Origin: a virus | Lineage: Duplodnaviria > Caudoviricetes | Direction: 5' to 3' (one strand) | IMG/VR virus record: IMGVR_UViG_3300032083_001059 | Span: 1-60,563 of that record | Length of the DNA stretch: 60,563 nucleotides | Shown: one piece after another, positions 1 to 60,563 of the stretch | Position numbering within the stretch: the first letter of the stretch is position 1 | How the letters are laid out: every line of letters begins with the position of its first letter | Translations under genes and position numbers: made by a program | The notes under the pieces: generated by a model | What the model was told of the DNA's origin: nothing | What the model saw: the letters and a program-made list of their open reading frames with translations, nothing else | The model's database searches: none

Positions 1-420
1 ATGGGACAAATGACAAAGAAAACATTTAAAGAAATTTATTCTCCAAAAGATAGTGAGAAAGATTTAGAAGAATTTAGACTCATCTCTCGTCAACAAAGAA
101 TCAAACAAGCAAGACGCATGAAAAAACTTGCAAAGAGTGCTGCGTTTAAAACAAAAGTTAAAAGGTCTAAACTTAGAGTTGCAGATCCAGCAAAACTTCA
201 AGTTAAAGCAAGAAAAGCCGCAAAGAAAAAAGTAGTTGATAGATTTTATCCAAACTATAATGAATTTTCAATCGCAAGAAGGGCTCAAACTGATCAAATT
301 ATACAGCAAAAATATGGTGGTTTGATTGCAAAACTATCTAAAAGATTACTCATACCCATGAAGAAAAAAGAAATTGAAAAAGTTAAACAAGCTAGGCTTG
401 CTAGACAGGAAAAGAAATGA
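1..420 (+). CDS. basic hypothetical protein, putative head-internal (start at window edge)
   Basis: K/R-rich ORF, N-terminal KTFKEI resembles a capsid-targeting leader; ATGA overlap with next gene. Confidence 0.6.
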   Translation: MGQMTKKTFKEIYSPKDSEKDLEEFRLISRQQRIKQARRMKKLAKSAAFKTKVKRSKLRVADPAKLQVKARKAAKKKVVDRFYPNYNEFSIARRAQTDQIIQQKYGGLIAKLSKRLLIPMKKKEIEKVKQARLARQEKK

Positions 421-2330
421 AAAAATTTAGAGAATTAGTAGAGCAAAAAAACACAATAGTTTTTACTTTTGGTAGATTTAATCCACCAACGACTGGGCAT
501 GAGAAACTTATACAAAAAGTAAAGAGTGTTGCTGGTTCACAACCATTTCGTATCTATCCATCATTTTCACAGAATCAAAAGAAAGACCCACTACCACACG
601 CATTGAAGATTGCGTATATGAGAAAGATGTTTCCACAATATGCAAAAAATATAGTCGCAGATAAAAACTCTAGGACTGCAATTGATATTGCAGTTAAATT
701 ATATGATGAGGGATTTAAAAATTTAACAATGGTGGTAGGCTCTGATAGAGTAAAAGAGTTTGAAAGATTACTTAAAACTTACAATGGTGTTGATGGTAAA
801 AGACATGGGTACTACAAGTTTGACAATATTAATGTTGTAAGTGCTGGAGAAAGAGATCCAGATGCAGAGGGTGTAGAGGGAATGTCTGCATCTAAAATGA
901 GAACAGCTGCATCTGATAGTGATTTTGAATCATTTAAAAAAGGACTTCCATCTAATTTTAAAGATGATAAAAAACTTTATCTTGATGTTCGTAAATACAT
1001 GGGTATTCGTGAGCAAAGAGATATGGGTGAAATGACAGATATGGAATCACTTAGAGATTTATATTTGACTGGACAGATTTGGAACATAGACGATTTAGTA
1101 GAGGCAAATGGTGTTGAGGGCAGAATAATTCGTAGAGGAACAAATTATGTTGCGTTCAATGATAGAGATGGTAAAGTTCACAAAGCTTGGCTACATGAAA
1201 TAACAATAAATGAAATACAAAAAGGATTACGCAGAGTCAAGCAAGATCCAGACATTAAAGGTGATCCAGGCACAGAGCCAGCAAAGTATTATAAAGGTGT
1301 TGCAAAAAGTAAAAAGAAAGATAGAGATGACCATTTTGAAAAAGGTGCAAAAATGGACGATGATAATCCAGCTGCATATACACCAGCACCTGGCGATAAA
1401 GATAAATCTGGTAAATTAAAAAAGACTAAACCATCTAAATATACTCTTAAGTATAAGAAAATGTTTGGTGATGAATATGAAATAAATGAGAAGATTGCTG
1501 GACTTGTAAAGAAAGCAGATAAGTCTGGGGTGTCATATTCAATATTGAAACAAGTTTATAATCGTGGTATGGCTGCATGGAGAACTGGACATAGGCCAGG
1601 CACTACTCCACAGCAATGGGCATTTGCAAGAGTGAACTCATTTTTAACTGGTGGTGGTGCAAGAAAAGCTGATGCAGATTTGTGGACAAAAGCAAAAGCA
1701 AGTAAGAAAAGTAAAAAAGAAGATGTTGAGGTAGCTGCACTATTTAAACCAATTAAAGAAGCACAAGCAGTTGCAAACAATAAAGTTCACAGATTCATTA
1801 AAGGCCATGGCATAACATACAAAGGTAAAAAATATAAAGAGATTGAGTTTGAAAGAATAAAAATTGATAATGGAAGTAAAACAGTTACATTGAGAATGAT
1901 TGCACCTAAAGAACTTTTTGGAAAAGAAGTGCCAGTTAGTTTTAGATTCTTGAGGAGAGGGCCTTTTACAAAATTAGAAGTTCCAAATGCGTTTGAAGAA
2001 AAAACTGAAAAATTAAAAAAATTTAGTGATATGAATGAGTGGGGGCAAATAGTTCAAGAAGCAGAGTATCAAGGACGCAAAGTTAAATTAAATGACCCAT
2101 TTAGATTACCATCTGGTAGCACTAAAAAGTTTGGAGTTTATGTAAAGAATGAAAAAGGTAATATTATAAAGGTTACTTTTGGTGACCCAAATATGGAAAT
2201 AAAAAGAGATGACCCTAATCGTAGAAAAAATTTTCGTGCAAGGCATAATTGTGATAATCCAGGCCCTAAAACAAAAGCAAGATATTGGAGTTGTTTTCAA
2301 TGGCGCTCTGGTGCAAAGGTAGACAACTAA
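417..2330 (+). CDS. cytidyltransferase-like (HxGH nucleotidyltransferase) multidomain protein
   Basis: FTFGRFNPPTTGHEKL, VVGSDR and MSASKMR motifs; several appended C-terminal modules; MKKFRELVE leader. Confidence 0.85.
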   Translation: MKKFRELVEQKNTIVFTFGRFNPPTTGHEKLIQKVKSVAGSQPFRIYPSFSQNQKKDPLPHALKIAYMRKMFPQYAKNIVADKNSRTAIDIAVKLYDEGFKNLTMVVGSDRVKEFERLLKTYNGVDGKRHGYYKFDNINVVSAGERDPDAEGVEGMSASKMRTAASDSDFESFKKGLPSNFKDDKKLYLDVRKYMGIREQRDMGEMTDMESLRDLYLTGQIWNIDDLVEANGVEGRIIRRGTNYVAFNDRDGKVHKAWLHEITINEIQKGLRRVKQDPDIKGDPGTEPAKYYKGVAKSKKKDRDDHFEKGAKMDDDNPAAYTPAPGDKDKSGKLKKTKPSKYTLKYKKMFGDEYEINEKIAGLVKKADKSGVSYSILKQVYNRGMAAWRTGHRPGTTPQQWAFARVNSFLTGGGARKADADLWTKAKASKKSKKEDVEVAALFKPIKEAQAVANNKVHRFIKGHGITYKGKKYKEIEFERIKIDNGSKTVTLRMIAPKELFGKEVPVSFRFLRRGPFTKLEVPNAFEEKTEKLKKFSDMNEWGQIVQEAEYQGRKVKLNDPFRLPSGSTKKFGVYVKNEKGNIIKVTFGDPNMEIKRDDPNRRKNFRARHNCDNPGPKTKARYWSCFQWRSGAKVDN

Positions 2331-2342
2331 AGGAATGAAAAA

Positions 2343-5225
2343 ATGAGATATACTAACATATCTGACTTATACAGACAAGTAAAAGAAAGAACACTTACAC
2401 CTAAAGAACTTGAAGACCGAGAGAAGATTGCAAAAAAATTACCTATGGATGACTTCAAGAAAAGGTATGGTAAAGATGCAATGGCTGTTAAAATGGCAGT
2501 TGCAACTAATATTGCAAAGGGTAAATCAGAAGAAGTTGAGTTAGATGAGTTCAATAAAATGACTGTTACTGTAAATGACCCTAAACAAAGAAAAAAAGTA
2601 TTTGATGACTTAAAGAAACAGAAAAGATTAGATGTTTCTATGGGGCCTGGTAAGACTATCAAAGTGGATGGTAAAGGTAAGGCACTAAATCTTTTTGCAA
2701 AAGACATAATGAATTTTTATGATGCAGAAATCAGAGCAGAAGAAATAGAAGAAGATGCAAAGATGGCTAAACAATCTGATGATAATCTAAAGTCACTAAT
2801 GAAAAAGTTTCGTGACATGGAAAAGAAAGACCCAAAGATGCCTTCTACACAGTTTATGATTAAAAGACTTGGTAAAGAAATGAAAAAGCGTGGACTTAAA
2901 GAAGAACAATTAGATGAATTAAGACAACCATTCGTAGTTATTGATACTGCTAGAAATAATCAAGTTATAAGTACATCATCTGATGAAATGGGTGCAAAGA
3001 GTGCTGTTGCAAGTGCAGAACTTCCACCATTGAATGTTAAAGATAAGAAAACTTTAAAAATTGTTAAAACTCGCAAAAAACAAATGATTGGATATCCTCT
3101 CAAAGAAGAAACTGAACTTGATGAAGAATTAAAAGGTTTTCAAGTTGACTTTGGTAAAGGTATGAAACAAGGTAAAGCAATTTATAAGAATAAAAAAGAT
3201 GCAGAGGAATTTGCAGCTAGAAGAAAAAAGTTGGGTGAATTACCAGTAAAGATTACTCCAACTACTGTTAAAAATGCAAATATGTTTGATGACCCAATGG
3301 GGCCTAAAAGAAAAAGAATACCAGAAGAAACTGAACTTGATGAAAAGTATGACTTATATCACAAGACATTTTCTGGTGCAATGCAACATGCATACGACTA
3401 TGCAAAGAAAAAGATGGGTATAACAGTAGACCCAAAAGAGATTGACAGTAAAGTTGCAACTGGGCCTAAGAAACCATCTGAGGGTAAAACAAACAAATAC
3501 AGACTCAAAGGTAAAGGTGGTAACTTACAAATTCAAGTACACAATAAAGGTGGCTCAAAACCATTTGAGTTGAATATGTATAAAGAAGAATTTATTAATG
3601 AAGATGGACATGCTGATGTTGCATCTGCAATTCGTCAGTGTAAAACAATTACAGAAGATGCAATGCAAATTATGTCTAAACTTCAAGGCATGAATCCAGA
3701 GGAGTCATTACCAACTTGGTGGACAAACAAACTTGCAGTTGCATCAAACAGTATGAACAAAATGAGAGACTATCTCTTAGTTCCGTCTATGAAAGAATCA
3801 CTTGATAAAGAAGATGAACCTACTGTAAAAAAGGTTGTAAAAATGTTAAAGAAAGCAAGTCAAGCTCACGCTGGACAAGCAAAAGATTTAGAAAAAGCAA
3901 TTACTGAGCAACCAGAGCATGAAATCACAGTAGGTAATTATACTACTAAGTTTTTTCACATGTGTGGCTCTGCACAAAAAGTAATGAAGAAACATGCAGA
4001 TAAAGATGGTGCAGAAGAACTTACTCGTATGCAAGATGTATTCTATAAGATGGAAAAAGATATTATGATGAATGATGGTGGTGCAAGTAATAATCAGAAA
4101 AAGAAAGCAGAAATACTTTACGATAAAATTATTGCAAAAGCTAAAGAAGTTGGTATTGCAGACGAAGTTGATAAGTATATGAAATTACATTTAACATCTG
4201 TAACAAAAGGTGAACCAAAATTAGGATTTGGTAGAACTGATAAGCAAGAGCAAGTAAGTGAAGCTCCAAAAAGAGGAGAATATGCTTTAGTTCTTAAATC
4301 TAATGATAAAATTGCAGATGTTGGTAGTTTAAAAGATATGAGAACACAAAGAAGAAAATTAGGACAAAATAAATATGATGTTTACCCATCACAAGGTGGA
4401 ACACCAGGCGATAACCATAATAAAACTTGTCCACCAGTAAACGAGGAAAATGAAATGAATAAAGATTTAATAGATGCAGCTAAAAAAATTATGTTAGGTG
4501 AAAAAAAGACTGTACGACAGTTAGTTGATCCTAAAAAAGAAGTCATGGTTGTCAAGAAAAATAATGTAATAGTAATTGACAAAAAAGACCAAGACAAGTA
4601 TATGAAGATGGGATATCAACTCGCAGAAAAAGAAAAACTTGACCCTGTAAATCCAAAGGCTGTCAAAAAGAAGTTTGACGATAGAAAAGACAAAGACATT
4701 GACAATGATGGAGATGTTGATTCTACAGATAAGTATCTTCACAAAAGAAGAAAAGCAATTTCTAAAGCAGTAGCAAAAGAAGAAGTTGAACTTGATGAAT
4801 CAATGTCTGGAAAAGAGGTTGCAAAAAGAATGATGAAAATTCAACTGATGAAAGGTTTTGCACCTAAAGTCGCAAAGATGAAAACTGTAAATCGTAGTGA
4901 TTTAGAAAAGTTATTACCAGACTTTATTTCTGGTGGTGACATAACTAAAGTTTTACAAAAAGAAAACTATGAGATTGGAAAAGACTATGGTAAACATACT
5001 AGAGATGTAACTCCAGGCCAATCAAATGATGATTTTGAAAAAATGGTGGATGTCATGCAAAAGAAAAATACAAGTATGCGAGAAGCACTTGCAAAAGTTT
5101 GGAACACAACAGAGGGTAAAAATCCTTTTGTAAAAAAAGAAGAAAAACCTATGACTAAAACTATGACAGGTAAAACACCAACTAAAGTTGAAGTTAATCC
5201 AGAGGTAAAAGAAGATAAAAAGTGA
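2343..5225 (+). CDS. 960-aa modular putative head-internal polyprotein
   Basis: Short basic modules separated by EEVELDE/EEQLDE/EETELDE linkers; DIDNDGDVDSTD Ca-binding-like loop. Confidence 0.7.
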   Translation: MRYTNISDLYRQVKERTLTPKELEDREKIAKKLPMDDFKKRYGKDAMAVKMAVATNIAKGKSEEVELDEFNKMTVTVNDPKQRKKVFDDLKKQKRLDVSMGPGKTIKVDGKGKALNLFAKDIMNFYDAEIRAEEIEEDAKMAKQSDDNLKSLMKKFRDMEKKDPKMPSTQFMIKRLGKEMKKRGLKEEQLDELRQPFVVIDTARNNQVISTSSDEMGAKSAVASAELPPLNVKDKKTLKIVKTRKKQMIGYPLKEETELDEELKGFQVDFGKGMKQGKAIYKNKKDAEEFAARRKKLGELPVKITPTTVKNANMFDDPMGPKRKRIPEETELDEKYDLYHKTFSGAMQHAYDYAKKKMGITVDPKEIDSKVATGPKKPSEGKTNKYRLKGKGGNLQIQVHNKGGSKPFELNMYKEEFINEDGHADVASAIRQCKTITEDAMQIMSKLQGMNPEESLPTWWTNKLAVASNSMNKMRDYLLVPSMKESLDKEDEPTVKKVVKMLKKASQAHAGQAKDLEKAITEQPEHEITVGNYTTKFFHMCGSAQKVMKKHADKDGAEELTRMQDVFYKMEKDIMMNDGGASNNQKKKAEILYDKIIAKAKEVGIADEVDKYMKLHLTSVTKGEPKLGFGRTDKQEQVSEAPKRGEYALVLKSNDKIADVGSLKDMRTQRRKLGQNKYDVYPSQGGTPGDNHNKTCPPVNEENEMNKDLIDAAKKIMLGEKKTVRQLVDPKKEVMVVKKNNVIVIDKKDQDKYMKMGYQLAEKEKLDPVNPKAVKKKFDDRKDKDIDNDGDVDSTDKYLHKRRKAISKAVAKEEVELDESMSGKEVAKRMMKIQLMKGFAPKVAKMKTVNRSDLEKLLPDFISGGDITKVLQKENYEIGKDYGKHTRDVTPGQSNDDFEKMVDVMQKKNTSMREALAKVWNTTEGKNPFVKKEEKPMTKTMTGKTPTKVEVNPEVKEDKK
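3104..3344 (+). repeat. 22-bp exact direct repeat AGAAGAAACTGAACTTGATGAA (3104-3125, 3323-3344); variants at 2528, 2900, 4778
   Basis: Read directly; encodes the EETELDE linker. Confidence 0.9.
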
Positions 5226-5737
5226 AATTCATACAGCAATTACTAGAGGTAAATAAAGAAGATTTACCAGAAATTTATTGTGATATGGATCAAGTTTTAT
5301 GTAATTTTATGAAAGGTGCTGATAAAGCAGTTGGAGAACCTTTTATCTATGCAGATAGAGTAGATAGGTGGAAAAAGATTTCAAACACGAAAAATTTTTG
5401 GGCAAACCTAGAGTGGATGCCTGGAGCAAAAAGATTATATATGAGAATTGAAAAATATAATCCTCACATATTATCTGCATACTCAGATCGTGACAATAAT
5501 TCACGAGCTGGAAAAATGAAGTGGCTAAGTAGAAATACTAACTTTAAAAGAGGTAGAATACATTTGGTAAAAAGAGCACAAAAAAAAGATTATGCAACAA
5601 CAGATGGTAAACCAAATGTTTTAATTGATGATTATATAAAGAATATAAAAGAGTGGGAATCTAATGGTGGAATAGGTGTACATCACACAAGTGTTAGTAA
5701 AACAATGGGTGAACTTAACAGATTAGGTTTTAAATAA
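5222..5737 (+). CDS. HAD-family 5'(3')-deoxyribonucleotidase
   Basis: IYCDMDQVL (DxD), ILSA, K and LIDD motifs; GTG start; MKFIQQLLE leader. Confidence 0.85.
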   Translation: MKFIQQLLEVNKEDLPEIYCDMDQVLCNFMKGADKAVGEPFIYADRVDRWKKISNTKNFWANLEWMPGAKRLYMRIEKYNPHILSAYSDRDNNSRAGKMKWLSRNTNFKRGRIHLVKRAQKKDYATTDGKPNVLIDDYIKNIKEWESNGGIGVHHTSVSKTMGELNRLGFK

Positions 5738-5738
5738 T

Positions 5739-5746
5739 TATAAATA
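5739..5746 (+). promoter_or_regulatory. T4-type late promoter TATAAATA
   Basis: Exact consensus upstream of AGGAG and ORF 5772. Confidence 0.85.
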
Positions 5747-5771
5747 GTTTATAAAAAAATAGGAGAAACAG

Positions 5772-6614
5772 ATGCCTTTAGCAAAAAGTTTTAATATCGT
5801 ACTGGAGGAATCCTCGGCTGAAAATGAATATGTTGTTTTAGATGGAACAGATAGCACTGGTGTTGCTGACTCTGGAGATAGAGTCATTGGGCTAGATGCA
5901 AGTCAAAGTGAAGCAAAACCAGAATGGTTAACTGAAGCAGCTGATGGGTCTGGAGATTACGCAAAAGAAAATGTTATCGCATTTGATGGTGGTTGGGGAT
6001 TTCAACCTGGCTCAGCTGCAACTGGTAACGATAACGCAAACGCAGATCCAGAAATTATATCTGCAATAAGAGGACTAAGAAAGTCAATAGATGTTCCTAC
6101 TGCACCACAAATAACAATAGGTAATGCATCAGATAAAACAAAGTATTATCCAGACGGAGATACTTTTAGTGGTGCTGCTTCATCATCTGCTGGTGATATT
6201 GTCGTGTATGTAAGATTTAACGAGCAAGTTGATGTTACAGGAACTCCACAATTGCAGTTGAAACAAGCAACTGCATTAGGTTCTAACTTTGGAACTATAA
6301 TGGATTTCAATACAACATACTCAGACTTATCAAATGGTATTGTTGCATTTGCATTAGCTGCTGGAACAGATACCAGAACAACAAATGTCACAAATAATAC
6401 TTTAGGTGTTAATTCAGATGATACTATCGGTTTAAACAGTGGCACAATTAGTAAAGTTGCTGGTGATAGAGTATTAGATGAAGAAGGTAATCCATTAAGA
6501 TTAGATTCTACTGCTGCTAATACGGACACAAATGGATTGTTAAGACTAGAAGGAATTATGGCTGCAGATTTAACAATGACTGCTGATGCAGACGCAAAGT
6601 TCACTGTATCTTAA
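5772..6614 (+). CDS. putative virion structural protein
   Basis: Acidic, G/A/T/D-rich, beta-rich (VRFNEQVDVTGTPQLQL); late promoter. Confidence 0.6.
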   Translation: MPLAKSFNIVLEESSAENEYVVLDGTDSTGVADSGDRVIGLDASQSEAKPEWLTEAADGSGDYAKENVIAFDGGWGFQPGSAATGNDNANADPEIISAIRGLRKSIDVPTAPQITIGNASDKTKYYPDGDTFSGAASSSAGDIVVYVRFNEQVDVTGTPQLQLKQATALGSNFGTIMDFNTTYSDLSNGIVAFALAAGTDTRTTNVTNNTLGVNSDDTIGLNSGTISKVAGDRVLDEEGNPLRLDSTAANTDTNGLLRLEGIMAADLTMTADADAKFTVS

Positions 6615-6618
6615 CTCG

Positions 6619-6626
6619 TATAAATA
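6619..6626 (+). promoter_or_regulatory. T4-type late promoter TATAAATA
   Basis: Exact consensus, intergenic. Confidence 0.85.
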
Positions 6627-6658
6627 GTTTTATAATTTTTTGAATTGAGAGGTTTTTT

Positions 6659-6868
6659 GTGATTACTGAAGAATTAATTAAAGAAAGAATTTCTGTAATA
6701 GAATCAGATATTGAAAAGGTACAAAAAGAGATATCTGATGCAGAAAAAAAGAGAACTGAGTCTATTGGTTTGTTAAATGCACTTACTGGTGCAAAGCAAC
6801 AATGTCTTAGTTTTTTAAAAGAATTTAGTAATGATGACCAGCCATCTGGTCAAAGTGATGTAGGATAA
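6659..6868 (+). CDS. small coiled-coil hypothetical protein
   Basis: GAGG RBS, GTG start, heptad pattern. Confidence 0.65.
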   Translation: MITEELIKERISVIESDIEKVQKEISDAEKKRTESIGLLNALTGAKQQCLSFLKEFSNDDQPSGQSDVG

Positions 6869-6933
6869 TTACCTACAGTAAAATTCCCTAACACAATTAA
6901 GTGGGTGGGTTAATATTATTAAGGAGAAGCCAA

Positions 6934-7401
6934 ATGGCTGATAAGAAAATTACGGCGTTAACCGACTTAAGTACAGGTATTGCATCTGGTGACTTATTTC
7001 ATGTTGTTGATGATCCAACAGGAACACCAATCAACAAAAAAATGAGTGTTGCTGACTTCTTGGGAAATCTTCCTACAGGAGCTCCAGTAGGTTTCAGTAC
7101 AGAAGATGTTGATACAGCTGCTACTTTATCAAACAATGCTACAGTATCGTTTGTTACTGGTGCTGCAACAATTCTTGGTGACGGAACATTAGCTGGACAG
7201 TTAAAAATCATCATTTGTGATGGTGTTGCTACACTTGCTGATGTGGACTACACTGATTCCAATGGTGCTGTTGCAACTACAACATTTGAAGCTGTTGGTG
7301 AGTCTGTTAGTTGTATCTGGAGTGGTACTGCTTGGACTCTAATTGCATATGGTACTGGTGCTGCTACTGCTAACTTAGTTGGTACACAGGACAACACATA
7401 A
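6934..7401 (+). CDS. putative virion/tail-associated structural protein
   Basis: AAGGAG RBS; MADKKITALTDL N-terminus typical of phage fibre-associated proteins; T/A/G-rich. Confidence 0.65.
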   Translation: MADKKITALTDLSTGIASGDLFHVVDDPTGTPINKKMSVADFLGNLPTGAPVGFSTEDVDTAATLSNNATVSFVTGAATILGDGTLAGQLKIIICDGVATLADVDYTDSNGAVATTTFEAVGESVSCIWSGTAWTLIAYGTGAATANLVGTQDNT

Positions 7402-7422
7402 TATTTTTATGTGTTTTTGTTT

Positions 7423-7451
7423 GGGTGGGGGGATTTTCCCCCCATTCTTTT
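7423..7451 (+). terminator. GC hairpin TGGGGGGA-TTT-TCCCCCCA with short T tract
   Basis: Inverted repeat 7426-7444 after stop codon. Confidence 0.6.
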
Positions 7452-7467
7452 ACATAGGAATGGGAAA

Positions 7468-7926
7468 ATGAAATCATTTAAAAAGTATATCAAAGAAGAA
7501 AATAGAGGACTCAGTAGAATGGGTGGTGTTGGAGTTGGAACGACACATTCTCAAGCAGTTGATATGAATATCAATCCAGCTGCGATTTCAAATCCAAATG
7601 TTATTAGAAGATTAAACGCATATGTTGGTGCAATTGCAAACATGGAGTATATGTTACCAGAGCATGCACTAAACAAATTAAAAGAAAAATTAGGTAGACT
7701 TGGTTTTTCTTTTGGACAGATTCCAGAGATGACAGAAAAAAGTGGTTCATTTGATTTACCATTATCCTTGTTTGGTGGAAGATATGGAAAAGATTTAGAT
7801 ACACCAGCCGATGAAATTATAAATGACGATGGTATATCAAACAAAATTGAGGGTGGTTTAGCACTAAAAATACAGTATGAAATGACAAGTAATAATAGCT
7901 GTAAGGTGTTTGCCAAAGTAGAATAA
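7468..7926 (+). CDS. T4-like hypothetical protein with CTS-like leader
   Basis: ATG at 7468 gives MKSFKKYIKEE. Confidence 0.7.
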   Translation: MKSFKKYIKEENRGLSRMGGVGVGTTHSQAVDMNINPAAISNPNVIRRLNAYVGAIANMEYMLPEHALNKLKEKLGRLGFSFGQIPEMTEKSGSFDLPLSLFGGRYGKDLDTPADEIINDDGISNKIEGGLALKIQYEMTSNNSCKVFAKVE

Positions 7927-8288
7927 TGTACGAAAAAATCACTCCTGAGAATGTTGTGATGTATGCAATTAAACATTATGACAATCCACAGTGTGAGGGT
8001 GAGAAAGAGTTTCAAGATGACATGAAACGATTTAAGTATATTAAAAGACTACTTAGAAAATATCACGACACTAAAATATTAAAAGAAAGACTTATATTAA
8101 ATCACTTAACAGTATTACATAATGTTTTTGGTTCTACTGCTTGCACTACATTATTAATTTTTAAAATTCAAGAAGAATACTGGCCTACACTTAAATCATT
8201 TCTAATTTTCCTAAATAGTATTACAGAAGAAGAACTATCTCATGTTAAAAAAGATGAGTATGTTTTTAAAAAATTAGAGGAACTTTAA
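7926..8288 (+). CDS. conserved T4-like hypothetical protein
   Basis: YAIKHYDNPQC...KRFKYIKRLL resembles a family common in marine T4-like phages. Confidence 0.75.
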   Translation: MYEKITPENVVMYAIKHYDNPQCEGEKEFQDDMKRFKYIKRLLRKYHDTKILKERLILNHLTVLHNVFGSTACTTLLIFKIQEEYWPTLKSFLIFLNSITEEELSHVKKDEYVFKKLEEL

Positions 8289-8902
8289 TGGGAAGAGCGA
8301 TAGATTTATTTGTTACATACAGATTTATCAAATTACTTACAACACCATTTCAAAAAACTGATGCATTTAAACTTGGCATCATAGATGAAAATGGTAATCG
8401 TATTCGTCAACCCAATTCTACAAAACCAGCTGTTGAGCTTGCTACAACAGAACAAAAAAACGCATACACAATACTTCACAAATTAGTTTTCAATATCAAA
8501 AAATTATTTGCAAAAGTGCCAGGCTTAAGAACTAAAGTTGGAACTTATGCAGCTGCACTATTTTTACTCAAAGATACATTCAAGGAGCATGTTGAAGATC
8601 CAGATATGTTTGAAAAAGAATTTATGAAATACTTAAAAGAAAATGATGTAGAATTAGATAACTCTATATCAGAAGAAGTTATAGGATTTGGTGAGATATT
8701 ACCAAAAGGTGAGTATGTTCTAATTAATGATATTCTAAATAAAGAAGAAGAAGAATTAACTGCAAAAAAAGGTGATAAAGTTATTGCATTTGATGATGAA
8801 TCACCAATTGATACAGTTTTGGGTGTTGAGATATTTCCAGTAGTGCATGATAAAACCCAAGAAAAAATTTATGTAAGTTTAGAGGATATTAAAAATGGGT
8901 AA
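8288..8902 (+). CDS. conserved T4-like hypothetical protein
   Basis: YRFIKLLTTPF...AFKLGIIDENG; translational coupling. Confidence 0.75.
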   Translation: MGRAIDLFVTYRFIKLLTTPFQKTDAFKLGIIDENGNRIRQPNSTKPAVELATTEQKNAYTILHKLVFNIKKLFAKVPGLRTKVGTYAAALFLLKDTFKEHVEDPDMFEKEFMKYLKENDVELDNSISEEVIGFGEILPKGEYVLINDILNKEEEELTAKKGDKVIAFDDESPIDTVLGVEIFPVVHDKTQEKIYVSLEDIKNG

Positions 8903-9416
8903 GAAATGGACAGAGGTTGATGTTTACACAGGCCTAGTTAAAAAAGAAGATGCACCAACAAACGCAACTGGTGTTAATGTTGCTGGAACTGGTGATGACT
9001 CATCAGTAGTTGTTGTAAAAAAGAAAAAGAAAAAAACATTGATTGATGCACGATCAAAAAAATACAAAGAGCATCGTAGAAAACTAGAGCAAGCAAGACA
9101 GAGAAGGCTTGCAAGGCAAGAGCAAAGTAATCTTGTAAAAAAAGTTAAAGAAAATATTGGTGAATTTAATCGTGAACAATATCTTGAAGAAGATAATGTT
9201 GCAAATTTAAGAGATATCGTTAAAAGAAAATCTGCAAAAAGTTTAAAATTTAAAGATGGCTCTATGAAAGTAGATTTGTTTACTGCGAGTGCAATAGTTC
9301 AAATTTTAGATAAAGTAAAGCCAGAAACTAAAAATAAAATGATAAGTATAATTAACAATGGCACAAAGTCACAGATTATGAAACTTCAGCAAGTGGCAAT
9401 GAAAGCAATTAAGTAG
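8895..9416 (+). CDS. putative head-associated hypothetical protein
   Basis: EDAPTNATG, poly-K, DARSKKYKE; YLEE linker then second module. Confidence 0.6.
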   Translation: MGKKWTEVDVYTGLVKKEDAPTNATGVNVAGTGDDSSVVVVKKKKKKTLIDARSKKYKEHRRKLEQARQRRLARQEQSNLVKKVKENIGEFNREQYLEEDNVANLRDIVKRKSAKSLKFKDGSMKVDLFTASAIVQILDKVKPETKNKMISIINNGTKSQIMKLQQVAMKAIK

Positions 9417-9422
9417 AAATGT

Positions 9423-10673
9423 ATGAAAACATTTCAAGAGTATTACTCAAATTCTTTAGACACATATCCTTATGGTGGCGCATCAGTTGGGCCAGGAATG
9501 GGGCAATATGTTCCAGTTGCAGATCTTAATTTAAGAGCTCAAAAAGAAAAAGAAGTAAAAAAATCAGACATTGACCAACTTGAAAAATATGCAGATAGAT
9601 TATTTGGTGCAGTTGGTATAGATGTAGAATTTACACGACACTTTCTTGATCGTGTTAATGATGCAAGAAATAAAGTTCAAATCACACCATCAGAACTCAC
9701 TCGTCTATTCAGACAATCCTATAAAAAGTTTGGTAAAAGAATTGCAAAGTTAGGCCCTGATGCAGAGGCAGTTATTACGGATATGAAAACTGATATCAAC
9801 ATGCCTTTTGTTTTAAATTTAAAAGGTGGTGAATTAGAACTCATTGCAAAAACTGTAATGAGAAAGAAAGACTTTAAAACACAAAATCCAAAACTTGCAT
9901 TTGAGGGTATCGGAGAGCCAAACATATTCAGTCAAAAGAATCCTAGAATACCAAGAAAAAAAGGACAGCCAGCAAAGTCAAAGAAACATTCTGATTTATA
10001 TACAGATGAAGACCCAAAGGGAACAATACATGGCTTAGGTTTTAAAGATGTCGCAACTGCAAGAGCAAGTGTTAAAAAAATAGAATCATCTGGTAGAACA
10101 CACGCACATAAAATACAAGCTGCAATCGCAATGGAGCAAAGAGCAAGAGTGATGGGAAAAACAGCAGAGGCAAATGTTTATCGTGCATATATTGAAAAAA
10201 TGAAAAAGAAAACTAAAGAGATGAGAAAAGAAGATGCACATGGTTTTAACTGCCCGCCTGGATATAAATTTGATAAAAAATTAATGGCATGTGTTCCAAA
10301 GAAAACAAAATTTAAAACAGTATATGCATATCCATATTTTGGTGGTGGAACTAAGAGTGGAGACCAATCTGGAGAAACACAGAGTGGACAAAATGGAAAT
10401 GGGAATGGTAATGGTGGTAATGGTAATGGTAATGGTGGTAATGGTAATGGTGGAAATGGTGGTAATGGTGCAAGTGGAGGAGAATCATACATAGTTGCAG
10501 ATGTAAGAAAGATGTCTGGTGGTGGATATGGTGTATACGCAGATAAGTTCGTTAAAGGCAAAAGAGTTACACTACCAAGTGGTAAGCACGCAAAAGAACT
10601 TAAAAAAGTTTATCGTAGTAAAGAAAAGGCAAATAAATACATGGCTGCGATTATGATAGGAAAAGGTGGGTAA
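9423..10673 (+). CDS. modular putative internal protein with RegB/RelE-like domain
   Basis: MKTFQEY leader; VEFTRHFLDR motif; Cys-pair module; G/N linker. Confidence 0.6.
   Translation: MKTFQEYYSNSLDTYPYGGASVGPGMGQYVPVADLNLRAQKEKEVKKSDIDQLEKYADRLFGAVGIDVEFTRHFLDRVNDARNKVQITPSELTRLFRQSYKKFGKRIAKLGPDAEAVITDMKTDINMPFVLNLKGGELELIAKTVMRKKDFKTQNPKLAFEGIGEPNIFSQKNPRIPRKKGQPAKSKKHSDLYTDEDPKGTIHGLGFKDVATARASVKKIESSGRTHAHKIQAAIAMEQRARVMGKTAEANVYRAYIEKMKKKTKEMRKEDAHGFNCPPGYKFDKKLMACVPKKTKFKTVYAYPYFGGGTKSGDQSGETQSGQNGNGNGNGGNGNGNGGNGNGGNGGNGASGGESYIVADVRKMSGGGYGVYADKFVKGKRVTLPSGKHAKELKKVYRSKEKANKYMAAIMIGKGG
10392..10469 (+). repeat. (GGT AAT)n low-complexity repeat encoding a Gly/Asn linker
   Basis: Read directly. 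Confidence 0.85.
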
Positions 10674-11485
10674 TGAAAACATTTAAACAGTTTACTGAAA
10701 GTCTTTGGGCAAACATCCATAAAAAAAGACAGAGAATCAAAAGAGGCTCTGGTGAAAAAATGAGAAAAGTTGGTGATAAAGGAGCTCCTACACCAGCACA
10801 GATGAGGCGTGCAAAAGGTGAGGGATTTCGTGAGGAAATGAAATGTCCGCCTGCAACTCAAAATTTAAAGATTAATACAAAAAACAGAGATGCAACAATT
10901 AAAAACTATAACTATGGCCCTCTGAATGTTGATGAGCCAGGCGACTACTGGAAAAAAATTGCAAGATATTGGAAAACAACTGAACAAGCTGCAAAGAAGT
11001 CTGTATGTAATAACTGTGTTGCGTTTGATGTTTCACCAAGAATGTTAGAGTGTTTACCAGGCGAAACATCTGATAAAGATGGTCGTTTAGGTTATTGTTG
11101 GATGCATCACTTTAAGTGTCATTCTGCAAGAGCGTGTCATACTTGGGCAAAGGGTGGCCCAATTACAACAGATAAGAAATCACATGATTGGCAAGAGCGT
11201 GCAAAGATGACAGAAAGTGGCCACACGCAACTTGCAAAAACAAATATAAGACAAAAAAGAGAATTAGAAAGATTAAAGGTGCAACACGATAGAGAGGACG
11301 ATAGAGCAAGAAGTCAAGATGTTGCAAGAAAAAATATTCAAACAGAAAAAGCACCTAACACATCAGATGCAATGAAAAGATATAAATCAGGTAAAGCAGG
11401 ATTTACTGACATCGCACATTTAAAAGCAAAAGGTTTAATTAAAAGAAGTGATGGAACAAAAAGAAAATCTGATAAATATAAGTAA
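10673..11485 (+). CDS. modular putative internal protein with Cys-rich (HiPIP-like spacing) domain
   Basis: MKTFKQFTE leader; CNNCVAF...GYC...FKC...RACHTW. Confidence 0.6.
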   Translation: MKTFKQFTESLWANIHKKRQRIKRGSGEKMRKVGDKGAPTPAQMRRAKGEGFREEMKCPPATQNLKINTKNRDATIKNYNYGPLNVDEPGDYWKKIARYWKTTEQAAKKSVCNNCVAFDVSPRMLECLPGETSDKDGRLGYCWMHHFKCHSARACHTWAKGGPITTDKKSHDWQERAKMTESGHTQLAKTNIRQKRELERLKVQHDREDDRARSQDVARKNIQTEKAPNTSDAMKRYKSGKAGFTDIAHLKAKGLIKRSDGTKRKSDKYK

Positions 11486-11509
11486 TAATTAGATTAAAGG
11501 ATAAAAAAA

Positions 11510-12271
11510 ATGGGAAGAGCTAGAGAACTTGCAAGAGGTGGTTCAGGAAACTTTAATGATGCGTTGGTATTAGATACTGCAGCTGATGTTGGAGATAATA
11601 TTTTATTAGATGGAACTGATACCTCTGCAACTAATGCTGGATTTAATCTTACATTAGAAAATGCATCTAGCGATGGTTCAAGTGTTGTAGTTAATGCAAA
11701 TTTAGATGATATAGATGGATATAAAAATGCTGTAGCAGATAGAAAAATAGTATTACCAAATGTAAGCACTGGCGATATGCTTACAACAAGTTCTGTTGCT
11801 GAAACAACAAAAGTGCCAATGTTTTGGGTTACACCAGCTGCTGCTAAAACTATTTCTGATGCTACAAATGCTGTCGTAGAATATGACAATGTTCACTTTG
11901 ATACACATAGTGCATGGGATAATTCAAATTATAGATATGTTGCACCTATTGCTGGATACTATTGGATAAGTATGGGTATATTTTTTGACACTACAGCTCA
12001 TGTTCAAACTCTTTGCACAGCTAGTATAAGATATAATGGTGATACAGTTAATCTTGGTTCTGGTAGAGTAATGTTAAGAAACGGAACTGATAACAATGAA
12101 TCTGAATTAGGTGGTTCTGCAGCTTGGATTATTTATTTTAATGGAACATCTGATTATGTAGATGGTTATGCATATATGGACGCAGATGGAACAAGAACTA
12201 TTTTAGGTGGTACAGGATATAATCAATCTTGGTTGTGTGGTTATCTATTAAGAGCAGGAGTACAAGTATGA
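11510..12271 (+). CDS. C1q-domain fibre/adhesin
   Basis: FDTHSAWDNSNYRYVAPIAGYYWI is C1q-like; GATAAATA late-promoter variant at 11471. Confidence 0.7.
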   Translation: MGRARELARGGSGNFNDALVLDTAADVGDNILLDGTDTSATNAGFNLTLENASSDGSSVVVNANLDDIDGYKNAVADRKIVLPNVSTGDMLTTSSVAETTKVPMFWVTPAAAKTISDATNAVVEYDNVHFDTHSAWDNSNYRYVAPIAGYYWISMGIFFDTTAHVQTLCTASIRYNGDTVNLGSGRVMLRNGTDNNESELGGSAAWIIYFNGTSDYVDGYAYMDADGTRTILGGTGYNQSWLCGYLLRAGVQV

Positions 12272-12486
12272 CATTAGCGGGAAAAATAAAAGTTCTTTAT
12301 GAAACAATTAGTAACTCAGATTTTAGAGCAGATGGTTTTAATAATGGAAGTATAGTTTTGAGAAATGATGGTAAAAGTCCACCAGATGGAAAGGTAAAAG
12401 TTGGTAATGATTACATTGATTCATGGAATCACCCAACATTAGCACAACCAACACAACAGCAGTTAGATGCAATCAATAACGAATGA
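12268..12486 (+). CDS. XkdW-like tail fibre assembly protein
   Basis: LRNDG...YIDSWNHPTLAQPTQQQL; follows fibre gene with ATGA overlap. Confidence 0.6.
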   Translation: MTLAGKIKVLYETISNSDFRADGFNNGSIVLRNDGKSPPDGKVKVGNDYIDSWNHPTLAQPTQQQLDAINNE

Positions 12487-12866
12487 TTAGAGTATATTTA
12501 ACAATTGCAGTTGTTGGATTGATTGGTGGTATTGTTTATGGTGGATTTTATTTTTACCAAGATGCACAAAAACGCATTGCAACACTACAACAGAATAACG
12601 CAAAACTAGAAGTTGTTGCAAAAGAAAACGAGCAAGTTGTACGAAGTATGCGAGTTGAAACTGCAAGATTAAATGATTTAAATCAAAGTTTACAAGGTAA
12701 ACTAAGTAGAGCAGAGGAGTCAAGAGAAAGATTACTCACAAGATTACAAGAGATAAACTTGAAAAAAGAATCTATGGTTAACCCTATAGAAATAGAGAAA
12801 AGGATAAATGATGGTACTGATGAGATGTTTAACGATCTTGAGTCTATTACTTCTGTTATTCAGTAG
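12483..12866 (+). CDS. i-spanin (Rz-like)
   Basis: N-terminal TM plus coiled coil; overlaps a lipoprotein gene. Confidence 0.7.
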   Translation: MIRVYLTIAVVGLIGGIVYGGFYFYQDAQKRIATLQQNNAKLEVVAKENEQVVRSMRVETARLNDLNQSLQGKLSRAEESRERLLTRLQEINLKKESMVNPIEIEKRINDGTDEMFNDLESITSVIQ

Positions 12867-13203
12867 TGGGTGTGCATTATTTAGAAAACCAGAAAAAGAA
12901 ATAATCGTTAAAACAGTAGAGGTAGAGAAACAAATACCAATACAGCAAAGTCCAAGGCCACTTAAATTAGGTAAAGTAACTTGGAAAGTTGTAACCTCAC
13001 AAAATGTTGATGAATTAGTTAAGCAGTATGAAGAAAACAATGGGCCTGATTGGGTGTTCTATGTTATGGAAGTTGAGTCATTTGAAAGACTTGCACTTAA
13101 CATGGAAGATATAAAAAGATATATAAAACAACAAAAAGAAATAATCATATATTATGAAGAAGCGGTAAAACCAAAGGAAAAAACAAATGGGAAAGTTCCA
13201 TAA
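12808..13203 (+). CDS. o-spanin lipoprotein (Rz1-like)
   Basis: Lipobox LFSSGC; Pro-containing mature part; overlaps i-spanin 3' end. Confidence 0.7.
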   Translation: MMVLMRCLTILSLLLLLFSSGCALFRKPEKEIIVKTVEVEKQIPIQQSPRPLKLGKVTWKVVTSQNVDELVKQYEENNGPDWVFYVMEVESFERLALNMEDIKRYIKQQKEIIIYYEEAVKPKEKTNGKVP

Positions 13204-13660
13204 TTTATTAGATGCAAAATTTAATCCACCACGCAACTGGACTTTAGATACTGCACTTAAGTTTGATTCTGATACATTATCAGATAATGATAGAGATATG
13301 CTTAAATATTGTGGTATACAAGTAACAAAGAAAAATGTAATTAGTGTTCCAAAAGGATATATTACAGACTTAGCATCTGTTCCTCGTTTTTGTTGGGCAT
13401 TTATCGCACCATTTGATGTTGCAAGAGCAGCTGTTGTGCATGATATTTTATACGAAAAAATAAATACTGCATACAAAGATGGTAAAATATTCACAAAATA
13501 TGATAGAGAAAAATATAGAAAAATTGCAGATGATGTTTTCAAAGAGGGAATGGAATCTGCTGAGCCAAAAGTTCCAAAATGGAAAATATGGTCTGCTTAT
13601 AATGCAGTAAGATTATTCGGGCGTTGGGCAATCAATAGTTCTGCACCAAGAAAAATCTAA
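13187..13660 (+). CDS. DUF1353-family protein
   Basis: VPKGYITDLASVPR...AAVVHDILY...ADDVF...YNAVRLFG. Confidence 0.8.
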   Translation: MGKFHNLLDAKFNPPRNWTLDTALKFDSDTLSDNDRDMLKYCGIQVTKKNVISVPKGYITDLASVPRFCWAFIAPFDVARAAVVHDILYEKINTAYKDGKIFTKYDREKYRKIADDVFKEGMESAEPKVPKWKIWSAYNAVRLFGRWAINSSAPRKI

Positions 13661-13905
13661 TGTTTTGGGTTGCATGGGCTACTAAAAGCATAGCTGGTAG
13701 TATACTAGGAAATGCAACTTCAAAGTGGTTTGAAAAAACTGCAATGGGTAGATGGTTTCATAAGAAGATGGAAAACATTTACAATTGGGCTGCAAATAGA
13801 TATGGGTTTGAAGTTTTAAAATCTGAAGATAAGTGGAAAAAGAAATACCCTAATGTTGCAAAAAAGATGGAGGAGTTAGAGGAGAGAATCAAAAAGTTAG
13901 AGTAG
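13660..13905 (+). CDS. hypothetical protein
   Basis: Coupled ORF in operon. Confidence 0.65.
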   Translation: MFWVAWATKSIAGSILGNATSKWFEKTAMGRWFHKKMENIYNWAANRYGFEVLKSEDKWKKKYPNVAKKMEELEERIKKLE

Positions 13906-13960
13906 GTATAGTTATTGCATGTACTATTTACTTAACAATTTTTTGACACTAGGGGTAACA

Positions 13961-14383
13961 ATGGCACAATCAGATGTAAACACACAAATAGAACTTGAAC
14001 TTCTTAAAAAAGAAATCGCAGACATGAAGCAAATTCATGTTCGTCTTGATACTGCAATAGAGAAAATAACAGACTTTTCAAATTGTATTAATCGTTTACT
14101 TGCAGTTCACGAAGAAAAAATTACACAGCAAGAAGAATCACAGCAAAGAAGTGTTCAAGAATTTACATCTGACATAAAAGAATTACATTCTCGTATTACT
14201 ACTAATACAAAAGAATTAACTGCACTTATGACACAGCAGCACAAAGAACAAAAAGATGTAATAGATAGACTTAAAGATGAAGTATCTAGTCGTGTGGGTG
14301 TGCTAGAAAAGTGGAGATGGATTATCATTGGTGGCTCTATCGTTTTAGGTTTTATCATACAAAAACTTCCAGTCTGGGGTTGA
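13961..14383 (+). CDS. coiled-coil protein with C-terminal TM (possible lysis/membrane role)
   Basis: AGGGG RBS; LEKWRWIIIGG TM. Confidence 0.65.
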   Translation: MAQSDVNTQIELELLKKEIADMKQIHVRLDTAIEKITDFSNCINRLLAVHEEKITQQEESQQRSVQEFTSDIKELHSRITTNTKELTALMTQQHKEQKDVIDRLKDEVSSRVGVLEKWRWIIIGGSIVLGFIIQKLPVWG

Positions 14384-14408
14384 CTAATAGTATACATTAG
14401 TGTATGAT
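14380..14408 (+). promoter_or_regulatory. sigma70-type promoter TTGACT-17-TATGAT
   Basis: Near consensus, immediately upstream of primase. Confidence 0.7.
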
Positions 14409-14416
14409 ATTACACA

Positions 14417-15430
14417 ATGTATATTCAACAAAAATACCTATCAATAGTATCTTCCCAACTTTCTCAATTTAAAAAGAAAGGGGATTTCCTATATAACTTT
14501 CGTTGCCCATATTGTGGTGATTCACAGAAATCACAAACAAAGGCTCGTGGGTTTATCTTTCGTAAAGACATGGATTTAATATATAAGTGTCATAACTGTG
14601 GAAAAGGTGCGAGTTTTACAAATTTTTTAAAATATGTAGACTCAAAGATTCATAATGACTATATAATGGAACGATACAAGAAGGTTGAAAATGTATCTGA
14701 AGTTGAAGTCAGAAAATCTAAAATTACTCAAGGAGAAACCCCACTTAAACAACTCAAACGAATATCTCAACTAGAATGGACTCATGTTGTAAAGAAATTT
14801 GTTCAAAAAAGAAAAATACCATCAAAGTTTCATTATGAATTGTACTTTGCACCAAAATTTTATGAATGGGTTAACACAATCATACCGAACAAATTCTCCA
14901 GTTTACAAAACGATCACCCAAGATTAGTAATACCATTCTTTGATGAAAAAGGTAAGATGTTTGCGTTACAAGGTAGGTCATTCGGTAATGAAACTCCTAA
15001 GTATATAACTATTATTCTTGATTCAACAAAAAACAAAATTTATGGTTTAAACAGAGTTAAAAAAGACAAACCACTATATGCAGTAGAAGGCCCAATTGAT
15101 AGTTTGTTTTTAGATAACTGTGTGGCTGTTGCTGGTGCAGAGTTTACAAGTTTGCCACTTAATACTATAATTATTTTTGATAATGACAGAAGAAACAAAG
15201 AAGTATTAAAACAAATTGAAAAAACAATAAACAGAGGCTATAGTGTTGTTCTTTGGCCTAATGATGTCAAACAAAAAGACATTAATGATATGGTCTTGTC
15301 AGGAATGACAAGGGGTGATATTTATAAAATAATTAAAGAGAACACTTTTAGCGGTGTTCACGCAAAAACAAGATTTGTATTTTGGAAGAAAGTAGAAACA
15401 AATGAAAAAATATTTAGGAATAAAAATTAA
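14417..15430 (+). CDS. 61: DNA primase (T4 gp61-like)
   Basis: Zn ribbon CPYCGDS...CHNC; TOPRIM EGPIDS, FDND, KDIND. Confidence 0.95.
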   Translation: MYIQQKYLSIVSSQLSQFKKKGDFLYNFRCPYCGDSQKSQTKARGFIFRKDMDLIYKCHNCGKGASFTNFLKYVDSKIHNDYIMERYKKVENVSEVEVRKSKITQGETPLKQLKRISQLEWTHVVKKFVQKRKIPSKFHYELYFAPKFYEWVNTIIPNKFSSLQNDHPRLVIPFFDEKGKMFALQGRSFGNETPKYITIILDSTKNKIYGLNRVKKDKPLYAVEGPIDSLFLDNCVAVAGAEFTSLPLNTIIIFDNDRRNKEVLKQIEKTINRGYSVVLWPNDVKQKDINDMVLSGMTRGDIYKIIKENTFSGVHAKTRFVFWKKVETNEKIFRNKN

Positions 15431-17162
15431 TGAAGATCGTGATAAACTTCTTTCAGAACAAGCCCAAAAATTATTAAAAGATTATTATTGCAGAGGTGAT
15501 GAAACTTCACCACAGATGGCATTTGCTAGAGCTGCTTATGCTTATTCTTTTGATGATAAAGGACTTGCTCAAAGAATTTATGACTACGCATCACAAGGGT
15601 GGTTTATGTATTCATCACCAGTTTTATCAAACGCACCTTTACCTAAAGAAAAAGTAAAGGCATTACCAATATCATGTTTTCTTGCATATGTTCCTGATTC
15701 ATTAGATGGATTGATTGACCACACTTCTGAATTGAGATGGTTAGCAGTTAAAGGTGGTGGTGTTGGTGGACACTGGAGTGCAGTTCGTTCAGTATCTGAT
15801 ATTGCCCCTGGCCCTATTCCATTTTTACACACAGTAGATGCAGACATGACTGCGTATCGTCAAGGTAAAACTCGTAAAGGTTCTTATGCAGCTTACTTAG
15901 ACATATCGCACCCAGACATCATTGAGTTTTTATCTATTCGTATACCAACAGGTGATGTTGGAAGAAAGTGCTTAAATCTACATCACGCAGTTAATATTAC
16001 AGATGACTTTATGAAAGCTGTTAGAGATGATACAGATTGGAATCTACTTGACCCCAATGATAAGTCTGTTAGAGAAACACTGAAAGCTCGTAAGATATGG
16101 GAAACAATATTAGAAACAAGATTTAGAACTGGTGAGCCTTATCTTAATTTTATTGATACTGCAAATCGTTATTTACCAGAATCAATGAAAGAAAAAGGAC
16201 TTAAAATTCATGGCTCAAATTTATGTAATGAAATACATTTACCTACAAACGAAGAAAGAACAGCAGTTTGTTGCTTATCATCACTTAATTTAGAAAAGTA
16301 TGATGAATGGAAAGATACACGAATTGTGCAAGACTTAATTCGTTTCTTGGATAATGTGTTACAATTTTTTATTGGACACGCACCAGACACAGTAAAGCGT
16401 GCAAAATACTCTGCAATACAAGAAAGAAGTCTTGGATTGGGTGCAATGGGTTTACACTCTTACTACCAAAAACATCGTATTGCGTTTGATTCTGATGCAG
16501 CTGCAATTTTAAACACAGAAATATTTGCAAAGATTAAAAGAGATGCAGTAGAAGAAACAGAGATACTTGCAAAAGAGCGTGGTGAAGCACCAGATATGAA
16601 AGGAACTGGTAGAAGAAATGCACATTTACTTGCTATTGCTCCAAATGCAAATAGTTCAATGATTGTAAGTTGTTCTCCATCAATTGAGCCACACAAAGCA
16701 AACGCATACACGCATAGAACAAGAGCTGGTTCACATTTAATTAAGAACAAGTACCTTGAAGAAGAATTAATTAAAGTCAACATGAATACACCAGAAGTTT
16801 GGACTTCAATTATTACAAATGGTGGCTCTGTTCAGCAATTAGAATTTTTAGATAATGAAGTTAAAGAAGTATTTAAAACTGCTATAGAAATTAATCAGAA
16901 AGTTTTAGTAGAGCAAGGTGGAGATAGACAGAAGTTTTTATGTCAAGGACAATCACTTAATCTTTTCTTTCCAGCTGGTGCAACAAAAAGTTATTTACAT
17001 AAAGTTCACATGAGAGCATGGGAAACAGAGTGCAAGGGATTATATTATTTAAGAACTGAAACATCTCAGCGTGCCGAGAATGTTGCAGAAAAAGTAGAGT
17101 TAGATAAATTAGTAGATTATAAAAACACAGAAGAAGATGACTGTGTTGCTTGTCAAGGATAG
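15402..17162 (+). CDS. nrdA: class I ribonucleotide reductase alpha subunit (no ATP cone)
   Basis: ISCFL, SNLCNEI, APNANSS, LYYLR, C-terminal CVACQG. Confidence 0.95.
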   Translation: MKKYLGIKINEDRDKLLSEQAQKLLKDYYCRGDETSPQMAFARAAYAYSFDDKGLAQRIYDYASQGWFMYSSPVLSNAPLPKEKVKALPISCFLAYVPDSLDGLIDHTSELRWLAVKGGGVGGHWSAVRSVSDIAPGPIPFLHTVDADMTAYRQGKTRKGSYAAYLDISHPDIIEFLSIRIPTGDVGRKCLNLHHAVNITDDFMKAVRDDTDWNLLDPNDKSVRETLKARKIWETILETRFRTGEPYLNFIDTANRYLPESMKEKGLKIHGSNLCNEIHLPTNEERTAVCCLSSLNLEKYDEWKDTRIVQDLIRFLDNVLQFFIGHAPDTVKRAKYSAIQERSLGLGAMGLHSYYQKHRIAFDSDAAAILNTEIFAKIKRDAVEETEILAKERGEAPDMKGTGRRNAHLLAIAPNANSSMIVSCSPSIEPHKANAYTHRTRAGSHLIKNKYLEEELIKVNMNTPEVWTSIITNGGSVQQLEFLDNEVKEVFKTAIEINQKVLVEQGGDRQKFLCQGQSLNLFFPAGATKSYLHKVHMRAWETECKGLYYLRTETSQRAENVAEKVELDKLVDYKNTEEDDCVACQG

Positions 17163-17170
17163 GGGAAAAA

Positions 17171-18409
17171 ATGGAAGTACAAATTTATACAAAAACAGAT
17201 TGCCCATTTTGTGTAGAAGCAAAAAAATGGTTTAACGAACACATTATAGATTACAATGAGCATTGTATGGACGATGAAGAAGAACGCCTTGCGTTTTATC
17301 AAAGAATTAATAATGTGCAAGAACAATTAGGTGCAAAAGAAAAAGTTGGAAGTGTTCCACAAATTTTTATTGATGGAGAAAGAGTTGGTGGATATAACGA
17401 ATTAATTAAACAGCAAGAAAAAATTCTTAAAAAAAGAGGCGGTGGACTTTTTCAAACATCACAAACCTATAAACCATTTTACTATCCATTTGCAGTAGAA
17501 CTAACAACAAGACATGAGAAAGCTCATTGGATTGAAGATGAGATTGATTTATCAGAAGATGTAACTGATTGGAAAAGTAATAAAATGACTGAAGTAGAAA
17601 AAGATTATATAACAAATATTCTAAGATTATTTACACAGTCAGATGTTGCAGTTGGGCAAAACTATTACGATCAGTTTATTCCTAAATTTAAAAATAATGA
17701 AGTTCGTAATATGATGGGCTCATTCGCATCAAGAGAAGGTGTTCATCAAAGAGCATATGCACTTTTAAATGACACTCTTGGTTTACCAGATGAGGAGTAT
17801 CACGCATTTTTAGAATACAAAGAAATGGCAGACAAAATTGAATATATGCAAAAGTCAGATGTAACAACTCATAGAGGACTCGCACTTGCACTTGCAAAAT
17901 CTGTATTTAATGAGGGTGTAGCTTTATTTGCATCGTTTGTGATGTTACTTAACTTTCAAAGATATGGAAAGATGAAAGGAATGGGTAAAGTTGTAGAATG
18001 GTCTATTCGTGATGAATCTATGCATGTTGAGGGTAATTCTAAACTGTTTAGAACATTTTGCTCAGAGCACCCTAAACTTATCAATGATGATTTCAAATTA
18101 GAGATATATCAGATGGCTCGTGATGTTGTTAAGCTTGAAGATAAGTTTATTGACCTTGCATATAAAATGGGTAACATTGAAGGCCTTGAATCTGAGGAAG
18201 TTAAAAAATATATTAGATATATAACGGACAGAAGATTGCTTCAATTAGGTTTAAAAACTAACTTTAAGGTAAAAGAGAATCCTTTGCCATGGCTAGAATG
18301 GGTATTGAATGGTGCAGATCATACTAATTTCTTTGAGAATCGTGTAACAGAATATGAAGTTGCTGGTTTAACTGGAAGTTGGGAAGATGCGTATCAAAGG
18401 ATGCAATGA
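17171..18409 (+). CDS. nrdB: glutaredoxin-NrdB fusion (RNR beta subunit)
   Basis: N-terminal CPFC/SVPQIFIDG glutaredoxin; EGVH, FNEG, RDESMH, NFFE..VTEY. Confidence 0.93.
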   Translation: MEVQIYTKTDCPFCVEAKKWFNEHIIDYNEHCMDDEEERLAFYQRINNVQEQLGAKEKVGSVPQIFIDGERVGGYNELIKQQEKILKKRGGGLFQTSQTYKPFYYPFAVELTTRHEKAHWIEDEIDLSEDVTDWKSNKMTEVEKDYITNILRLFTQSDVAVGQNYYDQFIPKFKNNEVRNMMGSFASREGVHQRAYALLNDTLGLPDEEYHAFLEYKEMADKIEYMQKSDVTTHRGLALALAKSVFNEGVALFASFVMLLNFQRYGKMKGMGKVVEWSIRDESMHVEGNSKLFRTFCSEHPKLINDDFKLEIYQMARDVVKLEDKFIDLAYKMGNIEGLESEEVKKYIRYITDRRLLQLGLKTNFKVKENPLPWLEWVLNGADHTNFFENRVTEYEVAGLTGSWEDAYQRMQ

Positions 18410-18561
18410 AAATAATATTTTATTGCTCACATTGTGAGGCAGATTATATTATTAAGCATGATTTAGAAGAACCATATATAATACAATATTGTCCGTTTTG
18501 TGGCGAACAGATTGATGAAGAAAATACTGATGAGATAGAAGATGAAGACCCAATCAGCTAA
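18406..18561 (+). CDS. small zinc-ribbon protein
   Basis: CSHC...CPFCG, acidic tail. Confidence 0.7.
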   Translation: MKIIFYCSHCEADYIIKHDLEEPYIIQYCPFCGEQIDEENTDEIEDEDPIS

Positions 18562-18883
18562 AGCAAAAGGTCGTAGATTACAGCAATGGTTTCGTGATTT
18601 ATTGATAGAAAAGTTAAATATTCACCCAGAGGATATTGAAAGTCGCTCAATGGGAGCTGGTGGTGAGGATTTAATTATGGCTAGAGCTGCAAGAGAAAAA
18701 TTCCCATATTCAGTAGAATGTAAAAATCAAGAGAAAATTAATGTATGGGAATCTTACAATCAAGCACAACAAAATTCAAAAGGCCATGAGCCAGTAGTTA
18801 TTCTCAAAAGGAACAATTCAAAGCCACTTGCACTTGTAGATGCAGAATATTTTGTAAAATTACATGATTCTGTATCTAAGTAG
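18542..18883 (+). CDS. PD-(D/E)XK nuclease, Holliday junction resolvase-like
   Basis: KAKGRRLQ...GEDL...VECK. Confidence 0.75.
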   Translation: MKTQSAKAKGRRLQQWFRDLLIEKLNIHPEDIESRSMGAGGEDLIMARAAREKFPYSVECKNQEKINVWESYNQAQQNSKGHEPVVILKRNNSKPLALVDAEYFVKLHDSVSK

Positions 18884-18946
18884 TTGATTTTAAAAGAATC
18901 TTTTTTTGTACAATCTATTGACAAATGACAATTGTTTTGATAACAT
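18877..18946 (+). promoter_or_regulatory. IHF-consensus site plus early promoter TTGACA(18918)-17-TAACAT
   Basis: Copy 1 of the repeated element. Confidence 0.75.
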
Positions 18947-18980
18947 ATAGTTAATGGTTAACAATTTGAAAGGAAATGAT

Positions 18981-19199
18981 ATGTTTGATTTAGGGAACTA
19001 CGAGTCAAATACCACAGAAAGATCTTTATTTAAGGGTATTCCAATTGATTACCTAGATTATATAAAGTCTTGCCTTGCAAAATCAACTGCAATAACTGGT
19101 AGGAAGTATAGAATCCGTTTTAGAGGCCCTAGATATGACGCATTTGCATCAAATTGTTTAAAGAGAGATGCAAAAACATTTGCAATTTATAGAAAATAA
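18981..19199 (+). CDS. early hypothetical protein
   Basis: AAGGA RBS; YRIRFRGPR motif. Confidence 0.65.
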   Translation: MFDLGNYESNTTERSLFKGIPIDYLDYIKSCLAKSTAITGRKYRIRFRGPRYDAFASNCLKRDAKTFAIYRK

Positions 19200-19213
19200 C
19201 ATAAGGAGATTAT

Positions 19214-19423
19214 ATGGGTGCATTTTCAGATATGGACATTGAGTTACAGAATTGTGAAACAAGTGCTGAAGCTCATACTTTGATACAAAGTTGGGGTATA
19301 GAAAGAAGAAGTGATTTCTATTCTAAATGTTTTCAACATTGGTATAAATCTAAGTATGATTTTAAAGATTTGTCATCAGAACCTAAAGACAGACATTTTG
19401 AATCATTGAGAGGTAACATTTAA
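19214..19423 (+). CDS. early hypothetical protein
   Basis: AAGGAG RBS. Confidence 0.65.
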   Translation: MGAFSDMDIELQNCETSAEAHTLIQSWGIERRSDFYSKCFQHWYKSKYDFKDLSSEPKDRHFESLRGNI

Positions 19424-19641
19424 TGAGTCCAATAGAATTAACACTATTTACCCTTTTATGCACATTTTGTGCGTATCTTTGGGGTAGATATGAAAATAGA
19501 ATCTCAAGTGAGAAAATATCAGAGGCAACAATAGATATTCTTATTAAAGAGGGTTATGTTCAAATTGATAAAGATAGAAACTTAATAAAGGTTAATGATG
19601 AAATGGTTGATAGCAATAGTTCTTTTGATAAGGACAGTTGA
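19423..19641 (+). CDS. small membrane hypothetical protein
   Basis: N-terminal TM; coupled. Confidence 0.6.
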   Translation: MSPIELTLFTLLCTFCAYLWGRYENRISSEKISEATIDILIKEGYVQIDKDRNLIKVNDEMVDSNSSFDKDS

Positions 19642-20041
19642 TTTACAATCTTGTGAATATAAAAGTGATGATGAAATAATATTTCAAGGTAGTATTGAAT
19701 CAGTAAGAATAGTTAAACAAACAGTTTTTCCATACATTGAAGATACGAGAAAATGTAGAATTAAGATAGATGCTCGTATTAAAAGAAAATGGTATCCCTC
19801 ATCTGGCGAATATGTATTTGGCCCAGATATGTCAGAAACAGAAGCTTGCTCTAAAGCAGAAAATCGTGCAAAATTAAGTATTATGCGAGAAGTGATACCT
19901 GAAACTCTTAAAAGTAAGAGAGAACTAAATTGTTCTAAAAAGGACTTGACAAAATCTAAAAGTTCATGTACAATTGCGTATATGGATGTCTTGATTCGTG
20001 GTCAGGGTAAACAAAAACTTAAAATGGAGATGTGCAAGTAA
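19595..20041 (+). CDS. secreted Cys-containing hypothetical protein
   Basis: Signal-peptide-like N-terminus. Confidence 0.6.
   Translation: MMKWLIAIVLLIRTVDLQSCEYKSDDEIIFQGSIESVRIVKQTVFPYIEDTRKCRIKIDARIKRKWYPSSGEYVFGPDMSETEACSKAENRAKLSIMREVIPETLKSKRELNCSKKDLTKSKSSCTIAYMDVLIRGQGKQKLKMEMCK
19946..19974 (+). promoter_or_regulatory. sigma70-type promoter TTGACA-17-TACAAT (intragenic)
   Basis: Near-perfect consensus. Confidence 0.65.
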
Positions 20042-20181
20042 TGATTAAATTTATTATGGGTATGGCAGTAGGTTTTCTACTATACGATATGGGGCCAGAG
20101 TTAAAAAGTTACATTATTAATTCTGGTAGTGTTGATGTTGCAATTGAAAAATTAGAGGATATTAAAAATGAAAGCAATTAG
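20041..20181 (+). CDS. small membrane protein (46 aa, not in ORF track)
   Basis: MIKFIMGMAVGFLLYD...; GGAG RBS; fills gap. Confidence 0.5.
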   Translation: MIKFIMGMAVGFLLYDMGPELKSYIINSGSVDVAIEKLEDIKNESN

Positions 20182-20782
20182 TATATTATTATTAGGTGTG
20201 GTTGGTTTAGTTGGTTGTGCAAATAAACCACCAATTGATGTGAAAAGTGTAGATTATAAAACTAAAAAGGTTGAAACTGCAATAAGTCAGATTCCTAAAT
20301 GGTTTTTAGAAATACCAAAAGATGAAGAAAATGTTTACTCTACTGGAACTGGTGTTGCACCAGATTTACAACTTGCAGTAGACATTGCAACTATGAACGC
20401 AAAGACTACTCTTGCAGATAGAATCAATGGTAAACTTGATGCAATGATGAAAACATTTATTGCAAAAGTTGGTCAAGACGATTTAGATAGTGAAGTTTTA
20501 ACAGAGGTAGAAAAAGTTGCGAAAAATTTGATTGCAGAAGTTGATGTTGCTGGTTACACGCCAACAAATGTTGAAGTTTTTGCATCAGGAACACAATTTC
20601 GTGCATTTATTTTATTAACATATTCTGAAAAAGAAGCTCGTAAAGTTATAGTAAATAGATTAAGAAAGAACAATCTTGCATATTCTAAACTTAAAGCGAC
20701 CGATGCTTGGAAAGAATTAGAGGAAGAAATTGAAGAAAATAAAAGAGAAATCCAAGAAAGTGCAAAACTTGAGCAAACTTAA
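20168..20782 (+). CDS. LPP20-like lipoprotein
   Basis: Lipobox LVGC; IPKWF...STGTG...A..NAKTTLA. Confidence 0.7.
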   Translation: MKAISILLLGVVGLVGCANKPPIDVKSVDYKTKKVETAISQIPKWFLEIPKDEENVYSTGTGVAPDLQLAVDIATMNAKTTLADRINGKLDAMMKTFIAKVGQDDLDSEVLTEVEKVAKNLIAEVDVAGYTPTNVEVFASGTQFRAFILLTYSEKEARKVIVNRLRKNNLAYSKLKATDAWKELEEEIEENKREIQESAKLEQT

Positions 20783-20888
20783 TCCAGTTGCAAAGTTTGG
20801 TTGGTTGTTTAATAAGTGTGGTGTCTTTCAAGACAAAACAAAAAAAATTGAAAGACATCGTAAACATAAAAATTATTTAGTGGAGTAG
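20769..20888 (+). CDS. small basic protein (39 aa, not in ORF track)
   Basis: NPVAK...FNK...DKTK...RKHK; TTG start, uncertain. Confidence 0.5.
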   Translation: MSKLNPVAKFGWLFNKCGVFQDKTKKIERHRKHKNYLVE

Positions 20889-20890
20889 AC

Positions 20891-21430
20891 ATGAGAATTA
20901 TTTTAGTTATGATGTTAGTTTTATTAACTGGTTGTGCTGGGATAGGTGGATTTGCACCGAGTGGAGTTAGAGATTATAGTTGTGAGCCAATGTGCAACTC
21001 TGGTGATTTCTATATTCCAGGCAAGGGACATTGGGCACCAAAAAAACAAATGCTTAAAGCAGACTATGGTGCGATAGGTGGTTCTGCAATCGCAGCCGCA
21101 ATTGCAACATCTACCGATGACCCTTTAATTGTTGCGACTGCAGCTGTTGTTGGTTTAGTGGTTGGACATGGTGTTGGTAATACTTTAGATAAGATAGACC
21201 AAATTCATGCGACTATGGTTTTGAGAGATTCACTAAATTATAATCGTGATGGGCAAAGTTCTACTTGGTATCACCCAACAAAAAATATGGTAGTAAATGC
21301 AATGCCAACTGTTACTAATGGAGATTGTAGAGAATTTGTAACAGATGTTCAAGTAGATAAAAACATTAAACAAATGCGTGGAACTGCATGTTTAGATAAT
21401 AATGAGTGGAAACTCAAGGAGATATATTAG
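20891..21430 (+). CDS. 17-kDa surface-antigen-like glycine-zipper lipoprotein
   Basis: LTGC lipobox; Gly zipper; CREF...GTAC...W. Confidence 0.75.
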   Translation: MRIILVMMLVLLTGCAGIGGFAPSGVRDYSCEPMCNSGDFYIPGKGHWAPKKQMLKADYGAIGGSAIAAAIATSTDDPLIVATAAVVGLVVGHGVGNTLDKIDQIHATMVLRDSLNYNRDGQSSTWYHPTKNMVVNAMPTVTNGDCREFVTDVQVDKNIKQMRGTACLDNNEWKLKEIY

Positions 21431-21672
21431 TGGGAAGAAAGTATAAAAAGGCAAAACAATCTTTTGATAAAAGAATAGAAGTTATTAATGGTGATATAAA
21501 TCGTGCATTAAGAAACTTGAAAAAGAAAGTTCAAAATGGTGGTATCTTAAATGATTTGAGAAAAAAAGAATTTTATCAATCAAGAGGTACTAAAGTTAGA
21601 TTGCAGAAGGCTGCTGGTAAAAGAAGATGGTTAAAAAAACAAGCAGATATGATACCACAAAAGAGGTTCTAA
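21430..21672 (+). CDS. rpsU: ribosomal protein bS21
   Basis: IEVINGDINRALRNLKKKVQNGGILNDLRKKEFY...AAGKRRW; AAGGAG then GTG. Confidence 0.85.
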   Translation: MGRKYKKAKQSFDKRIEVINGDINRALRNLKKKVQNGGILNDLRKKEFYQSRGTKVRLQKAAGKRRWLKKQADMIPQKRF

Positions 21673-21676
21673 AATT

Positions 21677-22150
21677 ATGTCTAAAAGAAAAATGACACCA
21701 GAGCAAAGAGAAGCAGCTGTGGAAAGACTTAGAATCGCAAGAGAAAAACGATTAAAAGAAAATCCACCAGAGTATAAAAACATACACTCAAAAGTAAAAA
21801 ATTTACCTGATGATGATACTTTCTCACTTAAAAATGTTCGTAAGTGGATTAAAACACAAAGAGAATTACTTTTATCTGCAAAAAGTGATGCAAGAAATAA
21901 TATAAAAGGTGCAGAATCAAAAATAATGGATATACAAGGTTATATTCGTCATTGTGAAGATTATATTAAATATGGAGATTGGATTGATATGAGGTGTGGC
22001 GAGTATCAAGAAAAGAAAGTAACTTTTAAATGTACCTCTATGGCATATGATGCAGCTGGAAATCCAAAAAGAGTTGTAGGAATTTGGTATCCTGATATTG
22101 CGTGTGAGTGGACAAGAGAAATGGACGATGAAGAAAGAAATAGAAAATAA
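21677..22150 (+). CDS. conserved T4-like hypothetical protein
   Basis: RKMTPEQREAAVERL...SLKNVRKWIK. Confidence 0.7.
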   Translation: MSKRKMTPEQREAAVERLRIAREKRLKENPPEYKNIHSKVKNLPDDDTFSLKNVRKWIKTQRELLLSAKSDARNNIKGAESKIMDIQGYIRHCEDYIKYGDWIDMRCGEYQEKKVTFKCTSMAYDAAGNPKRVVGIWYPDIACEWTREMDDEERNRK

Positions 22151-22517
22151 TGTTGTTGTAGGGCCGTGGAAAAAATCTTCAAAAACTCCACCAAAATTGA
22201 GTGAAGAAGAAATTAAGAAACGAAAACTTGAAGAACTAAAAAACAACATTATGCAAATAGAAAAACTCACAGAGAATATTGTTTTACAAATGATTCATAC
22301 TTTAAAAGAAAATAATTTTGATTTAAGCTCTACAAATTTTATTAAAGATGTTGCATTTGTAAATGAGTCTATTAAAGGTTTAATTAATAGGCAGTATGGT
22401 TATGAAAATATTATGATTGATTTAATGGATAAATTAATTCAAATGAAAAAAAAAGATGGTAAGTATTACACAACATTTAGAGGTGATATACTTAAAAAGA
22501 TTGTAGAGGATTCGTAA
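22128..22517 (+). CDS. hypothetical protein
   Basis: NNVVVGPW N-terminus. Confidence 0.6.
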   Translation: MKKEIENNVVVGPWKKSSKTPPKLSEEEIKKRKLEELKNNIMQIEKLTENIVLQMIHTLKENNFDLSSTNFIKDVAFVNESIKGLINRQYGYENIMIDLMDKLIQMKKKDGKYYTTFRGDILKKIVEDS

Positions 22518-23206
22518 TGGATAATAAAATTAAATTTCACGAACCATTTAGCCCCATCATTATGGAATCTAAAGTTCCAGATAAATTTTTAAATTTAATT
22601 AATGGTGTTGGTGACGAAGTTTTAAATGATGAAGTAAAATCAAGAGAATGGGATTGGTCTGGGCAACTTGTAGGTAAAGTTCATAAAGAAGTTAGAATAC
22701 CAATAACAAATAAAGAAGATAGTGCGTATTGTTTAGATGTTATTAGAAAAGGTTGTTTACAATATTTAAACAATAATATTAAAAGAAATAAAGCTCACAT
22801 AGATTTGTTTACTTTACATAGTGAAAACCACAAATTTAAGCATGGTGATTTAACAGAGCAAAATATTCGTATAGACCAAACTTGGATTGTAAGTCAATAT
22901 AAAGGTGAATACAATCCATGGCATAAACACTCTGGGCATTTGTCTGGTGTGATATATTTAAAAATACCAAAAGATATGGATAAACATTTTGAAAAAGAAA
23001 TGGAAGACCATTATCCAGTAAGTGGTATGATACAGTTCACATATGGTGAATCTGCAAATTTAAGAAATGATACTTTGACATTTAAGCCAGAGGTTGGACA
23101 GTTTTTAATTTTTCCATCATGGTTAAAACATTCAGTATATCCTTTTTATTGTGATGGTGAAAGAAGAAGTATGAGTTTTAATGTTTATTATAAAACAGTA
23201 GGATAA
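22517..23206 (+). CDS. 2OG-Fe(II) oxygenase superfamily
   Basis: YNPWHKH, LSGVIYL, FPSWLKHSVYP, RRSMSFN. Confidence 0.85.
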   Translation: MDNKIKFHEPFSPIIMESKVPDKFLNLINGVGDEVLNDEVKSREWDWSGQLVGKVHKEVRIPITNKEDSAYCLDVIRKGCLQYLNNNIKRNKAHIDLFTLHSENHKFKHGDLTEQNIRIDQTWIVSQYKGEYNPWHKHSGHLSGVIYLKIPKDMDKHFEKEMEDHYPVSGMIQFTYGESANLRNDTLTFKPEVGQFLIFPSWLKHSVYPFYCDGERRSMSFNVYYKTVG

Positions 23207-23210
23207 GAAA

Positions 23211-24062
23211 ATGATTATTATTGATATGAATCAAATTGCACTTGCAAGTGTAATGATGCAATTAAGATTAGACGAAACAACACAAGTTGATGAAAGTATG
23301 GTTAGGCACATGATACTTAATTCTGTTCGTAATTATGTAATGGAATTTAAAAGTGATTATGTGCAAACTGATGAAGATATTATTCTCGCATGGGATTCAA
23401 AACACTACTGGCGTAGAGATTTATTTCCACAATATAAAGCTAGTAGAAAAAAGAATAGAGAAAAATCTAATCTTGATTGGAATAAAATATTTGAAGTTAC
23501 AAATAAAATACGAGATGAAATAAAAGAAAATTTACCATACAAATCTGTTGAAGTTTATGGTGCAGAGGCTGATGATATTATTGCAGTTATTACACAAAGT
23601 TGCTACACTAAAGATGTTATGATTATATCAAGTGATAAAGATTTTATACAGTTACATAAAGAAAATGTAAAGCAATGGAGTCCAGTAACTAAAAAAGAAG
23701 TAAATGGACATGATCCAAACACCTATATAAAAGAACACATATTGAAAGGTGATTCTGGTGATGGTGTTCCAAATGTGTTATCACCAGACCATACTTTTAC
23801 TGATGGGTTAAGGCAAAAACCATTAGGTAAAAAAAGAATAGATAAAATGATAAATGAAAATATTGATGATTGGAATGATGAAGTGAAAAGAAACTATCAA
23901 AGAAACTTAAAGCTAATAGACCTTAAAAATATTCCTAACAACATTGAATCAGATATCATTAACGCAATAGAAACTTCATCTTGTGGTGACAGGAGTAAAT
24001 TGTTAAATTATCTTACAACAAACAAATTAAAAACATTAACTGAAAACATTGGAGATTTTTAA
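23211..24062 (+). CDS. rnh: T4 RNase H (5'-3' exonuclease)
   Basis: IIDMNQ, YWRR..FPQYKASR, EADDII, SSDKDF, GDSGDGVPN. Confidence 0.93.
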   Translation: MIIIDMNQIALASVMMQLRLDETTQVDESMVRHMILNSVRNYVMEFKSDYVQTDEDIILAWDSKHYWRRDLFPQYKASRKKNREKSNLDWNKIFEVTNKIRDEIKENLPYKSVEVYGAEADDIIAVITQSCYTKDVMIISSDKDFIQLHKENVKQWSPVTKKEVNGHDPNTYIKEHILKGDSGDGVPNVLSPDHTFTDGLRQKPLGKKRIDKMINENIDDWNDEVKRNYQRNLKLIDLKNIPNNIESDIINAIETSSCGDRSKLLNYLTTNKLKTLTENIGDF

Positions 24063-24063
24063 A

Positions 24064-24561
24064 ATGGCAGGCTCAACACTATTATATTCAGAAATCCTTG
24101 AGTTAGTTCACAAGGCAAAAACAAAAAAAGAAAAAGTTAGAATACTAAAACAATACAATTCTGACGGACTTCGCATGATAATTAAGTCATCCTTTGACCC
24201 AAAAATTAAATGGGTATTCCCAAAAGGAGATGTTCCATATACAAAAAATGATGCACCAGCTGGAACAGAACATACCATATTATCTCAGCAAGTAAAAAAG
24301 ATTTTTAGATTTATTGAGGGTGGTGATAGAGAAACACCACAGTTCAAAAAAGAACAGATGTTCATTCAAATGTTAGAAGGTTTACATGAGAGTGAGGCAG
24401 AGTTACTTGTTAATGCAAAAGATAAAAAATTACACCAAGTTTACAAAGGATTATCTACAAATGTAGTTCAAGAAGCATTTGATTGGGATAATAACTTTAT
24501 GTTAATTGGTGATAGGTACATGGCAGCTAGCCGTTCTGCAACTGGTACTGTTGATGAATAG
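24064..24561 (+). CDS. conserved T4-like hypothetical protein
   Basis: FDPKIKW.FPKGDVPY...FIQMLEGLHESEAELL; typical rnh neighbour. Confidence 0.75.
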   Translation: MAGSTLLYSEILELVHKAKTKKEKVRILKQYNSDGLRMIIKSSFDPKIKWVFPKGDVPYTKNDAPAGTEHTILSQQVKKIFRFIEGGDRETPQFKKEQMFIQMLEGLHESEAELLVNAKDKKLHQVYKGLSTNVVQEAFDWDNNFMLIGDRYMAASRSATGTVDE

Positions 24562-24570
24562 GAGATTATA

Positions 24571-25134
24571 ATGGAAAAATATTTACCAGACTTAAAATTT
24601 AAAGTTAGAGTAAAAAGTAAAGTTGGTGTTTCTTATGAGTGGGGAGAATACACAACAGATGATTACTTTGGAAAAGGAAAAAGTGTTTTATTTTCTTTGC
24701 CTGGTGCATTTACACCTACTTGCACTAATTTTCAGTTGCCAGGATTTGATTTAAAATTTAGTGAATTTCAAAAACATGGAGTTGACAATATTTACTGTAT
24801 AAGTGTTAATGATAGTTTTGTTATGAACGCATGGAAAAGTGAATTAAAAATTAAAAATGTAGAGATGATACCTGATGGTAATGGAGATTTTACTGAAAAG
24901 ATGGGTATGTTATGTAATAAAAAACATTTAGGATTTGGATTTAGGTCTTGGAGATACGCTTGTGTGATTGAAGATGGTAATGTTATCGCATGGTTTGAAG
25001 AAAAAGGCTATAATAATAATGGACTTGATGATGACCCATACGAGGAAACTAAACCAGAAAATGTATTGGAATGGTTGGAGAAAAATTCATCACCAGCTGC
25101 ATGGCCTTTTCCAACAAGTCCAGTAAGTGACTGA
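24571..25134 (+). CDS. peroxiredoxin (Prx5/redoxin family)
   Basis: PGAFTPTC, SVNDSFVMNAW, PDGNGDFT, RSWRY. Confidence 0.92.
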   Translation: MEKYLPDLKFKVRVKSKVGVSYEWGEYTTDDYFGKGKSVLFSLPGAFTPTCTNFQLPGFDLKFSEFQKHGVDNIYCISVNDSFVMNAWKSELKIKNVEMIPDGNGDFTEKMGMLCNKKHLGFGFRSWRYACVIEDGNVIAWFEEKGYNNNGLDDDPYEETKPENVLEWLEKNSSPAAWPFPTSPVSD

Positions 25135-25193
25135 TTTTAAAGGAATCTTTTTTTAATAAAACCCTTGACATATTTGTTAAATAGTAATAAAAT
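25124..25193 (+). promoter_or_regulatory. IHF-consensus site plus early promoter TTGACA(25165)-17-TAAAAT
   Basis: Copy 2 of the repeated element. Confidence 0.75.
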
Positions 25194-25225
25194 ATACATA
25201 TGATTAACAAATATGGTAATAAATT

Positions 25226-25543
25226 ATGATTGCAGTACAAAAAGGTAACACAGTTTTAGAGGGTATTAATAACATGATTGATGCTATGAAATCTGACTAT
25301 AACAATAGTAGTTTTTCAGGCGATAAACAATACGAAATTAAAGTTGGTAAGAAATACATCAAAGTTATATCAGATGGTGGTGTTAATTCTTTTGTAGTTA
25401 ACACAGACACAGATCCAAAATTTAAGTTAGGTGATGTGTTAATGGCTGCAAGTTGGAACTCTCCAGCAAGAAATTCTGCAAGAGGTAATGTGTTAGAGGG
25501 TGGTTTTCCAATTCAGTGGACAGGGCCACTTTACTTAAGATGA
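25226..25543 (+). CDS. conserved phage early hypothetical protein
   Basis: GKKYIKV...GDVLMAASWNSPARNSARGNV. Confidence 0.75.
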   Translation: MIAVQKGNTVLEGINNMIDAMKSDYNNSSFSGDKQYEIKVGKKYIKVISDGGVNSFVVNTDTDPKFKLGDVLMAASWNSPARNSARGNVLEGGFPIQWTGPLYLR

Positions 25544-25544
25544 T

Positions 25545-25958
25545 ATGAATTTAGTATCAGTTGAGGGTAGTTACAAAAGACGGCGTCTTTTAACAGAAGA
25601 TGTCGTTTTCTTTTGTATTGAAAAACTAATGCCCAAAATGAAAACTCTTGAGATTGATGTAACTCTTAAAAATATAAAAGAAGCAGATGGTTATTGTTAC
25701 AGCATCACCACAAGAGAGTTTGACCTTGAAATAGATAAAAAACTAAGTGAAGAAATGTTTATCTCAACTATCGCACATGAGATGGTTCATGTATGGCAAT
25801 ACGCAACAAAACAATTAACTCAAAAGTATAATAAAGAGTTTTGGAAAGGTAATGACTATACAGATACACCATACCATGATGTGCCTTGGGAAAAACAAGC
25901 ATTATTAATGGAAGTAGATTTATTAAAACAATACAAGGAATATAGAAATGAAAAATAA
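25545..25958 (+). CDS. zincin-like metallopeptidase (SprT-like)
   Basis: AHEMVHVWQY...PWEKQA. Confidence 0.75.
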   Translation: MNLVSVEGSYKRRRLLTEDVVFFCIEKLMPKMKTLEIDVTLKNIKEADGYCYSITTREFDLEIDKKLSEEMFISTIAHEMVHVWQYATKQLTQKYNKEFWKGNDYTDTPYHDVPWEKQALLMEVDLLKQYKEYRNEK

Positions 25959-26553
25959 AACATTTGTAATATTAGGATTAGTAAATGTAATTTTAATACT
26001 ATCCTTTATTGGTTTATTAATTAGTTTTAAAGTAGACAAAGAAAAAGAAGTAATAGAGGCACAGAAAAAAAGAGAGTTATCTCAAGATGAAATTAATGAG
26101 GTATTTTGTCTTGCAGAAAATATTTATTTTGAAGCTAGAAATCAGGGAACAGCTGGTTGGTTAGGTGTAACTAATGTCACTATAAACAGAAAAAATGACA
26201 GTAGATTTCCTAATACAATTTGTGAAGTTGTCTATCAAGCGTATATGACTGAATCATCTAAAACAAAAGGTAAGGATTTACCACAAGGTAAAAGACAGTA
26301 TGTTCCAATTTTGAACAAATGTCAATTTAGTTGGTTTTGTGATAACAAGCCAGACGATATAGTGCATAAAGATTTATTTCAAGAAATATATGAATTTTCT
26401 GAAATCGCACTTACATCTGATTTTGAAATAAATGATATTACAGATGGTGCAACTCATTACCACGCACACTATGTGAAACCAGCTTGGAGAAAATCAAAGA
26501 CAAGAACAGTAAGTATTGGTGACCATATTTTTTATAGGTGGGAAACTGAATAA
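25948..26553 (+). CDS. cell wall hydrolase (SleB/Hydrolase_2)
   Basis: CLAENIYFEARNQ, FPNTICEVV, CQFSW, GATHYHA, IGDHIFY; N-terminal TM. Confidence 0.9.
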   Translation: MKNKTFVILGLVNVILILSFIGLLISFKVDKEKEVIEAQKKRELSQDEINEVFCLAENIYFEARNQGTAGWLGVTNVTINRKNDSRFPNTICEVVYQAYMTESSKTKGKDLPQGKRQYVPILNKCQFSWFCDNKPDDIVHKDLFQEIYEFSEIALTSDFEINDITDGATHYHAHYVKPAWRKSKTRTVSIGDHIFYRWETE

Positions 26554-26558
26554 TTGTC

Positions 26559-26587
26559 TTGACAAAAGATTCAATTTATATTACAAT
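26559..26587 (+). promoter_or_regulatory. sigma70-type promoter TTGACA-17-TACAAT
   Basis: Near-perfect consensus, intergenic. Confidence 0.75.
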
Positions 26588-26607
26588 GAAAAAAACTTGG
26601 AGAAATA

Positions 26608-27177
26608 ATGAACATATTTTATCTACATGAAAATCCAGAGGTGTGTGCGAAGATGCATTGCGACAAGCATGTTGTCAAAATGATAATTGAATACGCACAA
26701 ATGTTATCAACTGCACACAGAATGTTAGATGGTGTTGCAGTTAAAAAACCAAGTAAGTCTGGTAAAACAATGGTGACGCATTGGGATTTATATGAGGGTT
26801 GTGATGATTTAGAGGCAGAGATGACTTATTACAAAGCTGTTCATTTTAATCACCCATGCACAGTTTGGACAAGAATATCAAAACAAAATTATCAATACCT
26901 TTATAATTTATTTTGTGCATTATGTGATGAGTATACTTTTAGATACAATAAAATACATGAAACAGATACTAAACTTAGAAATGCATTATGGGCACTTCCA
27001 AACAATATTTCAGATATTGGTTTTACGGAGCCACCACAAGCTATGCCAGACTATTGTAAAGTAGATGGCAATCCAATACAAGCATATCACAACTACTATA
27101 TAAAAGAGAAATCAAGATTTGCAGTATGGAAAAAAAGAGAGAAGCCGAGGTGGTTTTATGACAGTAAACAAAATTGA
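26608..27177 (+). CDS. pyrimidine dimer DNA glycosylase-like protein
   Basis: MNIFYL...HCDKHVVKMI.E.AQMLS, HFNHPC, PQAMPD. Confidence 0.8.
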   Translation: MNIFYLHENPEVCAKMHCDKHVVKMIIEYAQMLSTAHRMLDGVAVKKPSKSGKTMVTHWDLYEGCDDLEAEMTYYKAVHFNHPCTVWTRISKQNYQYLYNLFCALCDEYTFRYNKIHETDTKLRNALWALPNNISDIGFTEPPQAMPDYCKVDGNPIQAYHNYYIKEKSRFAVWKKREKPRWFYDSKQN

Positions 27178-27358
27178 AGAATTAGAAAAACATATTATGG
27201 GTTACAAAAAAGATAATGCAGAGTTAACAAAAACTTATTATGATTCGTTAAAAAGAACTGATAAGTTGGTGCAAGGAATTAATAAACTAATTGAAGAAAA
27301 CAAGAAATTAAAAAAAATGATAAGAACTTTGAAAATGGAACAAATTAAAAATGTTTAA
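27158..27358 (+). CDS. coiled-coil hypothetical protein
   Basis: GAGG RBS. Confidence 0.55.
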   Translation: MTVNKIEELEKHIMGYKKDNAELTKTYYDSLKRTDKLVQGINKLIEENKKLKKMIRTLKMEQIKNV

Positions 27359-27575
27359 AGGTAAAGTTGAAGAAATGTTTGGTATATCATCTAATCCCAA
27401 TCATAGAGCAAAAACAATGAAGATGTTAGATGGTATGGATATAAAATATAAAAAAGATGGTAAAAATGGACTTATCATTTTGGGTATTGCACCAGAAGGT
27501 AGAAAAGGTATAATTGATAAAATCCACGAAAATATTGGTATGACTTCTTATAGGGTATATGGTAAAATTATTTAA
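27351..27575 (+). CDS. hypothetical protein
   Basis: Overlapping operon ORF. Confidence 0.55.
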   Translation: MFKGKVEEMFGISSNPNHRAKTMKMLDGMDIKYKKDGKNGLIILGIAPEGRKGIIDKIHENIGMTSYRVYGKII

Positions 27576-28146
27576 TGCAGATTTATTTATTGAAAAAAAC
27601 ATAGGAACTTTAGAAGAAAGAAAACAACTAAAAGATTTCTTAATTTCAATATCTCAAGATGATAAAGTTAAAAATGACCCATTTTCTAATGAGGGTTGTT
27701 TTAGATTTAACTTTAATGTTCTCAACAATTCTATTAATTGGTTAAATGAATCACAACTAAAATTAACAGAAAAAGCTATGAGCCACTATACACCATTAGA
27801 TGAAAAATATAGTGAGCAATTGCAAAAAACAAAATTTACAATGTATTACAATTCTTGGGTAAATATCAATGAGCCAGGCTCTAAAAATACAATACACGCA
27901 CATAAAGAACATATGTTTGCATCAGTATATTACTTACAAGGAACTGATACTGGAAAAATTTGGTTTCACAATGAATCAAATTTATTAGGGCAATGTAGTG
28001 TAACTTCACCATTTGTGCGTAAATTTGGATACGAGCCTGAAGATGGAGATTTAATTCTATGGCCTGCATGGGTGCCACATGAGGTTGAAGTTAATAATTC
28101 AAATAGACAGAGAATAAATATAACAAGTAATATAGATATGAGATGA
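27559..28146 (+). CDS. 2OG-Fe(II) oxygenase superfamily
   Basis: WVNIN, HAH, SVYY, WPAWVPHEV, RINI. Confidence 0.85.
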   Translation: MVKLFNADLFIEKNIGTLEERKQLKDFLISISQDDKVKNDPFSNEGCFRFNFNVLNNSINWLNESQLKLTEKAMSHYTPLDEKYSEQLQKTKFTMYYNSWVNINEPGSKNTIHAHKEHMFASVYYLQGTDTGKIWFHNESNLLGQCSVTSPFVRKFGYEPEDGDLILWPAWVPHEVEVNNSNRQRINITSNIDMR

Positions 28147-28158
28147 GGTGAAAATTTT

Positions 28159-28812
28159 ATGGAAGAAGTTAAAATATTAAAACAAGATGTAATGCCAGTT
28201 CATGCACTTCCAGTGTACAAAGAAGAAACTAATTTTATTTTAACCAAAGACGAACTAGATACTGTTTTAAATCAAGATTATCACATTACTAAACAAAGTG
28301 GTAAGAATGGTGTTAAAATTTCTAAAACTGACAAAGTATTAGAAGATGAAAAATTACACAGAGTTAAAATTTTTATACTTTCAAGATTTAATCATTATGT
28401 AGAAAAAATATTACAAATTGAAAATTGTTTTTACTTAACTCAAAGTTGGAGTGCAATAAATGGTAAAGATTCAACACACCATTTACACGCACACCCAAAT
28501 ACGATTTTAAGCTGTGTTTACTATGCAGCTGCAAATCCTGATAATGGTGGCGAGTTGCGATTAAAAATGCAAAGGAGTAGATTACAAGAGGGTTTTTATT
28601 TTGCTTATGAAAAAAAAGAACCTAATGTTTTTAATTCTCACGCAACAGACATAAAAGTAAAAACTGGAGATATAGTTATGTTTCCTGGCTGGGTTGACCA
28701 TGAGTCATTACCAAATAAAAGTGATGAGCAAAGACTCATCATAGGAACTAATTATTTTGCAGTAGGTAAACTTGGCAAAGTAGCAAATAAAGAATTTATA
28801 GAGATAGGATAA
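28159..28812 (+). CDS. 2OG-Fe(II) oxygenase superfamily
   Basis: HHLHAHPN, SCVYY, FPGWVDHES, RLII. Confidence 0.85.
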   Translation: MEEVKILKQDVMPVHALPVYKEETNFILTKDELDTVLNQDYHITKQSGKNGVKISKTDKVLEDEKLHRVKIFILSRFNHYVEKILQIENCFYLTQSWSAINGKDSTHHLHAHPNTILSCVYYAAANPDNGGELRLKMQRSRLQEGFYFAYEKKEPNVFNSHATDIKVKTGDIVMFPGWVDHESLPNKSDEQRLIIGTNYFAVGKLGKVANKEFIEIG

Positions 28813-28815
28813 AGT

Positions 28816-29163
28816 ATGCCAGTATATACATTTTACAATAAAGAAACAGATGAAACTTATGATAAGTTGATGAAAATATCAGAAAAAGAAACTTATCTAA
28901 ATGACAATCCTCATGTTGAGAGTATCATATCTGCACCAGCGATAGTAGGTGACCATGTGGTAAAAAGAATGGACGGCGGTATGAAAGAAGTTTTTAGTCG
29001 TATTTCACAAGCTCACCCTAATAGTCCACTTGCTGATAGATTCGGTGATAATCGCACAAATGCACAGAAAAAGGTGGAAAGTATAGGTAAAAAGCATGGA
29101 ATGGTACGCAAAGATGGTGGACAAGATGTTAGTAAACTTACACGAACATACAAAACTACATAA
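28816..29163 (+). CDS. FmdB-like conserved T4-like protein
   Basis: MPVYTF...YLNDNPH...FSRISQAHP. Confidence 0.65.
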   Translation: MPVYTFYNKETDETYDKLMKISEKETYLNDNPHVESIISAPAIVGDHVVKRMDGGMKEVFSRISQAHPNSPLADRFGDNRTNAQKKVESIGKKHGMVRKDGGQDVSKLTRTYKTT

Positions 29164-29166
29164 ATA
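29159..29166 (+). promoter_or_regulatory. late promoter variant CATAAATA
   Basis: One mismatch; upstream of phoH. Confidence 0.5.
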
Positions 29167-29268
29167 TAACTGTATAAGTTTCAATATAATAACAAGATTA
29201 ATTCTTAAATTTTAAAGAACTTATATAGGGGGGATTTCCCCCCACCTTTAACTTGGAATAAATTAAAT

Positions 29269-29973
29269 ATGTCAAAGAAAAAAGAAATTAGTAACTCAGA
29301 TTTAGTTGAGATTAAACCAATTACAGATAATCAAAAATTAGTTTTTGAATCATATAAAAAAGGTTTAAATCAATTTTTATTTGGCTGTGCTGGAACTGGT
29401 AAAACTTTTGTTTCAATGTATCTTGCTTTTCAAGATGTGTTAAAAAATGAAACACCATATGAAAGAGTGGTAATGGTTCGCTCTTTAATACCTACAAGAG
29501 AGATAGGTTTTTTACCAGGCGATGAAGAAGATAAAGCTGCATTGTATCAAGTGCCATATTCTAATATGGTACAGTTTATGTTCAAGCAACCAAATGAACA
29601 AGCGTTCAATATGCTATACGACAGATTAAAGGCTCAAGGAAGTTTTTATTTTCTTTCAACATCTTTCCTTAGAGGTTTAACTTTTGATAACTCAATCATA
29701 ATAGTAGACGAATGTCAAAATTTAAATTTTCATGAGCTAGACACAATTGTAACAAGAGTAGGTCAAGATTCTAAAATTATTTTCTGTGGAGATTTCATGC
29801 AGACTGACTTGACTAAAATGAATGAGAGAAATGGATTGCATGACTTTTTAAGAATACTAGAAGAAATGAAACAGTTTAACTGTGTTGAGTTTGATATTGG
29901 GGATATAGTTCGCTCTGGTTTCGTTAGAGATTATCTCATTCAGAAAACTAAATTAGGAATAGGAGTAGAATAA
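29269..29973 (+). CDS. phoH: PhoH-family ATPase
   Basis: GCAGTGKT, IGFLPG, LRGLTF, DECQN, GDFMQTD, IVRSG. Confidence 0.95.
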   Translation: MSKKKEISNSDLVEIKPITDNQKLVFESYKKGLNQFLFGCAGTGKTFVSMYLAFQDVLKNETPYERVVMVRSLIPTREIGFLPGDEEDKAALYQVPYSNMVQFMFKQPNEQAFNMLYDRLKAQGSFYFLSTSFLRGLTFDNSIIIVDECQNLNFHELDTIVTRVGQDSKIIFCGDFMQTDLTKMNERNGLHDFLRILEEMKQFNCVEFDIGDIVRSGFVRDYLIQKTKLGIGVE

Positions 29974-30446
29974 TGGCTTTTAAACTTTCAAGTAGGTCAC
30001 TAGGTAGACTTGACGGAGTAGATGAAAAATTATCTAACATTGTTAAGAAAGCGATACAATACACAAAAATAGACTTTGGAGTTATACAAGGACTCAGAAG
30101 TATAGAGGAGCAAAAAGAATTAGTTGCAAAGGGTTTATCAAAAACTATGAACTCAAAACATTTAGAGGGTCGTGCAGTAGACTTAATGGCTTATCTAAAT
30201 GGTAGAGCTTGTTGGGAAGTTAATGTATATGATGATATTGCAGATGCAATGAAACAAGCTGCAGTAGAGGAAGAAGTGCCGCTGAGATGGGGTGCAGCTT
30301 GGACTGTATCAGATATCCGTATGTTTTCAGGCACGATGGAAGAAGCTATGACATCATATGTTGATATTCGTAGATCACAAAATAAACGCCCTTTCATAGA
30401 CGCACCTCACTTTGAACTTATGACTACAATCAACGGAGGTTTTTAA
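29973..30446 (+). CDS. endolysin, M15 L-Ala-D-Glu peptidase-like
   Basis: GLRS..EQ, SKHLEGRAVD, DAPHFEL. Confidence 0.85.
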   Translation: MAFKLSSRSLGRLDGVDEKLSNIVKKAIQYTKIDFGVIQGLRSIEEQKELVAKGLSKTMNSKHLEGRAVDLMAYLNGRACWEVNVYDDIADAMKQAAVEEEVPLRWGAAWTVSDIRMFSGTMEEAMTSYVDIRRSQNKRPFIDAPHFELMTTINGGF

Positions 30447-30461
30447 TTAGAAATTAATATT

Positions 30462-31127
30462 ATGTTTTATCATTTGAATGTGAATCTGACTGACTTAAAA
30501 ACAAAAACAATAAACAAAAAAAGATACTATGTAACTCCACATGGAAAAGAATATCCATCAATCACCACTGTTCTTTCAGTTAAGAACAAAAAGGGATTGA
30601 TGGAGTGGAGAAAGAGAGTAGGCAATGAAGTTGCAACTTACATTAGTTCCAAATCTGCAATTAGGGGAACTCATGTTCACTCTATGTGTGAGGATTATCT
30701 AAATAATAAAGAAATTTACAAAGATGAATGGATTTTTCTACATTATGTATTGTTTAAACAGTTAAGAGATAAGGGTTTAAATAATATAAATAATATTCAC
30801 GCACAGGAGTGTGCATTATATTCTGATGAATATGAAATAGCTGGTAGAGTTGATTGTATCGCAGAATATAAAGGAAAGTTATCAGTCATTGACTTCAAAA
30901 CTTCATCTAAAGAAAGAAAAGATGAGTGGAATGAAAATTATTACATACAAGCCTCTGCATATGCAGAGATGTATCGTGAGAGAACAAACACAGAAATAAA
31001 TCAAATTGTAATATTAGTTGTTACAGAAGATGGAGTTGTGCAAGAGTTTATTAAAGATAAAAACTCATATATACCATTATTAAAAGAATCTGTGGAAGCA
31101 TGGAAAAACAAGGATATTCTACAATGA
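30462..31127 (+). CDS. PD-(D/E)XK exonuclease
   Basis: YPSITTVL, RGTHVH, AGRVDC, IDFKTS, QASAY. Confidence 0.85.
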   Translation: MFYHLNVNLTDLKTKTINKKRYYVTPHGKEYPSITTVLSVKNKKGLMEWRKRVGNEVATYISSKSAIRGTHVHSMCEDYLNNKEIYKDEWIFLHYVLFKQLRDKGLNNINNIHAQECALYSDEYEIAGRVDCIAEYKGKLSVIDFKTSSKERKDEWNENYYIQASAYAEMYRERTNTEINQIVILVVTEDGVVQEFIKDKNSYIPLLKESVEAWKNKDILQ

Positions 31128-31474
31128 CAGACGAAAGAGTAAAACTAACAGATGCAGCTAAACAAAAATTGCAATTTATGTTATTTGATGATGGTAAATC
31201 TGTTGACTATAATAATCAGATTAGATTATTTGTAGTGGGTGGTGGTTGTGCTGGACTTAATTATGGTTTTGATTTTTCACTTGAAGAAGATGATGATTAC
31301 AAGATACCATTAAATAATATGAATGATGCGTTTTTAGTTGTAGACCCAATGAGTTTTCCTTACATTGAGGGTGCAACAATTGATTACACAAAAACACTTA
31401 TGGGTGAATCATTTACATTCAATAATCCAAACGCATCTGCAACTTGTGGCTGTGGCTCATCTTTTGCAGCCTAA
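31124..31474 (+). CDS. A-type Fe-S cluster carrier (IscA/ErpA/HesB)
   Basis: GGGCAGLNY, IDY, NPNA..TCGCGSSF. Confidence 0.93.
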   Translation: MTDERVKLTDAAKQKLQFMLFDDGKSVDYNNQIRLFVVGGGCAGLNYGFDFSLEEDDDYKIPLNNMNDAFLVVDPMSFPYIEGATIDYTKTLMGESFTFNNPNASATCGCGSSFAA

Positions 31475-31617
31475 TGAAAAAAAGTACAAAAACAATAACT
31501 AGGTGGATTCTAGCAATCATTCTATTTTTTATTGCAGTGTTAATACATGACGCAAATACAGTTGGTATTGATATAGCTGGTAATACCTATGTTATGAAAC
31601 AAGTTTCCAATTATTGA
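31474..31617 (+). CDS. small membrane protein (47 aa, not in ORF track)
   Basis: TAATG coupling; TM segment. Confidence 0.45.
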   Translation: MKKSTKTITRWILAIILFFIAVLIHDANTVGIDIAGNTYVMKQVSNY

Positions 31618-31624
31618 AATTGTC

Positions 31625-31654
31625 TTGACATACTATCATTAAGTGTGTTAGACT
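31625..31654 (+). promoter_or_regulatory. sigma70-type promoter TTGACA-18-TAGACT (extended -10)
   Basis: Near consensus, intergenic. Confidence 0.6.
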
Positions 31655-31714
31655 ATTAGAGTTTTGTTAGTTGTACTCTGAAAAAACAATTAACATCAAA
31701 AAAAAGGAGGCAAT

Positions 31715-31942
31715 ATGAACTATCTTGAAACTGCGAAGAAATGGCTTATGTCCATTTTAGATTTAGGTCTTGTAGTGGTTGCACTAGCAGTCGTACTACA
31801 AGTCTTATTTGGTGAGGCTGTGCCATTTGTAGGTGGTGATGTAGTTGCCAATGTAATTCAATTAGTTAACGCTTTGGGTAGCCAAGGGTTAGTTGGTTTA
31901 GTTGCAGTTGGTGTTCTATTTTGGGTTTTTAATCGCAAATAG
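31715..31942 (+). CDS. small two-TM membrane protein, host-like
   Basis: AAGGAGG RBS; own promoter and terminator; hydrophobic. Confidence 0.75.
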   Translation: MNYLETAKKWLMSILDLGLVVVALAVVLQVLFGEAVPFVGGDVVANVIQLVNALGSQGLVGLVAVGVLFWVFNRK

Positions 31943-31957
31943 AATCGTATTAAGTTT

Positions 31958-31993
31958 TGGTGGTTGTACTTGGAACAACCATCATTTTTTTTT
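31958..31993 (+). terminator. rho-independent terminator
   Basis: TGGTGGTTGT/ACAACCATCA stem plus T9. Confidence 0.85.
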
Positions 31994-32008
31994 ATTATGA
32001 GGGTCGTT

Positions 32009-32221
32009 ATGTTAACTTCAAAATCTTTTTCTCTTGAAGTGGAAACAATTGCAAGAGAGAAAAAAATCACACACATGGAAGCAGTTTTAGAATACTGCAA
32101 AGAACATCAACTTGAACCTGAGTCTGTTGCAAGACTTGTATCAAAAGGTCTCAAAGACAAAATAGAAGCAAACGCAAGAGATTTAAATTATTTTCCTAAA
32201 CGAGCAAAACTTCCAGTTTAA
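32009..32221 (+). CDS. 33: late transcription coactivator gp33
   Basis: FSLEVE...MEAVLEYC...LKDKIEANARDLN; precedes gp59. Confidence 0.85.
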   Translation: MLTSKSFSLEVETIAREKKITHMEAVLEYCKEHQLEPESVARLVSKGLKDKIEANARDLNYFPKRAKLPV

Positions 32222-32817
32222 TGGAGCCTATTGATATCTATCTAATGTATTGTGCAATGAAAGCTCACTTTGGTAAAAGTGATTATGATTTTATTAAGTA
32301 TGAGGGTAAGTCAAAAGTATCTAGGGATTCTTTTTGGAAAAGAAAAGACAGGTCTTTTTTCGTAAAATTATCACGCAAATATAAAACTAAAGATGAAATA
32401 AAAGATTATCTTGTATCTAATTTTGTTAAAGAAAATAAAGGGTGGGTTGGTAATTTTACTGATGAAAATTATATTCAATGGAAAAACACTAATTTAATTG
32501 AACTGTTTAAAAAAGACATTTCATTATTATTAAAAAACTTTGAAGATGGGAAAATTATATTTGTAGTTCCAAAGAGTGGACACCCAAAATTATTAAGAGA
32601 ATATCTAGGAAAAAGAATATCAATTGAAACCATGATTATTTTAGACGAGATTACAAATTATACTTCAAATTGGAATATATCTTTAAAAGATGATGTGGTT
32701 TGGCCAAATATAAATTATTTAATGAATAATTACAAAAAGTTCTTGACAATAGACAAAAAACAATGTAGAATAGACTTATTTAAATCAATAAAAAGGAGTA
32801 AAGATGTCAACTTATGA
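32221..32817 (+). CDS. 59: helicase loader gp59
   Basis: YCAMKAHF..YDFIKY.GK..F.KRKD, HPKLLR.YL...ISIET. Confidence 0.88.
   Translation: MEPIDIYLMYCAMKAHFGKSDYDFIKYEGKSKVSRDSFWKRKDRSFFVKLSRKYKTKDEIKDYLVSNFVKENKGWVGNFTDENYIQWKNTNLIELFKKDISLLLKNFEDGKIIFVVPKSGHPKLLREYLGKRISIETMIILDEITNYTSNWNISLKDDVVWPNINYLMNNYKKFLTIDKKQCRIDLFKSIKRSKDVNL
32743..32771 (+). promoter_or_regulatory. sigma70-type promoter TTGACA-17-TAGAAT
   Basis: Near consensus in gene 59 3' end. Confidence 0.7.
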
Positions 32818-33031
32818 ACAGTTGCAAAAAGACAAAGACTGGTTTGAAAACAAATCAGACAAACTTGAAGCTAAAGTAAAACAGCTTCAATATGACCTTG
32901 CAGAGTTGCAAAAAAGCAATTCTGAACTTTTAGAGAGGTGTAAAAAACTTGCATCTCGCCAACCAGCTTGGCCAAAGGGGTATCGTCCACAACGATACTA
33001 CAATAGTAATAGAAATGCAGCTAAGCAGTAG
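32804..33031 (+). CDS. coiled-coil hypothetical protein
   Basis: AAGGAG RBS. Confidence 0.65.
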   Translation: MSTYEQLQKDKDWFENKSDKLEAKVKQLQYDLAELQKSNSELLERCKKLASRQPAWPKGYRPQRYYNSNRNAAKQ

Positions 33032-33686
33032 CACAGTAGAACTATTAGACCACATGGGCAGTGATTTGACTATTGCAAACGCAGCTCGTGTGTCTTTTGG
33101 TAAAAGAAAAGAACAATTTGATGCAAAAGATGTTGGACTAATTAATTATCTTGCAAGGCATAATCATTGGAGTCCATTTGGGCATGCATCTTTACAGTTT
33201 CACATTAAAGCACCAGTATTTGTTGCACGACAGTTAGTAAAACATCAAGTAGGTTTAGTATGGAATGAAGTAAGTCGTAGATATGTAGATACTGAACCAG
33301 AGTTTTTTAAAGTTGATTCTTGGAGAGGAAAAGCAGAGAATAAAAAACAAGGCTCTGATGAAAATAAAACAGTTGATAAAATTAAAAAAAATGCATTGTA
33401 TTCAGTTTCAACATCTTCACTTAAAGAGGAAATTGAATCAGATGCATTAAGAAATTATAATTTAATGCTACAATCTGGTATTGCACCAGAGCAAGCTAGA
33501 ATGATATTACCACAATCAATGATGACTGAATGGTATTGGAGTGGGAGTCTATATGCGTTTGCAAGAGTTTGTAATTTAAGATGTAAGCCTGATGCACAAT
33601 TAGAGTCAAGACAAGTGTGTGATTTAATTGATACAAAAGCAGAAAAATTATTTCCAATAAGTTGGAGAGCGTTAAGAGATGAGTAA
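33015..33686 (+). CDS. thyX: flavin-dependent thymidylate synthase
   Basis: AARVS, HWSPF, ARQLVKH, NEVSRRY, EQARMILP, AQLE. Confidence 0.95.
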   Translation: MQLSSSTVELLDHMGSDLTIANAARVSFGKRKEQFDAKDVGLINYLARHNHWSPFGHASLQFHIKAPVFVARQLVKHQVGLVWNEVSRRYVDTEPEFFKVDSWRGKAENKKQGSDENKTVDKIKKNALYSVSTSSLKEEIESDALRNYNLMLQSGIAPEQARMILPQSMMTEWYWSGSLYAFARVCNLRCKPDAQLESRQVCDLIDTKAEKLFPISWRALRDE

Positions 33687-34344
33687 AGTTATAGTCTATG
33701 GAAATGGGAAATCTCGTTTAAAGTATGATGATACTATTTTTGATAATGTTATTACATGGGGTTGTAATGCGATTTATCGTGATATGAAAGTGGATAACCT
33801 TGTTTCTGTAGACTATGGCGCTCAGCATGAAATCTATACATCAGGATATGCAAAAGAAAACAATTGCTGGTTTTTAGATTGGAACATACTACCAAGAGAA
33901 TTTACCATTATGGGTAGTACATTTAATTTAAAATTCAAAAACTTTTATGAAAATGAACCTACTGAAAATGGTTGTGTAATAAACGGAAAACCAAATGATG
34001 ATTTATATACTACATGGATAGATGATGTAGATAAAGTATCTAACATTGATTATCCTAGAGAGTGGTGCTCTGGTGCGACTGCAATTCATCTTGCGTGTCA
34101 GCAAGGAGCTAAAGAATTATTTTTACTTGGATTTGATTTGAGTATAAATAATATATATGAGGGAACAAAAAACTATCCTAAACAAGTAGAACACCCTGAA
34201 TGGAAACAACAGTTGTGTACTACTTTTAGGGAGTTTGGAGATACTGAGTTTTTTTGGGTTGAACCTCAACACTCAGTTGAATCTCTCACTAATTTTAATT
34301 TAAAATATATAACATACGATACATTTAAACATACGATAACATAA
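33679..34344 (+). CDS. Maf/CstII-like (MptE-fold) putative glycosyltransferase
   Basis: GNGKS, GCNAIYRD, VSVD, SGATAIHLA, LLGFDL. Confidence 0.55.
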   Translation: MSKVIVYGNGKSRLKYDDTIFDNVITWGCNAIYRDMKVDNLVSVDYGAQHEIYTSGYAKENNCWFLDWNILPREFTIMGSTFNLKFKNFYENEPTENGCVINGKPNDDLYTTWIDDVDKVSNIDYPREWCSGATAIHLACQQGAKELFLLGFDLSINNIYEGTKNYPKQVEHPEWKQQLCTTFREFGDTEFFWVEPQHSVESLTNFNLKYITYDTFKHTIT

Positions 34345-34347
34345 GGA
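34311..34347 (+). promoter_or_regulatory. AACATACGATA tandem repeats running into the gene 32 RBS
   Basis: Copies at 34311 and 34328, variant AACATAAGGAG at 34338. Confidence 0.55.
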
Positions 34348-34354
34348 GATTACT

Positions 34355-35236
34355 ATGTCGTTAGACGCACTTAAGAAGAGCAATTCGCTTGACAAACTTC
34401 TCAATGCAGTAAAAGAAGATTCTGCACCTCAAGAGAAAAAATCATATGTAGACGAAAGACTTTGGAAGCCAGTATTGGATTCATCTGGTAATGGTTACGC
34501 AGTTATTCGTTTCTTACCAGAAGTTCAAGGTGAAGATATGCCTTGGGCAAAAGTTTGGAATCACGCATTTCAAGGCCCAACTGGACAATGGTATATTGAA
34601 AACTCTCTTACTACTATTGGACAAAAAGACCCTGTGTCAGAACACAATACTAAATTGTGGAACTCAGGTTTAGAGTCTGATAAAGAAATCGCAAGAAAAC
34701 AAAAGAGAAAGTTGCAATACTTTTCTAACATCTATGTTGTGAGTGACCCAAAGCACCCAGAAAACGAAGGTAAAGTTTTTCTATTCAAGTATGGAAAGAA
34801 AATCTGGGATAAGATTAATGAAGCTATGTCACCAGCATTTGAAGATGAAAAACCAATTAATCCTTTTGATTTTTGGGAAGGTGCAAACTTTAAATTGAAG
34901 ATTCGTAAAGTTGATGGATATTGGAACTATGACAAATCTAGTTTTGATGCACCATCTAAACTAAAAGAATCTGATGAAGATTTGAATAAGATTTGGAAAA
35001 ATCAATATTCACTTAAAGAGTTTACTGCACAAACAAACTTCAAGTCATACGAGGAACTTAAAACTCGTTTAGATGCAGTTCTTTCTGGAACAGTATCAGT
35101 TGGAAATGTAACAGAGGACATTAATGATGATGTTCCTTTTGCAGAGCCAAAAGTTGATACCAAACCAATTGAGTCTAAACAAGATAAAGATGACGATGAT
35201 ACAATGGGTTATTTTGAAAAACTTGCAAACTCATAA
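34355..35236 (+). CDS. 32: single-stranded DNA binding protein gp32
   Basis: DERLWKP, GNGYAVIRFLP, WYIENS, GANFKLK, acidic tail. Confidence 0.96.
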   Translation: MSLDALKKSNSLDKLLNAVKEDSAPQEKKSYVDERLWKPVLDSSGNGYAVIRFLPEVQGEDMPWAKVWNHAFQGPTGQWYIENSLTTIGQKDPVSEHNTKLWNSGLESDKEIARKQKRKLQYFSNIYVVSDPKHPENEGKVFLFKYGKKIWDKINEAMSPAFEDEKPINPFDFWEGANFKLKIRKVDGYWNYDKSSFDAPSKLKESDEDLNKIWKNQYSLKEFTAQTNFKSYEELKTRLDAVLSGTVSVGNVTEDINDDVPFAEPKVDTKPIESKQDKDDDDTMGYFEKLANS

Positions 35237-35298
35237 AGAAAGGTCTGACACTTCCTACTATTGCTGAAGCTAGCTAGGTTTAAATAGTTTAATGTGTT

Positions 35299-35332
35299 AT
35301 CCCCCACAGAGCTCATAGTGGGGGATTTTTTT
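35299..35332 (+). terminator. rho-independent terminator between convergent genes
   Basis: ATCCCCCAC/GTGGGGGAT plus T tract. Confidence 0.8.
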
Positions 35333-37025
35333 ATATGGAGCTTGTAGTAAGTTGTCTTAAGAGTGGATCTGGATTTACTATCAAATGACTTGCTTGCTGA
35401 ACTGTTGTTGCATTATTAACAGTTCTTGCACTATTATCCATAACTACTGTTTGTCCACTCGTATTTTCTTTTACTTGTGGTGATGCATCAATCATCTCAG
35501 TTCTTTGTGCAGAATTAGTTTGTGCAGTTGTTGGTGTGGTTGAAACACTACCACCTTTCATTTTTTCAGAGAATACTCTATTAAATGCTTCAAGTGGACT
35601 TTCACCAAAAGGTGCAGCTGCTTTTACAGCTGCTACTACTGCACTAAGCATCGCACTTATAAAATTACCTATTGGTGCAAGTTTTTCTTTTATAGCGTTT
35701 ATAAAAGGCTTAAAAAAATCAAGAACTGGTTTAAAGAAATCAATCGCAGTTTCTAGTTTTGGTTTTATGAATCTGTCGTAGATACCTGATATAAAATTTA
35801 ATACAGGATCAAATATTCCAGATATTATACTCGCACCAAAGTCTAGTGCTTCATCAATCATTGGTTTTATGTTATTTGTATAAATCCCCCCAATAAACTC
35901 AATCACACTATTGAACATATTTTTAATACCACCTAAAATCTTTTCTCCTATTTCGGTTTCTGTCAAGAATACATATACACCAGTCAATGCAGCTATAACT
36001 GCACCAACTGCTAAGCCTATTGGGCCAAACTTAGATGCAAATTTAAAGATGGGCCCTGCCTTTCCAAAAAACTTACCCAACGCACCTACTGATTTTGCTG
36101 CTCCACCTTTAGCAGAATCTTTTAATCCTATTGCTGTTTTTCCTATGCGTGTATTCACTGCTGTGAAAGCAGCTTTCAATTTTTTAAAATCAAATAACAT
36201 TGGTATTGATTTTAAGATTGCACCACTTGCTTTAAAAACTCCTTTACCTATGGAAACAAATGCACCACCTAGTGCAACGATTCCTTTACCAAGTCCAAGT
36301 AAAAGTTTACCGCCTGCTTTAAGTCCATACTTTGCGAGTGTGATACCTATTTGTAGTGCAACTTTTGTAAGTCCAAATCCTATCTGTGCAATTGCTGTTC
36401 CTAATTTAAGAACAGTTGGGAGGAGTCCAAAAACTATAGGTAATAGTTTAACAGTTAGAAAAGTTCCTAATGCTAAAAGTCCAAGAGGGCCTGGGCCTAA
36501 TTCAAAAAGTGCTTTACCTAGTGGAAGTATTATGTTATTATATAAATTAAATACTGCTGGAACTAATGTGCCTGTTATGTAATCTATCATTTGACCAAAA
36601 AGTGGACTTTGAAGAAATCCAATAATTGCTGGAAGAAAAATAAACAGTGCAGCTTTTGAGATAAAACTTAAAAGTCCACCAGCACCTTTTTTTGCGAGTC
36701 CACCAAGACTTGCTAATCCTCCACCTAAACTTTTACCTAATCCTTTAAGTTCACCACCAAGTCCAGTTATACCTTTGGCAATATTAGTTTGTAATTTAAA
36801 ATTTTTACCAAAATCTAAAATTTGACGAAAACGACTTTTCTTATCATCTCTGTCTGTTTTCTTTTTTGAATCTTTAGCTTCTTTATCGCTCTTACTTGTT
36901 TTTGTTGTTTGACTATCTAACGCTTTTGCAATTGCGTTAAGTGCCATAGTGTGACGACTATCTCTACCAGCCTCACTTCTATTGTTCTTTTGTAGTTGTG
37001 CTATAACTTCGTCAAGAGTTGCCAT
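35331..37025 (-). CDS. tail tape-measure-like protein (gp29-like)
   Basis: 564 aa, G/A/L-rich amphipathic repeats, hydrophobic segments, S/T/N-rich C-terminus; downstream of gp26/gp51. Confidence 0.65.
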   Translation of the reverse strand: MATLDEVIAQLQKNNRSEAGRDSRHTMALNAIAKALDSQTTKTSKSDKEAKDSKKKTDRDDKKSRFRQILDFGKNFKLQTNIAKGITGLGGELKGLGKSLGGGLASLGGLAKKGAGGLLSFISKAALFIFLPAIIGFLQSPLFGQMIDYITGTLVPAVFNLYNNIILPLGKALFELGPGPLGLLALGTFLTVKLLPIVFGLLPTVLKLGTAIAQIGFGLTKVALQIGITLAKYGLKAGGKLLLGLGKGIVALGGAFVSIGKGVFKASGAILKSIPMLFDFKKLKAAFTAVNTRIGKTAIGLKDSAKGGAAKSVGALGKFFGKAGPIFKFASKFGPIGLAVGAVIAALTGVYVFLTETEIGEKILGGIKNMFNSVIEFIGGIYTNNIKPMIDEALDFGASIISGIFDPVLNFISGIYDRFIKPKLETAIDFFKPVLDFFKPFINAIKEKLAPIGNFISAMLSAVVAAVKAAAPFGESPLEAFNRVFSEKMKGGSVSTTPTTAQTNSAQRTEMIDASPQVKENTSGQTVVMDNSARTVNNATTVQQASHLIVNPDPLLRQLTTSSI

Positions 37026-37282
37026 TATTTTTTACTTGACCCTGTGTAAAGTCCAAACCATGCAGCTCCAGCACCTACCACAATACTGACTAAACCACTT
37101 TGCTCTATTGTTGGGTTACTTAATTCCATATACCACATAACGACTGCATAGAGTAGATAGATATAAGTTGTTATGAATATTCGTGGAAAGATTCTCCACT
37201 GGTCAACTGCACGAGCCATATCTATCCATTTTTGGTAACGATTAACTTCTTGACTTTGCTCTTTCTTTTTCAATTCTTTCAT
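37025..37282 (-). CDS. small two-TM membrane protein
   Basis: DQWRIFPR...VVGAGAAWFGLY. Confidence 0.65.
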   Translation of the reverse strand: MKELKKKEQSQEVNRYQKWIDMARAVDQWRIFPRIFITTYIYLLYAVVMWYMELSNPTIEQSGLVSIVVGAGAAWFGLYTGSSKK

Positions 37283-37439
37283 TTTCTTCCCTTATATGTT
37301 CTGCGAGTAATCCCACATATATTTCCCTCTCCCAAGGCATCATATTCTCTAACTCTGTCAAACTATATTTATGATGTTGCATTAGTGCAAAATTTGTTTT
37401 ATAGTAATTAAACAAACTATCATGGGAGAGCGCTATTCT
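37242..37439 (-). CDS. 51: gp51-like baseplate hub assembly domain, probably made by -1 frameshift from gp26
   Basis: RIALSHDSLFNYYKTNFALMQHHKYSLTELENMMPWEREIYV; no ATG before the conserved part. Confidence 0.75.
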   Translation of the reverse strand, partial: RIALSHDSLFNYYKTNFALMQHHKYSLTELENMMPWEREIYVGLLAEHIREENERIEKERAKSRS

Positions 37440-38137
37440 AAAAAACTCTGGAGGCCCTCCAATATAACCTCACTTTTTTTCTTTGTTTTCGGATTAGTTA
37501 CTGTTATTGGGTGTCTTAACTTGGGCATCGTGTTAAAGAAAACCATAACTTTTTCAAACTGACTGGTTGTTAACTGGTCAATAAATTCTGTTAGTTCTTT
37601 GTCACTCATGTCTGCTCTATGATATACAGTATCACCACTATGTATTTCATCAATACAAGTATTTAACAGTTTAAAAACTGTTTCTGTTTCTGACATTTTT
37701 TCAACTCCACCCAAATCATTAAGTAATGGATATCTTAGATGTATTTTAATTGAGTCTGTTAACTCAATGACATTTGTATGCTCATCTGTAACTTGTACGA
37801 AAATATCAGATAAATTTAATTTTACTGGAACTCTTGTCTTTTCATCGTCTGGGCAAGTTATATTAACTTCAACAGTTTCACCTACTGACTTTCCTCTAAT
37901 TTGTAAAAACAAATATTCAACATCAAATACTGGAGATGTTGTTGCATTTACTTTATTAAAAGTACAAGAGTTAACTAAATTTGATACAGTATTAACTACT
38001 TGTGTTTGGTCATTTGATTCTTGTGCAACCATTAATAATTTTTGCTCTTTAACTAAAAATGGTCTGTATTTTATTTTTTCGCCTGTTGATGGTAACTGCA
38101 ATTCATAGGTTGGTGTTTCTAATTTAGGTAAAGCCAT
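37433..38137 (-). CDS. 26: baseplate hub assembly protein gp26-like
   Basis: MALPKL.TPTYEL.LPSTG..IKYRPFLVKEQK, DVEYLFLQIRGKSVGE, LEGLQSF. Confidence 0.88.
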   Translation of the reverse strand: MALPKLETPTYELQLPSTGEKIKYRPFLVKEQKLLMVAQESNDQTQVVNTVSNLVNSCTFNKVNATTSPVFDVEYLFLQIRGKSVGETVEVNITCPDDEKTRVPVKLNLSDIFVQVTDEHTNVIELTDSIKIHLRYPLLNDLGGVEKMSETETVFKLLNTCIDEIHSGDTVYHRADMSDKELTEFIDQLTTSQFEKVMVFFNTMPKLRHPITVTNPKTKKKSEVILEGLQSFLE

Positions 38138-38154
38138 AATTTTTCATCCTTTAA

Positions 38155-38883
38155 TTATAATTTAGATAATACTTTTGGTATTTTTGATAATATTTGTCTT
38201 TCAACTGAATCACCTATCACATCTCTAATTCTATCACCGAGTGGTTTAGGTAAGTCTGCTTCGTCTGCAAGTGATTGATAGTATCTATATGCAAACGATA
38301 CTTGAACTGTTTGTAGTGTACTTGAAGCTCCATAGTCTAGTGCTTGCTCTCCAATTGCTTTTGGATAACACTCTATAAGTCTGACACCATATCTTCTTCT
38401 ATCATTGTTATCTAATTGATATATGTCTAATGAGCCAGTGTAGGAATCATAATACTGCATAGCCCAAGTTTGTGGATTGTATGCGAGTCTTTGCCATGTT
38501 TCAAAGAATTTTCTTTCTCTTAAATCACTTGAGCATTGAAATGTTGCAGACAAGTCTGCATATGTGACACCTTGTGCGATTTGTCTAGGTGGCCCATAAA
38601 TATTTGTATCTGGTACAGTTTCCATAGTTCTGCCAGGAATAGATATTTGACTACATCTTAATCCACTTCTTCTTGCAACACCTTGCTTGGTATTCTCTTG
38701 CATAACTTTAGAAAATATGTTCATTAAGTTTTGATTACCTCTTTCTCCAGTAGGTGCGTGTAAAACCACCTCATAACGAGATTGCGTTGCGTAACCATCA
38801 TCATCACGAAACTCTGCGAGTAACTCATTTAATACTCCGTATGCAGTTCCCTCTAATGCACTACCTAAATCAAACTTTGCCAT
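38155..38883 (-). CDS. tail tube-fold baseplate protein (gp54/gp19-like)
   Basis: SRYEV, C..ISIPGR, ERKFFETWQ, YPKAI, VSFAYR. Confidence 0.75.
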   Translation of the reverse strand: MAKFDLGSALEGTAYGVLNELLAEFRDDDGYATQSRYEVVLHAPTGERGNQNLMNIFSKVMQENTKQGVARRSGLRCSQISIPGRTMETVPDTNIYGPPRQIAQGVTYADLSATFQCSSDLRERKFFETWQRLAYNPQTWAMQYYDSYTGSLDIYQLDNNDRRRYGVRLIECYPKAIGEQALDYGASSTLQTVQVSFAYRYYQSLADEADLPKPLGDRIRDVIGDSVERQILSKIPKVLSKL

Positions 38884-39444
38884 TTAAATCATTCCTCTAC
38901 TATCTGACCAAACTTTTCTTGATGAAGCCTTTTTAAATTGTTGTACTGGTAACATGGTTGCAATCACAAATTCGTCTGCATCTATTCTACGAAATTGTGA
39001 CTTTGTATATCCCTTTAAGTATTTATGTAAAGTTGGTTGAACTAATTTTATTCTTTTAACACTATTATAAGTTACTCTCAATCTAGTGCTTTCATCTAAT
39101 TTATCATTATTACTATAGTCTGATACAAGCCTATCTAACAATCTCACTCTTAAAGGAATTGGTAAGTAGTGAAAATTTATTCCTAAAAATCCCTCTGCAT
39201 AAAACTCCAATGGTAACACTAAAGGAAATATATCATAATATGGGAGTTTTTGTTTTAACTTTGGATCATAGATAAACATATTTAATTTACCTATGAATGG
39301 AGTGGATTTTCTTCTACCCTCTCTGACTAATTGTGCAGATGTTGGAATACCAAATTCTCTTATCTTTTGGCGATACCACTCAGTAGATAAATTTCTTCCA
39401 CCTACTTGTTTTTTTAAAGTTTGTATATATTTACTTTGAGCCAT
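38884..39444 (-). CDS. 2: DNA end protector protein gp2
   Basis: FIYDPK.KQKLPYYD.FPLV, GINFHYLP, VWSDSR. Confidence 0.88.
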   Translation of the reverse strand: MAQSKYIQTLKKQVGGRNLSTEWYRQKIREFGIPTSAQLVREGRRKSTPFIGKLNMFIYDPKLKQKLPYYDIFPLVLPLEFYAEGFLGINFHYLPIPLRVRLLDRLVSDYSNNDKLDESTRLRVTYNSVKRIKLVQPTLHKYLKGYTKSQFRRIDADEFVIATMLPVQQFKKASSRKVWSDSRGMI

Positions 39445-39447
39445 GTA

Positions 39448-39894
39448 TTATTTATATTGTGGATTTAAATGGTCTTCAGTAAGTATTTTAAACTCCATGT
39501 TTTGATCTTTACAATATTCTGTTGCAGATTTCCATTTTGCAGAGTTGATTCCCCAAGTTTCTACCTCTTTAAACCATTTTTTAGTTTTTCTTTTTGGATT
39601 TTTTACTGGTGGCTTGCATTGATATTTAGGCTTAACTTCAATAATAAACTTTTTAATATTGCCACTAGATTGCTTAACTTTCATATAGAAGTCTGGAAAA
39701 TAACGATGTATTTTACCATCCCACGGCGACTTATATGGTATAATAATTTCTTCACTTCCCCATTCTAATACTGCACTATTATTATCACAGTAAACCATGA
39801 GTTTTCTCTCCCACAATGAGCGATATATCACTTGAGATGGATTACCTTTATATTTTTTAGGGTTTAGTGGTTTATAGATACCTTTATATGCCAT
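39448..39894 (-). CDS. 4: head completion nuclease gp4
   Basis: YRSLWE, WGSEE, HRYFPDF, IEVKP, KILTE. Confidence 0.92.
   Translation of the reverse strand: MAYKGIYKPLNPKKYKGNPSQVIYRSLWERKLMVYCDNNSAVLEWGSEEIIIPYKSPWDGKIHRYFPDFYMKVKQSSGNIKKFIIEVKPKYQCKPPVKNPKRKTKKWFKEVETWGINSAKWKSATEYCKDQNMEFKILTEDHLNPQYK
39449..39456 (-). promoter_or_regulatory. T4-type late promoter (minus strand)
   Basis: TATTTATA on + strand, just upstream of gene 2. Confidence 0.7.
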
Positions 39895-39898
39895 AGTG

Positions 39899-39906
39899 TA
39901 TAAATA
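39899..39906 (+). promoter_or_regulatory. T4-type late promoter for gene 48
   Basis: Exact TATAAATA. Confidence 0.85.
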
Positions 39907-39927
39907 ATAATAAAATAGTTACAGGAA

Positions 39928-39935
39928 TATTTATA
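39928..39935 (-). promoter_or_regulatory. T4-type late promoter for gene 4
   Basis: Exact TATAAATA on minus strand. Confidence 0.8.
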
Positions 39936-41167
39936 TGGCCATAGATTTCGCAAGAGGTGCTGCTACTCAAGTAGGTACAACCATACTTAGAAAGGTAGCT
40001 GGTGGTATTGGACAAATCATTAAGAGTAGGCAACCATCTCCCACATCACCAGTAGAATCAACAACAAGAACAAAATATGCAACAAAAAGTTTAAGTTTTC
40101 CACTAGACATAGGTGAAGATCCAGGCGTGGGTAATCATGGACATTACATGATGTTCTTTATCAATGAGGTTAAACCAGCAAAATTAAAATATGGAACTCC
40201 ACAAGATGGTTCAAAAAATGGACAGCGTGCAAAGGCTCAGATGAATGTGCATGAAGAAGTGAGAGAGTCTGACACAAAACAAATTAGTTTAACAGAATCA
40301 GTTAATGTTCAAAGAAGTGGTGGACTTGTAAAGAATACAAAAAAGAAAGATGATATAACTCAACAAAAAACTCAAGACGAGGTGGTAGCAGAAAAAGCAA
40401 GACAGCAAACAAATCAAAAAGGAAAAAATACTCTATCAATTCAAAGAGCACCCACCACTCGTTTAGATACTGCGATACAGTTGTATATGCCACCTCAAGT
40501 GCAAGTATCTTATGCTGCAAATTATACTGATACTGAAGTTGGTATTTTAACTCAGACTGGAGTGAATGTATTTGACTCAATTATGAGAGGTGATAATGTT
40601 AGTATTGGTGACCAGTTTAAAAAAGGTGCAGTAGACCTTGGCGTATCTTCGTTATTAAAAATGGCAGATGTAGCTGCACCAGGCGCTAGAGCTGCATATG
40701 AAATAGGACAAGGACAAATAATTTCTGATAGACTAGAACTTGCATTTAAAGGTATCGCAAAAAGAAAGTTTCAATATGTGTTTAAAATGATGCCCAGAAA
40801 TGAAAGAGAAGCTCAAGAGATTAAACAAATATGTCAAGCATTTAAAGTAAATATGTTACCAGAATTTGTTGGTGGTGATAGACAAGGTAGAAGAATGGTA
40901 GTTCCAAATACTTTTAATATTCATTACATGTATTTGGGAAGTCAAAACCAATATCTTGACCCAATATCAGAATGTGTATTAACAAACATGAGTGTATCTT
41001 ATGGTGGAGAAAGATTTAGAACTTTTGACCCAGATTCATCTGGTAATCCACCGCCTGTAGAAACACAGATACAATTAGATTTTTCTGAACTAGAACTCAT
41101 CACTAGAGAAAAAGTATTAGAAGAAAATGAGCCAATGTCATTTGGCCCAACCAACTCAACGAATTAA
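39935..41167 (+). CDS. 48: baseplate tail tube cap gp48
   Basis: IQLYMP, ELAFKG...R.FQY.F.MMPRN..EA, CVLTNMSVSY, L.FSELE. Confidence 0.85.
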   Translation: MAIDFARGAATQVGTTILRKVAGGIGQIIKSRQPSPTSPVESTTRTKYATKSLSFPLDIGEDPGVGNHGHYMMFFINEVKPAKLKYGTPQDGSKNGQRAKAQMNVHEEVRESDTKQISLTESVNVQRSGGLVKNTKKKDDITQQKTQDEVVAEKARQQTNQKGKNTLSIQRAPTTRLDTAIQLYMPPQVQVSYAANYTDTEVGILTQTGVNVFDSIMRGDNVSIGDQFKKGAVDLGVSSLLKMADVAAPGARAAYEIGQGQIISDRLELAFKGIAKRKFQYVFKMMPRNEREAQEIKQICQAFKVNMLPEFVGGDRQGRRMVVPNTFNIHYMYLGSQNQYLDPISECVLTNMSVSYGGERFRTFDPDSSGNPPPVETQIQLDFSELELITREKVLEENEPMSFGPTNSTN

Positions 41168-41176
41168 GGATAGCTG

Positions 41177-41686
41177 ATGTATTTTGAAAACTTTCCAGTA
41201 ATCACTTATAAGAAAAAAGATGTAACTAATTTACTTAGACGAGTTGCAATTAGGTCTAAAGTAAAAACTAATACACTATTTTTTGATACATATGATGTAA
41301 AAGAGGGTGAAACACCAGAAATAATTGCAGATAAATTATATGGTGACTCACAGTTACATTGGATAATAATGTTAGTTAATAATATCGTGGACAGATACCA
41401 TGAGTGGCCAATGTCTGGAAATCAGTTTCTTGATTATGTAAACGAAAAATACTCAAACCCATCTGCAATACATCATTATGAAATTGAACAATCATCTGGT
41501 GATACATCTGTTAAAATAGATATTGGAGCAGACAACACAGACTATCCAACTGCAACTGCAATAACAAACTATGAGTATGAGGTAAATGAGCAAGATGAAA
41601 AAAGAAAAATTAGATTGTTAGACCCAAGATTTACTGATGATTTTGTTACAGAATTTAAAGAGTTAATGAAAGAATCAATTATATAA
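41177..41686 (+). CDS. 53: baseplate wedge gp53
   Basis: YF.NFP, GETPEIIADKLYGD..LHWII, HHYE, KRKIRLL. Confidence 0.9.
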   Translation: MYFENFPVITYKKKDVTNLLRRVAIRSKVKTNTLFFDTYDVKEGETPEIIADKLYGDSQLHWIIMLVNNIVDRYHEWPMSGNQFLDYVNEKYSNPSAIHHYEIEQSSGDTSVKIDIGADNTDYPTATAITNYEYEVNEQDEKRKIRLLDPRFTDDFVTEFKELMKESII

Positions 41687-43105
41687 ATGGCCACAGATAA
41701 TCAAATCCAGTATTCTGGTGAATATAAACTTGAAACATTAGAATTAATAACACTCAATGGTAATATTGATTTAGTTAATAATTATGTGCAAATAGACTTA
41801 TTTGAAAGTATATTTACTCACACTCTGTCTGGAAGTTTAACAATTGTTGATACAAATAATTTGTTAGTAAATTTACCACTTACTGGGCAAGAATATTTAA
41901 GATTAAAAATAAAAACTCCAGGCGTTTCCAATACAGATGCAATAGATTACACAGAAAATGTATTATCAGTTTATAGGGTTGGACAAGTTATTGACGCATC
42001 AAGAGGATCACAGTTAGTTGAGTTAAGCTTAATATCACCAGAGGCTTTAACAAATCAAAGAATGAGAGTAAGTAAAAGTTATGTTACATCTATGAATGAT
42101 ATTATTAAAGATGTATTGCGAAACAATCTATATCTTGACAGTAGAAAAAATTTATTTTTAGAAAAATCAAAAGGGAATATGAGAATAATCTCACCAAACA
42201 TTCACCCTTTTGATTTAGTAGATATGGTTACAAGTGAAACTGAAGCGACTAATGATATAACTGATGGTTTAAATTATTTCTTATTCTATGAAAATACAAA
42301 AGGATTTCATTTTAAATCAATATCTAATTTGTTTTCACAAGAAACTCAAGGTGATTATCATGGAGGAGATGTTGGAACAATTGATAGAAAAGAACAAGAA
42401 ATGGAAGATTTTAAAAGAGTTATATCATTTGAAAGAGTTGGTAATGTTGACATGTTACAAAATATAGTATCTGGTATGCTAGGGTCAACTCTAACAACTC
42501 ACGATATATATAAAAAAACATATGATAGGTATAGTTTTGGTTATTTTGATAACTATCCTAGAGTAGAAGAAAATCCTATATATTCAGATACACAAATAGA
42601 TTATCAAGGTAGGACAGTTGGTGATTTTAGAAATTCAAAAATATACTTGAACTCTAGGTCAGGAGATACAATTAATAAATTTTTTTCAAGAAATACAAGT
42701 GATTCAGAGGAAAACACAGAGGGTATATCAAGTAATTTAACAACAGGCAAAAATTTGTTACATAGGAGAGCAAAGTTTGCAGAAATGATAGGAACTGTAA
42801 GTTATAGAATAAAGGTAGCTGGACACACCGAAATGAAAGTAGGAGATATGATTAATTTTTCTGTACCAACAGTTGGAAACGACCATGGCAAGGGTGCTGA
42901 AAATGATTTCATATCAGGTAAATTTTTAATTAAAAAACTAAGGCACACATTTTATCGGGCACCAGAGGTTAAACATGAAGTTGCAATGGAGATAACAAAA
43001 GATTCATTTAGAATACCATTACCAGATGGTGATTTGGAGCAACCAGTAAAGAGTAGTGGATTCACAACTGAATTAGATGGTGGTGACGATTATGGCGCAA
43101 TGTAA
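41687..43105 (+). CDS. baseplate hub protein (gp27-like)
   Basis: FESIF...SGSLTI.D, FLFYEN.KGFHFKS, ISGKFLI..LRH.F; position after gp53. Confidence 0.7.
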   Translation: MATDNQIQYSGEYKLETLELITLNGNIDLVNNYVQIDLFESIFTHTLSGSLTIVDTNNLLVNLPLTGQEYLRLKIKTPGVSNTDAIDYTENVLSVYRVGQVIDASRGSQLVELSLISPEALTNQRMRVSKSYVTSMNDIIKDVLRNNLYLDSRKNLFLEKSKGNMRIISPNIHPFDLVDMVTSETEATNDITDGLNYFLFYENTKGFHFKSISNLFSQETQGDYHGGDVGTIDRKEQEMEDFKRVISFERVGNVDMLQNIVSGMLGSTLTTHDIYKKTYDRYSFGYFDNYPRVEENPIYSDTQIDYQGRTVGDFRNSKIYLNSRSGDTINKFFSRNTSDSEENTEGISSNLTTGKNLLHRRAKFAEMIGTVSYRIKVAGHTEMKVGDMINFSVPTVGNDHGKGAENDFISGKFLIKKLRHTFYRAPEVKHEVAMEITKDSFRIPLPDGDLEQPVKSSGFTTELDGGDDYGAM

Positions 43106-43270
43106 GAGAAAGGAGAAAAACTATAAGAAATATATCATGTAAACAATTCTTAAAAGAAAGGTAATTTATGACTAATAAAACGAAACAAAAATTGAAGAAA
43201 ATGAATTTTTTAGGACAAAGGAGAATTGACCCAACGAAAGTTAAACATGAAAAACTTATAGAAAATTCGT

Positions 43271-43933
43271 ATGAAAACATTTACACAGATTCAAGAAGGA
43301 GTTTACGATCCCAATATTCTTAAAGCATTTTTTCTAGCTGGTGGGCCAGGTAGTGGTAAATCATATGTTGTAAGGCAAGCAACTGGTGGATTAGGAATGA
43401 GGATAATAAACTCAGATATACATTTTGAGAGACTTCTCAAGCAAGCTGGGTTAAGTGCAAAGATGCCACCAGAAGAGCAACAACCAAGAGATGTTGTTCG
43501 TGCAAGAGCAAAAGAGTTAACTAAATTACAACAAAAGAATTATTTGATTGGGCGTTTAGGACTTATCATTGATGGAACTGGTAAGGACTTTGACAAAATT
43601 GCATATCAGGCTCGTGAGCTAGAAAGTTTAGGGTATGATACTCACATGATATTTGTAAATACATCACTTGATGTTGCACTACAAAGAAATAAAAAAAGAG
43701 ATAGATCTGTTCCAGAATCCATAGCAGTGAAATCTTGGAATGAGGTACAGAGAAACATTGGTAAGTTTAGTAACTTTTTTAAAGGTAACTTCATCATAGT
43801 AGATAATAATGATGTTGATGAAGATATGATGTTTCAAGTATTTAAAAGAGTTAAATCCCTTGCAAATAAAAAAGTGCAAAATCAAAGAGGTTTACAATGG
43901 ATTAGAAATGAGTTAGAAAAAAAGAAAAGATAA
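43271..43933 (+). CDS. P-loop kinase (zeta-toxin/AAA_33-like) with CTS-like leader
   Basis: GGPGSGKS, INSD, IIDGTG, RN..R.R.VP. Confidence 0.8.
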   Translation: MKTFTQIQEGVYDPNILKAFFLAGGPGSGKSYVVRQATGGLGMRIINSDIHFERLLKQAGLSAKMPPEEQQPRDVVRARAKELTKLQQKNYLIGRLGLIIDGTGKDFDKIAYQARELESLGYDTHMIFVNTSLDVALQRNKKRDRSVPESIAVKSWNEVQRNIGKFSNFFKGNFIIVDNNDVDEDMMFQVFKRVKSLANKKVQNQRGLQWIRNELEKKKR

Positions 43934-44032
43934 GTCTTTGATTTTAAAGGAGAAAAAAATATATAAACCCTTGATTTTCAAGGGTTTTTTTTTGCGTATA
44001 AACTTGACAAAATAAATGTAATTCTGTATTAT
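43931..44032 (+). promoter_or_regulatory. tandem IHF-consensus sites (43931, 43964) plus promoter TTGACA(44004)-17-TATTAT
   Basis: Copy 3 of the repeated element. Confidence 0.7.
43965..43993 (+). terminator. rho-independent terminator AAACCCTTGA/TCAAGGGTTT plus T tract
   Basis: 10-bp inverted repeat. Confidence 0.75.
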
Positions 44033-44062
44033 TGATACTGTATTAATTAATTGAGATATATT

Positions 44063-44209
44063 ATGAAAAATAAACTTTTAACAATGATTGCAAAAATGAT
44101 AGTTAATTCTTCACTTAAGACAGCTGAAGATTTTGAGAGATTACTTGGGTATTTAATTGAGGACAAATATCGTTCAAGTAAAGATCCATTTTTTGAGGAC
44201 ACTCAATAA
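44063..44209 (+). CDS. small early protein (48 aa, not in ORF track)
   Basis: First ORF after promoter; TAATG coupling. Confidence 0.5.
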   Translation: MKNKLLTMIAKMIVNSSLKTAEDFERLLGYLIEDKYRSSKDPFFEDTQ

Positions 44210-44517
44210 TGATATTGTATACACCTACTTCTTTTAAAAGAAAGAGAAAAAAGGTTTCTAATCCTACACCAAAATCGTATAGAAAACAAATGAATGGTAA
44301 TTCCACATTTTCTAGTTTTATGACTGTTACAACTACATATAGAAGAAAAGATGAGAATATACCATCACTCTCTACTACTTCAGGCTCTTGTGTAAAACAA
44401 AAGACTAAAACATATACAGGCAGTAAAATGGTGGGAATAGGAACATTACACAAATCTAATGCAATTCCAATATTTTCAGATGATGATGCAAAAGATTTAA
44501 GTAGTATGAGGAGATAA
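44209..44517 (+). CDS. conserved phage hypothetical protein
   Basis: YTG..MVGIGTLHKSNAIPIF...MRR. Confidence 0.75.
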   Translation: MILYTPTSFKRKRKKVSNPTPKSYRKQMNGNSTFSSFMTVTTTYRRKDENIPSLSTTSGSCVKQKTKTYTGSKMVGIGTLHKSNAIPIFSDDDAKDLSSMRR

Positions 44518-44584
44518 GTCATTGATTTTAAAGGAATCTTTTTTTAAAAAAAGTATTGACAAACCCATTAACATCTGTTATTAT
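44515..44584 (+). promoter_or_regulatory. IHF-consensus site plus early promoter TTGACA(44556)-17-TATTAT
   Basis: Copy 4 of the repeated element. Confidence 0.75.
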
Positions 44585-44597
44585 TATTGTATTGATT

Positions 44598-44921
44598 ATG
44601 AATAAAACTATGAAAAAAAATCTAATGGCCGCAACAATGGAACAAGTCGCAGTCATACATACAGTTGGAAAAAGTAAACCACAGACAGTAGCTATGGTTT
44701 ATGTTGAAAAAGACCTTAATGTGCAACAGAAGGCAGAGATTGCTTTTATGGCAACACAGTCCATAAAAGACGCTTGGTGGAATAATGACAATGTTGTTCC
44801 AATTTTTGATAATGGAGATACAGTTCGTTCAACAGTTTATGGTGACCAAGTTTTAGTTGGTAACGAAAAATATGAATGGGTTGATATGGATTCTACTCCA
44901 CTCGTAAAGAGGATTATATGA
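44598..44921 (+). CDS. early hypothetical protein
   Basis: TQSI..AWW.N...RST..GD motif; start uncertain. Confidence 0.6.
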   Translation: MNKTMKKNLMAATMEQVAVIHTVGKSKPQTVAMVYVEKDLNVQQKAEIAFMATQSIKDAWWNNDNVVPIFDNGDTVRSTVYGDQVLVGNEKYEWVDMDSTPLVKRII

Positions 44922-45004
44922 TGATATTAGATATATTTTTTACTTTTATGTTTTTCTTATGCTGCTATGTTTTTATAGTGGGTTTATTTGCTGAGGGAGT
45001 GTAA

Positions 45005-45211
45005 ATGACAACATACACTTATGAAGATTACTTATACAGCGATTTCCATAAAGATTCACTAGGCTTCAGACCTAGTAAAGAAATGAGAGATGCTTGGGAC
45101 GCAATGACACCTGACGAAAAACAAAATGAATGGGATAGGTTAGCTGAAGAATTTAAAAATGCAGATGGCTATATCTCTGATGAAGAAATGCAAAGGAGAT
45201 GTAACAAATGA
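45005..45211 (+). CDS. early hypothetical protein
   Basis: YSDFHKD..GFRP; GGAG RBS. Confidence 0.65.
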   Translation: MTTYTYEDYLYSDFHKDSLGFRPSKEMRDAWDAMTPDEKQNEWDRLAEEFKNADGYISDEEMQRRCNK

Positions 45212-45420
45212 GTTCAAAAAAATATGTAGTTTATCCTAAACTAAACAATAAAAAATTATCAAAAACTTTTGATGATCCAAAAGTTGCACTAAAGTGGGCA
45301 AAAGAAGGCCTTGACTATGGTGAAGAATTTGTGTATTATAAAGGTAAGAAAGAATCGTGGGAAGATGCTTTCATTGGTAATTTAGTAATAATTGGAAAAG
45401 GTGAAATAGTAAATGTTTAA
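45208..45420 (+). CDS. hypothetical protein
   Basis: ATGA coupling. Confidence 0.55.
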   Translation: MSSKKYVVYPKLNNKKLSKTFDDPKVALKWAKEGLDYGEEFVYYKGKKESWEDAFIGNLVIIGKGEIVNV

Positions 45421-45673
45421 AGCATTAATGATAGTAGCTGCAACTTTATCTTCAGGTGAAATTCGCACTACAATGAATAGTATGGAAGATTGCCTTGAGG
45501 CTAAACAAATGATTATGCAACAAGATGAAAATGCAAGTGTTTTGTGCGTTCCACAGACTCCAGAGGAATCTGAATACGCAAAGATGCAACAATTTTTTGA
45601 CATGTTTTTATTAATGATAGATAGTTTAGAAGATTATCAACAAGCAAAACAAGACAGGTTTACTTACAAATGA
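45413..45673 (+). CDS. secreted hypothetical protein
   Basis: Signal-like N-terminus, Cys pair. Confidence 0.55.
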   Translation: MFKALMIVAATLSSGEIRTTMNSMEDCLEAKQMIMQQDENASVLCVPQTPEESEYAKMQQFFDMFLLMIDSLEDYQQAKQDRFTYK

Positions 45674-45888
45674 AAACTAAAATTCATGTCAATCAGCACA
45701 TAATTCGTTCCAATAAAAAACAAGGAAAGAAAGAGCCAGTATTGACAGTAAAGACATATAAAAGTAACACATATGCAAATGCAGTAGAAATTAAAGGGCC
45801 GAGTAAAGTTGTTTACTCGCCTGACAAACCACTCTCTTGTGGTGCAAGAGTTTGGATTGAAACCGAATCAGAAGTGGTAACACACTGA
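45670..45888 (+). CDS. conserved phage hypothetical protein
   Basis: IHVNQH.I..N...PLSCGARVWIET. Confidence 0.75.
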   Translation: MKTKIHVNQHIIRSNKKQGKKEPVLTVKTYKSNTYANAVEIKGPSKVVYSPDKPLSCGARVWIETESEVVTH

Positions 45889-45894
45889 TAACAG

Positions 45895-45970
45895 GCTGGT
45901 ATAGCTCAATTGGTAGAGCAACGCACTTGTAATGCGTAGGTTGTGAGTTCAAGTCTTACTACCAGCACCA
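45895..45970 (+). tRNA. tRNA-Thr(UGU)
   Basis: 76-nt cloverleaf, anticodon arm ACGCA-CTTGTAA-TGCGT, GTTCAAG T-loop, encoded CCA. Confidence 0.96.
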
Positions 45971-46001
45971 TTTAACTTTATTGATAAGGAGTATTATTAT
46001 T

Positions 46002-46262
46002 ATGGCTAAGAAGCTTACTAAAAAACAAAAGGTTTTAAATCTTTTAACTAAAGGCAAGAATGTGACTTGGAAAACTCTTAGAAAGAGATTTGACCTTGCA
46101 TCACCAACTGCAATGATTCACACTCTTAGAAAAGAGGGCTTTGCAATCTATCGTAATGAAACACCAAATGGTGTAGCATTTAGATTAGGTTCACCAAACA
46201 AAGCAATTATTGCGGCTGGTATTGCTTCAGTTCTTGGAGTAGAACAAGCGTATAAGTCTTAA
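46002..46262 (+). CDS. winged-HTH DNA-binding protein
   Basis: KVLNLL.KG..VT...LR.RF...PTAMI..LR.EG..IY; AAGGAG RBS. Confidence 0.7.
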   Translation: MAKKLTKKQKVLNLLTKGKNVTWKTLRKRFDLASPTAMIHTLRKEGFAIYRNETPNGVAFRLGSPNKAIIAAGIASVLGVEQAYKS

Positions 46263-46269
46263 TTTTCCT

Positions 46270-46353
46270 AGATATAAGGGTGAGGCAGAGTAAAAACTAG
46301 AAGGCTCAAAATTAGTGGGGAAGTTCCACTACCTCCACCCTTAATCTTTTTTT
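46270..46353 (+). ncRNA. candidate multibranch structured RNA/terminator
   Basis: Outer stem TAAGGGTGAGG/CCTCCACCCTTA, inner TAGTGG/CCACTA, T tract. Confidence 0.4.
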
Positions 46354-46362
46354 GGAGAATAA

Positions 46363-46554
46363 ATGAATAAAAATTATAAAGTTTTAAGTGAATTTTATGG
46401 AAATGAAATTGAAACTAATAAAGTAATAGTAGTTTTCAATGGTTTAAGGCAAAGATATGAAGTCATGCATGATGGTGTTTTAGTGGACTCATGCTTAACA
46501 GAGCAAGTAGCACAAAACGCTGCAGAGGACTATATCAATGAAAAAGGTTTATGA
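46363..46554 (+). CDS. hypothetical protein
   Basis: GGAG RBS; AQNAAEDY. Confidence 0.6.
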   Translation: MNKNYKVLSEFYGNEIETNKVIVVFNGLRQRYEVMHDGVLVDSCLTEQVAQNAAEDYINEKGL

Positions 46555-46744
46555 AAAAAAACCAATTTCTGAATTAAAAAAAGACTTTAAAAAAGTCGTA
46601 AATGAAATTAATTTAGATTACGAAAAACTCATAAGAAATGCTAACTCTGCATTACAAAATGGTAAGAGTGATTGGAGTAAAAACTATTGGGGAACAGTAG
46701 TTGCACAATTAGAGAGAAAATCTAAAAAACCATTATTGAATTGA
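46538..46744 (+). CDS. hypothetical protein
   Basis: SDWSKNYW motif. Confidence 0.55.
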   Translation: MKKVYEKKPISELKKDFKKVVNEINLDYEKLIRNANSALQNGKSDWSKNYWGTVVAQLERKSKKPLLN

Positions 46745-46755
46745 GGTAATAAATT

Positions 46756-47631
46756 ATGACACTCGCACTTATTGTTTTAGGTGTTGCACTTGCAATATCT
46801 GGAGTAGCTGCATTTTATAGTATCGTAGGTTTGATGGCGATATTTTCTGCAGCTTCAAGTTCAATCGCAATCATGGGAACTGTATTGGAAGTTGGTAAAC
46901 TTGCAACAGCATCATGGTTGTATCAAAATTGGAAAAAAATACCAAAGTTACTTAAATACTATTTGACAAGTGCAGTCGTAGTTCTTATGTTTATCACAAG
47001 TATGGGTATCTTTGGTTATCTATCTAAATCACACATAGACGCTGGAACAGGCACATCAGAATTATATGTTAAGTTAGAAAGACTTGACAGTAATATAGAA
47101 TCAGAAAAAAAAGATATTAGTCGTGCAGAAAGTCAATTAGAAAAGTTAGACTCTGCACTTGAAAAATATATTGAACTTGATGCAGTTTCAAAAGGATTAA
47201 GAAAACGAGATGAGCAAAAACCAGAGAGAGATAAACTTTCACAAATAGTAGAAGAATCTCAAGATAAGATTGATGTATATTTAGATGAGCGTGCAGAGAT
47301 ACAATTACAAATCAAAAGTTTTGAAGTAGAAGTTGGGCCACTCAAATATATTTCTGCACTTATATTTGGTGAAAGTGATTCTGTTAATTACTTGGACAAA
47401 GCAGTTCGTTATGTAATTATATTATTGATATTTGTTTTTGATCCACTTGCAGTATTAATGTTAATAGCCGCAAATATGAGCTTAAAAGAAGAGCAACAAA
47501 AAAGAAAAAGAAAAGAAAAAGTAAAGATTCCAAAAGATGCAATGAAAACTAAAGTAACAAACGATGAGCAAACTGGTATGAAGTTAGTTACTAAAGAAAA
47601 GAATGGAGTTCAAATACAATATTATGAGTAG
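46756..47631 (+). CDS. multi-TM plus coiled-coil conserved phage membrane protein
   Basis: YSIVGL, LEVGKL, TSMGIFGYLSK, EVGPLKY, FVFDPLAV. Confidence 0.75.
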   Translation: MTLALIVLGVALAISGVAAFYSIVGLMAIFSAASSSIAIMGTVLEVGKLATASWLYQNWKKIPKLLKYYLTSAVVVLMFITSMGIFGYLSKSHIDAGTGTSELYVKLERLDSNIESEKKDISRAESQLEKLDSALEKYIELDAVSKGLRKRDEQKPERDKLSQIVEESQDKIDVYLDERAEIQLQIKSFEVEVGPLKYISALIFGESDSVNYLDKAVRYVIILLIFVFDPLAVLMLIAANMSLKEEQQKRKRKEKVKIPKDAMKTKVTNDEQTGMKLVTKEKNGVQIQYYE

Positions 47632-47911
47632 GTTTAAATATAAAATTGTTGAAATAGATTATTCAGTATGTGAAATTGCAGTAAGATATTGGACAGATGG
47701 AATGACATCATATGATGCAAATGTGCAAAGTATCAGATTTTATCCAGACGAAATAAAAGATTTGACACTAGAGGAATTTGATAGATTTATTTACAAGAAT
47801 GTTGAAGTTGATTTTAAAAATCTTATAAAAAGACTTCAAGAATATAAAGATGGTAAGTTTGATGTTTTGGAAAAAGCATCTAACACAGTAAGAGTATTAG
47901 ATGTCGTGTAA
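47624..47911 (+). CDS. hypothetical protein
   Basis: Operon ORF. Confidence 0.55.
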   Translation: MSRFKYKIVEIDYSVCEIAVRYWTDGMTSYDANVQSIRFYPDEIKDLTLEEFDRFIYKNVEVDFKNLIKRLQEYKDGKFDVLEKASNTVRVLDVV

Positions 47912-48527
47912 GTTTGAGTATGAGATAAGAAAGCCACTCTTATTAAGAAATTTAATTAGAAATAATTTTACAGTTAAAGAAAGTGATTTACATGAGAGTG
48001 TAATTAATGAACTCCAGCAAGTCGCTGACTATTGCTCAATTAGTGGTGTAAGTAATTTAATACAATCTAAAAAAATATTTTATAGCCACTCTGTTTACCT
48101 AGTTGATGAAATAAGATTTGCATCATTTACATATTCAGATGAGTATTATAATCATTTTAAGTTTCAAGATGGAAAAATGACGGATTACTATGAGGAAACA
48201 ACTGCACATATGTTTAATAATCATCAAACATGGAAGCAGTGGAATCCAGATACAAAAGAATTAGAACACATTTATAATTTTAAAAATAAAGTAGAAACAA
48301 AATATGACTTACAAGGTAATAAGATTGGACAATTACTTTTAGATATTAACATACCATTTAATGATATACATAATAAGATAAAAGAATCAGAAATACCAAG
48401 AGATGAATTTCACGCAAGAGCTTGGGGATTTAAAAACTATGGTAGAGTGGTTGAATTTTGGCCAAGAGGTTCATACCAAAGTTTTACAGTAAGGAAAATA
48501 AAATGTATGAATACAGATGTAGAATAA
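47901..48527 (+). CDS. hypothetical protein
   Basis: 208-aa ORF. Confidence 0.6.
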   Translation: MSCKFEYEIRKPLLLRNLIRNNFTVKESDLHESVINELQQVADYCSISGVSNLIQSKKIFYSHSVYLVDEIRFASFTYSDEYYNHFKFQDGKMTDYYEETTAHMFNNHQTWKQWNPDTKELEHIYNFKNKVETKYDLQGNKIGQLLLDINIPFNDIHNKIKESEIPRDEFHARAWGFKNYGRVVEFWPRGSYQSFTVRKIKCMNTDVE

Positions 48528-48928
48528 TAAAAGTAGTTGATGGTGATACAGTTGATGTTGATATTGATTTAGGGTTTGGTGTTTGGATGCATAATGAACG
48601 CATAAGATTATATGGAATTGATACACCAGAATCAAGAACAAGAGATTTAGAAGAAAAGAAATATGGATTACTTGCAAAAGAGTATGTTTTGAAAGCGTTA
48701 CCTATTGGAAGTGAACAAATCTTAATTACTATGAAAGATAAAACTGGTAAGTTTGGTAGGATATTAGGAAAGTTTAAAATTGTTTTAGCTGACATAGAAA
48801 CTACTTTAAATGAGTTAATGGTTATAAACCATCATGCAGTAGAGTATCATGGGCAATCAAAACAAGAAATTGCAAACAAACATTTAGCAAACAGAAAACT
48901 AGTTGAGAATCAAATTGTATATAAATAG
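48503..48928 (+). CDS. thermonuclease (SNase-like)
   Basis: VVDGDT, IRLYGIDTPE, GKFGRILG. Confidence 0.9.
   Translation: MYEYRCRIIKVVDGDTVDVDIDLGFGVWMHNERIRLYGIDTPESRTRDLEEKKYGLLAKEYVLKALPIGSEQILITMKDKTGKFGRILGKFKIVLADIETTLNELMVINHHAVEYHGQSKQEIANKHLANRKLVENQIVYK
48920..48927 (+). promoter_or_regulatory. T4-type late promoter TATAAATA
   Basis: Exact consensus. Confidence 0.75.
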
Positions 48929-49007
48929 TTCAAAGGAAAATAGAGTTCGTTATCAAAATAAGTTAAATTTACTGACAAATCAAAATTCTATTTTAGGAGT
49001 TGAAAAA

Positions 49008-49214
49008 ATGAGTAGTATATCAAATGTAACACAAGGTATTAACGCAGATATTTTAACAAACATGAAATCATCAAAAAAGATTTTAAGCAAGGTAGCTGAA
49101 GATAGACAACAGGCTGCAATAGAATCTAAAGAATATTTTAAAGAAGTAATAAACAAATCAACTGAAATAAAAGACAATGTTGCTAAAGGTATTAATGTAG
49201 ACATTACAGTTTAG
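49008..49214 (+). CDS. small protein with YjfB/flagellar-like C-terminus
   Basis: AGGAG RBS; MSSISNV...KGINVDITV. Confidence 0.6.
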   Translation: MSSISNVTQGINADILTNMKSSKKILSKVAEDRQQAAIESKEYFKEVINKSTEIKDNVAKGINVDITV

Positions 49215-49307
49215 TATAATTATTATTCCTTTTAGGAATTAGAAAATCTTCTAAATAATAGTGTACAGAGGAAAAGGCCTTTTCCCATAATTAGAAAGGG
49301 GAAAAGA

Positions 49308-49412
49308 ATGTACAGAACACTTAAAAAAATATATATTTCACTTTTACAAGCACAAAAAAAGTCTGCATTGCAGAGGCTACGCTACTATCGTGGAGAAGGT
49401 GTAAGATTATGA
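49308..49412 (+). CDS. small basic protein (34 aa, not in ORF track)
   Basis: AAGGGG RBS; ATGA coupling to next ORF. Confidence 0.45.
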   Translation: MYRTLKKIYISLLQAQKKSALQRLRYYRGEGVRL

Positions 49413-49585
49413 AAAAATTTTTTACTAATATTTTTGACTGGTTTCAAACACTAGATGTAAAACTTTACAACAAAAGATTAGAAAGATTTGTTGGTAAAGT
49501 AAACTCTGTGTCAGAAGCAGAGTATAAAATTAGAGAGTTTGAGAAAAAAGAAAGGGAAATGAATTTATTTTCTTATCGTCCCTGA
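49409..49585 (+). CDS. small protein (58 aa, not in ORF track)
   Basis: MKKFFTNIFDWF...SVSEAEYKIREFE. Confidence 0.5.
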   Translation: MKKFFTNIFDWFQTLDVKLYNKRLERFVGKVNSVSEAEYKIREFEKKEREMNLFSYRP

Positions 49586-49716
49586 CCTCTATAAAGTTTA
49601 AACTGCCTCCTTTTATGTTTATTCATCATCTGTAAAGAAGGCTTCTTTCCCATAGAGGTCTTCTTATACTTTGATTGAGTTTCAAAAGTTGAGGTTTCTT
49701 TAAATCTTTTTGCCAT
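49573..49716 (-). CDS. small basic protein ending YRGQGR (47 aa, not in ORF track)
   Basis: MAKRF...KKTSMG...MNKHKRRQFKLYRGQGR; AAGGA RBS. Confidence 0.7.
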   Translation of the reverse strand: MAKRFKETSTFETQSKYKKTSMGKKPSLQMMNKHKRRQFKLYRGQGR

Positions 49717-49882
49717 GTTTTATTGTTTCCTTCATTTCATTAATTCTATTTTCTAAAACTGAAATAGTTGTATGTAGATGTCCAGTAGCTTGTGGTTCTA
49801 ATCTACCTTTTAAAATACTAATTTCCTCTTGCAATACAGCTATTTTTACATCTTCTATCATCATACCTAAATCATTTGTCAT
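49700..49882 (-). CDS. hypothetical protein
   Basis: ATGHLHTTISVLENRI; AGGAG RBS. Confidence 0.6.
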   Translation of the reverse strand: MTNDLGMMIEDVKIAVLQEEISILKGRLEPQATGHLHTTISVLENRINEMKETIKHGKKI

Positions 49883-49899
49883 TGTAGTATTATTTACTC

Positions 49900-50163
49900 C
49901 TATAAATTATTGTTATAGTCTATGTATGTATCCCTAGTCATACAGCCTTGCTCAACAATTTTATAGGTTGGTTTATTTCCCTTAAATTTGTTGCACAAAT
50001 GTTTCTCTAACGATTTTTGAATATATTCTTGCATAGGTTCAGAATTTAAGTAGTATCCACATTCTGAATATGATAAATATTGTTCTTTATGTTGAACATA
50101 TCTGTGAATTTCTTCATTATCACTACCAAGAAACATTATTAATATTGTTATATAGTATACCAT
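49900..50163 (-). CDS. secreted hypothetical protein
   Basis: Hydrophobic N-terminus, Cys residues. Confidence 0.5.
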   Translation of the reverse strand: MVYYITILIMFLGSDNEEIHRYVQHKEQYLSYSECGYYLNSEPMQEYIQKSLEKHLCNKFKGNKPTYKIVEQGCMTRDTYIDYNNNL

Positions 50164-50270
50164 AATGTTTATTTATTGTGCATAAAATGTGCATGTTATA
50201 TTACCTAAATAATAGTAACTATTGAATTGAAGTTTTCGTGTTGCTGTGTTATGAAATACGGAGACAAGAT

Positions 50271-50774
50271 TTGATAGATCCAGTAACTGCATTTGCAGCT
50301 GCAACTACAGCCTTCAAAGGAATTAAAGCACTCGTTAATGCTGGACGAGAGGTTGAAGATGTTACCAGCCAGATTGGTAAGTGGTTTAGTGCAGTCGCAG
50401 ATTATCAGCATGCAGCTGCTGAAAAGAAAAAAGCAAATGAAAGTGGTGTTAAAAAATTATTTGCGCCACAAAGTGTTGAGCAAGAAGCACTTGAATATGT
50501 GATGCATAAGAAAAAAATTAGAGAAATGGAGAGAGACTTAAAAAATATGTTAACTTGGGGTAATTATCCATCTGGTATGTATGAGGAGATGATACAAGCT
50601 AGAAGAAGAATTAAAAGAGAGCGTGAAGAGGCTGTTTATAAAAAAGAACGCATGAAAAGGGATATAATTACCAACATAATATATTTTAGTATACTCGGAG
50701 TTGTCTTGTTTCTAACATGGTGGGTAATTGGAACAATTGTTGATATGTGGCCAGAATCGTCAGGTGAAGAATGA
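50271..50774 (+). CDS. conserved phage protein with C-terminal TM
   Basis: IDPVTA.AAATTAFKGIK; GGAG then TTG. Confidence 0.65.
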   Translation: MIDPVTAFAAATTAFKGIKALVNAGREVEDVTSQIGKWFSAVADYQHAAAEKKKANESGVKKLFAPQSVEQEALEYVMHKKKIREMERDLKNMLTWGNYPSGMYEEMIQARRRIKREREEAVYKKERMKRDIITNIIYFSILGVVLFLTWWVIGTIVDMWPESSGEE

Positions 50775-50897
50775 CTTCATTTAGTTGTGGGTGTAGTTTT
50801 TTAGACATACTCATTGCAGTATTTGTTCTCTTATCGTTACCATTCTTTATAATATTCTCTGTATACGCATATATAAAAGTTGGAAAGTGAGATTAAA

Positions 50898-51176
50898 ATG
50901 AAATATTGGTTATCAGTAGTATCTATGCTACTCGCATCATGTTTATTATATGTGTTAACTCTAAACACAATGATACACGCAAAAGAAATTGATTGGTCAA
51001 AATATGATTTACCAGACATAGGTGAAGATAAAATGTGGTGCATGTTTACTGAATATGAGATGGTAAATGAAGAGCGACAATTTATGATATGCACATACAC
51101 TTGTCAAAATGGTATGCTAGTAAATATGCCAGGCATTGGTAGATGCAGACGAGATATTCAAGAAATTAGGTGGTAA
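50898..51176 (+). CDS. secreted Cys-rich hypothetical protein
   Basis: Signal peptide; C...CTYTC...C. Confidence 0.55.
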   Translation: MKYWLSVVSMLLASCLLYVLTLNTMIHAKEIDWSKYDLPDIGEDKMWCMFTEYEMVNEERQFMICTYTCQNGMLVNMPGIGRCRRDIQEIRW

Positions 51177-51437
51177 AATGGTATTTACTTTTTTCTGCCG
51201 TCTACACTCATATTTATAAAAATTACAAACTCAAGTGAAACCAGAAACTAAAAAATTGATAAGACAAATAATTTTTGAAATTATATTACCAATAGCATTA
51301 CTTATTTGGTTTATGTCATGGTTATTAGGGCCAGTAGGAAAAGGATAATGAAAAAGATAATAGAGAAAATAAAACTTAAATTAAAATACAAATCTACTAC
51401 ATGGGTAAAACCATATTTTGAAGATTGTTTATAATAC

Positions 51438-51467
51438 TTGACACCTATATACTATCTGTGGTAACAT
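51438..51467 (+). promoter_or_regulatory. sigma70-type promoter TTGACA-18-TAACAT (extended -10)
   Basis: Near consensus, upstream of oxygenase operon. Confidence 0.65.
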
Positions 51468-51499
51468 GATAAAAATTTAGAAAATGAGGATAGTATACT

Positions 51500-52342
51500 A
51501 TGAAATTAAAAGACACACCAAATCCAGAGCAACCAAAAACGCAAGCAGATTACTGGAAAAATAAAAAAGTTTACGAAAAAGTTCAATACCAGATTAATAA
51601 TTTCTTTGGGCCACCACTTGCAAGAATTGTTGTTCCACAAGAAATAGTTGATGGGTTAAACAAAACAGTAGACAGAAAACTTAATGAGCAATATAAAACT
51701 CATGGGGATAGATTAGTTGGTCAGATTAATCACGAGCCTGACTTGTCACTTCAAGATTTAGATGAGTCTGGAGCTGCACATTTTTTTCATTCATGCACAG
51801 CATCTTTTGTTCACCAAGTTCTATCATCAAGATTTGGTGGCAGAGAAAATTTAAAAAAGAATTTTCAGCTTTCAGTTCTATATAAAAGTGCATGGGCAGT
51901 TTGTCAATATGAAAATGAATATAATCCAGTTCACTTTCACACAGATTGTGACATCAGTTCAGTCATGTATCTTAAAATACCAAAGTATGAAAAAAGATGG
52001 GATGACACAAAGCCATATAAACAAAATTGGGTAGATGGGAATATTGAATTTATTGCTAACTCTGCTGGAACAATGGGATTAGAAATGGGTACTTATCAGC
52101 ACACTCCACAAGTAGGAGAGTTATTTTTATTCCCATCAAATTTACTTCACACAGTATATCCATTTTTAGGTAAAGGTGAAAGAAGAAGTCTTGCATTTAA
52201 CATGTCATATCAACTTAGAGATTTAGAAAGAGGTGTAGTTGTTAATGGGTTTAACGATCCAGTTGGACTTGGAGATGGTGGAATGGGAGCTTCAATGATT
52301 CCTAAACCTATTCACGACATGGTGCAAAGTAGAAAAAAATGA
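51500..52342 (+). CDS. 2OG-Fe(II) oxygenase superfamily
   Basis: YNPVHFH, ISSVMYL, FPSNLLHTVYP, RRSLAFN. Confidence 0.85.
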   Translation: MKLKDTPNPEQPKTQADYWKNKKVYEKVQYQINNFFGPPLARIVVPQEIVDGLNKTVDRKLNEQYKTHGDRLVGQINHEPDLSLQDLDESGAAHFFHSCTASFVHQVLSSRFGGRENLKKNFQLSVLYKSAWAVCQYENEYNPVHFHTDCDISSVMYLKIPKYEKRWDDTKPYKQNWVDGNIEFIANSAGTMGLEMGTYQHTPQVGELFLFPSNLLHTVYPFLGKGERRSLAFNMSYQLRDLERGVVVNGFNDPVGLGDGGMGASMIPKPIHDMVQSRKK

Positions 52343-52725
52343 AGTTTAAAAGAAAACCAGAATGGTGGGTTTGGGTAATTGTTTTTTTACAAGTGGCATT
52401 ATCTGCATTTTTAATTTTTTTATCATACACAAGTGCAGATGATGAGTTTTTAAAAGTTAATGATCCAGTGTATTCTATTTTTAAAAAGGAGAGATGCACA
52501 AAATGTCATGCATTAAAAGAAGATTTGGGTGGCCCATCATTTACTGCAATATCAATCAGATACAAAGATGCTGATACTACAAAAATTCGCACACTATCAA
52601 AAACTATTATGTATGGTGGTGTTGGTAATTGGGGTGATATTCCAATGCCTCCAAGTAGTGTTCACGACCAGCAAGCAGAACTGATAGTGAGATGGATTTT
52701 AAGACTACCACATGAAGATTTATAG
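52339..52725 (+). CDS. class I c-type cytochrome (c551/c552-like) with N-terminal anchor
   Basis: CTKCH, GPSF..I..RY, GGVGNWGDIPMPP. Confidence 0.88.
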   Translation: MKFKRKPEWWVWVIVFLQVALSAFLIFLSYTSADDEFLKVNDPVYSIFKKERCTKCHALKEDLGGPSFTAISIRYKDADTTKIRTLSKTIMYGGVGNWGDIPMPPSSVHDQQAELIVRWILRLPHEDL

Positions 52726-53065
52726 GCCACTACCTAGTTGCTTATCTATAGAGCCATCTGAAATACATGGATTAGGACTTGTCGCAATAGATGATATTGA
52801 AGAAAATACTAATTTAGGTGTTACTCATTTTTTTACTGGAATTGAAATTATAAGAACGCCTCTTGGTGGATTTGGTAATCACTCGGAAACGCCAAACTGT
52901 AGAAAACAAAAGTTGCCTTGGGAAATTGAAGTTGGTTTGTTTGGAGATTTGTGGATACTAATCACAAATCGTTATATAGAATGTGGTGAGGAAATAACTT
53001 GGCAATATGACTTTTACAATCCAACAATAAAAGATAATGGAGATAAAACTTTTGGAATTATTTGA
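52712..53065 (+). CDS. SET-domain protein
   Basis: SEIHGLGL.A, NHS..PNC, GEEITWQY. Confidence 0.8.
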   Translation: MKIYRPLPSCLSIEPSEIHGLGLVAIDDIEENTNLGVTHFFTGIEIIRTPLGGFGNHSETPNCRKQKLPWEIEVGLFGDLWILITNRYIECGEEITWQYDFYNPTIKDNGDKTFGII

Positions 53066-53501
53066 TTCAGTAACAGATTTTACTATTGAAAAAGATATTG
53101 TACGCCCAGAGTATGATAGAAACTTTCGTATTGGTTCAAATCGTGAAGTATTTGGATGGGGAGAAGAAAGTAATTATGCATCTTTGTGCTGTATTGCATA
53201 TTGCAGTGAAATACCTACAACTATGAAAGAGTTGGAAGATGATACCTCTATAATATCACCACACAAATCAGATATTGCAGTTGCGTATACTATATGGAAT
53301 AATTCTGACACAGTTAAAGGTGCAGGCCGATCTTTGATACTTGCACTTCAAGAATATTTTTCTTTTGACAGAAATATTATGAGATTAGTAACTTTATCAC
53401 CACTAACTGAAATGGCAAAAAAGTTTCACTTGTCTAATGGTGCAAAGTTATTACAAACTAATAGTGAGAGTTACAATTTTGAATACAAAATTTCAAATTA
53501 A
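53037..53501 (+). CDS. GNAT-fold protein (malonyl-CoA decarboxylase-like motifs)
   Basis: AVAYTIW...KGAGRSLI...LVTLSP..A.KFH..NGA. Confidence 0.6.
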   Translation: MEIKLLELFDSVTDFTIEKDIVRPEYDRNFRIGSNREVFGWGEESNYASLCCIAYCSEIPTTMKELEDDTSIISPHKSDIAVAYTIWNNSDTVKGAGRSLILALQEYFSFDRNIMRLVTLSPLTEMAKKFHLSNGAKLLQTNSESYNFEYKISN

Positions 53502-53991
53502 AAAACATAAATTATCAATTAATACAAAACCAATTAAAGAATATGCACTCTCTTTAAGTGAGGGTAGAGAGGTATCTAATGTTGGTGGGTTTCAATCAAC
53601 TAAATTTATAGAGCCACCAAAAATATGTGAGGATTTGTTTACAGAGATAGAAAAACATCTCCCTAGAAAAATGATACTATCATCTCTATGGTTTAACATT
53701 AATGGTAAGAATAATTACAATATAAAACACAATCACGAAGATAAAAAAACTTATATGGTAAAGCATGGTGATAGATGGATATTAGTCAATCACTTAAATG
53801 GATTGAGTGGTGTGTTTTACATAGATGTTCCAGATGAAAACATGGGTGATATTGTTTTTGACAATGATAGAATATCACCAAAGACAAATGATTTAATTTT
53901 ATTTTCAAATCTTGAAAAGCATGAAGTTGAAAAAAACAAATCTGACATGAAAAGAATTAGTTTAGCTTTTAATTATGGTGATAAGGTTTGA
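53479..53991 (+). CDS. 2OG-Fe(II) oxygenase superfamily
   Basis: SNVGGFQS, WFNIN, HNH, SGVFY, HEV, RISLAFN; start uncertain. Confidence 0.75.
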   Translation: MNTKFQIKKHKLSINTKPIKEYALSLSEGREVSNVGGFQSTKFIEPPKICEDLFTEIEKHLPRKMILSSLWFNINGKNNYNIKHNHEDKKTYMVKHGDRWILVNHLNGLSGVFYIDVPDENMGDIVFDNDRISPKTNDLILFSNLEKHEVEKNKSDMKRISLAFNYGDKV

Positions 53992-54016
53992 CACCACCAC
54001 TTAACTATGATATCAT
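53988..54016 (+). promoter_or_regulatory. sigma70-type promoter TTGACA-17-TATCAT (extended -10)
   Basis: Upstream of gene 43. Confidence 0.7.
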
Positions 54017-54022
54017 TATACA

Positions 54023-56530
54023 ATGAAATTTTATACCAATATTACACAATGGGGTGATAATTTACTTGTTCGTGAATACAAAGACGGACAAAGAGTCAAT
54101 CGCAAGATAAAGTATCAGCCTACTTTATATACAGTCGTTAGTAAACCAACAGAATACAAAACTCTTGAGGGAAAATATGTTACACCTATGAAACATACTT
54201 CTATGAAAGAGGCAAAAGAGTGGGTAAACAATTATAAAAATCAGCCACATCTAATTTATGGAAATACTTCTTTTGCATACAATTACATTGCAGATGAATA
54301 TCCTAATGAAGTAAAATGGGATAGTGAGAAACTTTTACTGGTAACAATTGATATTGAGGTTGAATGTGAAAATGGATTTCCTAATCCAGAGGAAGCAAGT
54401 GAGCCACTGTTATCAATTACAATCAAGAATCATCAAAGTAAAGAAATTATTGTTTGGGGATTAAAAGACTTTACTACAGATAGAGAAGATGTAACTTATA
54501 TACTTTGCGATAGTGAGAAAACATTACTGAATCGTTTTGTTACATTTTGGACTGATAATTATCCAGATATAATTACTGGCTGGAATACAGAGTTTTTTGA
54601 TTTACCTTATATTTGTAATCGTATCTCAAGATTATTTGATGAAAAAATGTTAAAAAAGTTATCGCCTTGGGGTAATGTTTCAAGTCGTAACATTTACTCA
54701 CAAGGACGCAGTCATCAAGTGTATGAGGTGCAAGGTATTGCACATTTAGATTATTATGATTTGTATCGTAAGTTTACATATACAAACCAAGAATCGTATA
54801 GGTTAGACCACATTGCATTTGTTGAACTAGGTGAAAGAAAAGATGGTAATCCATTTGAAACTTTTAGAGAGTGGTATACCAAAGACTATCAATCTTTTAT
54901 TGAATATAATATTACTGATGTTGAGTTGGTTGACAAGTTAGAGGATAAGTTAAAACTTATTGAGTTATGCTTAACTATGGCATATGATGCAAAAGTTAAT
55001 TACATGGATGTTTTAGGAACTACAAAGTATTGGGATATACTCATATATAATTACTTGCGTGGTAAAAATATTGTTATACCACAAAAGATTGAGCAAAAGA
55101 AATCAAGTAAGTTTGAAGGTGCGTATGTAAAAGATCCACAAGTGGGAGAGCATAAATGGGTAATGTCATTTGATTTAAACTCATTATATCCACACTTAAT
55201 CATGCAGTATAACATATCACCAGAAACATTATATTCTAAAAAACCACTGTGGCAAGATTCACAAGTTGAGGAGATGATAAAGTTAGAAAAGGACACATCA
55301 GCTCTCAAGAAGAAAAATGTAACACTTACTCCAAATGGTGCATTATTTAAAACAGATAAGAAAGGATTTTTGCCTGAAATAATGCAGAAGATATATGATG
55401 ATAGAGTGAGTTATAAGAAGCTTATGATTCAGGCAAAGAAAGAATATGAGAGAACAAAAAATCCCAAACTCATTAAAGACATTGCAAGATATAACAATAT
55501 TCAGATGGCTAAAAAAATCTCTCTTAATAGTGCCTATGGTGCTATCGGTAATAATTGGTTTCGTTATTACAATATATTGGTTGCTGAGGCTATTACTACG
55601 AGTGGTCAGTTATCCATTCGCTATATTGAACATTCAATTAACAAGTATATTAATTCAATTATTGGAACATCTGGAAAAGATTTCATTCTTGCTTCAGATA
55701 CAGATTCAGTGTACATTACATTTGACGAACTCGTTAGTAAAGTGTTTAGAGAGGGAGCAAAGACTGAAAAAATCATCAACTTCTTGGATACTGTGGCCAG
55801 AGAAAAAATTGAACCATTTATTGATAAAAGTTATTCGGTTCTCTCTGAATACATAAACGCATACGAGCAAAAGATGAGTATGAAGCGTGAGGTGATTGCA
55901 GATAAAGCTGTATGGGTTGCAAAGAAAAGATACATACTTAACGCATGGGATGTTGAGGGTGTAAGATATAAAGAGCCACAGTTAAAAATCATGGGTATTG
56001 AAGCAGTTAAATCATCAACGCCTGCGCCTTGCAGAGAGAAACTTAAGTCTGCACTTAAGATTATTATGAATGGTGATTCTTCTGAATTAAATGATTTTAT
56101 ACAGGATTTTCGTAAGAAGTTTATGGAACTACCAGCTGAGGAAATAGCATATCCAAGAAGTGTAAATGGATTAGACAAATTTACAACATCACATAACCTC
56201 TTTTCTAAAGGAGCTCCTATACATTGTAAGGGTGCGATATTATATAATCACTTATTGCGAAAACAAAAACTTACGCACAAATATCCATTCATACAAGAGG
56301 GAGATAAGATTAAGTTTGTTCACATGAAAACTCCAAATGTTTATCAATCTACTGCAATGTCGTTTATGACTAGATTACCAAAGGAGTTTAATGTGCAAGA
56401 TAAGATTGATTATGATATGCAGTTTGAAAAAAGTTTTATGGAGCCTCTTAAGTTTATCACAGATAAAATAAGATGGAAACTAGATGAGAGTTATGGAACA
56501 CAAGGAACATTAGAAGAATTTTTTGTTTGA
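54023..56530 (+). CDS. 43: family B DNA polymerase gp43
   Basis: DIEV, GWN.EFFD, DLNSLYP, KISLNSAYG, SDTDS, KKRY. Confidence 0.97.
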   Translation: MKFYTNITQWGDNLLVREYKDGQRVNRKIKYQPTLYTVVSKPTEYKTLEGKYVTPMKHTSMKEAKEWVNNYKNQPHLIYGNTSFAYNYIADEYPNEVKWDSEKLLLVTIDIEVECENGFPNPEEASEPLLSITIKNHQSKEIIVWGLKDFTTDREDVTYILCDSEKTLLNRFVTFWTDNYPDIITGWNTEFFDLPYICNRISRLFDEKMLKKLSPWGNVSSRNIYSQGRSHQVYEVQGIAHLDYYDLYRKFTYTNQESYRLDHIAFVELGERKDGNPFETFREWYTKDYQSFIEYNITDVELVDKLEDKLKLIELCLTMAYDAKVNYMDVLGTTKYWDILIYNYLRGKNIVIPQKIEQKKSSKFEGAYVKDPQVGEHKWVMSFDLNSLYPHLIMQYNISPETLYSKKPLWQDSQVEEMIKLEKDTSALKKKNVTLTPNGALFKTDKKGFLPEIMQKIYDDRVSYKKLMIQAKKEYERTKNPKLIKDIARYNNIQMAKKISLNSAYGAIGNNWFRYYNILVAEAITTSGQLSIRYIEHSINKYINSIIGTSGKDFILASDTDSVYITFDELVSKVFREGAKTEKIINFLDTVAREKIEPFIDKSYSVLSEYINAYEQKMSMKREVIADKAVWVAKKRYILNAWDVEGVRYKEPQLKIMGIEAVKSSTPAPCREKLKSALKIIMNGDSSELNDFIQDFRKKFMELPAEEIAYPRSVNGLDKFTTSHNLFSKGAPIHCKGAILYNHLLRKQKLTHKYPFIQEGDKIKFVHMKTPNVYQSTAMSFMTRLPKEFNVQDKIDYDMQFEKSFMEPLKFITDKIRWKLDESYGTQGTLEEFFV

Positions 56531-56553
56531 ATTTGAAAAAGGAGTAATATATT

Positions 56554-57489
56554 ATGGAAACATTTTTATGGGTAGAAAAGTATCGTCCAGATACAATTGA
56601 ATCTTGCATACTACCAAGTGAACTGAAAGAAACATTTGGTGAGTTTGTAAAAGACAAGCACATACCAAACTTAATCTTATCAGGTGGGCCTGGTGTAGGT
56701 AAAACCACAGTTGCAAAGTCAATGATAAATCAGATTGGCTCAACATACATGATGATAAACGGATCAGAAGAATCTGGGATTGATGTTCTTAGAACTAAAA
56801 TTAAAAACTTTGCATCAACAGTTTCACTTGAGGGTGGTAGAAAATACATTATACTAGATGAGGCAGACTATCTCAATCCACAATCTACTCAGCCTGCACT
56901 TCGTGGATTCATGGAAGAATTTCACAAGAACTGTGGATTTATTCTGACTTGCAATTTTAAGAATCGCTTGATATCACCACTGCAATCAAGATGCAGTAAT
57001 GTAGATTTCATCATACCAAAGAAAGACAAGCCTAGACTAGCTCAAGACTTCTTCATTAGTGTGACAAATATACTTAAGAAAGAAAATGTAGAGTATGATA
57101 AGAAAGTTGTGCTTGAGTTGATTACTAAATATTTTCCAGATTGGAGAAGAATACTCAATGAACTACAGAGATATTCTGCATCAGGTAAAATAGATGCAGG
57201 CTTACTCGTCAATCTAAAAGAGGAGCATATTAATGACCTTATGGTATCACTCAAAAAGAAAGAATTTAAGAAAGTACGAGAATGGGTTGTACAGCATATT
57301 GATAACGATCCAATGCGTATTTATCGCCTTATTTATGACTCTCTGTATGATAATGTGGATGGTTCTACTATCCCCCATGCTGTTGTTAGCATTGCTGACT
57401 ACAGTTACAAAGCATCCTTTGTCGCAGATCAAGAGATAAATCTACTTGCGTGCTTAACAGAGCTCATGGCTCAATGCAAATTTAAGTAA
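56554..57489 (+). CDS. 44: clamp loader large subunit gp44
   Basis: WVEKYRP, GPGVGKT, DEAD, SRC. Confidence 0.95.
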   Translation: METFLWVEKYRPDTIESCILPSELKETFGEFVKDKHIPNLILSGGPGVGKTTVAKSMINQIGSTYMMINGSEESGIDVLRTKIKNFASTVSLEGGRKYIILDEADYLNPQSTQPALRGFMEEFHKNCGFILTCNFKNRLISPLQSRCSNVDFIIPKKDKPRLAQDFFISVTNILKKENVEYDKKVVLELITKYFPDWRRILNELQRYSASGKIDAGLLVNLKEEHINDLMVSLKKKEFKKVREWVVQHIDNDPMRIYRLIYDSLYDNVDGSTIPHAVVSIADYSYKASFVADQEINLLACLTELMAQCKFK

Positions 57490-57924
57490 ATGTCTAATCT
57501 ATGTGAATTTATAGAAGATGAATCACCAGTTGCTGGTATCGTCTGCATTAAGTGTGAGGAAGAAAAACCACTATCACACTTTAGCCAGATGAAATACCAA
57601 ACTGGTAAGAGTAGCTCTGAGATTAAAAGAACTTGCAAGGATTGTAGAAATAAAGCAACCAGAATAAGAGGGCAACTGAAAAAAGAAAATCCTATGCCGT
57701 CAAGAAAAGAGCCATGCCCGTCCTGTGGGTACACTCTGGAGTATCTTGGTAGATTAGGGCAATCTGTTTTTAAAAAATGGAGATTGCATCATTGCCACAA
57801 AACTGGAAAGTTTTTAGGATATATTTGCCATAAGTGTAATCAAGGGTTTGGTGCATTTAATGACAATCCAGACCAAATGCAAAGAGCTTTAAACTGGCAA
57901 AAAGAAAGGCTAGAAAATGTATGA
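57490..57924 (+). mobile_element. free-standing endonuclease VII-like (His-Me) putative homing endonuclease
   Basis: CIKC..CKDC N-domain; CPSC...LHHCHKTGKFLGYICHKCNQGFG.F.DN; lies between 44 and 62. Confidence 0.7.
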
Positions 57925-58312
57925 ATTGAAAGAATATCTCAACGCAATTAATCATAGTAAAAAGAAACTCATGGACACTGATGATGAGATGTGGGAGAAG
58001 AAGTATCCACCATTTATTGTTAATAAGTGCCTGTCTGCATTTCCAGAAACGCTCATGCTGGTGAATGAGATGAACATGAGAACGAATCTTGATAAGAAAC
58101 TCCAGTTTGATTTTTTACTAAATAGTATACGACCACGCAAGAGATTTGCACAATGGTTGAAGGCGAGTAAAATAAAAAACATAGAGTATGTTAAAGAGTT
58201 TTATGGATATAGTAATGCAAAGGCTAGGTCTGCTCTTGAAATACTTACAGATAATCAACTAGATTATATAAAAGAAAAATTGAACAAAGGTGGAAAAAAT
58301 GGAAAGTATTAA
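57917..58312 (+). CDS. 62: clamp loader small subunit gp62
   Basis: YPPFIVNKCLS, NEMN, QFDFLLNS...RKRF, YGYS..KA. Confidence 0.92.
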   Translation: MYELKEYLNAINHSKKKLMDTDDEMWEKKYPPFIVNKCLSAFPETLMLVNEMNMRTNLDKKLQFDFLLNSIRPRKRFAQWLKASKIKNIEYVKEFYGYSNAKARSALEILTDNQLDYIKEKLNKGGKNGKY

Positions 58313-58709
58313 TTGGACTCAAGAGAAGATGCTAGAGGTTACTCTCAAAGAACCAGACGATTTCCTCAAAATAAGAGAAACTCTATCACGCATTGGAGTT
58401 GCATCTCGTAAAGAAAAGAAATTATATCAGTCTTGCCACATACTACACAAGCAAGGACGATACTACATCGTGCATTTTAAAGAGTTATTTGCACTTGACG
58501 GAAAGCAAACAAACCTATCAGAGAACGATATCGCAAGAAGAAACACTATTTCAAAACTTTTAAAAGATTGGGGATTAGTGGAGATAAAAGGTGAGCCAGA
58601 GCCAAGCGCTCCTTTGTCGCAAATTAAAATCATATCGTTTAAAGAAAAAGGTGATTGGACACTTGAAACAAAATATAACATTGGAACTAAAAAAGGAGAA
58701 TCGGAATGA
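58299..58709 (+). CDS. regA: translational repressor RegA
   Basis: DDFLKIRETLSRIG, LYQSCHILHKQGRYYIVHFKELF. Confidence 0.96.
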   Translation: MESINWTQEKMLEVTLKEPDDFLKIRETLSRIGVASRKEKKLYQSCHILHKQGRYYIVHFKELFALDGKQTNLSENDIARRNTISKLLKDWGLVEIKGEPEPSAPLSQIKIISFKEKGDWTLETKYNIGTKKGESE

Positions 58710-59005
58710 GTAATATCGTGAAAGCATTACAATTAAAGTATGAAAGTGAAATAGAAAGTGCTCGTGCAAATATTGATGTTTATATGTCAAATCCATCAGG
58801 CATCGGAGAGCACCCTGACTTAGTCAGCGCAGTAGACAGCGAATTGATTAAGCTGTCCACAGCTGAAGATAAATTGAACTCTTTAAAGAAGAATTATGGG
58901 AGGGAAAATCACTTCTCTGCAACGCAAAGTGCAGAGTATCTCTATGAGAGTGATATGGGAAATATTAATCCATTAAAAGTTCAAGGAGAACTTGACTTAG
59001 ACTAA
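58706..59005 (+). CDS. conserved phage hypothetical protein
   Basis: ANIDVY..NPSGIGEHPD. Confidence 0.7.
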   Translation: MSNIVKALQLKYESEIESARANIDVYMSNPSGIGEHPDLVSAVDSELIKLSTAEDKLNSLKKNYGRENHFSATQSAEYLYESDMGNINPLKVQGELDLD

Positions 59006-59020
59006 ATTTTTTGATATAAT
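58992..59020 (+). promoter_or_regulatory. sigma70-type promoter TTGACT-17-TATAAT (extended -10)
   Basis: Near consensus, upstream of MTase. Confidence 0.75.
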
Positions 59021-59029
59021 ACTTACATT

Positions 59030-60226
59030 ATGAAATACTTTAGATATACACTAGATGACTTGAAGAAGTCATCAGACAGAAAACTTTTTACCTATATTTC
59101 TTTCTTCTCAGGTGGAGGTGGGAGCTCTGCTGGGTACAAGCTTGCAGGCGGAGATTGCTTCTTTGTGAATGAATTTCAAAGAGTTGCAATGGACACTTAC
59201 CTTGCAAACTGGCCTGGAACTCCCAACATCTGCGATGACATTAGAAAAGTAACAGGTAATCAAGTCTTAGAGAAGATGAATATACCACAAGGAGAATTAG
59301 ATATTCTTGATGGTAGCCCACCATGCCCACCATTTTCCATGTCAGGAACAAAGCAAAAAGGGTGGGGTAAAGAGAAAACTGCATACGGCATCAAGCAAAA
59401 GAACATTGAGGACTTAACTTGGGAGCAAATACGCATTGCAAAAGATGTTAAACCAAGAGTAATTGTGTGCGAAAATGTCAAGGGATTGACAATGGAATAT
59501 GCAAAAGAGCATTTACAAAGAATGGTAAATGACTTTGAATCACTAGGATATTCCACATTGTACAAGGTTCTCAAGGGTAGTAATCATGGCGTTCCACAAA
59601 AGAGAGAAAGAGTCTTTATTGTATCAGTAAGAAATGATGTTCTTGATGCGATAGGAGTACCCTTTATGGTATTGGATTCATTGGTTTTTCCTACTCCTGA
59701 TGAGGTATCTCCTACAATACGAGATGCGATAGAGGATATACAAAAGGATAAGAATAATCTTCTTGAATCACAAGAACTTTGCGATGCAATGAAAAAGTCT
59801 GCAAAGTATAAGTGGATGAAGCGATTACCCAAGAATCCAAAGACATATGTATCCGTTGGTGATGATGTAGTAGGGCCTTGGTATGATAAACTCATTGCAC
59901 ATAGAGCAAAATGGGGTAAAACCATACCAGAAAGAAAGCAATCATTCTATCAATCAAGGAGAGTTGGGTGGGATAATCCATCGCACACTTTATCAGAGCA
60001 AGGACTACAAACATCACTTGCAGTGCATTTACACCCATGCGAGGATAGAGTATACACAACAAGAGAAGCTGCAAGAATAATGACACTACCAGAAGATTAC
60101 AAGTTTACAGGAACATTGAACGAGAAACTTGCAAGAATAGGATTGATGGTTGCACCATTACAGATGAAATACCTTGCAGAGAACATTTACGCAAATATCT
60201 TGAGGCCATACCATGACACTTTATAG
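59030..60226 (+). CDS. orphan C5-cytosine DNA methyltransferase
   Basis: FSGGGG, GSPPCPPFS, ENV, PQKRERV, R.YT.REAARI. Confidence 0.93.
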   Translation: MKYFRYTLDDLKKSSDRKLFTYISFFSGGGGSSAGYKLAGGDCFFVNEFQRVAMDTYLANWPGTPNICDDIRKVTGNQVLEKMNIPQGELDILDGSPPCPPFSMSGTKQKGWGKEKTAYGIKQKNIEDLTWEQIRIAKDVKPRVIVCENVKGLTMEYAKEHLQRMVNDFESLGYSTLYKVLKGSNHGVPQKRERVFIVSVRNDVLDAIGVPFMVLDSLVFPTPDEVSPTIRDAIEDIQKDKNNLLESQELCDAMKKSAKYKWMKRLPKNPKTYVSVGDDVVGPWYDKLIAHRAKWGKTIPERKQSFYQSRRVGWDNPSHTLSEQGLQTSLAVHLHPCEDRVYTTREAARIMTLPEDYKFTGTLNEKLARIGLMVAPLQMKYLAENIYANILRPYHDTL

Positions 60227-60437
60227 AAACCATACAGTAGTAATGCAAGAGATTGAAAACTATCATTTCAGAAACGAATATGACTTTCAATTACGAGTGA
60301 GAGTTGAAGATGATGAAATAAAGTTCAGATATCTTAATCAATGGAATACTATATCAAAAGATGCACTATTAGAGATGCTCAGCCAAAGTGGATTACCTAA
60401 TAATTTATATACAAAACTAAGAATGAGGATAGTATAA
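60213..60437 (+). CDS. hypothetical protein
   Basis: GAGG RBS; overlapping ORF. Confidence 0.5.
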   Translation: MTLYRNHTVVMQEIENYHFRNEYDFQLRVRVEDDEIKFRYLNQWNTISKDALLEMLSQSGLPNNLYTKLRMRIV

Positions 60438-60563
60438 TGACAATAGAAGTAAGAACATTTTCCTATGACGACAATTCAGGAAAAGAAGCAGTTATCGTAA
60501 AAGAAGAAACTGGATACTTGAGAAATAAGGGGTACTATGTGCATATAAAGGACAGAGATGGAG
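60437..60563 (+). CDS. hypothetical protein (partial, runs off window)
   Basis: TAATG coupling; GAGG RBS. Confidence 0.45.
   Translation, partial: MTIEVRTFSYDDNSGKEAVIVKEETGYLRNKGYYVHIKDRDG

Follow-up and report, generated by a model that had tools for sequence, protein, structure and literature searches.

Conditional restriction-site avoidance in a marine T4-like phage suggests protection by an orphan cytosine methyltransferase of probable GpC[C/T] specificity

The window, a 60,563-nt stretch of DNA from a marine, T4-like phage, carries an orphan cytosine-C5 methyltransferase gene, ORF 59030 (Table 1). The upstream neighbours of this gene are gp44, an EndoVII/HNH-like ORF, gp62, RegA and one or more small ORFs; downstream, in a record 98.6% identical to the window (L004), small ORFs are followed by UvsX. 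No restriction endonuclease gene was found among the neighbours of the methylase in the window or L004, which makes it an orphan. The ORF matches PF00145 over profile positions 1–323 of 324 (E 8.6e-57, 193.4 bits against a cut-off of 22), and its best PDB match is SpCmoX (8YF3), with 41% identity over the full length, variable region included (E 1.8e-78). The catalytic Pro-Cys of motif IV is present as SPPC at residues 96–99, where the Cys aligns with the catalytic residue of both HhaI and SpCmoX. The Gly-Asn of motif X (HhaI N304) is absent: GLMV at residue 371 aligns with GNSV in HhaI and GRMV in SpCmoX, leaving a Leu at the position of CmoX R350 and HhaI N304. A megablast search of the 3' 5.5 kb of the window against GenBank phages gave no match. 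At least half of the 3' 10 kb is covered in 17 sequencing runs from 7 studies, all in the form of assembled contigs, which are blind to base modification.

What chemistry might this enzyme perform? SpCmoX is the cytosine C5-carboxymethyltransferase of Synechococcus phage S-B43 (PDB 8YF3; PMC12783734). According to the parts of that paper drawn on here, it modifies a GC motif in nanopore and oligonucleotide assays, its product blocks HhaI, and the mark of a CmoX is SPPC together with Arg350, which binds the carboxyl of Cx-SAM. The first-pass annotation had named the orphan gene at 59030 as the candidate, and this is supported: it is a PF00145 enzyme, related to a GC-specific one, with no restriction gene adjoining. 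Like SpCmoX, it has SPPC and sits in the same T4-like replication module (S-B43 belongs to the Kyanoviridae); unlike SpCmoX, it has Leu in place of the carboxyl-binding Arg. This Leu was found in 77 of 77 loci of the window's type where the position was covered, and Arg in 12 of 12 loci under 60% identity. CmoA (TIGR00740) was absent at E ≤ 10 from the window (39% complete) and from the complete genome of Melnitz, a cultured OM43 phage, and at E ≤ 0.01 from the L004 record, and was present in three of four records of the Arg type; no CmoY was seen. Because Arg350 is replaced by Leu and CmoA was not found, ORF 59030 would not count as a carboxymethyltransferase by the criteria given in those parts of PMC12783734, and we dropped this reading after the negative CmoA searches in the window, Melnitz and L004.

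In 66 of 77 sequences with this methylase type, the next gene after the orthologue is a parallel TET/JBP gene; nine end too soon to tell and two are without it. None was found in the window, which ends about 340 nt past the gene, or in the next 9.66 kb of L004, and the window's own lineage apparently has no TET beside the methylase. With neither the arginine of CmoX nor CmoA nor a TET beside the methylase, the most likely modification in the window phage is 5mC. Most relatives, to which a TET dioxygenase is added, probably carry 5hmC or more.

We then turn to the sites. An exhaustive scan of the window returned 30 CCWGG sites, the number that had been counted by eye, including all 16 whose coordinates had been quoted. 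Every one is preceded by G or followed by C (16 by a preceding G, 19 by a following C, five by both, none by neither), so that the flank matrix is occupied only in its G row and C column; the second base upstream is free, with g, t, c and a each represented. We compared the counts with 300 shuffles preserving the amino-acid sequences and overall codon usage. HCCWGGD occurs 0 times against 25.3±3.0 expected (lowest shuffle 17), whereas GCCWGG occurs 16 times against 6.1 and CCWGGC 19 times against 3.1. The total of 30 against 34.0 shows that CCWGG as such is not depleted. Given the shuffle flanking rate of 0.256, the probability of 30 flanked sites out of 30 is ~2e-18.

Table 1. The candidate methyltransferase gene and the flanked CCWGG and CTGCAG sites of the window
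Feature	Position	Strand	Basis
Orphan cytosine-C5 DNA methyltransferase, 398 aa, candidate GpC[C/T] modifier	59030..60226	+	PF00145 + 8YF3 SpCmoX match
CCWGG, C after	1266..1270	.	exhaustive scan; in-frame Pro-Gly
CCWGG, C after	1389..1393	.	exhaustive scan; in-frame Pro-Gly
CCWGG, G before + C after	1596..1600	.	exhaustive scan; in-frame Pro-Gly
CCWGG, C after	2259..2263	.	exhaustive scan; in-frame Pro-Gly
CCWGG, G before	2646..2650	.	exhaustive scan; in-frame Pro-Gly
CCWGG, C after	4404..4408	.	exhaustive scan; in-frame Pro-Gly
CCWGG, C after	5013..5017	.	exhaustive scan; in-frame Pro-Gly
CCWGG, G before	5420..5424	.	exhaustive scan; in-frame Pro-Gly
CCWGG, C after	6006..6010	.	exhaustive scan; in-frame Pro-Gly
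CCWGG, G before + C after	8519..8523	.	exhaustive scan; in-frame Pro-Gly
CCWGG, G before	9492..9496	.	exhaustive scan; in-frame Pro-Gly
CCWGG, G before	10257..10261	.	exhaustive scan; in-frame Pro-Gly
CCWGG, G before + C after	10937..10941	.	exhaustive scan; in-frame Pro-Gly
CCWGG, C after	11057..11061	.	exhaustive scan; in-frame Pro-Gly
CCWGG, C after	15807..15811	.	exhaustive scan; in-frame Pro-Gly
CCWGG, C after	21017..21021	.	exhaustive scan; in-frame Pro-Gly
CCWGG, G before	24700..24704	.	exhaustive scan; in-frame Pro-Gly
CCWGG, G before	24739..24743	.	exhaustive scan; in-frame Pro-Gly
CCWGG, G before + C after	27874..27878	.	exhaustive scan; in-frame Pro-Gly
CCWGG, C after	28684..28688	.	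exhaustive scan; in-frame Pro-Gly
CCWGG, C after	29515..29519	.	exhaustive scan; in-frame Pro-Gly
CCWGG, G before, in minus-strand gene	36490..36494	.	exhaustive scan; in-frame Pro-Gly
CCWGG, G before, in minus-strand gene	38633..38637	.	exhaustive scan; in-frame Pro-Gly
CCWGG, C after	40121..40125	.	exhaustive scan; in-frame Pro-Gly
CCWGG, C after	40679..40683	.	exhaustive scan; in-frame Pro-Gly
CCWGG, C after	41918..41922	.	exhaustive scan; in-frame Pro-Gly
CCWGG, G before	43346..43350	.	exhaustive scan; in-frame Pro-Gly
CCWGG, G before + C after	51129..51133	.	exhaustive scan; in-frame Pro-Gly
CCWGG, G before	56689..56693	.	exhaustive scan; in-frame Pro-Gly
CCWGG, G before, inside methylase gene	59213..59217	.	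exhaustive scan; in-frame Pro-Gly
CTGCAG, G before	6562..6567	.	CTGCAG scan, 7/7 flanked
CTGCAG, C after	11577..11582	.	CTGCAG scan, 7/7 flanked
CTGCAG, C after	12117..12122	.	CTGCAG scan, 7/7 flanked
CTGCAG, C after	21138..21143	.	CTGCAG scan, 7/7 flanked
CTGCAG, G before	30259..30264	.	CTGCAG scan, 7/7 flanked
CTGCAG, G before	46520..46525	.	CTGCAG scan, 7/7 flanked
CTGCAG, C after	46847..46852	.	CTGCAG scan, 7/7 flanked

The 30 sites coincide exactly with the 30 in-frame Pro-Gly dipeptides of the window, and none is intergenic; off-frame CCWGG is absent against 5.5 expected, as in 2 of 200 shuffles. Read along the gene, all 16 sites without a preceding G use GGC for Gly (the first-pass annotation had seen Pro-Gly often forced into CCA GGC), in a window where GGC makes up 102 of 1123 Gly codons. 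After a preceding G, GGC is used in only 5 of 14, and GGA or GGT at the other nine, AGGA contexts included (Fisher p 1.4e-4 for the either/or dependency). The two sites in minus-strand genes keep the rule. Gly-Pro is always written with GGC or GGG, which avoids GGWCC. Confirmed as real, the flank rule acts alike on the two strands and is specific for G ahead of a leading C.

Other words behave in related ways in the window. The absence of GGWCC, CCGG, TCGA and ACGT noted by eye was borne out (0 against 30.4, 10.7, 69.8 and 110.3), as were the survival of GGNCC as GGSCC (34 against 9.3) and the commonness of TGCA (537 against 372.9), AGCT (146 against 148.1) and GGCC (60 against 30.2). All seven CTGCAG sites are flanked (HCTGCAGD 0 against 6.5±2.3), and CCTGC/GCAGG occurs 3 times unflanked against 40.7 and 9 times flanked against 5.7. 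On the other hand, some GpC-containing words are still avoided, CGCG (0 against 15.7) and GTGCAC (0 against 6.4) wholly and GCGC in part (10 against 25.9). GAATTC, TCTAGA, AGTACT, ACCTGC, GAATGC and ACSGT are also absent.

Does the rule extend to relatives? In Melnitz, HCCWGGD and GGWCC are absent against 68.5 and 66.2 expected, and in 76 IMG/VR loci carrying the methylase at 65–98% identity HCCWGGD occurs 4 times against 177. In the pooled 795.6 kb, unflanked and flanked counts are 4 against 277.7 and 242 against 131.3 for CCWGG, 13 against 247 and 65 against 104 for CCGG, and 3 against 114.5 and 62 against 57.8 for CTGCAG. An unbiased scan of all 4–6-mers with each of the four 5' flanks returned 19 rescues, 14 of them C-initial words rescued by G, and for CCTGAA, CCTGCA and CCCGT the flank effect did not differ between the strands. 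Every lineage carrying the Leu-type methylase has purged HCCWGGD, GGWCC and CGCG. Avoidance of ACGT, TCGA, GATC, CATG and AGCT varies between lineages; the absence of ACGT and TCGA, real in the window, belongs to particular sub-lineages and does not go with the methylase, to which it had been linked. Unflanked CCWGG amounts to 4 of 246 in the Leu-type clade against 14 of 28 in relatives with the different, CmoX-type enzyme. In S-B43, for which GC modification has been demonstrated, eight CCGG survive, every one with a G/C flank (unflanked 0 against 164 expected), and only one of them overlaps GGCC.

The first-pass annotation had attributed the survival of sites to overlap with any GpC. The flank rule is seen again at CCGG, CTGCAG and CCTGC, as well as in Melnitz and the 76 contigs, but not at every GpC: rescue contexts were GCC (CCWGG, CCGG, CCTGC, CCCGT) and GCT (CTGCAG), with none at GCG or GCA; G flanks did not rescue CGCG, CGWCG or CTTAAG, nor CATG in L025 and L026; and TGCGCA and unflanked CTGCAG are purged despite containing GpC. 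Given the missing rescue at GCG and GCA and the purging of CGCG, GTGCAC and CTGCAG without a flank, GpC[C/T] matches the footprint better than GpC in general does. Against this motif, AGCT is avoided in Melnitz (132 against 380 expected), although its GCT should be modified.

We consider it likely that the phage C5-MTase modifies GpC, probably GpC[C/T], and so shields overlapping sites from host restriction. After replication, the product of ORF 59030 would modify the C of GpC, probably only before C or T, in hosts that would carry restriction enzymes for CCWGG, GGWCC, CCGG, CTGCAG, CCTGC-type words and many more. Where G precedes the outer C, one or both strands of the recognition sequence would contain a modified base and the site would remain uncut; such copies would be tolerated and the remaining ones lost by synonymous change. 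As Pro-Gly makes CCNGG unavoidable, selection would have fixed either Gly as GGC or a codon ending in G ahead of Pro. We infer the modification itself, its exact motif and chemistry, and restriction enzymes as the selective agent from observed word statistics, codon logic, clade-wide conservation of the rule, enzyme homology and gene context. It counts against the proposal that most G/C-flanked sites would carry the modification on one strand only. None of 8 6-mer palindromes with GCY was strongly avoided against 14 of 48 others, which is the expected direction but not significant (p 0.18); C/T differences, as a sign of 5mC hypermutability, were not enriched at GCY between the window and L004 (7 of 194 against 83 of 2894, p 0.51, with low power; 9,216 aligned nt, 101 differences counted); and GCNGC, the target of 5mC-dependent BisI-type enzymes, was not avoided (789 against 827, pooled).

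Could another methylase, of the host or a second phage enzyme, make the protective overlap, with ORF 59030 having another motif or role? The cyanophages S-T4 and S-CREM1, which have no PF00145 gene, also keep mostly flanked CCGG (11 of 13 and 8 of 8), and therefore flank footprints do not require PF00145 enzymes; in these two, the flanking GG makes the site overlap GGCC, at 8 of 13 and 7 of 8 sites. The Melnitz host also encodes a type II methylase, as stated in the part of PMC9004378 used here. Yet GGCC-type methylation misfits the free second base upstream of CCWGG in the window. The footprint also occurs in every lineage with the Leu-type enzyme and is weaker with the other type, and characterised relatives of ORF 59030 have, as far as the cited parts of their descriptions go, exactly the required specificity. 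We consider it unlikely that another methylase is the source. DNA-polymerase-based loci (HCCWGGD 8 against 186 with no methylase in the locus; 15 against 63 with either type) were rejected as a methylase-free control, being mostly short, so that absence from the locus is uninformative.

The selective agent may also be sought in the phage itself. The part of PMC7029224 cited here reports hardly any restriction-modification systems in SAR11 genomes, and for this reason the agent is undocumented in the likely hosts. Because avoidance of HCCWGGD, GGWCC and CGCG is constant across lineages while such hosts are reportedly nearly restriction-free, this avoidance is maybe not host-directed. A phage-borne nuclease acting on unmodified host DNA, with GpC[C/T] modification and site purging as self-immunity in a restriction-modification-like takeover module, would be a long shot.

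Cleavage rates of some type II enzymes depend on flanking bases, and flanked CCGG is itself still depleted in S-B43 and the controls, to ~0.15 of expectation, as would be seen if host enzymes merely cut poorly when G precedes or C follows and no modification were involved. However, this would need one and the same G exemption to apply across five or more unrelated specificities (CCWGG, CCGG, CTGCAG, CCTGC, CCCGT), and an absolute one at that, given the pooled CCWGG counts; moreover, the CCWGG sites of enzyme-less cyanophages follow no such rule. In five cyanomyophages lacking PF00145, CCWGG is not avoided, and they therefore provide no test of the flank rule there. We find poor cutting very improbable. 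Still harder to credit is a translational effect, either a CCA-GGC codon-pair preference or avoidance of Shine-Dalgarno-like AGGA/AGGT. In P-HM1, a phage without a C5-MTase, CCWGGY is retained and CCWGGR absent, a strand-asymmetric pattern resembling a coding-strand effect, and Melnitz avoids CCTCC/GGAGG (3 against 151), but the freedom of GGA and GGT after a preceding G, the either/or requirement and the equality of the strands, minus-strand genes included, speak against it. That GCCWGG is itself a selected signal for recombination, packaging or regulation, as its 3–6-fold excess together with CCWGGC might suggest, can practically be dismissed, since the sites are exactly the Pro-Gly dipeptides and their total is at expectation.

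Returning to modification by the phage's own enzyme, how does it compare with known systems? The parts of PMC8256090 (Burke et al. 2021) drawn on here describe metavirome C5-MTs paired with TET/JBP that are GpC[C/T]-specific by EM-seq, with some clades GpCN and one not GpCA. Like these enzymes from ocean viromes, the window enzyme is a phage-encoded orphan PF00145 protein, and its footprint implies GpC[C/T]; its orthologues share the gene arrangement that was that paper's search criterion (a TET/JBP gene in parallel orientation, no more than five genes from the methylase), whereas the window lineage apparently has no TET adjoining. The analogy with chlorovirus M.CviPI, proposed at first, holds for a viral orphan C5 enzyme. 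However, M.CviPI, a eukaryotic-virus enzyme compared here by its description as cited in PMC8256090, targets the dinucleotide GpC throughout, whereas the footprint gives no protection at GCG or GCA. By structure match for SpCmoX and by gene arrangement for the TET-paired enzymes, these phage enzymes are probably closer than M.CviPI. The palindromic and type IIS sites wholly absent from the window, such as ACGT, TCGA, GAATTC, ACCTGC and GAATGC, resemble classical phage restriction-site avoidance; unlike it, avoidance here depends on whether a site overlaps the predicted modification motif of the phage itself. The literature we searched gave no description of such a conditional rule, and the parts of PMC8256090 drawn on here predict restriction protection and mention neither avoided sites nor a rule on flanks.

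The GpC[C/T] methylases of phages and the GC-specific CmoX have been characterised in E. coli or one cyanophage, and restriction protection was only predicted, as far as the cited parts of PMC8256090 and PMC12783734 go. The window, Melnitz and dozens of ocean contigs would provide, through sequence statistics, an evolutionary record of the modification working in nature, in which no site survives unless it overlaps the motif, and even the Gly codon that follows Pro is chosen accordingly. It remains a puzzle that restriction avoidance is so extreme when almost no restriction systems are said to exist in the presumed hosts (SAR11/OM43 types). Melnitz, in which the analysis identifies gene 6 as a predicted TET dioxygenase, would be a culturable system for testing the idea. 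As avoidance is conditional on the phage's own motif, the in vivo specificity of a methylase may be readable from sequence, which would also yield a catalogue of more than 12 restriction specificities met by the phage.

We ran the check proposed in the first-pass annotation, i.e., k-mer counts against a codon-preserving shuffle, with a null model of 300 shuffles in which synonymous codons were permuted among all predicted genes while the proteins and codon usage were kept. Thirty CCWGG sites had been counted by eye, all preceded by G or followed by C. The exhaustive scan returned exactly 30, with G before in 16, C after in 19, and both in 5, and the 4 × 4 matrix of flanking bases was filled in its G row and C column and in no other cell. 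Unflanked sites (HCCWGGD) numbered 0 compared with 25.3 ± 3.0 expected (shuffle minimum, 17), the flanked forms were in excess (GCCWGG, 16 vs. 6.1; CCWGGC, 19 vs. 3.1), and the total was unchanged (30 vs. 34.0). The sites reported as missing were indeed missing (GGWCC, 0 vs. 30.4; ACGT, 0 vs. 110.3; TCGA, 0 vs. 69.8; CCGG, 0 vs. 10.7), HCCWGGD and GGWCC thus both lying far below expectation. GGNCC occurred, as described, in its GGSCC form (34 vs. 9.3), and the words described as common were so by count (TGCA, 537 vs. 372.9; AGCT, 146 vs. 148.1; GGCC, 60 vs. 30.2). We consider the observation on the CCWGG flanks confirmed and its interpretation, namely that phage GpC-type methylation lies behind the pattern, supported.

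Could the either/or requirement stem from a codon-pair habit? All 30 CCWGG sites are in-frame Pro-Gly, the window proteome contains exactly 30 Pro-Gly dipeptides, and off-frame CCWGG numbers 0 compared with 5.5 expected. Because Pro-Gly forces CCNGG, and because the purging of CCGG closes CCSGG, CCWGG is unavoidable at Pro-Gly. GGC encodes the Gly following Pro in 21 of the 30 dipeptides, although it makes up just 102 of the 1123 Gly codons overall. With a base other than G before Pro, 16/16 Gly codons are GGC; with G there, 5/14 are (p = 1.4 × 10^−4). This dependence on the preceding base marks the flank requirement as a constraint at the DNA level rather than a codon-pair habit. At the 30 Gly-Pro dipeptides, Gly is invariably written GGC or GGG, by which GGWCC is avoided.

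The window (60,563 nt, 32.4% G+C) is an entire IMG/VR viral contig with a CheckV completeness of 39%. Its replication genes are of the T4 type and include a family B DNA polymerase, the clamp loader gp44/gp62, RegA, and a ribonucleotide reductase. Among named phages, the OM43 myophage Melnitz (Kyanoviridae) is the closest relative, with protein identities of 78.6% for the methylase and 61.4% for the polymerase. DNA near-identical to the window was found in 17 metagenome runs (seawater, marine, or biofilm) from 7 studies. Three small single-organism runs (X18–X20), which contain 28–42% of the sampled words of the window's 3′ 10 kb, might represent infected cells. The position of the Endonuclease VII/HNH-like ORF between the two clamp loader genes looks like a homing-endonuclease insertion.

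Coordinates of selected features in the window
Feature	Position	Strand	Remarks
637-aa protein	417–2330	+	DUF5824; N-terminus weakly cytidylyltransferase-like
Ribonucleotide reductase small subunit-glutaredoxin fusion	17150–18409	+	
gp44 clamp loader	56554–57489		Directly 5′ of the Endonuclease VII/HNH-like ORF
Endonuclease VII/HNH-like ORF	57490–57924	+	PF02945, E 4e-8; phrog_2633
gp62 clamp loader	57917–58312		3′ of the Endonuclease VII/HNH-like ORF

The rule extends beyond CCWGG and beyond this contig. In the window, CTGCAG is flanked in 7/7 cases (unflanked, 0 vs. 6.5), and CCTGC/GCAGG is depleted when unflanked (3 vs. 40.7) and retained when flanked (9 vs. 5.7). In the complete Melnitz genome, we counted HCCWGGD 0 vs. 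68.5, GCCWGG 39 vs. 15.1, CCWGGC 45 vs. 11.2, and GGWCC 0 vs. 66.2, and in 76 related IMG/VR loci (593.5 kb; methylase 65–98% identical), HCCWGGD 4 vs. 177, GGWCC 18 vs. 268, and CGCG 7 vs. 210. Over the pooled 795.6 kb, unflanked CCGG (13 vs. 247) and CTGCAG (3 vs. 114.5) are depleted, the flanked forms numbering 65 vs. 104 and 62 vs. 57.8, respectively. Furthermore, an unbiased scan of all 4–6-mers with each 5′ flank base, in which one flank had to lift an at least tenfold avoidance, yielded 19 rescues, 14 of which were C-initial words rescued by G (among them CCWGG, CCGG, CCCGTA, CCTGAA, CCTGCA, CCTGCG, and CCTCCT). The flank effects were equal on both strands. Avoidance of ACGT, TCGA, GATC, CATG, and AGCT varies among the sub-lineages.

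The only four unflanked CCWGG sites in the related loci are L019:3138, L039:3259, L051:4109, and L030:4559; since three of them have a common sequence context, these three probably represent a single conserved gene position. A reverse pattern was also seen in the pooled clade of the window's methylase, in which GCCAGC is depleted (16 vs. 69) and HCCAGC enriched (1001 vs. 587), and in which G/C-flanked CTAG (220 vs. 531) is more depleted than unflanked CTAG (1133 vs. 1257).

Which GpC contexts protect? Rescue was seen at GCC and GCT. G did not rescue CGCG or CGWCG (GCG context), nor did it rescue CATG (GCA context) in L025 and L026, two loci in which CATG is purged. GTGCAC, unflanked CTGCAG, and TGCGCA, each with an internal GCA or GCG, are purged, and GCGC shows a gradient from RGCGCY (102 vs. 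90.7) through one-sided flanks (71 vs. 140.9) to TGCGCA (1 vs. 40.4). Among 6-mer palindromes, strong avoidance affects 0/8 of those with GCY compared with 14/48 of the others (p = 0.18). AGCT is depleted in Melnitz, although GCT would be expected to be modified. The GC[C/T] context was derived from the rescue and purging counts independently of PMC8256090, and its agreement with the specificity of TET-paired methylases published there, reported from EM-seq as GpC[C/T], with some clades modifying all GpC and one all but GpCA, is suggestive rather than conclusive.

Several other words deviate as well. TGCA is over-represented in the window (537 vs. 373), Melnitz (1182 vs. 949), and the 76 loci (4551 vs. 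3176), and CpG is low (620 vs. 837). In the pooled clade, H-flanked CGACG and CGTCG are purged (6 vs. 564), and counts of CGATCG, CGTACG, and CGTTCG are low too, which would fit an avoidance of CpG pairs lying close together.

The candidate enzyme, ORF 59030–60226, belongs to the cytosine-C5 methyltransferases of PF00145, and its neighbourhood contains no restriction gene. Its closest solved structure is 8YF3 (E 1.8e-78, 41% identity over the full length), the SpCmoX of cyanophage S-B43, which is reported, from nanopore motif finding and oligonucleotide assays, to place a carboxymethyl group onto cytosine C5 within a GC motif, giving a product that blocks HhaI (PMC12783734). CmoX is defined there by SPPC and Arg350. 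The window enzyme shares SPPC, but has Leu at the Arg350 position, as do 77/77 loci of its type; a second type, <60% identical, has Arg in 12/12 loci (10 distinct records). CmoA was not found in the window (39% complete), the near-identical contig, or the complete Melnitz genome, whereas it is present in 3/4 Arg-type records searched (E about 1e-39). Given the Leu residue and the lack of CmoA, the enzyme is a sister of CmoX rather than a CmoX itself.

The Arg-type records are close relatives (L131, L139, L144, L129, L142, L146, L148, L149, L153, and L178), with polymerases 72–74% identical to that of the window. L131, L139, and L144 each have two distinct CmoX-like C-terminal matches, which may be tandem paralogues.

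C5-MT/TET pairs have been described in ocean viromes by Burke et al. 2021 (PMC8256090). Gene 6 of Melnitz (L001:5208–6194), annotated as hypothetical, encodes a TET/JBP dioxygenase (PF12851; 43 bits against a cut-off of 34.9) and overlaps the methylase gene at the latter's end; Melnitz DNA would accordingly be expected to contain 5hmC or a derivative. A TET homologue lies directly downstream of the methylase in 66 of the 77 sequences with the Leu-type enzyme, the window included in the 77; of the remaining 11, 9 stop before a TET gene could show, and 2 lack it despite sufficient room. One of these two, L004, matches the window at 98.6% identity across 9,216 nt and extends 9.66 kb past its end. 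A further methylase, 99% identical, lies on a contig of 138.5 kb (cluster P0002). Because the TET gene was found neither in the window nor in L004, this lineage apparently has the methylase without a TET partner, and its likeliest product would be plain 5mC, with no 5cxmC expected.

Five cyanomyophages without any PF00145 gene served as controls. CCWGG is not avoided in them; consequently, the flank rule is not assessable at CCWGG there. In P-HM1 (L107–110, L217–221), CCWGGY is kept while CCWGGR has nearly vanished (1 vs. about 33), and this strand-asymmetric lack is a different phenomenon. At CCGG, 11/13 sites were flanked in S-T4 (L119–122, L207–211) and 8/8 in S-CREM1 (L123–126, L212–216), both without a C5-MTase; surviving sites had a GG flank, i.e., a GGCC overlap, in 8/13 and 7/8 cases, which looks like a footprint of GGCC-type methylation. 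In S-B43, in which GC modification is proven, 8/8 CCGG sites are flanked, with a GGCC overlap in only 1. Overlap footprints are therefore general, with the flanking bases reflecting the motif that is methylated; for the same reason, flanked CCGG in MTase-less phages means that a flank footprint by itself is no proof that the phage enzyme is the cause. Unflanked CCWGG accounted for 14/28 sites in the Arg-type relatives (14 vs. 27.2 expected) compared with 4/246 in the Leu-type clade. GCNGC is not avoided, and a 5mC hypermutability test gave no informative signal.

Beside the observed counts, codon dependency, conservation, homology, and synteny, we infer that the DNA is modified, with what chemistry, and that restriction enzymes act on it. 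The methylase would modify the C of GC[C/T] on the replicated genome. At a site whose first C follows G, the modified base would lie inside the site on one strand and adjacent to it on the other; with both flanks fitting, it would lie inside on both strands. Cleavage of such a site would be blocked and the copy tolerated, while every unprotected copy would be lethal in some host and thus removed.

The avoidance catalogue is large (ACGT, TCGA, CGCG, ACSGT, GGWCC, ACCTGC, GAATGC, GAATTC, TCTAGA, AGTACT, TCATGA, ACTAGT, and TGATCA); in the window, ACSGT numbers 0 vs. 37, ACCTGC 0 vs. 21, and GAATGC 0 vs. 15, and GAAGAGA (0 vs. 14) and GTCTC-containing words (1 vs. 13–20) are absent or nearly so as well. 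This sits oddly with SAR11 genomes, only one of >100 of which is reported to hold a restriction system (PMC7029224), and the size of the catalogue calls for explanation.

Both the class of enzyme and a specificity for GpC[C/T] or GC have been published before. In full-text searches of the literature, we found no prior account of the conditional avoidance rule or its Pro-Gly codon expression, of the TET gene in cultured Melnitz, or of the Leu/Arg split. The genomic footprint is what is instructive here. The Leu/Arg difference would divide the enzymes of one phage group into a methyl type and a carboxymethyl type, and Melnitz provides a cultured system for the C5-MT/TET pair.
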